Source: Mobula hypostoma | Lineage: Eukaryota | Assembly: GCF_963921235.1 (NCBI RefSeq) | Contig: NC_086097.1 | Location: forward strand, 143,222,001-143,286,000 | Direction of reading: 5' to 3' | Length of the DNA: 64,000 nt | Part shown: positions 1 to 64,000 of the stretch, one piece after another | How the letters are laid out: each line of letters starts with the position of its first letter | How positions within the stretch are numbered: the stretch's first letter is position 1 | Translations under genes and position numbers: made by a program | The notes under the pieces: generated by a model | Told to the model about the DNA's origin: nothing | What the model saw: the letters and a program-made list of their open reading frames with translations, nothing else | The model's database searches: none

Positions 1-1306
1 ATAAATACATAGCCTATATAAAGTAGAAATACTTCTCTACCTTCATTGCTGCACTGTTCTCCGTAGCGAAAATCTCATGCAAGGGCTCTCGGCAGAAACA
101 CTCTCTCCAGTAACCTTTAAGCTATGAAGCCGCCAGATCATACCAAATAACACATAAAAATACACAGCCTATATAAAGTAGAAATAATGTATGTACAGTA
201 GTATCGCTTACCGGAATTGGGAAGACAGTAATGAGCACACTGATGATGGTGCATTAGGCTGAGTCGTCGGAGGTTGGGGTGGTGCAGTGGCCCCCACCCT
301 CCGGGCAGCGAACCGATACCGATCAGCGAAACATGCAGGGACACAGCGGTGGCTGGGACTCACCCAACACATCTTTAAGAAAAAAGTCGAAATAAACAAG
401 CTAATTAATTACGTGCTGGGTGGCACCTAATTAATTACCTTGTTTACTTCAGCTTTTTTCTTAAAGATGTGCTGGGTGCGTCCCGGCTACCGCTGCATTC
501 TCCGCGGCAATGTATTGGTCCGTGGCCCGGGGATTGGAGTGGTGGGACACTGGGGTGTCATCTCCTCGTCGATCAGGGCAGGCAGGTCATCTTCTTCTAT
601 GTCTGCCTGACTCGATGTGGAAGGTCGAGGTTCGTCGTTTGCTGTGGCTGATTGGAAGGCTTGCTTGACTGCTTAGCTTCGTGCATTTTCTATCATACAG
701 TTCTCTGTAAGCACTCAAACCATCCTGCAAATATGTCCTAAACCGACGTACCCTTTCAAAATCAAAGTCGTCCGTTTCTGCAGTCATTGCAGCGAAAATC
801 TCACGCAGTTGCTTCACGTTCAGTTCCTGGACGACTTCACTTTCAGTCTGTTCACTACTGCATTCGGTTTCGATTATTATCCTTTCTTCTTCCAATTGCA
901 TCAGCCCTTCATCTGTCAGTTCTTGGTCATGGGATGCCATAACCCCTTCAACATCATCTTCGTCAACTTCCACAAGCCAAACTCACTTTGTCCTTGCTTC
1001 GTTCACCACGATTGAAACACTTAATTATGTCTAGTTTTACGCTAAGTGTAACACCCTTACGAGCTCTTTTAGGCTTTCCCGATATCTTAGAACTCATCTT
1101 GCTAACGGCTGCTCACAGACACGTGTTTAAGCAATGCTGGCTAGAATGCAGTTCCGAATCTGGGGGAAGAGCGGCTGCTTGGGGCGCGAGCTGCTTTTTT
1201 TGTAACAATGAAAACACCTTCTGTTAGTGAAAACAGGTAACTAATGTAGGTCTTTCGTAACAGTGAGGTTTCGTAAAGCGAACGTTCGAAAACCAGGGGA
1301 CATCTG
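1..1306 (-). mobile_element. Tigger/pogo-family DNA transposon, internally deleted; other end outside the window
   Basis: Terminus TA|CAGATGTCCCCTGGTTTTCGAACG on - strand (TA at 1307-1308); ORF 587-973 EVDEDDVEGVMASHDQELTDEGLMQLEEE resembles the Tigger/TIGD1 C-terminus. Confidence 0.75.
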
Positions 1307-1308
1307 TA

Positions 1309-1631
1309 TCAAACAATATACAAAGTGTGAGTAAAGAAATATACTTTATAGTAATTCTTGGTGATGGGTTCATAGAAACAACTAAAAGAAAAGGTGCCAC
1401 ATAAGTAAACTTAGCAGTCTTGTGCACATGATACTTCAATACGTTGGAGCTCATGCCTCCGATTCCATCCACAACGTCCTTCTGAGACTTCAGCCACCAC
1501 CTGAACCGCCGAGGCCCGGTATCTGCCGCCCTGAAACCGCTGTCTGTTCCCCACACATCCGTCCTCTCCACTCGCCTCCCGAAAAAGCCCGCGAGCCCCA
1601 GCTCGGCACACACATACAAGATAGCGTAACA
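1309..1631 (-). mobile_element. LTR 5' portion, apparently interrupted by the Tigger
   Basis: Starts TGTTACG on - strand; shares gctccaacg..tgtgcaca..agactg with the solo LTR at 36189. Confidence 0.5.
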
Positions 1632-2649
1632 TAACTTCCACTGGTTAGTTCCTCCATTATCTATAACTATAACCCAAATATTTTAGCTACAGAGAACATT
1701 ACCTCATAGTTGCCATTACTAAGAAGCCATTTCATTATAACACTTCAGAGAAGCCATTTTATAATAAACAGTTAACAGTCTGGTTAATATTACTGAGAAC
1801 CCTACAATTATCAAACAAAACTATACACTGTTGGAGTGTTTTATTCGGCCCACCTTATCTATGAAAGAATTACCTGCTTAGGCTTGTACACCTATAAAAA
1901 TAGTTTCCATTTGTATGCTATTATTTTGTTTCTACTGCTAATGCAAGTTAGATTTTTATGTTCAGGACCCATTTTTAAATAAATCCTCACCCCACTCACC
2001 TTTCCTAATTATATTAAATTTATCCTCATTGATCAGTGGAATTAGCAATCACAATAACAGTCCTAATCTTCCTCCACTGTGCTTAGCTACCCCATCTATT
2101 CTGTGATGGACTTAGATCTGGCTTTGATATTTTTATTTACAGAATACATTTCTCATGTCAGAGCATATTTACTCGAACAATGAAGGGAAAAGTATGATAA
2201 ATCCGTCCAGATGGTTGGACATCTGTGATTACATTCTGGGTTGACTTAGGAAATGGAACGTAACAAGGAAACAGTTTTTCCTTAACTGTGCCAAACTCAT
2301 AGTATTAAAAATCAATTAAGTTGGAGTTGAGCACAAGTAGAACATGTCACTGGGCATGCAGCATACCATAAACGTGAGTGTCTGTAAATGATCACAAATC
2401 TGAACTTTACTTAAATGATCTCTTTAATGTTTTGACGGTCCACTACCTTTCTCCCTGTTTGTATGAATACATAATAATATTGTCTTCTCTGAATTACTCC
2501 AATCCACTAGAGAAAGGATCTGTCTTAACATATTGAGTCTGTTTCTAATCTGCTTTTGTTAGAGTTCAGAATCAGAATTGAGTTTAATATCCCGTTATCT
2601 GTCGTGAAATTTGTTGTTTTGCGGCAGCAGTACATTGCAATACATGATG

Positions 2650-3615
2650 ATGCCAACTAGTGGAATGGTGTCGCAGCAACAACCTGGCAGTCAACGTCAG
2701 TAAGCCGAAAGAGCTGATTGTGGACTTCAGGAAGAGTAAGATGAAGGAACACATACCAATCTTCATAGAGGCATCAGAAGTGGAGAGAGTGAGCAGCTTC
2801 AAGTTCCTGGGTGTCAAGATCTCTGAAGATCTAACCTGGTCCCAACATATTGATGTAATTATAAAGAAGGCAAGACAGTGGCTATACTTTATTAGGAGTT
2901 TGAAGAGATTTGGCATGTGAACAAATACACTCAAAAACTTCTATAGTTGTACTGTGGAGAGCATTCTGACAGGCTGCATCAGTGTCTGGTATGGAGGGGC
3001 TACTGCACAGGACCGAAAGAAGCTGCAGAAGGTTGTAAATCTAGTCAACTCCATCTTGGGTACTAGCCTACAAAGTACCCAGGACATCTTTAGGGAGTGG
3101 TGTCTCAGAAAGGCAGCGTCCATTATTAGGGACCTCCAGCACCCAGGGCATGCCCTTTTCTCACTGTTACCATCAGGCAGGAGGTACAGAAGCCTGAAGG
3201 CACACACTCAGCGATTCAGGAACGGGTTCTTCCCCTCTGCCATCCGATTCCTAAATGGACATCAAAGCTTTGGACACTACCTCACTTTTTCTAATATACA
3301 GTATTTCTGTTTTTGCCCTTTTTAAAAATGTATTCGATATATGTAAACAACAGGAATTCTGCAGATGCTGGAAATTCAAGCAACACACATCAAAGTTGCT
3401 GGTGAACGCAGCAGGCCAAGCAGCATCTGTAGGAAGAGGTGCAGTCGACGTTTCAGGCCGAGACCCTTCGTTCGATATATGTAATTGATTTACCTGTTTC
3501 TTATGTTTTATTTTATTATTTTCTCTGCTAGATTACGTATTGCATTGAACTGCTGCTGCTAAGTTAACAAATTTCACGTCACAGCTGGTGATAATAAACC
3601 TCATTCTGATTCTGG
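2650..3615 (+). mobile_element. Rex1/Babar LINE, 5'-truncated, relatively young
   Basis: WCRSNNLAVNVSKPKELIVDFRK...FKFLGV...HPGHALFSLLPSGRRYRS; tail ataataaacc..attctgattctg; an inverted 3'-end piece lies at about 2564-2645. Confidence 0.85.
3347..3470 (-). mobile_element. PLE 3'-terminal mini-insertion truncated inside its hammerhead
   Basis: 14-bp TSD ttcgatatatgtaa at 3333-3346 and 3471-3484; same family as the PLE ends at 6260 and 43250. Confidence 0.85.
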
Positions 3616-3619
3616 TAAA

Positions 3620-6050
3620 GCATATGTGTGTGTGTTTAAATATATTAAGTAGTGCAAAAAGAGAGCAAAAACAATAGTGAGGTGGTATTCATTGTCCATT
3701 CAGAAATCTGATGACTGAGGGGATGAAGTTGTGTCTGAAACACTGTTGTGTGCCTTGAGGTTTCTGTACCACCACCTTGATGGTAGCAGTGGGAAGAGGC
3801 TATGTCATGAGTGATGGGAATCCTTAATGATGGATGCTGGCTTTTACGAGGCATTGCCTTTGAAGGTGTCCTTGATGCTGGGGAGGCTAGTGCTCATGAT
3901 GGAGCTGGCTGAGTTTACAACTTCCTGAAGCTTTCTCCCAACTCTGTTCAGTGACCCCTCCATACCAGATGGAAACACAACCAGTTAGAATGCTGTCTTT
4001 GGTGACATACCAAATCTCCTCAAACTCCTAATGAAATATAACTGCTGTTGTGCCTTCTTTATAGTTGTATCAATATGTTGGGCCATGAAAGATCTTCAGC
4101 GATGTTGACATGCAGGGACTTGAAACAGCTCACCCTTTCCACCGATGAGGACTGGTGTGTGTTCCGTCAACTTCCCCTTCCTGAAGTCCACAATCAATTC
4201 CTTCATCTTACTGACAATGAGTGCAGGATTGTTGTTGCGACATTGCTCAACCAGCTGATCTGTCTTGCTCCTGTAAGCTGCCTCGTCACCATCTGAAATT
4301 CTGCCAACAGTAGTTGTGTAATTGGCAAATTTATAGATGGGGTTTGAGCTGTCCTTAGCCATGCAGTTGGAGTGTAGAAAGAGTAAAGCAGTGGGCTAAG
4401 CACACGCCCTTGAGGTGCACCAGTGTTGATTTTCAGTGAGGAGGAGATGTTATTTCTGATCCGCATTGATTGTGATCTGGTGAGGAAGTCAAGGATCCAG
4501 TTGCAAAGGGGGCTACAGAAACCCAGTTTTGGGGCTTGTTGATCAGAACTGAGGGTATGATTATGTTGAATGCTGAGCTATAATCAATAAACAGTGCACT
4601 GATGTAGGTATTACTATTATCCAGGTGATTCTAGGCCAAATGGAGACTCAGTGAGATTGCATCCACTGTAGGTCTATTGTGGTGATAGGCAAATTGCAGT
4701 GGGCCCAGGTCCTTACTGAGGCAGTTGTTGATGCCAGCCATGACCAACCTTTCAAAAGCACTTCAGTATAGTAGATGTGAGTGCAACTAGTTGATAGTCA
4801 TTGAGGCAGCACACCCTTCTCTTCTTGGGTACTGGTATGATTGTTTCCTTTTGAAGCTGGTAGTAACTTCCAACTGTAGCAGTGGGAGAATGAAGAAGTC
4901 CTTGAACGTTCCCATCAGCTGGTTGGCACAGGTTTTCAGCACCCTACCAGGTACACATCAGAGCCTGATGCTTTGTGAGGGTTCACCCTCTTGAACGATG
5001 TTCTGACATCGGCCTCCGTGACAGATCACAGGGTCACAAGATGTTGCAGAGATTCACTCAGGTGTAGTTTATTCTCCCTTTCAAAGCATCCGTAAAAGGC
5101 CATTGAACTCATTTGGGAGTGAAGCATCAGTGATTCATGATGTTAGGTTATACCTTGTAGGAAGTTATGGGAAATAATGCATCCAACTTCAATTGGAATT
5201 GTTTTTTCAAACTTTAAAATGTCTATCCGTATGTTGTACCTGGATTTCTTGTATAGTTCTGGGTCACTGACTTGATACCACAGATCTAGTCCTCAGCAGT
5301 CTAAGCATCTCCTGGTTCATCCACAGCTTTTGGTTTGGCTATGTTTGGTATGTTCCCGAAGGCGCACACTCATCCACACAGGTCTTGAAGTTGGTGACAA
5401 CTGTGGTGTATTCACTCAAATTCAAAGATGAATCCCTGAATATTATCCAGTCCATAGACTCGAGCAGTCCAGTAAGCACTTCTCCATCTCCGTTGACCAC
5501 ACCTTGGTCCTCACCTCTGCTGCTGAGGTCTAAGTCTCTGACTGTCTGCTGGGAGTAGAAATGCAGCCAGGTGGTTGAACTTTCCAAAGTGTGGGTGTGG
5601 GATGGTATGGCAAGCATCCTTGATGGTTGTATAACAGTGGTGAAGTATGTTGGCATCTCTGGTTTCACAGGTGATATGTTGGTGGTAGTTGTCAGAGACT
5701 TCTTTAAGCTGGCCTGGTAGAGATCTCCTGGGTGTATTGTTTCTTAACTGCTGATTATGGTGCTCAGCTCCTCTAGTGAATGACGTTGGCCAAATGTGGA
5801 ATGTATACCACTATAGCATGATGGTGGGAAAACTCCCTTGGCAGATAAAATAGATGAGACTTGACTGCTAGATGTTCCAGATTGGGTGAGCAGGATTGTG
5901 ACTGAACTGCCACGTTTTTGTGCCACAATGAGTTAATACACCATCTCAACCTTTAAATGACCTGGTTGTCCTGTCTTTGCAGAGAATGATGAAGCCATTT
6001 GGAGTGAAATGATGGGGATGAACCATGCTTCTCGGAAGCAAAGTGCACGC
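3620..6050 (-). mobile_element. Degenerate Rex1/Babar LINE (endonuclease to RT to 3' end)
   Basis: [31 protein letters not shown], endonuclease remnants near 5950-6040. Confidence 0.8.
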
Positions 6051-6209
6051 AGTCCAAAGAAAGACTGCACCCAACAAGACAGACAAATAGCCAATGTGCA
6101 AAAGACAACGAGCTGTGAAAGTAGAAAAAGAAATAATAATATATAAGCAACACACATAAAGTTGCTGGTTGAACGCAGCAGGCCAAGCAGCATCTATAGG
6201 AAGAGGCGC

Positions 6210-6245
6210 AGTCGACGTTTCAGGCCGAGACCCTTCGTCAGGACT
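6210..6245 (-). ncRNA. Minimal type I hammerhead ribozyme motif (PLE)
   Basis: Reverse complement agtc-CTGACGA-agggtctcggcct-GAAA-cg-TC/gact. Confidence 0.78.
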
Positions 6246-6272
6246 AACTGAAGGAAGACTCTTCCTTCAGTT

Positions 6273-6308
6273 AGTCCTGACGAAGGGTCTCGACCTGAAA
6301 CGTCGACT
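6273..6308 (+). ncRNA. Minimal type I hammerhead ribozyme motif (PLE)
   Basis: agtc-CTGACGA-agggtctcgacct-GAAA-cg-TC/gact; stem I agtc:gact. Confidence 0.75.
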
Positions 6309-7752
6309 GCGCCTCTTCCTATAGATGCTGCTTGGCCTGCTGCGTTCAACCAGCAACTTTATGTGTGTTGCTTGAATTTCCAGCATCTGCAGAATTCCTG
6401 TTGTTTGCGTAATAATATATAAGCAGTAAAAACCAAGAACGTGAGATGAAGTGTCCTTGAAAGTGAGTCCATAGGTTGTGGGAGCAGTTCAATGATGGGG
6501 TGAGTGTAGTTATTCCTTCTGGTTCATGAGCCAGATGATTGAGAAGTAATAACTGTTCCTGAACCAGGTGGTGTGGGCCCTGATGATCCAGTACCACCTT
6601 CCTGATGGCAGCAGTAAGAAGAGGGCATGACCTGGATGGTAGGGGTTCTTGATGATGGATGCTACTTTCTTATGACTGTGCTCAGTGGCAAGGAGAACTT
6701 TATCTGTGATGAACTGTACTATATCCACTACTTTTTGTAGGATTTTCCATTCAAGGGTATTGATGTTTGCATACCAGGTCATGAAGCAACTGGTCAATAT
6801 ACTCTCCACCACGCAAGAGGTTTGTCATAGATGTCATTCCAAATGTTCACCAACTTCTAAGGAAGAAGAAATGTTGCCATGCTTTCTTCATAACTGCACT
6901 TGTGTGCTGGGCCCAGGACAGATCCACTAAATGGTAACATGGAGGAATTTAAAGTCACTGACCCTCACCACCTCAGATCCCCTGATGATGAACGGTTGGC
7001 TCCTGGACCTCCAGTTTCCTCTTCCTTTCCTATGATGGTATTGAATGCTGAGTTGTAATCGATAAACAGCAGCTTTTCAAACATCAGTTTAAATTACATT
7101 CAGTTAGGCAGTGTTAAATATATACAGTAATTGTCAGCAACTTGTTGGCAGTAGATAGTCTTGAATGTATACCGTATCCTCGGATAATTTTACGTAGGAG
7201 GTGATGGATATTTTTGCTGATCAGCTCTTTTATTTTGTTTCCTTTGCTCTTACTATTTATTTCCCTTTCCTCCTGTCTCATCAGCATTCCCCATTTTTTC
7301 CCCCTCCCTTCTTCCTAACTGCAATTCATTTTCTTCCTCTCCACATGCATTGATTTAGGTGCCGTTTTCATTTAACCAGTTAATGTCGTTTATCCCTGAT
7401 ATCTGGTTAAGAGCCTCTTGGGGCTATTTGAAACAAGGCCATATTTGTTGAGTTTTCTAAACCACATTGACCCTCCACCAGTGCTTTTTCTGTAAATTAG
7501 CTTGATTGGATCTTTGGTTCCATTGCTGTCTGTGGATATTTGTTGTCCTCATTTTGACTTCTCACTCAAAAAAAGTGATTGAACTCTAAGTGCAGCAAAG
7601 TTTAAATGATGTTACTGGGTTTAGAGGGCTTGAGTTATGAAGAGAGGCTGGGCCATGACTCTTAGGCTGGGACTGTTTACCCTCAAGCAAAGCAAGCGGG
7701 GGGGGTGATCGTTATCAAAATAATAAGAGGCAGTGATCAGCTGGGTCGTCAC

Positions 7753-7967
7753 AAACAAGAGAAAATCTGCAGATGCTAGAAATCCAAGCAATGCACACAA
7801 TGCTGGAGGAACTCAGCAGGCCGGGCAGCATCTATGGGGGAGAAAAAGTACAGTCAACATTTCGGGCAGAGACCCTTCAAGACTCAGGTCTCAGCCCGAA
7901 ATGTCAACTGTACTTTTTTCCATAGATGCTGCCTGGCCTGCTGTATTCCTCCAGCATTTTGTGTGTT
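7753..7967. mobile_element. Older inverted PLE end insertion with decayed hammerheads
   Basis: Imperfect palindrome; diverged 14-bp TSD agctgggtcgtcac (7739-7752) and agctaggtagtcac (7968-7981). Confidence 0.75.
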
Positions 7968-8112
7968 AGCTAGGTAGTCACTGTCATTTAGAGGGTGTGG
8001 ATTTAAGCTGAGGCAAAGATTTAAAGGGGCAGGTTTTTTTTAAATACAGAGGGCGGTGGGTATATGAAACAAGTTCTCAGATGAAATATTGAAATGCGTG
8101 CAGTTGCAGTCT

Positions 8113-8416
8113 GTGTGGGCACATGGCCAAGTGGTTAAGGCATTGGACTAGCGACCTGAAGGTCATGAGTTTGAGCCCCAGCCAAGGCAACATGTTGTGT
8201 CCTTGAGCAAGGCACTTAATCCCACATTGCTCTGCGACGACACTGGTACCAAGCTGTATGGGTCCTAATGCCTTTCCTTTGGACAACATTGGTGTCGTGG
8301 AGAGGGGAGACGCAGCATGGGCAACTGCTGGTCTTCCATACAACCTTGCCCAGGCCTGCACCCTGCAGAGTGAAGACTTTCCAGGCACAGGTCCATGGTC
8401 TCGCAAGACTAACGGA
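8113..8416 (+). mobile_element. tRNA-derived SINE with CORE-like segment
   Basis: A box TGGCCAAGTGG (8124), B-box-like GAGTTTGAGCC, CORE-like tgtgtccttgagcaaggcacttaa; TSD-like tgcagtct/tgcaatct. Confidence 0.75.
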
Positions 8417-8452
8417 TGCAATCTTTGAGAGACGTTTGGACTTGGATTTTTT

Positions 8453-9120
8453 AGATTAGATTAGATTATGAGGACACTCAGTCCTTGTTTATTGTCATTT
8501 AGAAATGCATTAAAAAATAATACAACTTTCCTCCAGAATGATATCACAAGAAACACAGGACAAACCAAGACTAAAACTGACAAAACCACATAATTATGAC
8601 ATATAGTTACAACAGTGCAAAGCAATACCATAACTTGATAAAGAGCAGACCATGGGCACGGTTTTAAAAAAAAAAAGTCTCAAAGTCCTGATAGCCTCAT
8701 CGTCTCACGCAGGCGGTAGGAGGGAGAAACTCTCCCTGCCATGAACCTCCAAGCTCCACAAACTTGCCGATGCAGCACCATTGGAAGCACCCGACCGCAG
8801 CGGACTCTGAGTTGGTCCGAAAACTTCGAGCCTCCAACCAGCCTCTCCAAGCACCATCCTCTGCCGAGCGCTTCAACCCCGCCCTGGCTGCCGAGCAACA
8901 AGCAAAGCTGAGGACTCGGGGCCTTCCCCTCCAGAGATTCTGGACCACACAGTAGCAGCAGCAACGAAGCAAGTATTTCAGAAGTTTCACTAGATGTTCC
9001 TCTGTGCTCTCACGTCCATCTCCCTCAAACCAGGATTGTGCACGGCACCCTACTTGACAAATAACAGACATCACCACCGGAGTGGCCGCTGCGAGCTGCG
9101 TCGTGTCACCATCTTCTCCT
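8453..9120 (-). mobile_element. Non-autonomous retroposon with (AATCT)n tail
   Basis: Second copy at 56570-57125; LINE-like 5' end aagatggtgacacgacgcagctcgcagcggcc; no Pol III boxes seen. Confidence 0.65.
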
Positions 9121-9269
9121 CCCTAGGATAGATAGGATAGGAAAGACTTGGTGTGAAATAGTCAAGACACAGGCAAATATGACAAACTCATGAAGGTACC
9201 TTGGTCAACATGGATAAGTAGAGCCGAAGGGCCTATTTCTTTGCTGTTTAACTCTGAAAATAATTCTAA

Positions 9270-9930
9270 TTTGAACCCGTTGTACTTCAGCAGGACCAGG
9301 ACAACTATTCTAGCGGGGGTTTGCTTGGGCTAAAGGGGAGGGGTTAAGCTAGTTTGTTAAGAGAATAGGAACTTCAAATTTGGAAAGGAGACAGATGAAG
9401 CAAGAACTGGATGTTAAAGTATTAAATTACAAAAAAAGTTGAGCAATAGAGGGAGTTAAAGTGTTAAAAGATGTTGCAATAGAAAATTAAAAGTATTATA
9501 TCTAAATGCTCACTGCTTTCGTAGTAAAGCAGCACAAGTAGAAGTAAACAGATATGATCTCATTGCACATGGCTGCAGTGCGACTAAAGTTAGAAGCTAA
9601 GTATTCCATTATTCTATATTTAGGCAGACAAAAAGGAAAAGGGTGTGAAAAGTTATCTTGACAAGACAGGTCATGATGCTAAATTTGAAACATTTTGGGT
9701 TAAGCTTTATATTTAAAAAAAAGCTGGGGTGAAAATATTGATGGAAGTTACTCCTTGGCCAAGAAATGATAGTTGTAACATTGGGTGTGGCAAAAATGAT
9801 GAAATTAGATGTGTGTAATGGCAGTACAGTAATTATGGAATTATAAATTATATGTTGATAGCACTGGAAGATGAAGTCATAGAATGCATTTAAGATGCTT
9901 TTCCGGATCAGTATTTTGAGGAGCTAATGG
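9270..9930 (+). mobile_element. Highly degenerate CR1 ORF1-end/endonuclease fragment
   Basis: tatctaaatgct (YLNA), gatatgatctcattgc, gaatgcatttaagatgcttttccggatcagtat resemble the CR1 EN at 12916-13500. Confidence 0.55.
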
Positions 9931-10822
9931 AGCTTTTCCAGTCAAGATGGCGCCAGCGTACAGTGTTCCCTTGGTTGACATCTTCCAGATAGCCCACGAA
10001 AAAGTCTGTTTTACTACTGTTATGCCTGCTTTTCATCTTGTGTGTTTCCGTGACTGGTAGAGCCTGTGATTTTCAGTCTAGAGATCAACTGAATGATCCA
10101 GCACTTTGTTGTCTCCGAGAAGATTCCGTGATGTGAGAGCATACTAGGATGGCCTTGAGCCGATGTTCAACTCCATTTTGCCAGTTAAAGTGTCCATTAA
10201 TTGCAGATTAAAGCATCGAGCAAGATTGAGACATCAAGACTAATGCGGAAGGCGAGCTAGAGTTCATGGCTGACTGACGGCCTTTTGATTGTTGCCAGAG
10301 AAGGGATTTGTGAGTGTCCTATCACCGTGTGGCTCGCTGTGCAGGCGGGTAGGCCTCTCTACTTTCGAGTGGTGTCATTTTCTTTTGATGGAGGATGTTA
10401 CAATGTTTCTGTGTTATCGATTGGACTATTGCATTTATGGACTGCACTTTCTCAGACTTACAGTTTTTATATTGCGTTTTTCACCTGTTCTTTTTCATTT
10501 TGTTGTAAGAGGGAAGGGGCTTGGGGTTTGACGTTCTAATTGCATTCTGTTAGTTATTTTGAGTCGGAAGGGGTTTGGAGTCTTAAATTGTTCCATTTTG
10601 TGCAGGGGAGGGGGTTTGGGAGTTGATGATTGAGATCCTCTTATTTGTGTACAGGAGGGTAGGTGGGTAGGTTTGATTTTTCTCTCTGAACAACTTTCAT
10701 GTTAGTGAGGCATTGAGAGTGAGGATAGTCAGAGGCTTTTTCCCAAGGCTGAAATGACTAACATGAGAGGGCACAGTTTTAAGGTGCTTGGGATTAGGTA
10801 CAGAGAAGATGTCAGGGGTAAG

Positions 10823-13800
10823 ATTCGAAGCAAGAAGGCTTCGAGTGGAATGTCTGACAGGATTTTTGGAAAGAAGGCATTTTACTATTCGGGGTAAAGA
10901 GAGACAAGACTGCGCAGGCACGTGATGTCAGAAGACCGCCATATACAGCGGGCAGCGGAGTGAGAGGGTAGCAGAGTGATAGGGCTTTGGCTCAAACGGG
11001 GCTTTGGCGAAGAAGGGTCAAGGCGAAGAACTGATTGCCAGAGATTTACAGATAACAGCCTTCGACTTCCCCAGCAGACTCCTCCCGTTCTCCTGTGGTC
11101 CTCTTCCACTAACATCCATTGCTCTGTCATGGCAGGTGAGCTCAGACCTGTGCCATGCTCCTCCTGTGACATGTGGAAACTCAGGGAGGCTGACAGTGTC
11201 CCTGAAGACTACGTGTGCAGGAAGTGTGTCCAGCTGCAGCTCCTGACAGACCGCATGGCTGCACTGGAGCTGCGCGTGGACTCACTTTGGAGCATCCGAG
11301 ATGCTGAGAATGTTGTGGATAGCGCATTCAGTGAGTTGGTTACACTGCAGTTTAAGGATGTAAGGAAAGATGGGGAATGGGTGACCAACAGGAAGATAGT
11401 ACAGGTGTCTCCTGTGGTCATCTCCCTCCAAAACAGATATACCGCTTGGAGTCTGTTGGGGGAGATGGCTCATCAGGTGAAGGCAGCAGTAGCCAGGACC
11501 TTGGCACCATGGGTGGCTCTGCTGTGCATGAGGGCAAGAAAAAGAGTGGCGGAGCTGTTGTGGCAGGAGATTCCATGGTAAGGGGAATAGAGAGGAGCTT
11601 CTGTGGCCACAAACGGGACTCCCGTATAATGTGTTGCCTCCCAGCTGCAAGGGTCAGAGATGTCTCAGAGAGGCTGCAGGGCATTCTGAAAAGGGAGGGT
11701 GAGCAGCGAGCTATCGTGGTGCATGTAGGTACTAACAATATAGGAAGAAAGTGTGATGAGGTCCTACAAGCTGAATTTAGGGAGCGAGGAGATAAATTAA
11801 AGAGTAGGACCTCAAAGGTAATAATCTCAGGATTATTACTGGTGCCACCTGCTAGCCAGAGTTGGAATAGCAGGATAGCTGGAATGAATATGTGGCTTGA
11901 GCAGTGGTGTGGGGGGGAGGGTTTCAGATTCTTGGGGCATTGGAATCGCTTCTGGGGGAGGTGGGACCAGTACTGTCCGGACAGTCTACATCTGGGCAGG
12001 GCTGGGGTAAGTGTCCTAGGGAGATTGGGGAGGCTTTAAACTAATATGGCAGGGGGATGGGAACCCACACAGAAAAGAAGAGGGAAGTGATGCAGAGACT
12101 TTAGGTTGCCAAACAATTGATACTAGAACGTGCAATCATCACAGCGATATTTGATTCTGTGCTTCCGGCTCCTTGGAGTACAAATCGATAGTAAATATTA
12201 AAAATTTAAATTATAAATCATAAATAGAAAATGGAATGTAAGGTAGTGCAAAAAAACCGAGAGGCAGGTCCGGATATTTGGAGGGTACGGCCCAGATCCC
12301 AGTCAGGATCCGTTCAGCGGTCTTATCATAGTTGGAAAGAAGCTGTTCCCAAATCTGGCCGTACGAGTCTTCAAGCACCTGAGCCTTCTACCGGAGGGAA
12401 GAGGGACAAAAAGTGTGTTGGCTGGGTGGGTCGTGTCCTTGATTATCCTGGCAGCACTGCTCCGATGGCGTGCGGTGTAAAGTGAGTCCAAGGACGGAAG
12501 ATTGGTTTGTGTGATGTGCTGCGCCGTGTTTACGATCTTCTGCAACTTCTTCTGGTCTTGAACAGGACAACTTCCATACCAGGTTGTGATGCACCCTAGA
12601 ATAATGCTTTCTACGGTGCATCTATAAAAATTAGTGAGGGTTTTAGGGGACAGGCCAAATTTCTTTAGTTTTCTCAGGAAGTAAAGGCACTGGTGGGCCT
12701 TCTTGGCAGTGGACTCTGCTTGGTTGGTCCAAGTCAGGTCATTTGTGATATTGACCCCGAGGAACTTAAAGCTTTTGACCTGTTACACTTGCGCACCACC
12801 GATGTACATTGGGTCGTGTGGACCAAAGCTAGAGTCAGTGAAGAAAAAAGTAAGAGTAGAGTGCATAAAAGTAAACAGCAAACATCGCATAGGTCACTAG
12901 ATTCTAAAAGGACAATGAGTATAAGGGCACTTTATCTAAATGCCCGTGGTATTGGAAACAAGGTTAGTGAACTTGTGGCACAGATCAGTACAAAGGTGCA
13001 TGATTTTGCGGCCATTACAGAAACCTGGTTTCAAGGTGTAGATGACTGGGAATTAAATATCCAAGGGTATCAGGTAATACGGAAAGATAGGCAGGAAGGC
13101 AAAGGAGGTGGGGTGGTGCTCTTAATTAAGGATGAGATCAGGTCGATTGTGAGAGACGGTATAAGATCTACAGAGCAGAATGTTGAGTGCATCTGGGTAG
13201 AGACTAAGAATAGTAAAGGGAAAAAAATCACTCGTGGGTATTGTCTATAGACCACCTAATAAAAATATTGCAGTGGCAGAGGCGATTAACCAAGAAATAA
13301 CTGAGGCTTGAAAGAATGGAGCAGCAGTTAAAATCCCCCATGACTTTAACTTCCACATAGAGTGGGTGAATCAGGTTGGTCAAGGAGTCTTGAGGAGGAC
13401 TTCATAGAATGCATCCGTGATGGCTTTCTTGAGCAGCATGTTAGTGAACCTACAAGGGAAAATGCTATCTTAGGTCTAGTCCTGTGCAATGAGACAGGTA
13501 AGATTAACAATCTTGTAGTCAGGGATCCTGTTGGAAAGAATGATCATAGTTTGATTGAATTTTGCATACAGGTGGAGGATGAAATAGTTATACAGGTATC
13601 TAAAACTAGTTTATCATGCTTGAACAAGGGAGACTACAATGGGATGAGGGAGGAGTTGGCGAATGTGGATTGGGAGCACAGGCTATTTGGTAGGACAGTT
13701 GAGGAACAGTGAAATACTTTCAAAGAGATTTTTCACAGTGCTTAACAAAAGAATATTTCAGTCAAAAGTAAGGATAGTAAGTGTGGGGAGAGCCAGCCTT

Positions 13801-15826
13801 GGATAACTAAGGAAATAAAAGACAGTGGTATCAAATTAAAAGCTCGTGTACAAAATCGCAAAGAGCAGTGGGAGACTGGAGGATTGGGAAAACTTTAAAA
13901 AGCAACAAAAAACAACTAAACAAGAAATAAGGAAAGGGAAGATAGAGTATGAAAGTAAATTAGCACAAAATATAAAAACAGATTGCAAAAGTTTTTATAA
14001 ATATATAACGCAGAAGAGGGTGACTAAAGTCCACGTAGGTCGTTTGGAAGACGAGAAGGGAGATTGATATTGGGTGATAAGGAAATGGCTGAGGCATTGA
14101 ACAACTATTTTATGTCAGTCTTCATGGTGGAGGACACATCTAGTATGCCAAAGAATGATGTTATGGATGAAATGTGAGGTGAGGACCTAGATAAAACCTG
14201 TCACTAAAAAGAAAGTGATGAGCAAACTAGAGGGCCTGAAGGTAGATAAGTCCCTTGGTCCTGATGGGATGCATCCCAGGGTGCTGAGGGAACTGGCGGA
14301 GGTTATAGTAGACGCTTTGGTAATCATTTACCAAAGTTCTTCAGACTCTGGGCAGGTCCCGGCGGACTGGAAGACCGCAAATGTCACGCCACTTTTTAAA
14401 AATGGATGTAGGCAAAAGATGGGCAACTATAGGCCAGTCGACTTAACATCTGTAGTTAGGAAGATGCTTGAAGCTGTCATTAAGGAAGAAACATTTAGAA
14501 AGGAGTGGTTCCATTAGACAAACGCAGCATGGATTCAGAAAGGGTAGGTCCTGTTTGACAAACTTACTGGAGTTCTTTGAGGACATAATGAGTACAGTAG
14601 ATAGAGGGGAACAGGTGGATGTTGTATACTTGGATTTCCAGAAGGCATTCGATAAGATGCCGCTCAAGAGACTTATAAATAAGATATGGATGCATGGAGT
14701 CAGAGGAAGTGTATGGCATGGATAGTGGATTGGTTAACCAATAGAAGGCAGAGAGTTGGTATAAATGGGTGTTTCTCTGGTTGGCAGTCTGTGGTGAGTG
14801 GGGTGCCACAGGGGTCAGTGCTGGGCCTGCAGCTGTTTACCATTTACATTGATGATTTGGAAGAGGGGACTGAGTGTAGCGTAGCAAAATTTGCTGATGA
14901 CACTAAACTGAATGGAAAAGCAAATTGTGCAGAGGATGTGGAGAGTCTGAAGAGGGATATAGATAGGTTAAGTGAGTGGGCCAAGGTCTGGCAGATGGAA
15001 TACAACATTGGTATATGTGAGACCATCCACTTTGGAAGGAATAATAGAAGAGCAGATTATTATTTAAATAGTGAAAGATTGTAGCATGCTGTTGTGCAGA
15101 GGGACTTGGGAGTGCTTGTTCATGAATCACAAAAAGTTGGCTTGCAGGTACAATAGGTTGTTAAGAAGGCAAACGGAATGTAGACCTTCATTGCTAGAGG
15201 GATGGAATTCAAGAGCAGGGAGGTCATGCTGCAACTATACAGGGTACTACTGGTGAGGCCGCACCTGGAGTACTGTGTGCAGTTCTGGTCTCCATACTTG
15301 AGGAAGGATATACTGATTTTGGAGGCAGTGCAGGGGAGGTTCACCAGGTTGATTCCAGAGATGAAGGGGTTAACCTATGAGGAGATATTGAGTCACCTGG
15401 GACTATACTCTCTGGAGTTCAGAAGAATGAGAGGGAATCTTATAGAAACATACAAAATTTTGAAAGGGATAGATAAGATAGAAGTAGAAAAATAGTTTCC
15501 ATTGGTAGGTGAGACTAGAACTAGGGGACATTGCCTCAAGATTCAGGGGAGAAGATTTCGGACGGAAATGAGGAGAAACTGTTTTTCCCAGAGAGTGGTG
15601 AATCTTTGGAATTCTCTGCCCAGGGAAGCAGTTGAGGCTTCTTCACTAAATATATTTAAGATACAGTTAGATAGATTTTTACATAGTAGGGGAATTAAGG
15701 GTTATGGGGAAAAGGCAGGTAGATGGAGCCGAGTTCGCGGACAGATCAGCCATGATCTTATTGAATGGCGGGGCAGGCTCGATGGGCTGGATGGCCTACT
15801 CCTGCTCCTATTTCTTATGTTCTTCT
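10823..15826 (+). mobile_element. Near full-length CR1 LINE (ORF1 zinc finger, leucine zipper and SGNH esterase; ORF2 APE endonuclease and RT), disabled
   Basis: ATG 11129 CSSC..CRKC; GDSMVRG, VHVGTNN, DSLHL; YLNARG/ITETW; DFQKAFDK, GVPQGSVLG, KFADDT; 5-bp duplication gtaag at 10818-10822 and 15827-15831. Confidence 0.92.
12100..12820 (-). mobile_element. Rex1/Babar 3' fragment inserted between CR1 ORF1 and ORF2
   Basis: HPANTLFVPLPSGRRLRCLKTRTARFGNSFFPTMIRPLN. Confidence 0.8.
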
Positions 15827-16055
15827 GTAAGTTTTTTACGCAGAGAGTGGTGAGTGCTTGGAATGGGCTGCCGGCAAGACTGGTGGAGGCGAAAACGATA
15901 GGATCTTTTAAGAGACTCCTGGATAGGTACATGGAGCTTAAAAAAATAGAGGGCTATTGGTAATCCTAGGTAATTTCTAAAGTAAGTCCATGTTCGACGC
16001 AGCATTGTGGGCCGAAGGGCCTGTATTGTGCTATAGGATTTCTATGTTTCTATGT
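15827..16055 (+). mobile_element. CR1 3' end; its 5' part is at about 10707-10822 and it hosts the full-length CR1
   Basis: FFTQRVVSAWNGLP; tail tttctatgtttctatg. Confidence 0.8.
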
Positions 16056-16194
16056 TATTTCTTTATTTCGTGGCCCTCTGGAGAAGAAGAATTTCAGAGT
16101 TGTAGTTGGATACATAGTTTGAATCTTTTTGAACCTTTGAGACAATAGTAAATTTTACACTTGGTTTGAAAGTGTTGTGCTTCAGTGCAAACCA

Positions 16195-16495
16195 GGTGGC
16201 ACAGTGGCATAATATTAGCGCATCTCTTTACAGTGCTTGTGATTGTCGATCGGGATTCAATTCACACTACTCCCTGTAAGGTGTTTGTACATTTTCCCTG
16301 TGTCTGCTTGTCTTTCCTTCGGGCGCTCTGGTTTCCTCCCACATACCAAAGATGTACAATTAGCGTTAGTGAGTTGTGAGCATGCTTTGTTGGCACGGAA
16401 GCATGGCGGCTCTTGTGGACTGCCCAGCACAATCCTTGCTGATTTGAAGGAAAGGAATCCATTTCACTGTATGTGTCGATGCATATGTGACAACT
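16195..16495 (+). mobile_element. V-SINE (HE1-like)
   Basis: tRNA-like head and V-domain gtttgtacattttccctgtgtctgc...ctctggtttcctcccaca. Confidence 0.7.
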
Positions 16496-17002
16496 TAAGG
16501 TAATTCTCTTTCACTTGCTGCAGTGAGAATGCAACAAAAAAAATCACAAAGAAATATGGAAGGAAAATTAGCTTGGCTTGATTTGGAGAATGCATTGAGA
16601 GGTATGATGGTTAGTAATGATTAGTATTAAAGTTGCAAAAGACAATATTCTTTTCTGGCACAAACCCCAGGAGGAAGATTGATATTACAGGTTGTCACTC
16701 TCTTGTTCAAAGGTTCATTTATTATCAAAGTGTACAACTCTAAAATTCTTCTCTAATGTCACCTCTGGAGTTCAGCTTTTTCTGGACAAACGCTGTGATG
16801 AGGTCTGGAGCTCAGCAGTCTTGATGAAACCTGAGCCTGGGGTTGGCAAGTTTGGTCTGCTGGTATCAACAGCATTGTGTTCTAACAGTATCCAAAGGCA
16901 TCAGAAAGTGGAGAAACTTTAGTTGCTGCATCTACAGAAAGCATTTAAATTCTTACCATCCTTGGCTCACTGAGTACCTGCAGAAACATTCCAAGGAAGG
17001 CC

Positions 17003-17303
17003 ATGAGTTGTTAACTTCGAACTTTCTGCATAATCACTCAGAATTGAACTGCACGTGCATGTAACGAGAGTTGTATAACTCATCTCCTTCTACCTTAGGC
17101 CACAAACTTGTCAATCACCCCTGCTGTGAACCACTTCTGGAGGTCCAAGACGCCGACTTCTACAAAGAAGGGATCTGTATGCTCCACGACCGCTGGACTA
17201 AGTGTGTAAATGTAAAATGGGACTATGTTGAAAAATAAATGTGCTAGGTTTTCTAAAATTGACTCCTTTTACCTTAGGCCACAAACATATCAATCACCTC
17301 TCA
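17003..17303 (+). mobile_element. Mariner non-autonomous derivative
   Basis: Transposase C-terminus DFYKEGICMLHDRWTKCVNVKWDYVEK*; TIR-like ccttaggccacaaac..atcaatcacc at 17076-17122 and 17262-17303, followed by TA. Confidence 0.8.
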
Positions 17304-18075
17304 TATATCTGGACTCTTTATGGAAGATTTTGGTTAGTGAGTGTTCATCTAAGGGGGACAGGTTAGTGGTAACAATTAACTGCATCAGCAGTGGTAGGAA
17401 ATCTCATTAAATAACTGAAACTTTGGATGCCCTACTCTGTGCACTTCACCCACTAACCACAAACTTTGAGGTCATTTGTGATTTTTCCTAACTGATCTGA
17501 GGCCGGTGGTAATGGTTTGATGCATACCAGAGATTGAACTTTGGTTGTTGGGTGAAAGTAGCTCAGTAATAAGTGGTAGGTAGCAGTTTTCCCTTGAGCC
17601 ACCAGTGATTCTCTCAAATCCATTCAGTACTTAATGATTAAAAAGAAAAGTTATGCTGATGACACCAGCATTGAAAAAGGCCCTTTAACACCACCTTGTT
17701 TTGTTCTGAAATCTTTTTTTTAAAAAAATCTTTTCCTGTAGAGTACTGCAGGTTAAATTGTTCCAGTATTTACCTCAGTGTATAATTTGCATGTTGCCAG
17801 GAATGTAGTTGCTTCCTATCATTGTCTTCAATCTAAAATACTTGCTTTTACTGGCCCTTCCCATAGATTTTTTCAGATTAGTTAATTTAAAAAAATTCTT
17901 AACAGATGCCTCACTTGGTTTATGGAATAGGGAAATTCATAATGTTTATCAGAAGTGCTGAGAAACAGTTTAAGTTCTCGGGTGACTAAATCAGGCAATA
18001 GTGACAGTTGTGTTTTTTAGTGGTTTCACTGTCGAAATTCCCAACACAATATTTAAGGGGGGGAACAACTTATTT

Positions 18076-18170
18076 GCAGAGGGCCTTTCATGGCCTTTGG
18101 ATATCCTGGAGTATTTTGCAGCCAATGAAGTATCTTTTGAAGTATAGTTACTGTTGTGATGTTGGAAAGC
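18076..18170 (-). mobile_element. Ancient Deu-type SINE remnant (similar pieces near 24640, 35340, 45020)
   Basis: gcagccaatgaagtatcttttgaagtatagttactgttgtgatg resembles reversed SacSINE1/AmnSINE1 sequence as I recall it. Confidence 0.5.
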
Positions 18171-18849
18171 ATTGATGTAGACCAGAGTTCTGTTTGGGTC
18201 ATGGCCAGGACTCATTCACTTGGCTTACTGCCAAAAAAAGTGAATTAACCAGCCGTTTGTTTTAACACTGAGGGTATTTGCCATCTGCAAAATAGTTGAT
18301 ATGTTTACCTACATAATAACATCCACTGTGCATAAAATTAATTTTAGGTGAAGCATTTTGGATATCTATTGAGACAGAAGATATAACAGCAATTCAACTC
18401 AAATTAATCTGTGCTTGGTTACAATTCCACAGCAATTATTGAATCTTTCTGTTTAAGAAAACCTTTATGGGAATCTTATTTATTTGATTTCAATGAAAAG
18501 TTATATTGTGATAAGGTTGCTACAATTTAAGGCTTTTATTATTGCATGGAAACACTAGTATGGAGCTTGGAATATAGAAAAGTACACCACAGGAACAGGC
18601 CTTTTGTCTGCTAGGACTGTGCCAACTATCATGAAACTAATTCCAACTGCCTACAATTGCCTACAAGTGTCCCTCTGTTTCCAGCCTGTTCACATCTATC
18701 TAAACTTTTCTGAAACATGGCTACATTATCTGCTTCTATTACCTCCCCTGGCAGTGCGTTCCAGGATATCTATCATCCTTTTGTATGTAAAACAGAAGTT
18801 TTAAAAACATCTTGCCTCAATTTTCCTTTAAACTCTCCTCTAAAAGAGT

Positions 18850-19550
18850 GAAGTAGATCTGCTGATTGAGCCATAACAATAACCTTGCATTCATTATCAG
18901 TGAGACCAAGCAATTGATTTGCAGTCTTCAGGAGGAGGAAGTCTGGTGAACACTTACCATCCTTTGTTGGGCAGTCAGTTGTGGAGAAGGTGAGCAGCTT
19001 CAAGTTGCTGGGTGCCAACATCTCAGGATCTATCCAGGGCCCAACACAGATGCAATCACAGAGACATGCCAGCAGCTCTCCTTCATTTGGGGTTTGAGGA
19101 GATCTGGTGCATCACCTTGTAAATTTCTACAGGTGTAAGGTAGAGAGCTTTCTGACAGGTTGCATCACAACCTGGTATGAAGCCTCGGATGCACGGGATA
19201 GCAAAAGGCTGCAGAAAATCGTAGACTCAACAAATTCCGTCATGGACACAACCCTCCCTGTCAATGAGGGCATCTTCAAGGGGGAATGCTTCAAAAAGGC
19301 AGCATCCATTATTAAAAGATCTTCACTATCCAGGACATGCTCTCTTCACATACCTACCATCAGGGAAGAGGAACAGAAGCCTGAACAGCTTCTTCCCCTT
19401 CGCCATCAGATTTCTGAACAGTCCATGAACCAATGAACACAACGACATTTATCTTTTCACTCTTATTATTTTGTAACTTGTAACTTTTATGTCTTGCACT
19501 GTACTGCTGCTGTAAAACAGCAAATTTCACATGTCAGAACCTGATTCTGA
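18850..19550 (+). mobile_element. Rex1/Babar 3' fragment
   Basis: NFYRCKVESFLTGCITTWY; tail cctgattctgat. Confidence 0.75.
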
Positions 19551-20710
19551 TCTTACAGCTAGGCAAAGTTTGTTGTCAAAAGCAGCAAATAATTCATTGG
19601 CATTAGATGAGGCACTGTGATGGTGATGACACAAACAAAAACTCTTATATGGAATAAGAGTGCTTAAAGTGGGTGATGATTGATTTGGGTTGCCATTGTC
19701 AGAATTTGGGTTGCTGGAGCCACTCTTCAGTTTGTTGAATTTGGAATTTGCAGTGGCTGCACAATTTCAGATTGGAATGTGGAGTTTTATTTTTTTGAGG
19801 TCTTTTGGTGGGACTGCCTTTTGGCTGTCAGCTAATGGTGTTCTCCAACGAGCATATCTTGCATACAGAAATCAAAGGTTTATTGTGGCCTTCTGCACAT
19901 AGTGCTTCATAAATATTTCTCATTGGTATCAGTAGATGGACAGTTAATGAGACTACGTGGCAGTTTGAACAGCAGTGTATTGTCTTTGCAACAAGTTGGG
20001 GTAAGAAAGACTATGCCCAGCAAACCTGCTTAACCAGCAGTTGATATTTACCAGTTTCATTTATAAACTCTTGTCTTGATCTTTGTTCTGGAGGGGTTGC
20101 CTGTAAGCTAGTGTAAGACTTGCAGTGAATGGTGCAGTGCTTTTTTGGTGTTGGATCATGGATACTCCATGATGAAGGAATTTCTTGTGATAGATGAGGC
20201 ATTATCCACATGTAGTATTTAGCCCAGATTAGGTGGAAACAGCGAGTCTATCTCCTGTAGAAAAATTAATAACTTTTTAAAGAGGATATTTTGGATCTCT
20301 TTATGGTTATTTGGCAGCCTTTAAATTTCCAGACATAGTGGATTTAGTTTTGCATAATAGAATTTGAACATGTGCGAGAAGTGTATACTATTGTAGTATC
20401 TATCTACGAGTCTCCTCTTCTTCTGCCCCCCCAACTGTAAAAATACCTTTCTCCATCATTGGTACTTGCCTCCGTAGTATCCAAGACATCTCCAAGGAGT
20501 GATGCCTTAGGAAGGTGGCACCCCTCTTTAAGGACCTCCAGCACCCAGATATGCCCTCTTCTCATTGTTACCATTGAGAAGGAGGAACAGAAGCCTGAAG
20601 GTACACACTCAGTGATTCAGGAACAGCTTCTGCCCATTTGCCATCTGAAACTCATGAACACTACCTCACCACATTCTTGTATTTGTTCTTTTTGCACTAC
20701 TTATTTTAAC

Positions 20711-20713
<3 letters not shown>

Positions 20714-20753
<40 letters not shown>
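20714..20753. repeat. (GT)n microsatellite
   Basis: About 20 GT units. Confidence 0.95.
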
Positions 20754-20756
<3 letters not shown>

Positions 20757-20789
20757 CACCATGTACCCATGTACCATGTACCAACCTCC

Positions 20790-21240
20790 ATGTACCTATC
20801 TAAGAGTCTCTTAAAAGACCTATTGTATCCGCCTCTACCACTGTCTCTGGCATTGCATTCCACCAATCCACCACTGTTTTTAAAAAAAAACTTTTATCTG
20901 ACAACCCCCTTGTACCTACTTCCAAGCACCTTAAAACTATGCCCCCTGGTGTTAGCCATTTCAGCTCTGGGAAGAAACCTCTGGCTATCTACACGATCAA
21001 TACTTCTTATCATCTTACACACCTTTATCAGGTCACCTCTCATCCTCTGAGAAAAGGCCAAGTTCACTAACCTATTCTCATAAGGCATGCTCTCCAATCC
21101 AGGCAACATCCTTGTAAATCTCTGAACTCTCTATAGTATCCACATCCTTCCTGTAGTGAGGTGACCAGAACTGAACACATTACCTCATGACTCTTGAACT
21201 CAATCCCACGGTTGACGAAGGCCATCGCACTACATGCCCT
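20790..21240 (-). mobile_element. CR1 3' fragment
   Basis: MLPGLESMPYENRL...RMRGDLIKVCKMIRSIDRVD. Confidence 0.75.
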
Positions 21241-21549
21241 CCGCCTCCCAAAACTTGTACTGATGCCGTAAAGTTAACAAATTTCATGATGTAGGCCGGT
21301 GGTATTAAGACTGGATTCTGATTCTGACTTTCCCCTTCTCAGCTGAAAAAAATTCCCTCATACACTTGATGTTTCAACCTGTGCAGCCCTTTTAGGGAGC
21401 TGTATACCTGGACCCCAAGATTCCTCTGTTTATCAGCACTGTTGAGGATCCTGTGATTAATAGTATAGTCTCTTTTTATGATGGATCTCCCAAAGTGTAG
21501 CACTGAAGAAATGGTTCTTCTCCACTGCAGATGATATCAGAGGATGGGA

Positions 21550-22245
21550 ATTCAGAAATCAGAGGTGCAAAGGGACTTGGGACTCCTCGTGCATTATTCC
21601 CTAAGGGTTAACTTGCAGGTTAAGTTGGTAGTAAGGAAGACAATTGCAGTGTTCACATTCATTTTAGGAGGACTAGAATATAAAAGCATCATGCAATACT
21701 GAGGCTTTATAAGGTATTGGTCGGATTACACTTGCAGTTTTGGGACTCTTGTCTAAGAAAGAATGTACCGGCACTGAAGTGGGTGCAGAGGTGGTTCACG
21801 AAAATTATCCTGGGAATAAAAAGGTTAACGTAGGGACGTTTGGCTCTGGGCCTGTACTTGCTGGCGTTTAGAAGAATGGCGGGGTGGGGGGAGCGGCGGG
21901 AGAGGAAGCTTATTAAAACATTTCACATATTGAAATAGATTGGATGTAGAGGATGTTTCCAATATGGGGGATTTTAGGACCAGAGGACACAACCTTAGAA
22001 TAGAAGGATGCCCCTTTTGAACAGAGATGAGGAATTTCTTTAGCCAGAGAGTGGTGAATCTGCCAAATTGATTGCCATACGATAGCTGAGGAGGACAAGT
22101 CATTAGGTATATTTAAAGCTCAGGTTGGTCGGTTCTTGATTTGTAAGAGTGTCAGAGGTTACAGGGAGAAGGCAGGAAAATGGGGTTGAAGAATAATAGA
22201 TCAGTCCTGATTGGCCTAATTCTGATCCTATGTCTTATGGTCTTA
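21550..22245 (+). mobile_element. Degenerate CR1 3' fragment
   Basis: QRDLG, ttctttagccagagagtggtgaatct, tail cctatgtcttatggtctta. Confidence 0.7.
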
Positions 22246-22536
22246 AGAGCTTCATTTTAACATTCTAATAGGTTTATCTATATGTAATGATTTTAGTCTG
22301 GTTATTCACATCTCTTGGTAATGAATACCAACTACACTCTATAACACTCCTCAGAATATAGAACATTAATATTGCTTTTAGACCTGTTCTTGCTTTAGCT
22401 ATTTTTAAAATGTGAAGTGGTCACAAAATATGTTAAATGGGGAAGTGCATTCAATCTTCAGCCTTTCTGGAAACCTGTGAACTTTGGATAGGCTTCAGAG
22501 CACTTTTATTTACCGTTTTACAATTCATTACTTGTG

Positions 22537-23117
22537 AAACTCAACACGAAGAAACTCAAATTTCAAACAACGGCGACTGAAACTGAAGGAGGGTGAATTT
22601 TCTGTGCTTGTCCAATCACTGAGAGAGAGGGACGAGGAACTACATTTCAAATATTTTCGGATGTCGGCAGGTAGATTTGACGATTTGGTTCATCGTCTCC
22701 AGCCATTTATTTCTTATCATTGTATGCACAGTATACTCAGAGACTGGTGATCACCATTTGAGTTTTAGCTTCAGGTAGAAGTCAACAGGCTGTAGCAGTT
22801 TAGCTACAAACTGGCATCAAGCACAGGGTCCTCCATAATTTCGGAGGTCTGTAAAGCCTTATGGAAAGCATTGCAGCCAGAGTTCCTTCCCTGCCCTTCA
22901 GTCGCCCAATGGGAAGCTACTACAGCGTAGGAGGAAATGTGATGCTACCAAGCGGACCAATCACAGTTGTTGCTGTCTGCGTCACTGCAACGCCTAGTTA
23001 CATTTTGAGAGAGGTGCGCATTAGGCTATGGTGTAGGGTTTGTGTAGAGTGCAGTGTAGGGTGCACCGCTACGCCATACCTACGGCGGACATTTGATGCA
23101 CAGGTATAAATCAGCCT
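22537..23117 (+). mobile_element. PIF/Harbinger DNA transposon fragment
   Basis: [15 protein letters not shown]...[26 protein letters not shown] (Harbinger transposase N-terminus); end gcacaggtataaatcagcct followed by TAA. Confidence 0.75.
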
Positions 23118-24764
23118 TAAACATGCATCAGTCTGTAGACAAACACAATCCAGCTTGTCTTCCAACGGGCAAGCACTGGAGGGCAGTGCCGACAAGAGCA
23201 TGGATGCAGCTTTGCCTCTGGTGTCACTTCTGTGGGGTGGCTGCAATAGGCAACACCGTGGCGTGAAGCCTAGCCCATACTACAACCAAAGTCAAGCAGC
23301 TCCCCTGTCGTCAGTCCCACCAAGAAACCAATAAACTGGACTCCAACATTCCACATTACCAATACCCAACAGAGTCTTGTGATCACAAGAAAAACAACTA
23401 AGACAATTACACTGTTAGACTACACACCGGCTTCATGCATTGATTATGACACCCCTCTATAGCAGGCAGTAACATAGTGCGCACTAAGTCCAGCTCCTTT
23501 GCCAACCAGCAACTGTCTGGTGGGTTGGACCTACAGTACTTGAAGTTCTTGATGTCCAGCAGTGTCTTGCAATCTTAAACAAAAAAGGTCTTCTTTAAAA
23601 ACAAAAGGGACAATAACACCTTTGAGGTCGCTGCATCTGAGCATGTTGCTACCTTACTGGAAAGATGACAATCATATCATCATTTTTTAAAAACAGTTAA
23701 CCTGCATAAAGGTTGACTTTTGAGCGAAGTGAACGTTGTACTTTAATTTTCAGGCTTTATGTTCTAGAAGTCAATTTCTATTTTGTGAGCATTTTCCTAC
23801 TTAGACTTGAGGTACCAGCTACTTGTTCGTAGAAACAGGAGAGACACACTGCACTGGAAAGAGAGTGGGAAGTCAAACATAAAATTGAAAGATGTAATTT
23901 AGAAGCAAAGAATAGCAAAAGCTGGAAAGGAAGTGGAAGGATAGGAGTGAGTAGTGCTGAGATCTGGGTTGTGTGTGAGGCTGCACTTAGATAAGGGTTG
24001 GAGACTATGTCCCAGAGTATAGGGAACAGGAGCCTAAAGATGTGGAGCCAAGTAAGTAGGAACTTAGTGAGCAGTAGTGATCATATAAGTTGGATTTTTC
24101 CAGCCAGAGTAAAGTTGAAGTCGGGTTAGAAAAGCTGAAGGGCATATTAGAGGAAGCTAAATGATTCTGCAAGTTACAACAAGTAAATTCACCTTGTAAA
24201 ACTTGTCCTCAGTATGATACCTGACGCATTCTGAGCTGACTCATCTTAACCAGATCAATTGTTAAAGGCTATTGTAGTTGTCAACAGCACATTGAACCAA
24301 TAGGAAGCCCTCACTGTTTTATGCTGTTCTGTTGATCGAACACAATATATTGATGTGTATATTTGAAGAAAGCCCACTCACTGATATACAGTATCCAGTC
24401 TTTCACTCGTATTTGCTCTTCAGATGAGGTGCAAAGAAGCTGTCACTTACTGAATTGTATTTAACATGATGCTGTGCATTCAAAGGGCTGGGAAATGAAC
24501 TGATGGACAAGAAATTTTAAATTGCTTTTTGGTGGAGCAGGCCATGTGAAAAGACTGTTTCAAACCCTATAAAACTGAAGTTGCTCCAAAGTCATCAAAA
24601 AGTATCAAACAAAAAAAGATTGGAACTTGCAGACCATCCTTTATATCTGTAGATATCCTAAAGGATTTCAGTTAATGAAGTATTTTGAGCTGCCGTAACT
24701 GTGTGCTTCTATCAATTTAATTGAAGTCCTACATTTGGCATTAAGATAAATAACCAAATATCCA

Positions 24765-26130
24765 GTTCAAAGTAACTTTATTATCCAAGTACATATATAA
24801 TACCACATATAATTCTGGGATTCATTTTCTTGCGGGCATGCACAATAAATCCATAATAGAATAATAACCATAATAGAGTCAATTAAAGACCGCACTAGCT
24901 GGGTTTTAACCAGTGTTTAAGACAAACTGTGCAAATGCAAAAGAAAGAGAAAATAATAAATAAATAAATAAGCAGTAAATATCAAGAACATGAGATGAAG
25001 AGTCTTTAAAAGTGAGTCCATTGGCTGTGGAAACGTATCAAAGATGGGGCAAGTGAAGTTATCACCCCTCAACTATCAGGCTCTTGAACTAATAGGGATA
25101 AGTGTTCCTGAACCTGGTGGTGTGATTCCTGAAGCTCCTGTACAACCACTTTGATGGCAGAAGTGAGAGGAGAGCTTGTCCTGGGTAGTGGGGGTCCCTG
25201 ATGATGAATGCTGCTTTCCTGCAACAATGCTTTATGTTGATGTGGTCAGTGCTAGAGAGGGCTTTATTACCCATGATGGACTGGGCCGTATCCATTAGTT
25301 TTTGTCATATTTTCCATTCAAAGGCATTAGTGTTTCCATACTAGGCCGCAATGCAGCCAGTCAATATACTTTCCACTGCACATCTATAGAAGTTTGTCAA
25401 TTTTTTAGATGTCATGCTGAAACCCCCCAAACCTCCAAGGAAGTAGAGGCACTGCCATACTTTCTTCATAATTGCACTTGTGTGGTGGGGCCAGGACAAG
25501 TGATGCGAAATAATAACACCAAGAAGTTTATAGTTGCTGACCCTCTCCAATTTTGATCCTCTGAGGACTGGCTCATGGACCCCTGGTTTCCTCCTGAAGT
25601 CAATAATCAGCTCCTTGATCTTGCTGACATTGAGTAAGGGGTTGTGGATATGTCACCACTCAGCTGGATTTTCATTCTCTCTCCTATACGCTGATTTGTC
25701 ACCACCTTTGATTCGGACTAAGACAGTGGTGTCATCAACAAACCTGATACACAGGCCATGGCCCAGTCCACCAAATTGAAGCAATCCTCTGCCTCCCACG
25801 ACCAACTCTTTGATCTTTAGCCTCTGCCTGTATGTAGATAGAAGGACAGTCAGGTGATCAGATCTATGGAAATGTGGTCTGGGCAGCAGGCATTCCATTA
25901 TCTTAGTATAACAGTGGTCTAGTGTGTTGCAACGTCCGGCTACAGGTTATATGCTGATAGTATCTGGACAGGGATTTCTTTAAACAAGCCAGGTTGAAGT
26001 ACTGATTTGAAATGTGTTGGGTTGGACTGTTTCTTGTTTGGAGACGGCAAAATGCACTACCTTGGGTGCTTGATTACAGTCTGCCGCTGGTGGTATGTAA
26101 ATGGCAATCAAAATAATGATGGAGAGCTCA
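24765..26130 (-). mobile_element. Rex1/Babar fragments (RT 3' part and endonuclease part)
   Basis: RFVDDTTVLVRI, NFYRCAVESILTGCI, IAIYIPPAAD. Confidence 0.75.
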
Positions 26131-26919
26131 AAGTTGGGGAACACGAGTTTGACAAAACCGCCACTTCGGAACACCACTGAAAGTTTATCATTTATGATAT
26201 TTAGTTCAAGGATGTATGCCCTCAGTCTGAGAAGGCAAATTTGTTGTCTTTAAAAACAGCCTCATTAACTTTTCAATACTGTGCTAGGGTGAAAAAAAAC
26301 AAACCAGGCATTAAGTCTCTGAAAGCGAGACTTGGAGCCGACAATTTTTAACTTGAAGCAAAAGTACACATTTAGAATTAAAGCTTTGACTGGTAGAGAA
26401 AATGTTGATCAACATCATAAAGTTAAATCAGGAGCATATAGTGGAAATGGTTATGGATGGTACTTATTCAGAAAGCTTTTGGAGCATTGCCTAGGATTTT
26501 ACTGACTGGAGACTGCTACCTGTACTCTCCGCTGAAGTGTATTGATATCACAAAGAGGGCAAAAAGCAGTGTTACTGACTAAAGGTAGTTTCTGCCTCCA
26601 AAAGCAAAAGTTCTAATGAATGTAACTCAAGTGGTCATCTTTATAATTTCTACCTTCAAAAGCGGATGTGATACAGAAGATAATTTGTGATACAAAGTCC
26701 TTTGTCCTTGATAAAATAAATAGATTTTTTTTGCTGTTGGAGGCCGAAATTTTCTTTCTGTCAGTATCATTGCTTGTTTTCCAAATTGCAACTGCAGCTA
26801 TGCAATCTCCACTGGAAATGTCGACTACATATCATAACTCTTGGACCTGCTGAGTTACTCTAGCAGTTTCTTTTTCATTTGGATGATAATTTGATTCTAT
26901 CCACCACTGGCTCAGGAGA

Positions 26920-27660
26920 CCTTGATTATTGCTACACAGCCATCAAAAACACCTACTGATCCATCCCCATCTACACCTGGGTAAGTCAGACCACCAATCT
27001 GTGCTTCTCCCTGTGTATAAATCCAAGCTGAATTGTGAGGATCGGGTATAAAGACACATAGTGCTCGTCTGTGGAAATGGAGGAGGTTTTATACAAGTAG
27101 TTTGAGTTGGTAGACTGGTCCATGTTCAAAGACTCAGTGGATGATCAAGATAATTAAGTTTGGCACAGACTTAATCATAAATTGTGTATGTAGCGCATTA
27201 TATACCAAAGTGTTCCCAGAACAGAAACCAGGTATGAACTGGAAGATCCACTCCTTACTGTGTGTATTGAATAGAAGGGGGATGGAATATCACCACCTGT
27301 CCTGATAATCTCCAGTGTACCTCTACCCACAGTCACTGTTGTAGATGTCCAATCTGTATTGTGCAGAGTGAACCTGCAGAAAGCATCTGTCCCAAATGGA
27401 GTCCTCGTATGTGTTCTTAGTTCCTGTGCAAATCAGCTGGTAGGAGTAATTGCGGACATCTTTAACCTCTCACTATTTCATTCTGAGGTTTCCACTTGCC
27501 TTAGGAAGACCATTATCATCCCAGTACCAAAGAAAAATAAAATACTATGTCTTAATGATTGCTGTTTGGTGGATCTGACATCCATCGCCATAATGATCCT
27601 CGAGAAGCTGTTTACAGGAAATATCAGTTCCTACCTCCCATGCAGCCTTGTCCCACTGTA
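26920..27660 (+). mobile_element. Degenerate Rex1/Babar EN-RT fragment
   Basis: CANQLVGVIADIFNLSL...IIPVPKK...LND. Confidence 0.7.
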
Positions 27661-28363
27661 ATCTCCCTGGCCCTAAGCTCGTCTCTGAGGCCTCATCACG
27701 GCTTTTCACTGAGGCTGTGATGCCAAAGTTGAGAGGAGGTGGATGTCTGCTGCTAGCATTTAGTAGCGTCAAGGTATGCTCGTAAAACTGAAGTCAATGT
27801 GCTTCAGTTCTTAGAATCATACCTCGCCTATAGGAAGATGTTCCTAACCATTGGAGGTTAATCATCCTCTAGCTCCAGGATATCACTACAGGAGTTCTTA
27901 GGTCTGTTTTATCAATTCAACCATCTTAACATTTAACAGCTTCATGAATGACTTCCCCTCCTCACATGTCAGAAGTCGGGATTTTTGTTGAATGCACAAT
28001 GCAATGCTCAATTCCATTTACAGGTTCTTAGCAAATGAAGTGGTCCTTGCTTATGCACAGTGGGACCAAGACAGTATTCAAGCATGGGCTGACAAGTGCT
28101 AAATTATTGTACCACAGAAGTCAGCCTACCTTTGATATTCAAAGGATTGCCATTGCTCTGCCTCTGTTAACATCTTGGGGCTTCCTTTGACTAGAAATCC
28201 GATGGGCCAAGCATGTAAATGCTCAGACTATAAGTGTAGGTCTTGAGTTAACCTTGTAACAAAAACAAACATGTAAGTGGATAAATGAAGAATTGATCTG
28301 CTGGGAGATGCCAGTAGTAGAGCTATCACAAAGCAATTTAACTTTTACATTTTTAATTCACAG

Positions 28364-28437
28364 AACAGAGACAAAGATGAAAAGGAGCCAGCAAATAAAC
28401 AGTTCAAAGAGGACGATGATGAAGAAGTAAAACATAG
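28364..28437 (+). CDS. CCDC12: CCDC12 coding exon 2 (NRDKDEKEPANKQFKEDDDEEVKH-R)
   Basis: Acceptor ttttaattcacag, donor gtgaga; 74 nt, phase 0 to 2; resembles vertebrate CCDC12 DKEDGEPKTKHLREEEEEGEKHR. Confidence 0.85.
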
Positions 28438-28592
28438 GTGAGAGGAATAATAACCATCCCAAGGTTATTTTTAAATTCTTTTGTCCTTTTCACAGGGGCT
28501 CATGTTGTAGCTCCAGTGTAAACTTGAGTTGAAACAATAGATGAAGAGATTGTACTGTGGAGAGCATTCTACAAACAAATTGGCTACATCAC

Positions 28593-28931
28593 CAACACAA
28601 AATAATCTGCAGATGATGTTGTCAAAGGAAGACTCACAATGCGCTGGAGGAACTCTGCAAGTCAGTCAGCATCAGTTGAAAAGATTAGTCGACGTTTCGG
28701 GCCGAAACCCTTCATCAGGACTGAAGGAAGAACTTTGGGGAGGGTTTGAAGAATGCTGGTAGTTGAAAAAAACAGTAATTTTAAAGACACGGGGTGGGGG
28801 AGGGGAAGCAGGGAGGTGATTGGCAGGAGAACAATGCAAAGTAGTAGAAGGAGGCGGAACTATGAGGGAGGTGATGTGAAATAGGGATAGAGGAAGGGAG
28901 GGGAGGGAATTACCGGAAGTTCGAGAATTCT
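28593..28931 (-). mobile_element. PLE 3' end inserted in a Rex1 3' fragment (host pieces about 28540-28592, 28931-29310, 30596-30655)
   Basis: ORF end NFR*, polypyrimidine UTR, hammerhead and tail like the PLE at 40921. Confidence 0.8.
28687..28722 (-). ncRNA. Minimal hammerhead ribozyme motif, core intact
   Basis: Reverse complement agtc-CTGATGA-a-ggg tttcgg ccc-GAAA-cg-TC/gact. Confidence 0.78.
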
Positions 28932-29310
28932 GGTATGGTGAGGGGGCACTGCACAGAAAGTTGTGAACTCAGTCAGCTTATCATGGGCACTAGCCTCCCC
29001 AGCATTCAGGACATCTTCAAGGAGCAATGCCTCAGAAAAGCGGCATCCATCATCAAGGACCCCCATCACCCAGGGCATGCCACTCCTCTCATTGCTACCA
29101 TCAGGGAGACAGTACAGGAGCCTGCAAGTACACACTTAATGATTCAGGAATAGCTTCTTGCCCTTTGCCATCCTATTTCTGAATGGACATTGATCCTATG
29201 AACACTACCTTACTACTTTGTTTTCCTCTTTGCACTGTTTATTTAAGTTTTAAAAATATATGTACTTAGTGTAATTTACAGTTTTTATTATTATGTATTG
29301 GAATGTACTG

Positions 29311-30595
29311 CTGTATGGACACTACAACAAACTGCAACTGCCCTTCAAATCCTTGGAGGAAGAATTCAAGGTAACAATAGCCAGAGAAGTGCTACAGTAT
29401 AGGGACTCAAGTGACCCGAAAGTGGCTAGAGCAGAGATCCAAGTAAGTACTGGCAGGAAGTGGAGGGCAGAGGAAGCTGTTCAGGAGGCAGAGGCGAGGC
29501 TGGTGGGAGTGGTCACACGAGGCCGAGCTGGGCTAGGATCCTTTCCAACTCCCCAAATGGACACCAGAGGGAAGGAAAGGCGTCGACTAGTTCAGGAGGA
29601 GATGAGAGCCTGCAAGCCGGTGGGAATGAAGCAACAGGGAGCTTGGACAAGATGGGAGAATGCGGTTGAGAGGAAAGTGACCTGGGCTGATCTTTGGAAA
29701 GCCGAACCACACCGCATCCAATTTCTCATCCAGGCAGTGTACGATGTGCTTCCAAGCCCATCAAACCTGCACACATGGGGCAAGGCACAATCATCTGTGT
29801 GCCCACTGTGCTCCAAGCGAGGAACCCTGGAGCAGATCCTCAGCGGCTGTGCAAGGGCACTTGGTGAGGGACGGTACAGGTGGAGGTATGATCAGGTCCT
29901 GAAGACCCATCGCTGAAGCCATCAGCGCAGGAGTTGAGTGGGCGAAGCGGTCCCGACCCTCCAAGCAGACCATTGCCTTTGTAAGAGCTGGGGAGCAGCC
30001 AATACCTGCCAAAAGAACATCTGCAGGCATTCTGACCTCTGCAAGGGACTGGCAGCTGTTGGTGGACCTCTAAGGGCAGCTGAAGTTCCCCAACCATATC
30101 GCAGCCACCACCCTGGGAACAGACATTGTCCTAGTGTCTGAGTCTACTAAGCAAGTGGTGCTGCTGAAGTTGACAGTCCCATGGGAAGATAGCTTGGAGG
30201 AGGCCTTTGAAAGGAAGCTCTCCAAGTACGCAGGGCTGGTCAGCAAATGTTACCAGGCTGGATGGAAGGCGAGGTGTCTCCCAGTGGAGATTGGTTGTAG
30301 GGGATTCGTAGCCCGTTCTTTAGTTAGAGCCTTCAGCATTTTGGGCATCGAGGGAGAGAGGAAGAGGGGAGCCATCTGTAGTACCCCCGATGTGGCAGAG
30401 AGGGCCTGAAGATGGCTGTGGCTCAAAAGAGGGCAGCCATGGAGTCATAAGTAGCTAGCCATCTGGACACAAGCTGGGGTCTGATCAGCCCCGGCTGGGT
30501 CACCTGGGGGAGGTTGTATGATGTTGAAAGACCCGAAACACCCGATGATTCCAGGAACATCACTGAAGATGTGTCCAGAAGCATCAATAGATGTA
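29311..30595 (+). mobile_element. HERO-clade non-LTR retrotransposon with restriction-like endonuclease, 5'-truncated
   Basis: TGRKWRAEEAV, YDVLPSPSNL, CPLC zinc knuckle, RYRWRYDQVL, DIVLVSESTKQVVLLKLTVPWE (decayed PD..E motif), PVEIGCRGF. Confidence 0.85.
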
Positions 30596-30789
30596 TGTAC
30601 ACAGCTGCCACATAACAAATTTCACAACAAATGTCAGTGATATTAAACCTGATTTTTGACCACTTGATCATATAGTTTAACTTTTTTTGATGTATTGTCC
30701 ACTGTCATTTTACAATCAATTGCAAAGGAGATCTTGTGTGGATTACTTTCACTATTATAGGACAAAATTGCAGCCAACAAAATGAGTAT

Positions 30790-33190
30790 CAGTTCATTAG
30801 GGATGCAGAATCAAAAAGGGTAGTAAATACAGTACTCTCTATTAGCTCAATGCGTGGACTATAAGAAATAAGGTGGATGATCTTGTTGTATTTTTACAGA
30901 TTGTTGGGTATAATGTTGTGGCCATCACTGAATCGTGGCTGAAGGATGGTTGTAGTTAGCAGCTGAATGTCCAAGGTTAGACATTGTATCAGAGGGTTAG
31001 GAAGGTAGGCAGAGGGGTGGCGTGGCTCTGCTGGTAAAGAATGGCATCAAATCATTAGAAAGATGTGAAATAGGACTGGAAGATATTGAATCCTTGTGGG
31101 TTGAGTTAAGAAACTGCAAGGATAAAAGTACCCTGATGACAGCCATATACAGGCTTCAAAAAAAGTATCTGAGATGTGGACTACAGATTACATTGGGCAT
31201 TAGAAAAGGTGTGTCAAAAGGGTAATGTTATGATAGTCATGGGAGATCTTAACATGCAGGTAGATTGGGAAAATCAAGTTGGTAATGGATCTCAAGAGTG
31301 AATTTGTTGAATGCCTTTAAGACAGCTTTTTAGAGCTGTTTGTTGTTGAGCCGACTAGTGGATCAGGTATACTGGATTGGGTGTTGTGTAATGAACTGGA
31401 GGTGATTAGGGAGCTTAAGGTAAAGGAACCCTTAGAAGACAGTGATCACAATATGACTGAGTTCAACTTGAAATTTGATAGGAGAAAGTAAAGTCTGAAG
31501 TGGCAGTATTTCAGTGGAGTAAAGGAAATTACAGCGGTATGAGAAAGGATTTGGCCAAAGTAAGTTGGAAGGAGATACTGGGAGGGATGACAGCAGAGCA
31601 GCAATGGCTTGAGTTTATGTGGAAAAATGAGGAAGATGCAGTATAGATGCATTTCAAAAATGAAGAAATACTCAAATAGCAAAATAGTACAACCGTTAGG
31701 ACCACTAGAAAATGAGACCAGAGAAATAATAACGGGGGACAAGGAGATGGCAGATGAACTAAATGAATATTTTGCATCAGTCTTCACTGTGGAAGACACT
31801 AGCAGTGTGCTAGGTGTTGAAGGATGTGAGGGAAGATAAGTGAGTGCAGTTACTATTATAGGGGAGAAAGTGCTTAAAAAGCTGAAAAACCTAAGGGTAC
31901 ATTTGTCACCCAGACAGATGAACTGCACCCTAGGTTTCTGAAAGAGGTAATGTTAGAGATTGAGGAGGCATCTTGCCTGACGAACTTGTTGGAATTCTTT
32001 GAGGAGGTTACAAGTAGGGTAGATAAAAGGGATGCAGTAGATGTGGTATATTTGGATTTTCAGAAGGCCTTGGACAAAGTGCCACACATGTGGCTGCTTA
32101 TGAAGTTAAGAGCCTATGGTATTACATGGAAAGTTACTGGCATGGTTAGCATATTGGCTGATTGGTGGGAGGCAGGGAGTGGGAATAAAAAGATCCTTTT
32201 GTGGTTGGCTGTCAGTGACTGCAGAGGTCAGTGTTGGGACTGCTTTTTATGCTGTATATAAATGATTTAGATGATGGAATAAATGGCTTTGTTGCCATTT
32301 TTGCAGCTGATATGAAGATTGGTGGAGGGGAGGTAGTGGTGAGAAAACAGGTGGACTGCAGAGGGACTTAGAGTAGGACAATAGGCAAGAGAGTGGCAAG
32401 TGAAATACAGTGTTGGAAAAAGCATGGTCATGCACTTTTGTAGAAGAAATAAATGTGCAAACTATTTGGTAAACAGGGAGAAAATCCAAAGATCTGAGTC
32501 CTTGTGCAGAACACCTTAAAGTTTAACTTGCAAATTGAGTAAGTAGTGACGAAGACGTATGCAATGTTAGCATTCATTTCAAGAGGTTTAGAATGTAAGA
32601 GCAGCGATGTAATGCCGAATCTTTATAAGGCTCTGGTGAGGCCTCACCTTGAGTATTGTGAACAGTTTTGGACTCCTTATCTAAGAAAAGATGTGCTGGA
32701 ATTGGAGAGGGTTTGGAGGAGGTTCACAAGGATGAATCTGAAAATGAAAGGGTTATCATATGAGGAATGTTTGATGGTTCTGGGTCTATACTTACTGGAA
32801 TTTAGAAGGATGGGGGGGATGTCATTGAAACCTTTTTGAATGTTGAAAGCCTAGATTGAGTAGATGTGGAAAGGTGGTTTCCCATGGTGGGGAAGTCTAG
32901 GTTAAGATAGCACAGCCTTAGGATAGAGGGGCGTTGAACTGAAACAGATACAGAGAAATTTCTTCAGCCAGAGGGTGGTGAATTTGTTAGCACAGGCAGC
33001 TGTGGAAGCCAGGTTATTGTGTGTATTTAAGGCAGAGATTGATAGGTTCTTGATTGTCCACAGCATCAAAGGTTATGATGGCTGGGCAGTGGGGCTGAGG
33101 AGGGGAAAAATGGATCAGCCATGATTGGGTGGTGGAGCAGACTTGATGGGCCAAATGGCCTAATTCTGTTCCTATGTCTTACGGTCTTTT
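30790..33190 (+). mobile_element. CR1 ORF2 with internal deletions
   Basis: ESLWVELRN, DVVYLDFQKALDKVPH, LVRPHLEYC; CR1-type tail. Confidence 0.85.
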
Positions 33191-33800
33191 TCATCCCAAA
33201 CTGAGAGGCACTGAGATTAACACCCTGATTATTGGATGGAATCAGCTGACTGAAGAGCAGTGATGGGGTTTAAAGAGGAGAACTGCATGGTTTTGTGGCC
33301 TGGTATTGTACTAGATTTAGCAGTCTCTTTAGTTTGGTTAAATCACTAACTTAAGTTTTTTAACAAAACAAAAACAACTGTCAGGCTGTAGTACTGCATA
33401 TTGGAATCTTTCCAATTGTCAGTGAGAATCACAAGTGATGTGTTTTGTTTTAAATCAACATAGAATAGTGGGAATAGAATTTCAGTCCTGTGATTTCCTC
33501 ATTTTTCAGCCCTCTGCATCGTGACTGCATGATGTTCCACGTATGGAGTAATTTGGGGAAGATCTGGTGAAATTATCTTCAGCCACACCTTTCCTATGTA
33601 TTTATTTTCACTTCTTCTGCTTTTCTTTACAATTGAGGCTGCCAGCAAACATTCAGATATTTTTCAATAATTTAGACAGATGTAAATATCACTCACCTCA
33701 TCAAAACTATTCTCTTATTAGATTAATCTCGGCTGCTCCCTATTTTGTGGGTGTTTCTTTCATAGAAAAGTGTCCAAATCAGTACTAAGTTAATTTAGAT

Positions 33801-33872
33801 CAGGGGTTCCCAACCTTTTTTATTCCATTACCATTAAGCATGGGGCCATGGACCCCAGGTTGGGAACCTCTG
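33801..33872. mobile_element. hAT-type MITE (72 bp)
   Basis: TIRs caggggttcccaacc and ggttgggaacctctg; TSD poorly preserved. Confidence 0.7.
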
Positions 33873-35809
33873 AATTGAGATCATCTTATCCTTAGAACTT
33901 AGTTGCATGGAGTAGATAATTTTATCTTAAGGTACTAAGGATTATTTTAACTGTGAAAGCATAAATCACCAATAGCAGGGCCTTATTCTGGTACAAGATA
34001 AAATCCTGAAGCTAGTAACTTTAGAACTATTCATTCTTTCCTTTCCCTTTGATGTTCAGATAACTTGTGAAGAGAGTCAGGATAAGATCAAGGCTAAAGT
34101 GTTCCTTGTCATTTGATTATGTTTCTTAGTGGATAAAGATATTTCATGCAAGTAAAAAGTTTCTTCCAGGTAGAAACTGTACACTTAAAATTGCTTTTGG
34201 TTAAATGCTGGAATCGGAACAAAATGTTGCTGGAAATGCCCGGCAGGTCAGATGGCTGAAAAAGATACAGCTAATGCTTTGGGTAAATTACCATTCTTCA
34301 GAAAAGAGTTGTGGAATCGGAATGAATTCATAGCGGTTTAAGATGTCTACAGTACAAAACTCACTTGATCTGCAGGAAGGTGCATTAAAGACAATTTTTA
34401 AAAATCACTACATAACTACATATAATTTTAAGGTGGGTTATACTAGGAAAGGAAGCACATCAGGAGAAAATTGAAATAAAAACAAAATAATAAAGGCAGA
34501 CAAACCAATACAATGAAACAAGGTTTTTTGGAATTTTGCATGCTGATGAATTCTCCAAAGATATGTTTATATATAGTATGTCACTGATAATCATTCAAGA
34601 AACTGTGAACAGCTTTTAATCTGTATTTGGGTGGTATTCTTTGAAAGAGGAATGCTGACTATTATACAATGAGTATTTCCTGATGGAACAGTGCATGATT
34701 GGCTGGAATTTGGCATAATGTCTATTTGGAAAGTCTGTCAGCCCAGATCACTTGGCATTCCTCTTCACTGTACAGGACTATCAGACTAGATTTTGTGTTT
34801 AAGATCTGGGTTTGGATTTGTAAAGCAGCAGACTTGCTGTGTGTCATTGAAAAGGCAGGTGCAAAGTTAGTTATCCATCAATGACAAGACCTATAATAAA
34901 AACCTGTTTTGTCTCTGTTATTTACTTTAGAAGGAAGGGCAGGGCATATTCGAAAAATTCTTGTTGAGAAATGAACAGATTTCTCAATGAGCTAAGACAA
35001 GTTGATGCTGTTTTTTTTTTCCCAGGCTGCTTCAATCACTTGGAAGCTTACAAGATGTTCCTGATATGTTAACATCCTTGTTAGTTAATAATCCAAGGGC
35101 AGAATTTAAATGTTCACTCTTGGCCTTTATAATCATAGAAATTTAATTGAGTGGCTCTTGGTGTATTCTTGCAACATATTTTTGATTTGTCATAATTGAA
35201 TGAAAAGAGAAGGAAATTAAAACGAAAAAAGTCTTGACTAATGTGCCATGCCTTGCCTTGCCCTACCCGAACTTTTTTGCCCATCGTTTCTTTTCCCAGT
35301 AGCTTTTGATTGACATCTATTTACTTTTATAGGAAAATATTTGCATTTAATAGAGCACTTTTCACCACATCTGAATCATAAATCATTTTGCAACCAAAGA
35401 AGTAAAGTAAAATGTTCTGTCACATCTCACTGTAATGTCTTAATATTCCCCAGTTTTGTAAAGCAATGTGTGTCTCTGTTTAGTAAGCTAATACAGCTTG
35501 CATTCTGAATAATACCTTCCTGAGTCATTTTTCATTCCCTCATAATTTGACTTCATCCCCAATTTGTATCCCTTCTGATACTATTGCTGTGGATGAAAAT
35601 AAACCATATCTGAAGTAAACAATTGAAAAACTACTTGACTAGCACATTGTGCATTTTATTTCAGACTTTTCTGGCCATTCTCACTAGCCATCTGAGTTAT
35701 AATTCTTAGTGCTTCTGCTTCGTAAGACCTCTTGTATACATTTCTTCATCACCACCATCTTATTTGCCAGTTTTCATTTGGGTACATTTGTCAATGCCCT
35801 CTGAACCAG

Positions 35810-38800
35810 AGCCATAGAGTGGTACACCACAGAAATGGGTCCTTCAGTCCAACATGCCCATGTCAACCAGTTGCCTATTTAAGCTAGTCTTACTTGCCCA
35901 CATTCGGCCCAGAACGCTCCAGACTCCTTTTAATTCCAGTTTCCTTTTTAAATAATTTTATACCAGCCTCAATCATATCCTGACAGCTTGGTCCTACCAA
36001 AGAGCAACACCTCACACTTGTCCACATTAAGTTCCATCTATCATTTTTCAGCACATTTTTCTGCTGGTCCCGATCCCGCTGCAAGCTCTGATAGTCTTCC
36101 TCGCTGTCCACTACTTCCTGAATCTTGGTGTTATCCACAGATTTGCTGATCCAGTTAACCACATTATCATCCAGCTCATTGATATAGATGTAATGCCCTG
36201 CTTAAGATTTCTACTGCTTGGATGTGAGGTATTTTTATTTTTACAGTTTTTGGCAAAAGCAGTGTATCCTGTTAGTAAGAGTGCTTTGGCTAAAGATGAG
36301 GAGCCACTTTGTCCAACTTAGCAATGTTGTGTCAGCCAGTCAGGTTTGTCTTGGTAGGTGTAACTTCCTGCTCAGTGGTATGCTACGGAAGATTCGAGAA
36401 AGCTGGGTGGGATCAAATCTCTGAAGGACAGTAGTCTGGTTTGGGGTCTTTTGGCAGAAGATGCGGAGAGAAGAGCACAAGGAAAGATGCTTGGAGGATC
36501 CCACCAAGGGGGACCCTAATTGCAAGGAGTGCTTTGTGCAGACGAATGGTTCCAAGGAGGAAAGTTCTGCCTGTGGTTGGTGATGGGAATTCTGGGTGTG
36601 AGTAAAGCAATGCACCCAACTACTACAGAAATGTGCTCCAACGTTTATGTGCACATTTAGACTGGTTTAACTGTAAAGGGCGGTTTTATTTTTTTTTCTT
36701 TATTCTGTTAACTATTTTTAAGTTTGAAATATTGGTAAATATATTTCCTTTGTAATTTTATGCCAGTGTATGATCCATCATTTTTCTGGCAAACAATAAC
36801 TTTGTATGAGGCAGTACTTACACAGCATCCATGACAATCAATGTTCTTTAATTGGAACATCCCAACTTTCCTGCTTGGTTAAACCCAAATCATACTGACC
36901 CTAGATGTGTATTGCTTATGGAAGGTGGCCTTCTCACCCCCGAATCACGTGGCTGTCAGCAGAGTAAGCTAATGAGCCAAGTTTGTTACAAGCCCTGGTA
37001 AGAGGGTTGCATAGATCACAAACAACAACTGACCCGGCACCAGTCCCTGTGGTACTTCACTAGTCACAGGCCACCAGTCAGAGAGGCACTCATCTGCTAC
37101 CACTCTCTGGCTTCTCCCACTAAGCCAACGTCTAATCCAATTCACTAGCTCGTCTTGAATGCCAAGCAACTGAACCTTTCTGAGCAACCTCCCATGTGGG
37201 ACCTTGTCAAATGCCTTACCAAGGTTCATGTAGACAGCATCCACTACCTTGCCTTCAACTTTCTTAGTAACTTCCTCAAACTCTACGAGCTTAGTTCAAT
37301 TTGATTTACCATGCACGAAGCTATGCTGACTATCCCTAAGCAGGCCCTGTCTATCCAAATACTTGTATATCTGGTCCCGCAGAGTACCTTCCAATAACTT
37401 TCCCACTGCTGATGTCAGGTTCACAGGCCTATAATTTTCTGTTTTTTTTTTGAGCCTTTCTTGAGCAGCGGAGCGTCATTAGCTATCCGCCAATATCTCA
37501 CCCTTTGCTGAGGATGATTAAGGTAAATATCTCTGCTAAGGCCCCTGCAATTTCTGTGCTTGCATCCCACAGGGTCTGAGGGAACGCATTGTCAGGCTTC
37601 AAGACAGCAACCACCTCCCCTGTAATTTGTATAGGGTCCATAACCTGGCTGCTTCTTTGCTTCACTTTTGTAGACTCAGTGTACGTCTCCCAAGTAAATA
37701 CGGATACAAAAGATCCACTTATGATCTCCCCCATCTCTTTTGGCTCCATGTTTAGATTATCATTCTGATCTTCCAATGGACCAATTTTGTCTCTTGCAAT
37801 CCATTTGCATTTAGCATATCTTTGGACTCCCTTAGGAGTCTCCACCTTGCCTGCTAGAGCAACCACGTCCTGCCTTTAGCTCTCTTGATTTCTTTTTCAA
37901 ATGTTCTCATGTATTTCTTATACTCCATAAGTACCTCATTTGTTCCTACCTGCTTGTATTTGCTGTGCATCTCCTTTTGTTTTCTTAACCAGGGCCTCAA
38001 TATCTCTCAAAAACAAGGTTTCCTAAACTTGTTACTTTACCTTTTATTCTGACAAGCACATACTAGCTTTGTACTCTCAAAATATTACTTTTGAAAGCCT
38101 CCCACTTACTAAGTACACCTTTGCCAGAAAACAGCCTGTCCCACTCCACACTTGCCAGATACTTTCTGATCCTATCAAACTAGGCTTTACTCCAATTTAG
38201 AATCTCAACTTGCAGACCAGCCATTGGTCCCAACGGATCACCCAGACCTATCTTTTTCCATGTTTTCCATTACTTTGAAAGTAATGGCATTGTGATCACT
38301 AGGTGCAAAGTGTTCCCTTACAGAAACTTTTGTCACCTGCCCTTTCTCATTCCCTAACAGGAGAGCACTCTCGTTGGGACTTCTGTGTTCTGATTAAGGA
38401 AACTTTCCTGAACACATTTGACAAACTATCACATCTAGTCCTTTTAGAGTATGTAAGTACCCAGCAATATGTGGAAAGATAAAACCACCTACTATAACAA
38501 CCTTGTGTTTCTTGCAACAAGTCTGCGGTCTCTACAAATTTGTTCCTCTAAATGCCACACACTGTTGGGTGGTCTATAAAATAGCCACATTAACATGTTC
38601 ATACCTTTCTGTTTTTCCCACTTCCATCTATAAAGCCTCATTAGATGAGTTCTGCAGTCTGAATGGACTGAGAACTGCCGTGGCATATTCCCTGACTTCC
38701 CTGACCCCTTCCCCTTTAATCCATGATTCCATTGTTTTAAATGCAACAAAGGCTCACAAATGACTACAATATCATAATTCCATGTATTATCTATACCCTG

Positions 38801-40040
38801 AACTCGTCTGCCTCTTTTACAATACTACTTGCATTGAAATATACACAGTTCAGAACACTAGTCGTACCATGCTCAACCTTTTGATTCCTGACTTTGTCTG
38901 AGGTCTTAATAACATCTTTCTCCACAGCCTCTCCACTATCTGTTCTGGCACTCTGGTAACCACCCCCTTGCAATGCTGGTTTAAACCCCATCGTGCAATG
39001 CTAGGATATTAATCCCCTTCCAGTTCAGGTGCAAGCCATCTCTTCTGTACAGATCCCAACTTCCCTGGAAGAGAGCCCAATGGTCTTGAAATCTAACCCC
39101 TCCCCTCTTCCCCCCCCCCCCGCACCCACCATCTCTTTAGCCATGTTTCAAAATGTTTGATCTTCCTATTTCTGGTCTCATTAACACATGCACGGGTAGC
39201 AGTTCTGAGATAACAAATCTGTCCTTTAACTTAACACCTAACTCTTTGAACTCACTTTGCAGAATCTCATCACTCTTCTTACCTATGTCATTGGTATCTA
39301 CATGGACCATGACCTCTCGCTGCTCACACTCCCACTTGAGAATGCTGAGGACTCCATCCGAGATGTCCTGGGTCTTAGCACCTGAGAGGCAACATGTCAC
39401 CCAGGAATCTCATTCACAGAACCTCCTTTCTGTTCCCCCAACTAATGAACCCCCTATTACCACAGCCTACCTCTTCTCTCCCCATCCCTTTTGAGCCACA
39501 GAGCCAGACTCAGTGCCAAAGACCTAATCACTGTGACTTTCCTCTTCTAGGTCATTCTCCCCACCCATCCCCCCAACAGTATCCAAAGTGGTATACCTAT
39601 TGAGGGGGGTGACCACAGGGTACTTTGCATTGGCTGTTTAACCCCTTTCTCCTTCCAGGCTGTCACCTAGTCTCCTAACTACTTGTATGTGTCCTATCCA
39701 TCACTCTTAGCCTCCCCAAAAGGTCCACAGTTAATCAAGTTCCAGCTCCAACTCCTTATGTGCAGTGTTAGAAGCTGCGGCTGGATGCAATTCCTGCAGG
39801 TGAAGTCGTTACCTATACTGGAGGTCTCCCTGCCTTCCCACATCCCACAAGAGGAGCACTCAACTATCCTGCCTGGCATCCTTACTGTTTGAATTGTGCA
39901 AATATAAAGAAGGGAGCAATAAATAAACTGGGGAAAAGTGTATACCTGTAGCTTTTTTGTCTTTACTCCCTCAAGGCTCTCCTCTCTGAAGCCTCGAAGA
40001 GCTAAAGCTTCAAATAACCACTCAAACATTCCTTACTCCA
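35810..40040 (-). mobile_element. Long degenerate CR1 LINE (ORF1 zinc finger and esterase, EN, RT)
   Basis: ECSSCGMWE..CRNC, VHVDTNDIG, YFNASSI, KAFDKVPH, EVPQGLVPG. Confidence 0.85.
36189..37011 (+). mobile_element. Solo LTR (823 bp), probably Gypsy-type, inserted in CR1 RT
   Basis: TGTAATGCCCT...AGGGTTGCA termini; 4-bp TSD TAGA at 36185-36188 and 37012-37015; removing it restores continuous CR1 sequence. Confidence 0.8.
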
Positions 40041-40289
40041 ACAATTTCTGCTCAGCTTGTCTCTGTCTTGTTTTAATTGTTCTTGCCAATCAATCCAAGT
40101 CACTGATTGTCCACTGTTCAAATACCAGACTGCTGTGAATCAATGCCTTATGTCCTAAAGTGAGCTACATATTCTCATGCACCCAAATTGCTGATTGGCT
40201 GTTTCCTTTTAATTCTTTCATCTTTTACCTTAATTCTGTGCCTTCAGTTGATCCTTTACTGGGGGTGGGGGGGTGGGGAGAGGAGGAGA

Positions 40290-40860
40290 CTGCTCATTTC
40301 CCCATCTGTCTGTCATGATTTTAAACACCTCCAAGGTCAACCCTTGATCTCCTGTGCTCCAACAAATCAAGTCTTCACCAGCTTATACCCTTCCCTATAA
40401 CTTGGGCCCAAAGATCCTGGTAATGTTCCTGTGAATCATTCCACTCTTTTCAGCTTCCTGTAACAAGATAACCAAAGATGTACACAATCTATGTGTGGCC
40501 CCACCAGCATCTTGTGCAACTGCCCCACAACATCCCAAATATTGTACTTAGAGCGCTGACTCATGAAGGCTGAGTGCCAAATGCCTTTTTCACCACTCTA
40601 TTGACTTGTGATGTCACTTTCACATGACTATGTATTTGTACTCTTGCGTTCCTCTGTTCTTTAACACTGTATCTAGAGCTCTACCTTTTAATGATGGAAG
40701 TCCTACCTTGGTCTGGCTTGCCAAAATGCATCACCTTGCACATAGCTGGATTGAATACCATTTGACATTTTGCAGCTACGTGCCTAGTTGATCAAGATTC
40801 CCTTGTAACATTTGTCAACATTCATTGTCTATGACACGCCTGTTAGTGTCATCTGCATGC
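40290..40860 (-). mobile_element. Old CR1 RT fragment
   Basis: gtgtcatctgca (ADDT on - strand), aaaatgcatcaccttgcac, CR1 thumb remnants. Confidence 0.55.
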
Positions 40861-41014
40861 AATTCCTTACTTGTATTCATTCCCTCGAAAGGACAAAAGG
40901 CAATGATACATGAAGAGGACAAACACAAAATAATCTGCAGATACTGGGGTCAAAGCAACACTCACAACACGCTGGAGGAACTCAACAGGTCGGGCAGCAT
41001 CCGTGGAAAAGATC

Positions 41015-41050
41015 GGTCGACGTTTCAGGATGGAACCCTTCGTCAGGACT
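41015..41050 (-). ncRNA. Minimal hammerhead ribozyme motif
   Basis: Reverse complement agtc-CTGACGA-agggttccatcct-GAAA-cg-TC/gacc. Confidence 0.7.
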
Positions 41051-42702
41051 GTAGGGGGAAGGGGCAGAGGCCATATAAAGAAGGTGGGGGGAGGGTGGGA
41101 AGGAGAAGGCTGGTAGGTTCCAGGTGAAAAACCAGTAAGGGGAAAGATAAAGAGGTGGGGGAAGGGAGGCAGGTAGGTGATAGGCAGGAAAGATGAAGAA
41201 AGAATAGGGGAAAACACAATGGGTAGTAGAAGGAGGTGGAACCGTGAGGGAGGTGATAGGCAGCTGGGGGAGGGGGCAGAGTGACATAGGGATAGGGGAA
41301 GGGAGGGGAAGGGAATTACCGGAAGTTGGAGAATTCTATGTTCATACCAAGGGGCTGGAGACTACCTGGACGGTATATGAGGTGTTACTCCTCCAACCTG
41401 AGCTTAGCCTCATCATGGCAGTAGAGGAGGCCATGTATGGACATATCTGAATGGGAGTGAGAAGCAGAGTTACTGGGAGATCCTGTCTGTTTTGGCGGAC
41501 GGAGCGGAGGTGCTCGAGGAAGCGGTCCCCAATTTGCGTCGGGTTTCACCGATGTAGAGGAGGCAGCACCGGATGCAATAGATGACCCCAACAGACTCAC
41601 AAGTGAAGTGTTGCCTCACTTGGAAGTACTGTTTGGGGCCCTGAATGGTGGCAAGAGAGGAAGTGTAGGGACAGGTGTAGCACTTGCGCTTACAGGGATA
41701 AGTGCCGGGTGGGAGATCCGTGGGGAGGGACGTGTGGACCAGGGAGTCGCGGCGGGACCGATCTCTGCGGAACGCGGAGACGGAAAGACGTGCTTAGTGG
41801 TGGGGTCCTGTTGAAGGTGGCGGAAGTTGCGAAGGATAATGTGTTGGATCTGGAGGGATCTTGGGCCTTCTACCTGCACTCGATCTTTTTATCTCCATCT
41901 GTCGCCGAGACATCAACTGTCTCAACTTCACTACTCCTCTCTCCTGTTCCAACCTCACTCCTTCTGAACGCACTGCCCTCCACTCTCTCCACACTAACCC
42001 CAACCTCACCATCAAACCCGCTGACAAAGGTGGTGCTGTAGTAGTCTGGCGGACCGACCTCTACCTCACTGAGGCCAAACGGCAGCTCTTTGACACCTCC
42101 TCTTACTTACCTACTTACTTACTTACTTACCCCTGGAACAGGACCCCACCAAAAAACATCAAACCATTGTCTCCCTCAGCCACTAAACTCATAATTCCCA
42201 CACCCCGTACCGCTCGGTTTTACCTCCTTCCCAAGATCCACAAGCCTGACTGTCCCGGCAGACCCATAGTTTCTGCCTGCTCCTGTCCCACCGAACTTGT
42301 ATCTGCCTACCTGGACTCCATTTTGTCACCCATAGTTCAGTCTCTCCACACCTACATCTGGGATACATCCCATGCCCTCCACCTCTTCAATAACTTCCAG
42401 TTTCCCGGTCCCAACCACTTCATTTTCACTATGGATGTCCAATCCCTATACACCTCCATTTCCCATCAAGAAGGCCTCAAAGCCCTCCGCTACTTTCTGG
42501 ATAATAGACCTCACCAGTTCCCCACCACCACTACCGTTCTCCGGTTGGCAGAACTGGTTCTCACAATCAATAACTTCTCTTTTGGCTCTTCCCACTTTCT
42601 TCAGACCAAGGGTGTAGCTATGGGAACTTCGCATGCGCCCTGGCTATGCCTGCCTCTTCGTTGGTTATGTGGAACAGTCTGTGCTCCAAACCTATTCTGG
42701 TA

Positions 42703-43352
42703 TATTGGCGAGACCCGACGCAGACTGGGAGACCCCTTTGCTGAACATCTACGCTCTGTCCGCCAGAGAAAGCAGGATCTCCCAGTGGCCACACATTTTA
42801 ATTCCACATCCCATTCCCATTCTGACATGTCTATCCACGGCCTCCTCTACTGTAAAGATGAAGCCACACTCAGGTTGGAGGAACAACACCTTATATTCCG
42901 TCTGGGTAGCCTCCAACCTGATGGCATGAACATCGACTTCTCTAACTTCCGCTAAGGCCCCACCTCCCCCTTGTACCCCATCTGTTACTTATTTTTATGC
43001 ACACATTCTTTCTCTCACTCTCCTTTTTCTCCCTCTGTCCCTCTGAATATACCTCTTGCCCATCCTCTGGGTCCCCCCCCCCCACCCTCCTTGTCTTTCT
43101 TCCCGGACCTCCTGTCCCATGATCCTCTCGTATCCCCTTTTGCCTATCACCTGTCCAGCTCTTGGCTCTATCCCTCCCCCTCCTGTCTTCTATCATTTTG
43201 GATCTCCCCCTCCCCCTCCAACTCTCAAATCCCTTACTCACTCTTCCTTCAGTTAGTCCTGACGAAGGGTCTCGGCCTGAAACATCGACTGCGCCTCTTC
43301 CTACAGATGCTGCCTGGCCTGCTGCATTCACCAGCAACTTTGATGTGTGTTG
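42703..43352 (+). mobile_element. Second PLE family 3' fragment nested in the RT of the first
   Basis: 11-bp TSD ctattctggta at 42692-42702 and 43353-43363; YIGETRRRL..EHLRS..GMNIDFSNFR*. Confidence 0.9.
43255..43290 (+). ncRNA. Hammerhead motif with stem III CG>CA change
   Basis: agtc-CTGACGA-agggtctcggcct-GAAA-ca-TC/gact. Confidence 0.65.
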
Positions 43353-44673
43353 CTATTCTGGTACTGCTCCCTAACTTTTCCTTCGGTACATTGACGACTA
43401 CATTGGTGCTGCTTCCTGCACCCATGCTGAGCTCGTCAATTTCATCAACTTTACTTCTAACTTCCACCAAGCCCTCAAATTCACTTGGTCTATCTCGGAC
43501 ACTTCTCTCCCCTTTCTTGATCTCTCGGTCTCCATCTCTGGAGACAGACTGTTCACTGACATCTTCTACAAGCCCACTGACTCTCATAACTACCTCAACT
43601 GTACCTCTTCCCACCCCGCCACATGCAAAAATGCCATTCCCTATTCCCAGTTCCTCCGTCTCCGCCGCATCTGCTCCGAGGATGAGGTTTTCCGTTCCAG
43701 GACATCTCAAATGTCCTCTTTCTTTAAGGATCGTGGTTTCCCTTCTGCTGTCATCAATGATGCCCTCACCCGCATCTCCTCCATTTCCCGCACTTCGGCT
43801 CTCACCCCATCCTTCCGCCACCACAACAGAGACAGAGTTCCCCTTGTCCACACCTACCACCCCACTAGCTTCCGGATCCAACACATTATCCTCCGCAAGT
43901 TCCGCCACCTTCAACAGGACCCCACCACTAAGCGTATCTTTCCCTCTCCGCCTTCCGCAGGGATCGGTCCCTCCGCGACTCCCTGGTCCACACGTCCCTC
44001 CCCACGGATCTCCCACCCGGCACTTATCCCTGTAAGCACAAGTGCTACACCTGTCCCTACACCACCTCTCTTGCCACCATTCAGGGCCCCAAACAGTACT
44101 TCCAAGTGAGGCAACACTTCGCTTGTGAGTCTGTTGGGGTCATCTATTGCATCCGGTGCTCCCGGTGCGGCCTCCTTTACGTCGGTGAAACCCGACGCAG
44201 ATTGGAGGACTGCTTCGTCGAGCACCTCCACTCCGTCCGCCAAAACAGACAGGATCTCCCAGTAACTTTGCTTCTCACTCCCATTCAGATATGTCCATAC
44301 ATGGCCTCCTCTACTGCCATAATGAGGCTAAACTCAGGTTGGAGGAGCAAAACCTCATATACCGTCTAGGTAGTCTCCAGCCCCTTGGTATGAACATAGA
44401 ATTCTCCAACTTCCGGTAATTCCCTCCCCCTCCCTTCCCCTATCCCTTTGTCACTCTGCCCCCACCCCCAGCTGCCTACCACCTCCCTCTTGGTTCCGCC
44501 TCCTTCTACTACCCATTGTGTTTTCCCCTATTCTTTCTTCATCTTTCCTGCCTATCACCTCCCTGCCTCCCTTCCCCCACCTCTTTATCTTTCCCCTTAC
44601 TGGTTTTTCACCTGGAACCTACCAGCCTTCTCCTTCCCACCTTCTTTATAGGGCATCTGCCCCTTCCCCCTAC

Positions 44674-44709
44674 AGTTCTGACGAAGGGTTCCAGCCTGAA
44701 ACGTCGACC
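44674..44709 (+). ncRNA. Minimal hammerhead ribozyme motif
   Basis: agtt-CTGACGA-agggttccagcct-GAAA-cg-TC/gacc. Confidence 0.7.
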
Positions 44710-46265
44710 GATCTTTTCCACGGATGCTGCCCGACCTGCTGAGTTCCTCCAGCGTGTTGTGAGTGTTGCTTAAACCTGTCTTTTGTCCTCTTCAGGAAAT
44801 TGAAAGAGATCTTTGGCTAAATTCCTTTTGCTGGTAGGAACATGGAATGATCTTTTGGAATTGATGGTAGAGGCAGCTACAGTACAGTTACTATATGTCA
44901 GATAATTGGACAGGTATGTGAATAGGGAAGTTTTATAGGTTGGCATAAGTGACTAGGGTTGAACAGCTGTTTCTGTGATGTATATATGTATGAATACAGT
45001 CAAGGATAAAACTTCCATTTATGAAACATCAGCTTAGCTAAACAATCCTAAAGCATTTCACAGACTTATCAAAAACAAAAATGTGCAGTTACATAAAGCT
45101 AGTTGACTAAATACTGGGTAAGAGTGAAACATTTCAAGGAGTATATAGATTGAGAGGCAGATGGGTTTTCTATTGTGTGTCTCTGTATTGTATATTGTGT
45201 TGCGTGTTTATTACGGGTGATTTGTTATGTGGGTTGGGGTGTGGTAGAAGTGAAGAGTATAGTTACGTACTCATGCTTTGTTTTTAGTTCAAGTTTTAGG
45301 CTGGTTAGAGGCAGCCGGGAATATTTTTTCATTGACCACTTCGCTTATCGTTTAATTACACTTAAGACGGCTTGGTTTAAGTACTTTTGAATATGCTTAG
45401 ACTGTTTATTTCATTAGTCTTAGTTTCATTCATTTTATTATTTCAAGACAGTTGATTTTATTGGTCTCTCAGTAAGGGATTGAGCATACTGTATGTACTT
45501 TCACCAACTTGCATCTTATTTGTGGAGAGCGTGTCATACAGTGTCAAACATCTATGCTTAGCCTCTGAGCGCTTTTGGTTTGTTTGAAAGAAACCACTGT
45601 AGAATTATAGATACTGTCTTGGTAGATGGAGAGGTGACAGGATGATTGAGAAATTAAATCTGAGAGATGATTAGAAGAGAATATCTAATCCTATTCTTAT
45701 TCCTATTTTCTTCATCATCATTTCGACAGAACAGTACTGTAGATTTTTATTGTTGTTCTGCCTTCGGAAGCTGATCCCTGCATTTCAGACCTCTTGTTTG
45801 TTGTGTTATTACTTTGGCTTAACTTTAAAACATTTAATATTGAAATGATATTTGCTGCTTTTAAGTGACAGAATTGGGTTTATTATCACTATGTGGTGAA
45901 ATGGATTGGTTTGTGGCAGCAGTACTGAGTATGACAAAAATTACAAAGTTACAGAACTAAAGAAATATTCCTGTAACTCTTTCCTGATGGTAGTAATGCA
46001 AATAGGTCATTTCCCAGATGTTGAAGGCCTTTATGGATGCTGCCTTCTTGAGGCAATCCCTCTTGAAGATGTCATCAATGACAGGGAGGGTTGTGGTCAT
46101 GAAAGAATTGGTCAAGTCTACAACCCTCTGCAGCCTCTTGCGATCCTGTGCATTGTATTTATGCACCAATTCGCAGTATAATAAGGAAATAATTTAGGAA
46201 GTGTGGAAAAAATACATTTTTATAAAAGACACTTGGAAACATGGACAGAACTACAGTTTGCATGA

Positions 46266-46375
46266 AGGGTCTCGGCCTGAAACGTCGACTGCACCTCTTC
46301 CTAGAGATGCTGCTGCGTTCACCAGCAACTTTTATGTGTGTTGCTTGAATTTCCAGCATCTGCAGAATTCCTGTT
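46266..46375 (+). mobile_element. PLE 3' mini-insertion truncated in the hammerhead core
   Basis: 10-bp TSD gtttgcatga at 46256-46265 and 46376-46385. Confidence 0.85.
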
Positions 46376-46589
46376 GTTTGCATGATTCTGTCAGTTCTGC
46401 CTTGCTATATTCTGAATAATGTGTTCAAATCTCCAGAGTGGAACTCAATTCCACAAACTTCTGATCCAGTGGCAAAAACTTGCTGTTAAGCCAGGGTAAC
46501 ATCTTGATCATTCCTGATACATATTTTAAAGAACTAATTTTATATCAACTTATTTTGTATTTTTCAACTGTCTTTTGATTTTCTTCCAG

Positions 46590-46669
46590 AGAATTAAAGT
46601 TGCGCAACTATGTCCCAGAAGACAAAGAATTGAAGGAACGTCTCGTGCCCAATGTCAAACCAGCCTCAG
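46590..46669 (+). CDS. CCDC12: CCDC12 coding exon 3 (ELKLRNYVPEDKELKERLVPNVKPAS)
   Basis: Acceptor ttttcttccag, donor gttagt; 80 nt; Cwf18-domain signature LRNYVPED. Confidence 0.95.
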
Positions 46670-46999
46670 GTTAGTATCATGTGAGATGCAGCCCATGTCC
46701 AGGTCCTCTAAGTAGCTCTCTCTCACAGATATATTACTTCAAGATATCACTGTTGGATCGAAAAATCTATTTAAGAATGAAATAACAGGTTTAATGGAAG
46801 ATATTCCACTCTCTAATTCATTATGTTCAGGCAATTTTAATAGTTTGTTACTGTTGTGGACAAACAGTTTATGGCAGGAAAGACTTTTAAGTGCCATTTT
46901 TTTGTTGGTAAAATGAAAGAAATGGAAACATTTACAAATATAGGTTTTACTTGGTAAACACAATTACGTACATCAAGTATGAAATGTAATAATCTCAGG

Positions 47000-47980
47000 A
47001 GTTCAAATTTCAAAGTAAATTTATTATTAAAGTATATATGTCACCATATACAACCTCGAGATTCATTTTCTTGTGGGCGTACACAGTAAATCCAAGAAAC
47101 GGAATAGAATTAATGAAAAACTGTACCCAACTGGACGGACAAACAAGCAATGTGCAAAGTACAACAAACTGTGCAAATACAAGAGATAAAAAAATAAGAA
47201 ATAAATATAGAGAACATGAGATAGAGTTCTTAAAGTTGAGTCCGTGGTTTGTGGGAACAGTTCAGTGATGAGATAAGTGAAGGTATCCTTTCTGGTTCAA
47301 GAGCCTAATGTTTGAGGGATAATAACTTTTCCTGAACCTGGTGGTGTGGATCCTGAGACTCTTGTATCACTTTCCTGATGGCAGCAGCGAGAAGAGTATG
47401 GCCTTAGTGGTGGGAGTCCTTGATGATGGATGTTGGTTTCCTGCAACAGTGCTTCATGTAGATGTGCTCATTGTTGGGGAAGGCTTAACCTGTGATTTTC
47501 TGGGCCATATTCACTAGTTTTTGTATGGTTTTTCCAGTCAACAGCATTGGTGTTTCTCTGCCAGGCTCTGATGCAACCAGTGTTGCTCTCTACCACACAT
47601 CTATAGAAGTTTGTCAAAGTTTTAGATTTCATGCTGAATCTTTGCTAACTTCTAAGGAAGTAAAGGTACTGCTGTGCTTTCTTCATAATTGCACTTGTGT
47701 GCTGGGCTCAGGACAGATCTTCTGAAATAATAATATTGAGGAATTTTAAGTTGCTGACCCTCTCCACCTCTGATCTCCCGACGTGGACTGGCTCACAAAC
47801 CTTCGGTTTCCTCCTCCTGAAGTCAATAACAAGCTTCTTGATCTTACTGACATTGGGTGAGAGGCAGTGGTTGTTGTGGCACCACTCAGCTAGATTTCTG
47901 TCTCTCTCCAATATACTGAATTGTCACCATCTTTGATTCGGCCAACAACAGTGGTGTCATCAGCAAATATAAATATGGCA
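47000..47980 (-). mobile_element. Rex1/Babar 3' fragment
   Basis: FADDTTVVG, EWCHNNHCLSPNVSKIKKLVIDFRR. Confidence 0.8.
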
Positions 47981-48494
47981 CCTCGATGTTGAATGGATAG
48001 ATTGTTTTGTGATTTCGACAACATTTAGTTCTGTGTGCTGAATTTGGTGCAAAATAGTATTTTCCTTTATTTCAACTTCTAATCATAAAGAGAAAGTTCA
48101 AGCATTATAGCTTGAACGGTTTACTTCCCACAAAGGCATGTTCTCTGAGTCTTGAATCTCGACCCCAACTTGTGTAAATTGGTTCTTGTACCATCCCAAG
48201 TTTGGGTAAGGAGTTCCAGAAAATGCTCACTTCCTTTCTTTCTGTTCTCCAATGGAAATATTACACATTGAGTGCTTAGTTCAGGTCTTCATCCTATTCT
48301 AGCTAGACGTAACTTCATCTTATATTTGCAAATATGCAGCTACTTGTTTATTGGCACGAGGGCAGTGAGCTGTTTTCACTCACTCGCTTGCCCTCGTCCT
48401 CCTTAGGTGGTTGCTTTAACCGTGTGACTTACAGAGCGCTGAATTCAATTCTTCATCTGTTCATGGCTATTTACTGTAATTTTTGTGTTCACAG

Positions 48495-48556
48495 TTGAAG
48501 ATAAGGTGAAAGACCAGCTTGAAGCAGGGAAGCCTGAACCTGTCATTGAAGAAGTG
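48495..48556 (+). CDS. CCDC12: CCDC12 coding exon 4 (VEDKVKDQLEAGKPEPVIEEV)
   Basis: Acceptor ttttgtgttcacag, donor gtacgt; 62 nt, in frame with exons 3 and 5. Confidence 0.95.
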
Positions 48557-50747
48557 GTACGTCATTTCTTTTGGAGTAAATTAGGATCTCACTTTAAACT
48601 TAACCCTTTGGAAAAGCCGATAACAAGGAAAACTGGATAGTACTTCATTAGCTCTGTATTAAAGTAGCTCAAAATATGATCATAAGACCATGCTGGTCCA
48701 AAGTATCGGTGCTCCAGGGCTTGGGAAAAGAAAAATCACCTGATAGCGGAAGCAGTAAATAACTAAATACATTGCATAACAGAAATTCAGGACTAGATTT
48801 GCATTTAGTGTAGTTCACTACTGTGCAGATGTACTGTGTAGGCCTACATGTAGGCCAACAATGGTCAAAATGCCACAAAAGGACTATTGTTGGAACTGTT
48901 GAGCCACAAGTTACTGTTAGTAATTAAGGAGCAACAATTGTAAACTAACAGACAAGTTAACACCAGGAATTTACCTGATGCCAGTGTTTTATGAAATGCA
49001 GAAATCTGAGTTTTAAAGATTGACAGATGATGTAGTTGAAGTAAAAATCCTGAGGGAAATCTGGAAATATTTCAAAAGGGGCAGGCAGCATCTGCAGAGA
49101 TACATGTTTCAGATTGACCGATAAGTACTGAAATTAGTGCAGTCGTTCTTTGATAATCCATTGTTAGAACTTTGGAGTGGCTGATTTTCCAGACTTTTGG
49201 ATGTTATTTCTGTTGATACCCCAAAAACGCTTTTTAAGATGTTACACAATAACAATAAATATTGCAGTGAACTGAGCTGAAAGGGAACATGGGAATTGGG
49301 GCACTGGCCGGTTTCAAGGGGGTTAAAACCAGGGCAGGGCATTTTCAAGGGAATACTGCAAATGACACCCAGTCATGGATGCTGAGCCAATGAATTTCTG
49401 AATATTGGTAGTGGATTATTGGAGTCTTCCTCGTTCATTTTAACCACAAAAAAAGTAATTGAAACAGGGAGCTTGGTCTCTTAACATCTTGTTGTGGAGA
49501 GGAAATACATAAGGCTAGGTGTAGCCCATATGCCCCTTTGAGTCTGTTCTATTATTTTGTATTGTGATTGAACTTCACCATCTTCAATTTCCTGCATTTG
49601 ATTAGCAAGATCTAATTGTTAGATTTGTCCTCAGTTATTCAAGAGGTAATGAAAAAAATTAAATGTCATATTAACACAAATTGCCGATAAGAGTATTGGT
49701 AAGATTTCCATTGTTACGATTGCCATGTAATGTGCATTGCCTTCTTGGAATATATCACAGAAGAATTAAGCCCCCTCTTTACTTAATAGAACCAGACTTG
49801 GGTCTGATTAATGTCCATGTATGGTCAACCTGTTGGTCAATAATTAATAGAAAACAGCTTAAGAACGTTGAGAAAGAGGGACCACGAGGCTCTTCAACTC
49901 AAATATGCATTTCATATTGTGACTGAAGTTCTATATCAGGTCCGGTTTCACTTTTTCAGAAGTTATTTTGCATTTCCATTCTTGACCTGTTGCATAAGGT
50001 AATGCCATTTACCTCACTGCGCTATGCCAGTCAAAAATTGAGTAGCTTAGGTTACACCCACTAGCCAAATGTGATTACCTTGTATGTTATTGCTCTTCAA
50101 GTGCTAATCCAAATGTCTTTTAAATCTAATGAATGCTTTTTCCTTCATGCTTTGTGAGGCATTAAGTTCCATGTTCACATTACTATTTGAGAGGAAGTGT
50201 TTTTAACTAACCTTTATTCCTATAATTGAACAAAAACCTGTAGATTGATGACTCCATTTAGGTTGTTGTGCTTGTGAATTAAGTAATCTGTGCCTCTGTT
50301 TGAAAGAAAACCACTGCCCTTTGTCCCTATAACCCTCACAACCACAAATTTCCAGCCTAGAAGCTTAAATGCAATCATTTTTGTTGCATTCCTAATGTTA
50401 AATCTTCTTGAAATGTGTATAATAATCTACCTGAGGCCTTAAAGTAGTTTATACAGTTACAACATGATCTCTTGTTTTTGCATTCTATCCTGACCTCTAA
50501 AGGTAAGCATCTGACTGCCACTATTTTGTTTCCTGTGTTGTCTCCTTTGAGGATTCGTGGATGTAGATCACAAAGTCCTTCTGTTCTTCTGTACTTTCCT
50601 AATTTTAATCGATTCACCCCTTTTGTCTTACATTGAGTCATGCTGCTTCAGATTGAATTCCATTTCTCACTTTTACTAATTCTCTCTAAACTAATCTATT
50701 GGTACCTCACTGTCAACCACATGGTCAGTTTTGCCTTTTTTTTTGCT

Positions 50748-50952
50748 GAGCTGGCTGGTGATGTAGTAGCCTCAGACTTCGAGATGAGTGGTCCTGGGTT
50801 CAAATCTGGCCAGCCTCTTGCACGTTTTCCATCCAGGCTGAGTTGAGATGGAGCTAACAATTCGGCCTCATAAAAAAACAACCAAGTGCAAAGGAAATGG
50901 CAAGGTTGCCACCTGGTGCACCACAGTGCGTGGAGAGGAACAACAACAACAA
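50748..50952 (+). mobile_element. tRNA-derived SINE with (CAA)n tail
   Basis: B box GGGTTCAAATC; homologous to the copy at 62430-62638. Confidence 0.7.
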
Positions 50953-51264
50953 AAAAAGCTTTGCTTTGACTATCAGACTTGAGGGGCCAAATTACCCAAT
51001 TCTGCTCCTGTGTTATTGTCCTTTCATGTCTGTCATTTCCAATATTCTGTGTTATTCTTCCTAAGTATTGATGTATCATCTCCCTCCATGAAAATAAATG
51101 CAGTAAATTAATTCCAAAAATCCCCACCTCAATCTGCTTACTGATCAATTAAATGATCTGTAATGATTTACAGATGCCCTTGATTTTATGCCCTTGCCAC
51201 TCTTTTTCTTCCTAATTTCATAGCTTGGATTTTATTTTTAACTTGTTTTTTCAGGACTGGTAGC

Positions 51265-51640
51265 ATTCATCATCCTCATCATCATCATGTGCCTTGTCGT
51301 ATGATGTGGGAGATCATCGTCTCTTGACCATAATTGTTCTTGGCAAGTTGCTCTACAGAAGTAGTTTGCTACTGCCTTCTGGGTAATGTCTTTACAATAC
51401 AGGTGACCCCAGCTATTATCAATACTCTCAGAGGTTGGCTGCATGGCATCAGCGGTCGCATAACCAGGACTTGTGATGTGCACCAGCTGCTCTTATGACC
51501 ATCCACCCCTGTTCCCATGTCTTCACGTGACCCTGTTCGAGGGCATTAACCTTGCCCAAGAGTCACCTGCAGGCTAGTGGAGGGAAGGAGAGCCTTGCAC
51601 CTGCTTTAGTAGAGATGTTTCTCTATTCCACCACCCATGA
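51265..51640 (-). mobile_element. RTE-related non-autonomous retroposon with (GAT)n tail
   Basis: gcaaactacttctgtag..ttgccaag resembles the RTE-derived motif of Bov-A/Sauria SINEs; gatgatgat tail. Confidence 0.55.
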
Positions 51641-51966
51641 TAGCATTAGCAGCATTTATTTCTAGTTCTCTTGCGTGGTTCATGCTGAAATATTGACTGT
51701 TTACTCTTCTCCATAGATGCTGCCTGGCCAGCTGAGTTCCTCCAGCATTTTGTTTATGTTGCTTTGGATTTCCAGCATCTACAGATTTTCTCATGTTTGT
51801 CAATGGGCTAAAAGGTCAGTTTCTGCTCCTTTCTTTTGTGTTCTCGTGTTCATGTCAGATAGAAAGCATCTTTATTGAAAATGGAATTGAACACTCTTTC
51901 ATCAACACCCCACTTCTGACTTGATAAATGGTAGGTCATTAAAACAGCTGAACATGAGTGAATTAT

Positions 51967-53434
51967 AAATGAGAAAATCTGCAGATGCTGGATAATCAAG
52001 AAAGCACACAAAATGCTGGAGGAACTCAGCAGGCCAGGCAGCATCTATGGAAAAGAGTAAACAGTTGATGTTTTGGGCCAAGAGCCTTCAGCAGAACGGG
52101 AGAAAAAAATAAGAGAATTCAGAATAAGGAGGTGAGGAGAAGGGAGGAAGAAATACAAAGTGATAGATGAAACTGGGTGGGGAGAGGGTTGAAGTAAAGA
52201 GCAGGGAAGTCAATTAGTGAAAGAGATAAAGGGCTAATGAAGGAGGAATCTGATAAGAGAGGACAGAAGGCAATGGAAAAAAGGAAGGGGGAGGAGCACC
52301 AGAGGGAGGCGATGGTCGGGTAAGAAGATAAGGTGAGAGAAGGAAATGGGAGTAGGAATGGTGAAGAAAGTTGTGGAGGAGGGGGCATTACCGGAAGTTC
52401 GAGTAATCGATGTTCATGCCGCCAGGTTAGAGCTTACCCAGACAGAATACAAGTGTTGCTCCGCCAACCCAAGTGTGGCCTCATTGTGGCAGTGAGGCCA
52501 TGAACTGACATGTTGGAATAGGGATGGGAAGTGGAATTAAAATGAGTGGCCACTGGGAGATCCTGCTTTTTCTGGCAGATGGAACGTAGGTGCTCGGTGA
52601 AGTGGCCTCCCAATCTGTGTCAGGTCTCACTGATAAACAGGAGGCCGCACCAGAAGCACTGGATGCAGTAGATGACCCCAACAGACTCACAGGTGAAGTG
52701 TTGTCTCACCTGGAAGGACAGTTTGGGGCCCTAAATGGTAGTGAGAGAGGTGGTGTAGGGGCACATGTAGCACTTGTTCCGCTTGCAAGGATAAGTGCCA
52801 GGAAGGAGATCATTGGGGTGGGATGAATGGACAAGGGAGTTGCGTAGGGAGCGATTCTGTGACAAGCAGAAAGTGGGGAGGGGGAAGGGAAGACATGCTT
52901 GGAGGTGGGATCCCATTGGAGATGGTGGAAATTATGGAGAGTTATATGCTGGATGACGAGGCTGGTGAGGTGGTAGGTGAGGACAAAAGGTACCCTATCC
53001 CTGGTGGGGTGGCAGGAGGATGGGGTGAGGGTAGATGTGCGCGAAATGGAAGAGATGCAGTTGAGGGCAGCATTAATGGTGGAGGAAGGGAAGCTGCTTT
53101 CTTTGAAGAAGGAGGGCATCTCCTTAGTTCTGGAATAAAAAGCCTCATCCTGAGAGCAGATGTGGTGGGGCCAGAGGAATTGAAAGAAGGGGATGGCATT
53201 TTTATAAGTAATAGGGTGGGAAGAGGTATATTCCAGGTAGCTGTGAGAGTCAGTGGGATTATAAAAGATATCAGTAGATAAACTGTCTCTAGAGATGGAC
53301 AAAGATTGAGAAAGGGGAGGGAGGTGTGGGAAATGGACCACGTAAATTTGAGGAAGTTGGAGGTGAAATTGATGAGCTTCGCAGGAAGCGGCACCAATGC
53401 AATTGTCGATGTAGCATAGGGAAACTTGGGGAGT
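51967..53434 (-). mobile_element. Third PLE family (RT C-terminus, GIY-YIG, decayed hammerhead at 52063-52098); continues at 54711-54936
   Basis: CYIDNCIGAAS, TDIFYNPTDSHSYLEYTSSHP; GVAMGTRMGPSYA in the 54711-54936 piece. Confidence 0.85.
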
Positions 53435-54710
53435 AATCAGAATCAGGTTTATCATCACCGGCATGTGCTGTGAAATTTGTTAACTTAGCAGCAGCAGTTC
53501 AATGCAATGCATAATTTAGCAGAGAAAAGATAATAATAATAAATAAAATAAAAATAATAAATAAACAAGTAAATCAATTACGTATATTGGATAGATTTTA
53601 AAAAACTGCAAAAACAGAACTACTGTATATTTTTAAAAAAAGAAGTGAGGTAGTGTCCAAAGATTCAATGTCCAGTTAGGGATCGGCAGAGGGGAAGAAC
53701 CCGTTCCTGCATCGCTGAGTGTGTGCCTTCAGGCTTCTGTACCTCCTACCTGATGGTAACAGTGAGAAAAGGGCATGCCCTGGGTGCTGGAGGTCCTTAA
53801 TAATGGACACTGCCTTTCTGAGACACCGCTCCCTAATGATGTCCTGTGTACTTTGTAGGCTAGTACCCAAGGTGGAGCTGACTAGACTTACAACCTTCTG
53901 CAGCTTCTTTGGGTCCTGTGCAGTAGCCCCTCCATACCAGACAGTGATGCAGCCTGTCAGAATGCTCTCCACAGTACAACTATAGAAGTTTTTGAGTGTA
54001 TTTGTTGACATGCCAAATCTCTTCAAACTCCTAATAAAGTATAGCCACTGTCTTACCTTCTTTATAACTACATCGATACGTTGGGACCAGGTTAGATCCT
54101 TCGAGGTCTTGACACCCAGGAACTTGAAGCTACTCAGTCTCTCCATTTCTGATCCCACTATGAGGACTGGTATGTGTTCCTTTGTCTTACCCTTCCTAAA
54201 GTCCACAATCAGCTCTTTCGTCTTACTGATGTTGAGTGCCAGGTTGTTGCTGTGGTACCACTCCACTAGTTGGCATATCTCACTCCTGTATGCCCTCTCA
54301 TCACCACCTCAGATTCTACCAACAATGGTTGTATCGTTAGCCAATTTATAGATGGTAGTTGAACTATGCCTAGTCACACAGTCATGTGTATATAGAGAGT
54401 AGAGCAGTGGGCTAAGCACACATCCCTGAGGTGCGCCAGTGTTGATCGTCAGCGAGGAGGGTATGTTATTGTCATATCTAGCCTTCTGGTTAGGAAGTTG
54501 AGGATCCAATTGCAGAAGGAGTTACAGCGGCCCAGGTTCTGCAACTTCTCAATCAGGATTGTGGGAATGATAGTATTAAATGCTGAGCTACAGTCGATGA
54601 ACAGCATCCTGACATAGGTGTTTGTGTTGTCCAGGTGGTCTAAAGTTGTGTGGACAGCCATTGAGATTGCGTCTGCCATTGACCTATTGTGACGATAGGC
54701 AGTTGCAATG
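53435..54710 (-). mobile_element. Young Rex1/Babar LINE fragment interrupting the PLE
   Basis: [30 protein letters not shown], 196-aa C-terminal ORF; same subfamily as 2650-3615. Confidence 0.9.
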
Positions 54711-55176
54711 ATACCAGTGTAGGCTGTTCCATATAGTCATTAAAAAAAAAAGGCAGGCATAGCTGGGACCCATGCGAGTGCCCATGGCTACACCTTTTGT
54801 TTGAAGAAAGTGGGAGGAACTGAAGGAGAAATTATTGAGAGTGAGGACCAGTTCTTGCCAGATGGAGGAGAGTGGTGGTGGAGGGGAACTGGTTGGCTCT
54901 GGTGTTCAGAAAGAAACAGAGTTTTGAGGCCTGATCGAATTCCTAGCTCTTAAGATAGATACTTTATTGATCCCAAAGGAAATTAATGTCACTGTAGCAT
55001 TACAAGTGCATAGACATACAAATGGTAGAAGAGAAGAAAGAAAGAGTAAAAAATGTTACCTCAACCAGTCTAACAGGAGGGGGTCATCACTTCCCTGGCT
55101 ACAGGTTGACTCATTATATCGCCTAACTGGTTGGCTCTGGTGTCCAGAAAGAAACAGAGAGTTTTGAGGCCTGATC

Positions 55177-55770
55177 AAAATACACTTATAGCCATGTCTG
55201 ACACACAGCTCTGAAGCAGCACAAACTGTGGTCTGCCAGTCAGACAGTCCATTATCCAGGATATAATGAAAGTGCCAACCTGCATTGAACAGAACTTTTC
55301 CCCTAGCAATGGGGGCTGTGTGGTATCGAAGGCACTTGAGAAATTGAAAAACATGATCCTCACAGTGCTGCCGTGGCTTGCTCAGGTTCTGTTCAGCAGG
55401 CAGATGACTGCATCGTCAACTCCAATGTGATTCTGGTAGACAAACTACAGGGGATTGAGGGTTGATCTGACCAGGGATCAGAGGTGAGCCAGGACCAACC
55501 TCTCGTGGGTATTCATGTTGTGAGAGGTCAGGGCCACTGAACGGTAGTCATTCAAGGTTTTTGTTTGGCCCTTCTTGGTTACTGGGTCCACACCTGATGT
55601 TTTCCACACAGCCGGGACCATTTCCAAGCTGAAATTCAGATTGAAAATGCTCTGGAGAACTCCACACAGCTGCTCAGCACACTCCTTCAGCACCTTGGGG
55701 TTCACATCATCTGGTCCCAATGCTTTGCCATGTCTGAGTTTCCCCAGAGCCCTTCTCTCCTGTTCATAGT
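55177..55770 (-). mobile_element. Rex1-like RT fragment of a different subfamily
   Basis: KALGPDDV..LKECAEQL, LNDYRSVALTS, IMFFNFSSAFDT. Confidence 0.75.
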
Positions 55771-55975
55771 TCACCCCTCCCCCATGGTTTCACCTATCAC
55801 CTGCTTCTTTGTATTTCTTCCTCCCCCCTGCCCCCCCCTACCCTCTGTTCACCTTACTCATCTTTTTTTCTCCTGTTCTGCTGAAGGGTCTTGGCCTGAA
55901 ACATCAACTGTTTACTTGTTTCCATAGTTGCTGCTCGGCCTGCTGAGTTCCTCCAGCATTTTGTGTGTGGTGCTT
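55770..55975 (+). mobile_element. PLE 3' end with variant hammerhead at 55874-55909
   Basis: gtt-CTGCTGA-agggtcttggcct-GAAA-ca-TC/aac. Confidence 0.75.
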
Positions 55976-56297
55976 GAATATGAGTGAGTTAGGATAGTGC
56001 CCTGGGGAACTTGTGCAGTAATATTCTGGGTCTGGATTGATGAACCTTTGAGAATTACAGCTATTTTACAATGTTATACTCGGTCTGTCCTTTAGATTCC
56101 TTTACCAACCATTCACTGTACAAGACCAATCATACTTAACTATTAAACTTACTTTTTCTATTCTGTATTTGCTCCATAATCAGTCCTCCACCCATTACAG
56201 CCGGTTTCTTAAGCTCATTTTAGGAAACAACTTGCTGTGCAGTACCTTACAGAAAATAATGTGATTTCTCCTTGCCTAATTTGGTTGCATTCCCTAA

Positions 56298-56322
56298 AAT
56301 ATATTATATATATATATATATT

Positions 56323-56359
<37 letters not shown>

Positions 56360-56379
56360 TTTTATATATATATATATAT
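56298..56379. repeat. Compound (TA)n(CA)n(TA)n microsatellite
   Basis: Seen directly in sequence. Confidence 0.9.
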
Positions 56380-56569
56380 TTCCTTCCTTCCTTCCTCCCC
56401 ACATTTATAAAATATTCTAATATTTTCCTTACTACTCATGGCAATCCATTTCCCTGTTTTTTCACCTCCTTTCTTGAATATCTACTACCTTGTCATAATG
56501 GTAATGGTATAATGGAGAAAGACAATTGACAGACTGTCCTGCTCCCTCTACTTTTCAGCATGGTTTTGG

Positions 56570-57125
56570 TGATTAGATTAGATTATGAGGACACTCAGTC
56601 CTCGTTTATTGTAACTTAGAAATGCATGCGTTAAAAAATGATACAATGTTCCTCCAGTGATATCACAAAAAAAACAGGACAAACCAAAGACTAACACTGA
56701 CAAAACTACATAATTATAACATATAAATACAGCAGTGCAAAACAATACCATAATTTGATGAAGAGCAGACCATGGGCACTGTAAAAAAAAAATAAATCTT
56801 AAGTCTCGATCGACTCCGATAGTCCCCAATAGCAGGCGGCAAAAAGGAAGAAACTCCCTGCCATAAACCTCCAGGCACCGACAACTGCCGATGCATTGGA
56901 AGCACCCGACAGCCGACACTGAGTCCGTCCAAAATCTTTGAGCCTCCAAGCAGCCCCTCCGATACAGCCTCCTGAGCATCATCCTCTGCCGAGCGCCTTC
57001 GACCTCGTCCCGGCCGCCGAAACAAGCAAAGCAGAGGATTCGGAGGCCTTCTCCGGAGATTCCGGACCACTCAGTAGGAGCGGCAGCGAAGCGGGCATTT
57101 CAAAAGTTTCTCCAGATGTCCCTCC
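56570..57125 (-). mobile_element. 5'-truncated copy of the (AATCT)n-tailed retroposon
   Basis: Colinear with 8453-9000. Confidence 0.7.
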
Positions 57126-57195
57126 ATAATCTCATGTGGGATTACAGAATTCCCACGTTGTAATCTGATTAATGTTTTATTTTTTAACTTTGTAG

Positions 57196-57230
57196 GACTT
57201 GGTGAACCTTGCCCCCAGGAAGCCTGACTG
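57196..57230 (+). CDS. CCDC12: CCDC12 coding exon 5 (DLVNLAPRKPD-W)
   Basis: Acceptor ctttgtag, donor gtatgt; 35 nt; conserved NLAPRKPDWDLKRD motif. Confidence 0.96.
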
Positions 57231-57392
57231 GTATGTGACTGACTTTATTAAATCAAGATGTTATTTGCAAAGAAATTTATTCAATTTGTTTCTAATTTTG
57301 TCTATTTATTCTACCACTCCCTTGTTGATGCCAATCTTTCCGCAATTGCCAAGAAAGATTTTGGAATGCTAAAGAATGTGTTTTTTTTTCAG

Positions 57393-57469
57393 GGATCTGA
57401 AAAGGGATGTGGCAAAAAAACTAGAAAAGCTAGAGAAGAGAACACAGAGAGCAATAGCAGAACTAATCC
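57393..57469 (+). CDS. CCDC12: CCDC12 coding exon 6 (DLKRDVAKKLEKLEKRTQRAIAELI)
   Basis: Acceptor tttttttttcag, donor gtaagt; 77 nt; conserved coiled coil. Confidence 0.96.
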
Positions 57470-57939
57470 GTAAGTAATTACTGAAGGGAAATTGCAGGTA
57501 CTTCGACGTAAAAAAGTATTTGAGTAAATTAACTAGCAGTGTGATGTTTGAAGGCGTTCAAGTAAGTGATGGCAATTACAAAAGGAAATTAATAGAACTG
57601 AGGTGATTAGTTTTCCATGGTAACAGCTTCAGATAAATCAGAAATTAAAAATCAACAAGTTCTACATACGAAGGGTAGTCCATAACAGCACCATCACCCA
57701 AAGAGAAATAGTCAAAGACTTTGAAGATTGGGACCAGTTGTGGTTATGATCTGAGTTAGTGCAGCAAACTCGAGACCTATCTCGTTCAGCATATCTCAGG
57801 AATTGTTTGACGTTTATATAAAATTAAATAAAGGCAATGGACTGATAATGCAATGCAATGAAATAGTTCATTGGAGAGAAGGGTATCTTAACCGCGACAG
57901 AATGGGTCAAATACATCTCATTCCCATTCTTGTTTTCAC

Positions 57940-59960
57940 GGAAAGTTTTAGTGATGCAGGCAGACAGTACAGGATTCACCTGTGGCCATTCCTCTTAGCA
58001 ATGTGTGCTGCTTTGGATACAACTGGAGATTCTGTGGCTGCAAAAGAGCTGCCAGGATGGTGTGGTGCCTCCTGGGTGCGAGACTGAGGATGTCTCCGAG
58101 CAGCCGCAGAACATTCTCAAGGTGAAGGGTGAGCACCCAGAGGTTGTGGTGCGCATCAGCACCCCTGACATGGATAGAAGTAGTCTGCTTTTCTACCTCC
58201 TTCTTCACTCCCACATTGAGCATAGGAAGTTGGCTGTCAGAGATACCAGGACATGAAGTGGAGAGATTGAAAAGAAGATACAGTGCTCACTTAATTTCTT
58301 ATATCTGTACACCTTGATGCAAATATCTAATCAATCATGTGTCAAAACAATGTATAAAGCTTGCAGTCATGGTCAAGAGGTTCAATTGTTGTTCAAACCA
58401 ACTGGGGAAGAATGTGATCTAAGTGACTTCATCTGTGGAACAGTGTTAGTGTCAGGCAGGGTGGTTTGAGTATCTCAGAAACTGATGATCTCCTGGGATT
58501 TTTACATACAACAATCTCTAGAGTTTACAGAGAATGGTGCAATAAACAAAAAAACATCCAGTGAGCGGCAGTTCTGTGGGAAAAATCGCCTTGTCAGTGA
58601 AAAGGGTCAAAGGAGAATGGCCAGATTGGTCAAGTCAACAGGAAGGTGACAGTAACTCAAGTAAGCACATATTACAACAGTGGTGTGCAGAAGAGCATAT
58701 CCGAACACATGCACATTAATCCTTGAAGTGGATGGGCTACAGCATCAGAAGACCACGAGCATATATAGTGTCCACTTTATTAGGTACAGGTGGTATCTAA
58801 TAAAGTGGCCACTGAATATTGATATCATGACCAGTAAACCTAAGGAGGGACAGGCAGAACAGGGTAATAGACATAGTATGGAAGAGTTTAAGTGTGCTTA
58901 TCTTAATGCTAGGCATTTTTAAAGTAAGGGGAAGGGAGAGGGAGGACTGGATGCTCAATGTTCAAACTTTCCAAAAAGATAGGGAAGTAAAAGAGAGAGG
59001 TGAGTTGCACCATTAATCAAGGGAAATTGCCCAGCTGCGCTTGGGAGACATAATGTAGGGCTTAGTCACTGAGTATATCTGTGGAACTCAAAAATAAGAA
59101 AAGTACAAAACACTTTGGGGCTATACTTCAGAACCTTCCCGTTCCCCCTCCCCCTCCCCCATGCCAAAAGCCACGGGAGTATTAAAGAACAGATATGCAG
59201 GCAGTTTACAGATGTATAAACAACAGGTATTGCCATGGGTGATTTCAACTTGCTCATTATTGCCTGCAACCTCCTTAATGTAAGAGGTTAGATGGAGAAG
59301 AAATGGTGAGGTGCATCGAGAAGGATTCTTAAATTGTCCAATGGGAGGAGGAGCCATACTGGATCTGGTGTGGGCAATTGAGCCTGGTCACGTGACTGAC
59401 CTCTCAGTGGGAGAACAATAAGGAAATAGTAATCACAATTCCTAAAGTTTTAAGATCGCTTTAAGTAAAGATGATCACGGACCTCGAAGGAAAAAAAAAA
59501 TTGGAGCAGGGCAAATTATAAGATTATTAGGCAGGAACTAGGGAGAATTGGGAGCATCTGTTTTTGGGCATTCATAATTGACATGTGGAGGGTGTTTAAC
59601 TTGCATGGAGGACAGGACCACAGTAAGAAGGAAGGACAAGGATGGCAACGTAAGGGAACCTTGGATATTGAGAGAAGTGTTGAATTTAGTTGAGAAGAAA
59701 AAGGAAGCATTTGAAGGTTTAGGAATTTAAAATCAGACAGTTCTTGAAGATTATAGAGAAATGGACTTAAAGGGAATTAGGAAGGCCAGAAGGGTTCATG
59801 AGAAGACCTTGCAGGAAGGATTAAACTAAATCCCAAAGCATTCTATACATCAAGAGCAAGAGGATAACCAGGGAATGGGTAAATCCAATCAAGGATAAAG
59901 AAAGGAACATCCGCTTGGAGTCAGAATGTGAGTGAGGTCCTACATGTGCTATTTGACCAC
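57940..59960 (+). mobile_element. Degenerate CR1 (esterase remnant and endonuclease), interrupted by the Tc1
   Basis: Esterase-like remnant at 58030-58175; AYLNAR, MGDFN, ILDLV. Confidence 0.65.
58281..58816 (+). mobile_element. Tc1-like non-autonomous DNA transposon
   Basis: GLSISETDDLLGFLHTTISRVYREW (Tc1 HTH region); terminal ctaataaagtggccactg. Confidence 0.8.
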
Positions 59961-62429
59961 AAGTCCCTACAAAGGATTACAAGGACTGCTGAGAGGATCA
60001 TCTGGGTCTCCCTTCCACCCATTATAGATATTTAACAGGAGCGCTGTGTATGCAAGGCCCTTAGCATTGTCAATGATTTCTCACATCTATCCAACAATCT
60101 TACTTGACTCTCTACCACCAGGCAGGAGGTACGTAGCATTAGGACAAGAACTGTGTTAGGATGGAAAGCAGGTTCTTCTCTCCCCCCTGCCCAGGTTGTA
60201 AGACTACTGAACTCTCTGCCACCACATATGAATCGCCTCATATGGTCTCATCGTGTATGAAAGGACAGTAGCATTATACGGTTTACTTTTTAAAGTTGCA
60301 ATATCTACATATTATTTGTTAATTTTGATAATATTACTTTTGATGATACTGAATTTGAAGTACTTGATTTACCAAAAAGGATGTGGGAGATAGTGTAATC
60401 AGTGTGGAGTGTGGTAATAATGCTAGAGCATTTCGAAATAACGGAAATGAGGTAGTGTTCAAAGTTCAAAATAAACTTATTATCTAAGTACATATATATC
60501 ATCATATACAATCCTGAGATTTGTTTTCTTGCAGGCAGTCAGTAAATCCAAGAACCATAACAAAATCAATGAAAGACTTCTCCCAACAAAGTGGACAAAC
60601 AATCAATATGCAAAAGACAACAAACTGTGCAAACACAAGGGGAAAAAAATAGTAATATAAAGTAAATAAACAATAAATATCGAGAACATGAGATGAAGAG
60701 TTCTTGAATGAGTCCATAGGTTGTAGAACAGTTCAGTGTTGGGCCTCATAAAGAATGTTAAGGTGGGTAAGGCCCCAGCACCTCTTGGGGATGTATACCC
60801 CAGGTTATTGAGAGACTTTGATCAACATCTTTGTCCTCTCTAACCACAAGTAGGGTTCCAAAGGGCTGGTGAGTTGCTCATGCTGCTTTGTCATTCAAGA
60901 AGGGAAATGGTGATAATACTGTAAAATATAGATTGGTGAGTCTCAAGTTAATGGTAGGGATGCTATCGGAGAGGAGTTTTGGGCATAGGATAGGAACATT
61001 TTGGAAAATCATGACCAAATTATGAACAATCAGCTTGGTTTTGTACATGACCTATCTTATTAATTTGATTGAAAAACGCTTTATTCTGCACTTTGTTTTG
61101 GTACTACCTTGTATACTGTAGTATGAACTGATCTGTTTCAACAGCATACAAGGCAAGTTTTTCCACAGTATCTTCGTACATGTGATAAAAATAAACCAAT
61201 TTACCAAATGACATTGAATTGCATAATTATCAGTAAATATCTCCACTTTTAATCTTGTGGAAGGAAAGTCATTCATGAAGCAACACAAGATGGTTGCTTA
61301 GGACGCTGTCCTGAGGAACTTCTACAGTGATCTCCTAAGGAAAGAATGTTTGTCCTCTCAGCCACATCATCTTCTTTGTGGGAAATATAGTTCTAGCCAC
61401 TGAAATATTTTCACTTTATCCATTTTATCAAGACACTGATGCCACACTCAAAAATTTATTTGTTGTCATGGGCAGTCACTATCACATTACCTCTAGAATT
61501 CAGGCTTTCAGTTGATATTTTGACTAATGCAGAGCAAAATGATCCTTGTAGAAACCAAACTGGACAAGTGATAGGTTATTGATGAGTAGCAGCAGTAATT
61601 GCACCTTCTGCCTCTGAATGTAGACTATTTGGACAGTCATTTAGTCAGACTGAATTTGTCTTGCTTTTTGTGAGCAGGTTATATGTGAACTATGTTCTAC
61701 TTTATCAGGTTGATATCAGTGTTTTAATAGCACTGTAGGGTCTTGGACAAAAGAACTGCATTCCAGAGCTAGCTGTACCTCTAACCAAGTCCAGTCTAGG
61801 ACATACCTCCTCCCACCAGTATACCACTAGGCTGTCACATTTGGTATGTCTGTTCTGCTGTAGAGCAATATGTACCTAAGAATTATGACAATTGGGTCTG
61901 GCACATTTTTGGATAAAATTCTGAGAACTGCTTACGGCTTGGAATTGACAGGTCTGAGGGACTGCTTTCCCATTTCAGGCCATCAGTCCCCAGATGTTTG
62001 CGAGGTGGACTTTGCAAGGTTGCCTGGACAGCACATTGCTATATTCATGGCAAGTGATCAGTCCAGTTCTATTCTTTTTCTATATGTACATAGGGCTATT
62101 GCTGCAATTGAGTGACATGCTCTGCTGCTGCAAGAGGGCATTTAATAATCAACTGCATGGGTGGGTCCATATTGGCCAGAGCTTGTAAGGATAGCAGGGG
62201 TCTTTTCTAATTGATGAAGGAAATCCAGATCATCACTATTGAAACCAGTCCCCCCCACCCCCCGCCAATTTAACTGAAATTAAATTCCACACCTGCTGTG
62301 CAGGGAACTGAACATGAATCTTTGAATTGTCCAGGTCTCTGAATTACTAGTATAGTGATTTATATTACCAGTCAGACAGCTTAACTACTAATCTTGAGTA
62401 TAAATACCATTTGACAGATTATAATTTTG

Positions 62430-62638
62430 TTTTGATTGTTTCTCTCTGCGGTTTGTGGTGCATATTGGGCTGCAACCTTGCTGTTTCTTTAGCATTTGTC
62501 CATTTTTTACGAGGCTGAGTTGCTTGCTCGATGCTCAAATCAGCACAGATGAAAAGTGTGCAAAGAGCTGGCTGGATTTGAACCCAAGACCACTTGCCTC
62601 GAGGTCTGGTGCGAATGCCACTACATCACCGGCTGGCT
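62430..62638 (-). mobile_element. tRNA-derived SINE (same family as 50748)
   Basis: gggttcaaatcc B box on - strand; colinear with 50748-50952. Confidence 0.7.
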
Positions 62639-62721
62639 AATATGTTTGTTTGCCTTAAGCTAATTCTTAGATTTGGATATATTATTGAGTGATGTTAATT
62701 TAGATAATTTATTTCCCACAG

Positions 62722-62801
62722 GTGAGAAACTAAAAGGCAATGAAGATGACCTAGCATCTGCAGTTGGAGCAGTAAAACAGGAGGATTATGACTCTGAGTG
62801 A
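62722..62801 (+). CDS. CCDC12: CCDC12 last coding exon 7 (R-EKLKGNEDDLASAVGAVKQEDYDSE*)
   Basis: Acceptor atttcccacag; in frame; TGA at 62799-62801; resembles RERLKGQEDSLASAV...DSD. Confidence 0.93.
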
Positions 62802-63236
62802 CTCCTGGTCCTCTGGTGGACAGTAATTTTGGGTCAGCCACAAGCTAGTTAACTTCAGGGTATAGGTACATGCACGCCATTTTATGTCCCCTGTTAACCT
62901 TCTCTTTGAAGAGAAAATGCCAATGTATCAGATCAGGGTTGAAGCACATTGAAAAGGTGGCCTTCATTCCACCTTACAGGCAGGACTCTGCTCTCTACTT
63001 TGACTTCTGGCTGCTGATGTAATGATCCCATTGTCTCTGTTGCCACTGTACCATATACTGATCTGCAACGAACTTCCATCTTCAATTCAAATGTCTTGTT
63101 ATTATGCTAATTTTAAATTTAATTATGGATGTTTATTTTTCTATGATATTGATTGTAATACATCTTCGCTAGATCACCTGTCATTTCATTTCCAGGTCAG
63201 AGCCCAGGTTTGTTCTTTAAAAATCAGCCCTTCTGA

Positions 63237-63242
63237 AATAAA
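63237..63242 (+). terminator. Candidate polyadenylation signal of CCDC12 (3' UTR about 62802-63260)
   Basis: First AATAAA I found after the stop, followed by a U/GU-rich tract (gtcattgtttttactcatttgctttg). Confidence 0.6.
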
Positions 63243-63342
63243 GGTCATTGTTTTTACTCATTTGCTTTGTTTTCCCTGTGCCTTAATGTTTAAAAATTGA
63301 TTGCAGTGTTCAGCATGGTCTAACTAGCTCATTGTGCAGTTA

Positions 63343-63895
63343 GCACAATAATGCTGGAGGAACTCAGCAGGTCCAGCGGCATCTATGGAGAGGAATAAAC
63401 AGTTGATGCTTCAGGCTGAGGCCCTTCATCAGGATTGGAACAGAAGGGGGGGGGAGAAGAGCAAGAAGAAGAAAGTGGGGTGGTAAGAAGGAGTACAAGC
63501 TGGCAAGTGATTGGTGAAGCCAGATGTGAAAAATGGTGGGTGGGGTAGGTGGTGAAAGGAGAAACAGGGTGATGGGTGGAAAGGGTAAAGGGCCGAAGAA
63601 GGAAAATGGACCATGGGTGAAAGGGGAGGAAGAGGGGCCCCAGAGGGAGGTGATGGGCAGGTGAGGAGAAGAGAATGGGGTAGGTGGGGAGTCAGAATGT
63701 GAATTGGAAAAAGAGAGAAGGAGAGGGTGTAGAAGTACCAGAAGTTAGATAAATCAATGTTCATGCTGTCAAGTTGGGGGATACCCAGATGGAATACAAG
63801 GTGTAGCTCCAACTTGAGAGTGGCCTCATCAGGGCAGCAGAGGAGGCCACCATTGGTTGTCGGAATGGGAAGGGGCAGTGGAATTAAAATGGTTA
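63343..63895 (-). mobile_element. PLE 3' fragment with decayed hammerhead at 63401-63436
   Basis: ELHLVFHLGIPQLDSMNIDLSNFW; CTGATGA..GAAG. Confidence 0.8.
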
Positions 63896-64000
63896 GACCA
63901 TAGACATAGGAGGAGAATTAGGCCATTGAGCCCATGAAGTCTGCTCTGCCATTCCATTATGGCTGATCCTGGATCCCACTCAACCCTATACACCTGCCTT

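Follow-up and report, generated by a model that had tools for sequence, protein, structure and literature searches.

Host gene and Penelope-like insertions

The window (the whole 64,000-nt stretch of Mobula hypostoma DNA analyzed here) carries exons of the host gene CCDC12/cwf18 and, within and around its introns, copies of Penelope-like elements (PLEs) with a minimal hammerhead ribozyme (min-HHR) motif in their pLTRs, some of which are organized as inverted arms (Table 1). The first coding exon of CCDC12 was not found within the window; five sense-strand motif copies fall in CCDC12 introns and two lie upstream of the first exon found, while the group C end at 63342..63891 sits just past the probable host poly(A) signal. 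An earlier note had placed several motifs in a transcribed intron, and this is supported: host exons flank the copies, and a GT..AG joint (46666>48492) was present in both probable RNA runs (X1 and X2) and in neither DNA-like run (the sequencing set comprising 21 rows, 19 presumed by guess to be RNA, and all of them assembled contigs).

Table 1. Host exons and PLE-derived features, in window coordinates
Position	Strand	Feature	Details
3347..3471	-	Group A pLTR end	Long tail; 5' truncation within box 1 removes CUGA
6145..6258	-	Left arm, inverted group A insertion	Short tail; intact motif 6245-6210
6260..6409	+	Right arm, group A insertion	Long tail; motif 6273-6308 intact, cleavage predicted after C6304
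7749..7879	-	Left arm, inverted group C insertion	Long tail; motif truncated in box 1, CpG-type changes
7887..7972	+	Right arm, group C insertion	Short tail; begins in stem II, without box 1
28364..28437	+	CCDC12/cwf18 exon	Predicted from splice sites and reading phase; alone without Pfam match
28591..28931	-	B-like PLE 3' end	Motif 28722-28687, antisense to host gene
40919..41854	-	Inverted 5'-truncated arm, group B	Long tail; EN coding remnant, 3' UTR, motif 41050-41015
41864..42701	+	PLE reverse transcriptase (RT) coding remnant	Resumes beyond nested insertion
42702..43353	+	Nested group A 3' fragment	Contains EN remnant, UTR rich in pyrimidines, and ACAU-bearing motif 43255-43290
43354..44771	+	Remainder of group B element	RT end, CX3CXXC linker, GIY-YIG EN, UTR, short tail
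46266..46375	+	Group A 110-nt insertion	Begins 20 nt 5' of cut site, without box 1
46590..46669	+	Host exon	Spliced to 48495 in X1, X2; cwf18 E 0.043 does not reach curated cut-off
48495..48556	+	Host exon	
51685..51801	+	Group C pLTR end	Begins at GAAA box, without box 1
51972..53443	-	Left arm, inverted group C insertion	Long tail; motif 52098-52063: A6C, G12A, ACAU
55752..55979	+	Right arm, group C insertion	Short tail; motif 55874-55909: A6C, ACAU
57196..57230	+	Host exon	
57393..57469	+	Host exon	Matches Pfam cwf18 above curated cut-off (E 3.1e-10)
62722..62801	+	Probable last coding exon, host gene	Followed by AATAAA at 63238
63342..63891	-	Group C PLE 3' end	Motif 63436-63401, GAAG replacing GAAA

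The 14 motif sites resolve into ~10 insertions, eight sites being the two arms of four inverted insertions; a count of sites hence overstates independence. Each of the four inverted pairs has one long and one short tail (those of 6145..6409 sharing a 114-nt inverted repeat), and such inversions, in which just one of the arms is tailed, have been described for PLEs (PMC8557442). Exact direct repeats of 10–16 bp flank four of the ten insertions (14 bp at 3333-3346/3471-3484 around 3347..3471, 16 bp around 6145..6409, 11 bp around the nested 42702..43353, and 10 bp around the 46266 insertion); two further insertions have degenerate repeats, and at four none were found. The nested insertion has an empty form in four of four sequencing runs, and contigs from two further organisms (J and K) skip the one at 46266. 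The copies thus display the hallmarks of EN+ PLEs—5' truncation, inverted pLTR, a tail at one end, and target duplication—although a full-length ORF between direct pLTRs was absent, the longest remnant being frameshifted, interrupted, and starting from residue 176 of an 828-residue relative.

Several insertions span only 110–270 nt and hold little besides motif and tail, the form that non-LTR retrozymes self-amplifying via circular RNA might take, and retrozymes have been reported in one chondrichthyan genome (preprint 10.64898/2026.07.22.740005). Against such an origin, which we regard as extremely unlikely, none of the six tandem repeats in the window overlaps a motif, and the 5' ends are staggered as in truncated PLE copies (lying 9 to 44 nt on the 5' side of C17, or well upstream within the ORF), with none among the window copies beginning exactly at the cut site.

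A PLE parent is apparent from the coding remnants. The RT remnant, while unrecognized by Pfam and PDB sequence searches, matched 1315 of 4053 candidate proteins at E ≤ 1e-10; its relatives, among the matches listed, carry RVT_1 and/or GIY-YIG accessions, the best being a Chiloscyllium protein (68% identical). RT is followed by EN and then by the motif on the same strand, ~260–300 nt after the EN stop and in the sense orientation in groups A and B. The GIY-YIG Pfam match is weak (E 0.0066, below the curated cut-off); the region has an atlas score of 0.95, in clusters with 11–18% GIY-YIG. Within the 43932-44264 frame, CKHKCYTC fits the CX2-5CxxC linker between RT and EN by which the Neptune clade is defined (PMC8557442), a single motif that, rather than a tree, points to Neptune-type elements. 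We make no coding claim for the region after the motif, as no common reading frame is kept there between groups.

Integrity of the hammerhead motifs

The earlier note had described a dispersed family of minimal type I hammerheads with palindromic stem III, drawn from at least three PLE families. Motif, PLE linkage, and architecture all agree with this identity; three sequence groups (A, B, and C) are supported by identity over 70 nt; and position 6304, the proposed cleavage site, is indeed C17 of the plus-strand copy. The pLTR repeat is likewise present at 14 of 14 listed coordinates, but intact or independent copies are fewer than that number had implied, and the idea that they constitute a working ribozyme family here is not supported, the core or palindrome being broken or missing at 9/14 sites. 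The proposed search with hammerhead models returned no hammerhead row among 16 Rfam matches at E ≤ 10.

Twelve of the 14 sites align to the 36-nt motif at ≥ 22/36 positions, the other two (7890 and 51686) being cut inside the motif with the 5' half missing. Both the CUGANGA and GAAA boxes are intact at six sites (6245-, 6273+, 28722-, 41050-, 43255+, and 44674+), five of which keep the ACGU palindrome (43255, with ACAU, is the exception); core, palindrome, and a perfect 4-bp AGUC/GACU stem I coincide at only three (6245-, 6273+, and 28722-). Best preserved is 28722-28687, which has G10.1-C11.1 together with ACGU and the 4-bp stem I, whereas in 44674-44709 core and ACGU are intact and stem I is weakened. 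A weak remnant at ~26815-26869 was excluded from all counts.

Chance does not readily generate such motifs: the specific pattern matched seven times in the window against 0.00 in 100 shuffles, and the structural descriptor six times against a shuffle mean of 0.03 (maximum 1 in 100 shuffles), while the sequence-only core pattern was marginal (6 matches versus a mean of 1.42; 2/100 shuffles reached 6). Beyond the window, the descriptor found the same architecture on the sense strand of 24/80 related PLE loci from metagenomes (25 sense matches and one antisense match, in an inverted pLTR, versus 0–1 per shuffle); the motif pattern had no match in metagenome and viral contigs. Stem III is palindromic in 25 of these 26 matches, though the descriptor has no such requirement, and an extra A between positions 9 and 10.1 occurs in 12/12 aligned window copies and 22/24 related loci. 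Stem I positions 1–3 each show four pair types in the related loci; since the descriptor imposed pairing, stem I/II pairing there is not independent evidence. Covariation in helices I and II of nine window copies did not exceed that of shuffles (100–389 of 500 equally high). The closing pair 10.1-11.1 is G-C in 2/9 window rows and G-U in 7/9, a change that falls at a CpG; groups A and B have G10.1-U11.1, whereas the related loci mostly have G-C (22/24, with G-U in 1/24).

We consider these loci to be, very probably, decayed min-HHRs in the pLTRs of Neptune-type PLEs, now passengers in and around CCDC12 introns. The analysis establishes their anatomy, PLE linkage, inverted arms, and neighboring host exons, whereas cleavage of the parent and inertness of the copies are inferred. 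The insertions would be 5'-truncated PLE copies in a cartilaginous fish, reverse-transcribed from RNA uninterrupted at the cut site and since rendered passengers by truncation, mutation, antisense placement relative to the host gene, or pairing with their own inverted arm.

Predicted cleavage, sequestration, and an alternative fold

In an active parent the motif would lie on the sense strand ~260–300 nt past the RT-EN stop codon and, by analogy with other PLEs, would be cleaved after C17 only upon pairing of two copies via ACGU or with an element protein aiding the fold; the absence of an intramolecular stem III means that cleavage is expected only by these two routes. Lunse et al. (RNA Biol) reportedly observed small PLE hammerhead variants cleaving as dimers. 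The dimer model via palindromic stem III is summarized in a review (PMC6765202).

Because the close pairs in the window are inverted, a transcript would yield sense and antisense arms that pair together and not a tandem dimer. Only two of the seven sense copies (6273 and 44674) retain core and palindrome, and each has an antisense arm in the same transcript. In fold predictions that leave splicing, proteins, and co-transcriptional timing out of account, 15/15 core bases of 6273 are paired with probability 1.0 and the 41015 and 44674 ends form a 145-bp duplex; both intact sense copies are hence predicted to be sequestered in hairpins with their own antisense arms.

This arrangement bears on whether one or more intronic copies could have been domesticated to cut CCDC12 pre-mRNA and thereby control its splicing or its turnover, as with the intronic hammerhead of RECK. 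Domestication has been proposed for amniote intronic hammerheads (PMC6155905), and the sense intronic copies reside in a gene that is spliced in X1 and X2. The two copies with core and palindrome are, however, those opposed by an antisense arm; the stem I changes of 44674 are missing from most depth in DNA-like runs, 46266 is skipped in the J and K contigs, and 43255 (ACAU) would be unable to pair cleanly with 44674 (ACGU), such that a host function seems to us scarcely credible.

A different objection is that the motif in these fish families no longer cleaves at all and persists as a rod-like hairpin, or as a signal bound by protein, that serves retrotransposition. The minimum-energy fold of the monomer is indeed a rod, pairing box 1 with ACGUC (G5-G8 with C15.2-C17), and is favored over the hammerhead fold (~-10 versus -6 to -8 kcal/mol; P 0.3-0.5 versus ≤ 0.014). 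Moreover, A6C recurs in the two arms of the 52063/55874 insertion, whose template was therefore probably already damaged in its core and yet moved, and hammerhead mutants of the Anolis element showed unchanged insertion in vitro (PMC11167929). However, the rod can form in only 5/24 related loci, while boxes, extra A, and palindrome are kept; in the window its score does not clearly exceed that of shuffles (21–269 of 500), with the apparent covariation sitting on CpG sites; and the Anolis motif does cleave with protein (PMC11167929). We therefore judge loss of cleavage in these families highly improbable, and retain the reading of decayed copies from cleaving parents. An energy for the nested dimer was set aside, as it omitted stem I and gave no fair estimate of the active dimer.

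With most copies broken and the intact host-sense copies predicted to be hairpin-locked, the finding is an ordinary one, and the window adds little beyond the published class save three small points on the purpose of PLE hammerheads. First, every window copy appears to have been made from RNA uncut at C17, which is spanned by all 14 copies, in keeping with uncut RNA serving as template (PMC11167929). Second, one insertion seemingly came from a template with a damaged core. Third, an inverted insertion would conceal its own hammerhead within the host transcript, which may explain the tolerance of such insertions in introns.

Comparison with known systems

In Drosophila virilis Penelope, a 75-bp pLTR intron, for which splicing has been shown, runs up to the 5' end of helix I, and a switch between spliced and unspliced hammerhead forms has been proposed (PMC4209133, PMC8557442). 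The elements described here resemble Penelope in having an acceptor-like AG in or beside stem I (inside it or 4 nt before), but their candidate intron, from ORF stop to stem I, would be ~260–300 nt. A donor-like CCG|GTAAT overlaps the ORF stop codon in groups B and C and in the 28687 copy (degenerate at 63401, absent in the one group A copy), and the intervening UTR is 80% pyrimidine and AG-poor; splicing would replace part of the stem I 5' strand and so switch the hammerhead between forms. No joint at the candidate acceptors (43253, 43257, and 44676) was among the 15 joints listed, with 2320 more outside the listing, which speaks neither for nor against splicing; the dip in depth over the candidate intron is no evidence given that DNA-like runs dip as well, and an AG in the last 6 nt before C3 occurs in only 3/24 related loci and is thus not a general PLE feature. 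An unrecognized pLTR intron in vertebrate Neptune elements is a candidate reading that we regard as unlikely; if true, the overlap of intron and hammerhead would extend from Drosophila to vertebrates.

The Anolis carolinensis Poseidon element PAc (Frangieh et al. 2024, PMC11167929) shares a pLTR-borne hammerhead, an optional tail arising from two 3' end points, and uncut RNA as the main template; it differs in clade, the linker motif here pointing to Neptune, and in PAc the ORF begins within the hammerhead. Non-LTR retrozymes likewise carry PLE-derived type I hammerheads, but are by definition tandem units that each contain one (10.64898/2026.07.22.740005), of which the window has none.

As to whether the chondrichthyan copies are poorly characterized, as had been suggested, our literature search found no paper devoted to chondrichthyan PLE hammerheads (the species table of the 2026 preprint may bear on this), and one of the two supplements of PMC4209133 names no shark or ray; the class itself, however, has been described for fish PLEs (Xena, Poseidon, and Neptune; PMC4209133), and that preprint reports repeats bearing hammerheads in one chondrichthyan genome. 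Given the same sense-strand architecture in the related PLE loci, the hammerhead class here is that described in 2014 for metazoan PLEs (Cervera and De la Pena 2014, PMC4209133), to which the window adds decayed copies. Shared features are the type I topology without helix III, the palindromic 15.2-16.2, the extra base between 9 and 10.1, a helix I of 4–5 bp, and a predominance of solo copies, with opposite-strand pairs lying close together; the copies here differ in their short stem II (3–4 bp) and in the G-U closing pair of groups A and B, where the published motifs have G10.1-C11.1.

Motif copies, their cores and the carrier element

All 14 positions proposed to hold hammerhead motifs (named here by their window coordinates) carry the same short repeat; the earlier note's count of about 12 related motifs stands for presence but not for independence, the sites deriving from about ten insertions. 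Compared with the 36-nt copy at 6245-6210, at least 22 positions agree in 12 of the 14 sites; the copies at 7890 and 51686 start within the motif. In a search with hammerhead models, Rfam hammerhead families gave no match in the window at E<=10; a structural descriptor matched six times against a shuffle mean of 0.03. A specific motif pattern gave seven matches versus none in 100 shuffles, while a loose sequence-only core pattern was marginal (its six matches were reached by 2 of 100 shuffles).

Positions follow hammerhead numbering, with cut sites read by the NUH rule; C17 of the 6273 copy is indeed base 6304, the predicted cut base. Both catalytic boxes (CUGANGA, hereafter box 1, and GAAA) are intact in six of the 14 copies (6245-, 6273+, 28722-, 41050-, 43255+ and 44674+, signs giving strand), in five of which the palindrome is still ACGU (ACAU in 43255); three of these five (6245-, 6273+, 28722-) have a perfect AGUC/GACU stem I as well. 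CUGA is missing in 3445, 7855, 7890, 46266 and 51686, 63401 has GAAG instead of GAAA, and A6C occurs in 52063 and 55874, with G12A additionally in 52063. For a natural A6C hammerhead, PMC3088659 gives a rate below 0.1 per minute. Both arms of the 52098-52063/55874-55909 pair share the same non-CpG changes (A6C and the U preceding C3), which suggests that their template, or a mobile subfamily, already had a damaged core.

The motif lies ~260–300 nt 3' of the stop codon of a Penelope-like element (PLE), within its pseudo-LTR (pLTR), and 70-nt identity separates three groups, in line with the at least three PLE families claimed. The frame at 41840-42952 matched 1315 of 4053 candidate proteins at E<=1e-10; the top match, from Chiloscyllium punctatum (68% identity), fits a cartilaginous fish. 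Mapping an 828-residue relative onto the window placed reverse transcriptase (RT) and then endonuclease remnants upstream, on the same strand, of motifs 41015, 43255, 44674 and 52063; in Pfam the endonuclease piece matches GIY-YIG below threshold, and it has atlas neighbours with GIY-YIG in 11–18% of members. The linker sequence, CKHKCYTC, fits the Neptune motif as given in PMC8557442 and points towards a Neptune-type carrier. None of the window copies is a full-length element.

Coordinates of features in the window
Feature	Coordinates	Strand or basis
Inverted insertion, head-to-head arms 6210/6273	6145-6409
Inverted insertion, arms 7855/7890	7749-7972
Inverted insertion, arms 41015/44674	40919-44771
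Inverted insertion, arms 52063/55874	51972-55979
Group A	3445, 6210, 6273, 43255, 46266	70-nt identity
Group B	41015, 44674, plus 28687 (82-84%)	70-nt identity
Group C	7855, 7890, 51686, 52063, 55874, 63401	70-nt identity
Host exon starts	28364, 46590, 48495, 57196, 57393, 62722	+
Additional, heavily decayed pLTR remnant, outside the earlier list	26815-26869	+
LINE-type 3' ends, 93% alike, opposite orientation, 50 kb apart; coding remnant with Pfam ALKBH8_N match	2650-3241, 53685-54276
Among many more LINE fragments: esterase-like ORF	11356-12039
Among many more LINE fragments: RVT_1 piece	14683-15084
Retroelement remnant, weak zf-RVT match, class unlike its neighbours	29275-30409	+

Insertion structure and related loci

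In all four inverted pairs one arm has a long tail and the other a short one, as would be expected had each been primed at a different one of the two RT start sites. Four insertions are flanked by exact direct repeats of 10–16 bp and two more by what we read as degenerate ones, with identical cores of 5 and 8 bp; the other four yielded none. Among these is the B pair, whose arms are linked instead by an alignment of 912 bases at 93% identity. The B-element flanks (40885-40919 and 44772-44800) share ~13 bases, inverted rather than direct. The layout matches that of PLEs described in PMC8557442 and PMC3846280. The 43255 fragment is nested inside the B element and its empty form appears in all four runs compared, and contigs from two other organisms skip the 46266 insertion, which argues that group A was recently mobile.

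Covariation within the window copies did not rise above shuffles, and these copies differ chiefly at three CpG sites. Metagenome loci with related RTs numbered 386; in the best 80 the descriptor gave 26 matches spread over 24 loci, 25 of them on the same strand as the RT, versus 0 or 1 in each of 20 shuffles of all 80; 56 loci gave no match, and many contigs stop near the ORF. The descriptor demands pairing in stems I and II, which is not independent evidence; the palindromic stem III is not demanded, and is present in 25 of 26 matches as eight different sequences. An extra A occurs in 22 of 24 loci, as does G10.1-C11.1 (G-U in one). Cervera and De la Pena (PMC4209133) list these features for minimal hammerheads, which they report from Neptune, Poseidon and Xena elements of fishes; the activity they found was weak and needed a dimer, a trimer or an added helix III. 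Two metagenome contigs hold near-complete PLEs between hammerhead-bearing pLTRs, inverted in one (L019:1087-, L019:3582+, whose motif closely resembles that of the window) and direct in the other (L018:30, L018:3449).

Among the 39 of 475 run differences listed, where depth sums are not copy numbers, the B motif has C at 44677 in most depth of the compared runs and T at 44709 in most depth of the DNA-like runs; together these restore a perfect stem I. T at 44705 makes up 98–99.8% of depth in the DNA-like runs X20 and X21 and 29–44% in the probable RNA runs X1 and X2, which makes U17 a common base among relatives. This T, seen in two other organisms' DNA-like runs, extends the palindrome to AACGUU.

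The hammerhead class itself is already described. On the suggestion that chondrichthyan variants may be poorly characterised, our literature search found no dedicated paper, and a search of one supplement to the 2014 study (PMC4209133) turned up no shark name, but a 2026 preprint (10.64898/2026.07.22.740005) describes repeats derived from PLEs and carrying hammerheads in one chondrichthyan genome.

Host transcription and a candidate pLTR intron

Six exons, bounded by AG/GT and consistent in phase, span 34 kb (28364-62801), with AATAAA at 63238; the first coding exon was not found within the window. Two of four scanned exons match Pfam cwf18 (E 3.1e-10 and 0.043), whose vertebrate member we take to be CCDC12. 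The GT..AG joint 46666>48492 is present in X1 and X2 and absent from X20 and X21, supporting the proposal that copies lie in a transcribed intron: five sense copies (43255, 44674, 46266, 51686, 55874) are intronic. Copies 6273 and 7890, which precede the first exon found, probably lie within the first intron, and 63401 is antisense, beyond AATAAA. Inverted arms in host pre-mRNA would make long dsRNA, possible editing substrates.

A pLTR intron running from a donor-like site at the stop codon to an AG by stem I is a candidate feature, though an improbable one. By a simple scoring matrix, this AG scores 6.4–6.5 in 43255, 41015 and 44674 (five host acceptors, 4.1–9.1), 2.1 in 28687 and below 0 in truncated 6273, and it is missing from group C; the intervening UTR is 80% pyrimidine and so pushes up the score of any acceptor. 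The donor-like CCG|GTAAT shares bases with the stop codon in B, C and 28687 (score ~3 vs 0.2–5.1 for host donors) and is absent from the A copy. None of the 15 joints listed falls here, and the AG occurs in 3 of 24 related loci. Drosophila Penelope offers a precedent for an intron at the hammerhead (PMC4209133).

Predicted working at these loci

Only CG separates A15.1 and U16.1, so a single motif cannot close stem III; for the monomer, the predicted fold is a rod burying box 1. Cleavage in the parent element would require a second copy or the element's own protein. Core and palindrome are kept in two of seven sense copies: 6273, in a predicted 114-bp hairpin (15 of 15 core bases paired), and 44674, opposed by its earlier-transcribed antisense arm. 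Since intact sense copies are few and both face predicted antisense pairing, cleavage at these loci would be unlikely; 28722, the best-preserved solo copy, is antisense to the host gene.

Five 5' ends (3471, 7879, 7887, 46266, 51685) lie 9–24 nt upstream of the cut site, within box 1 or stem II, where motif structure may stall reverse transcription. For an Anolis element, PMC11167929 describes protein-assisted cleavage, hammerhead mutants that left insertion unaffected, and no RNA-seq ends found at the cut site; that all 14 window copies span C17, and none has its 5' end exactly there, is in keeping with this picture.
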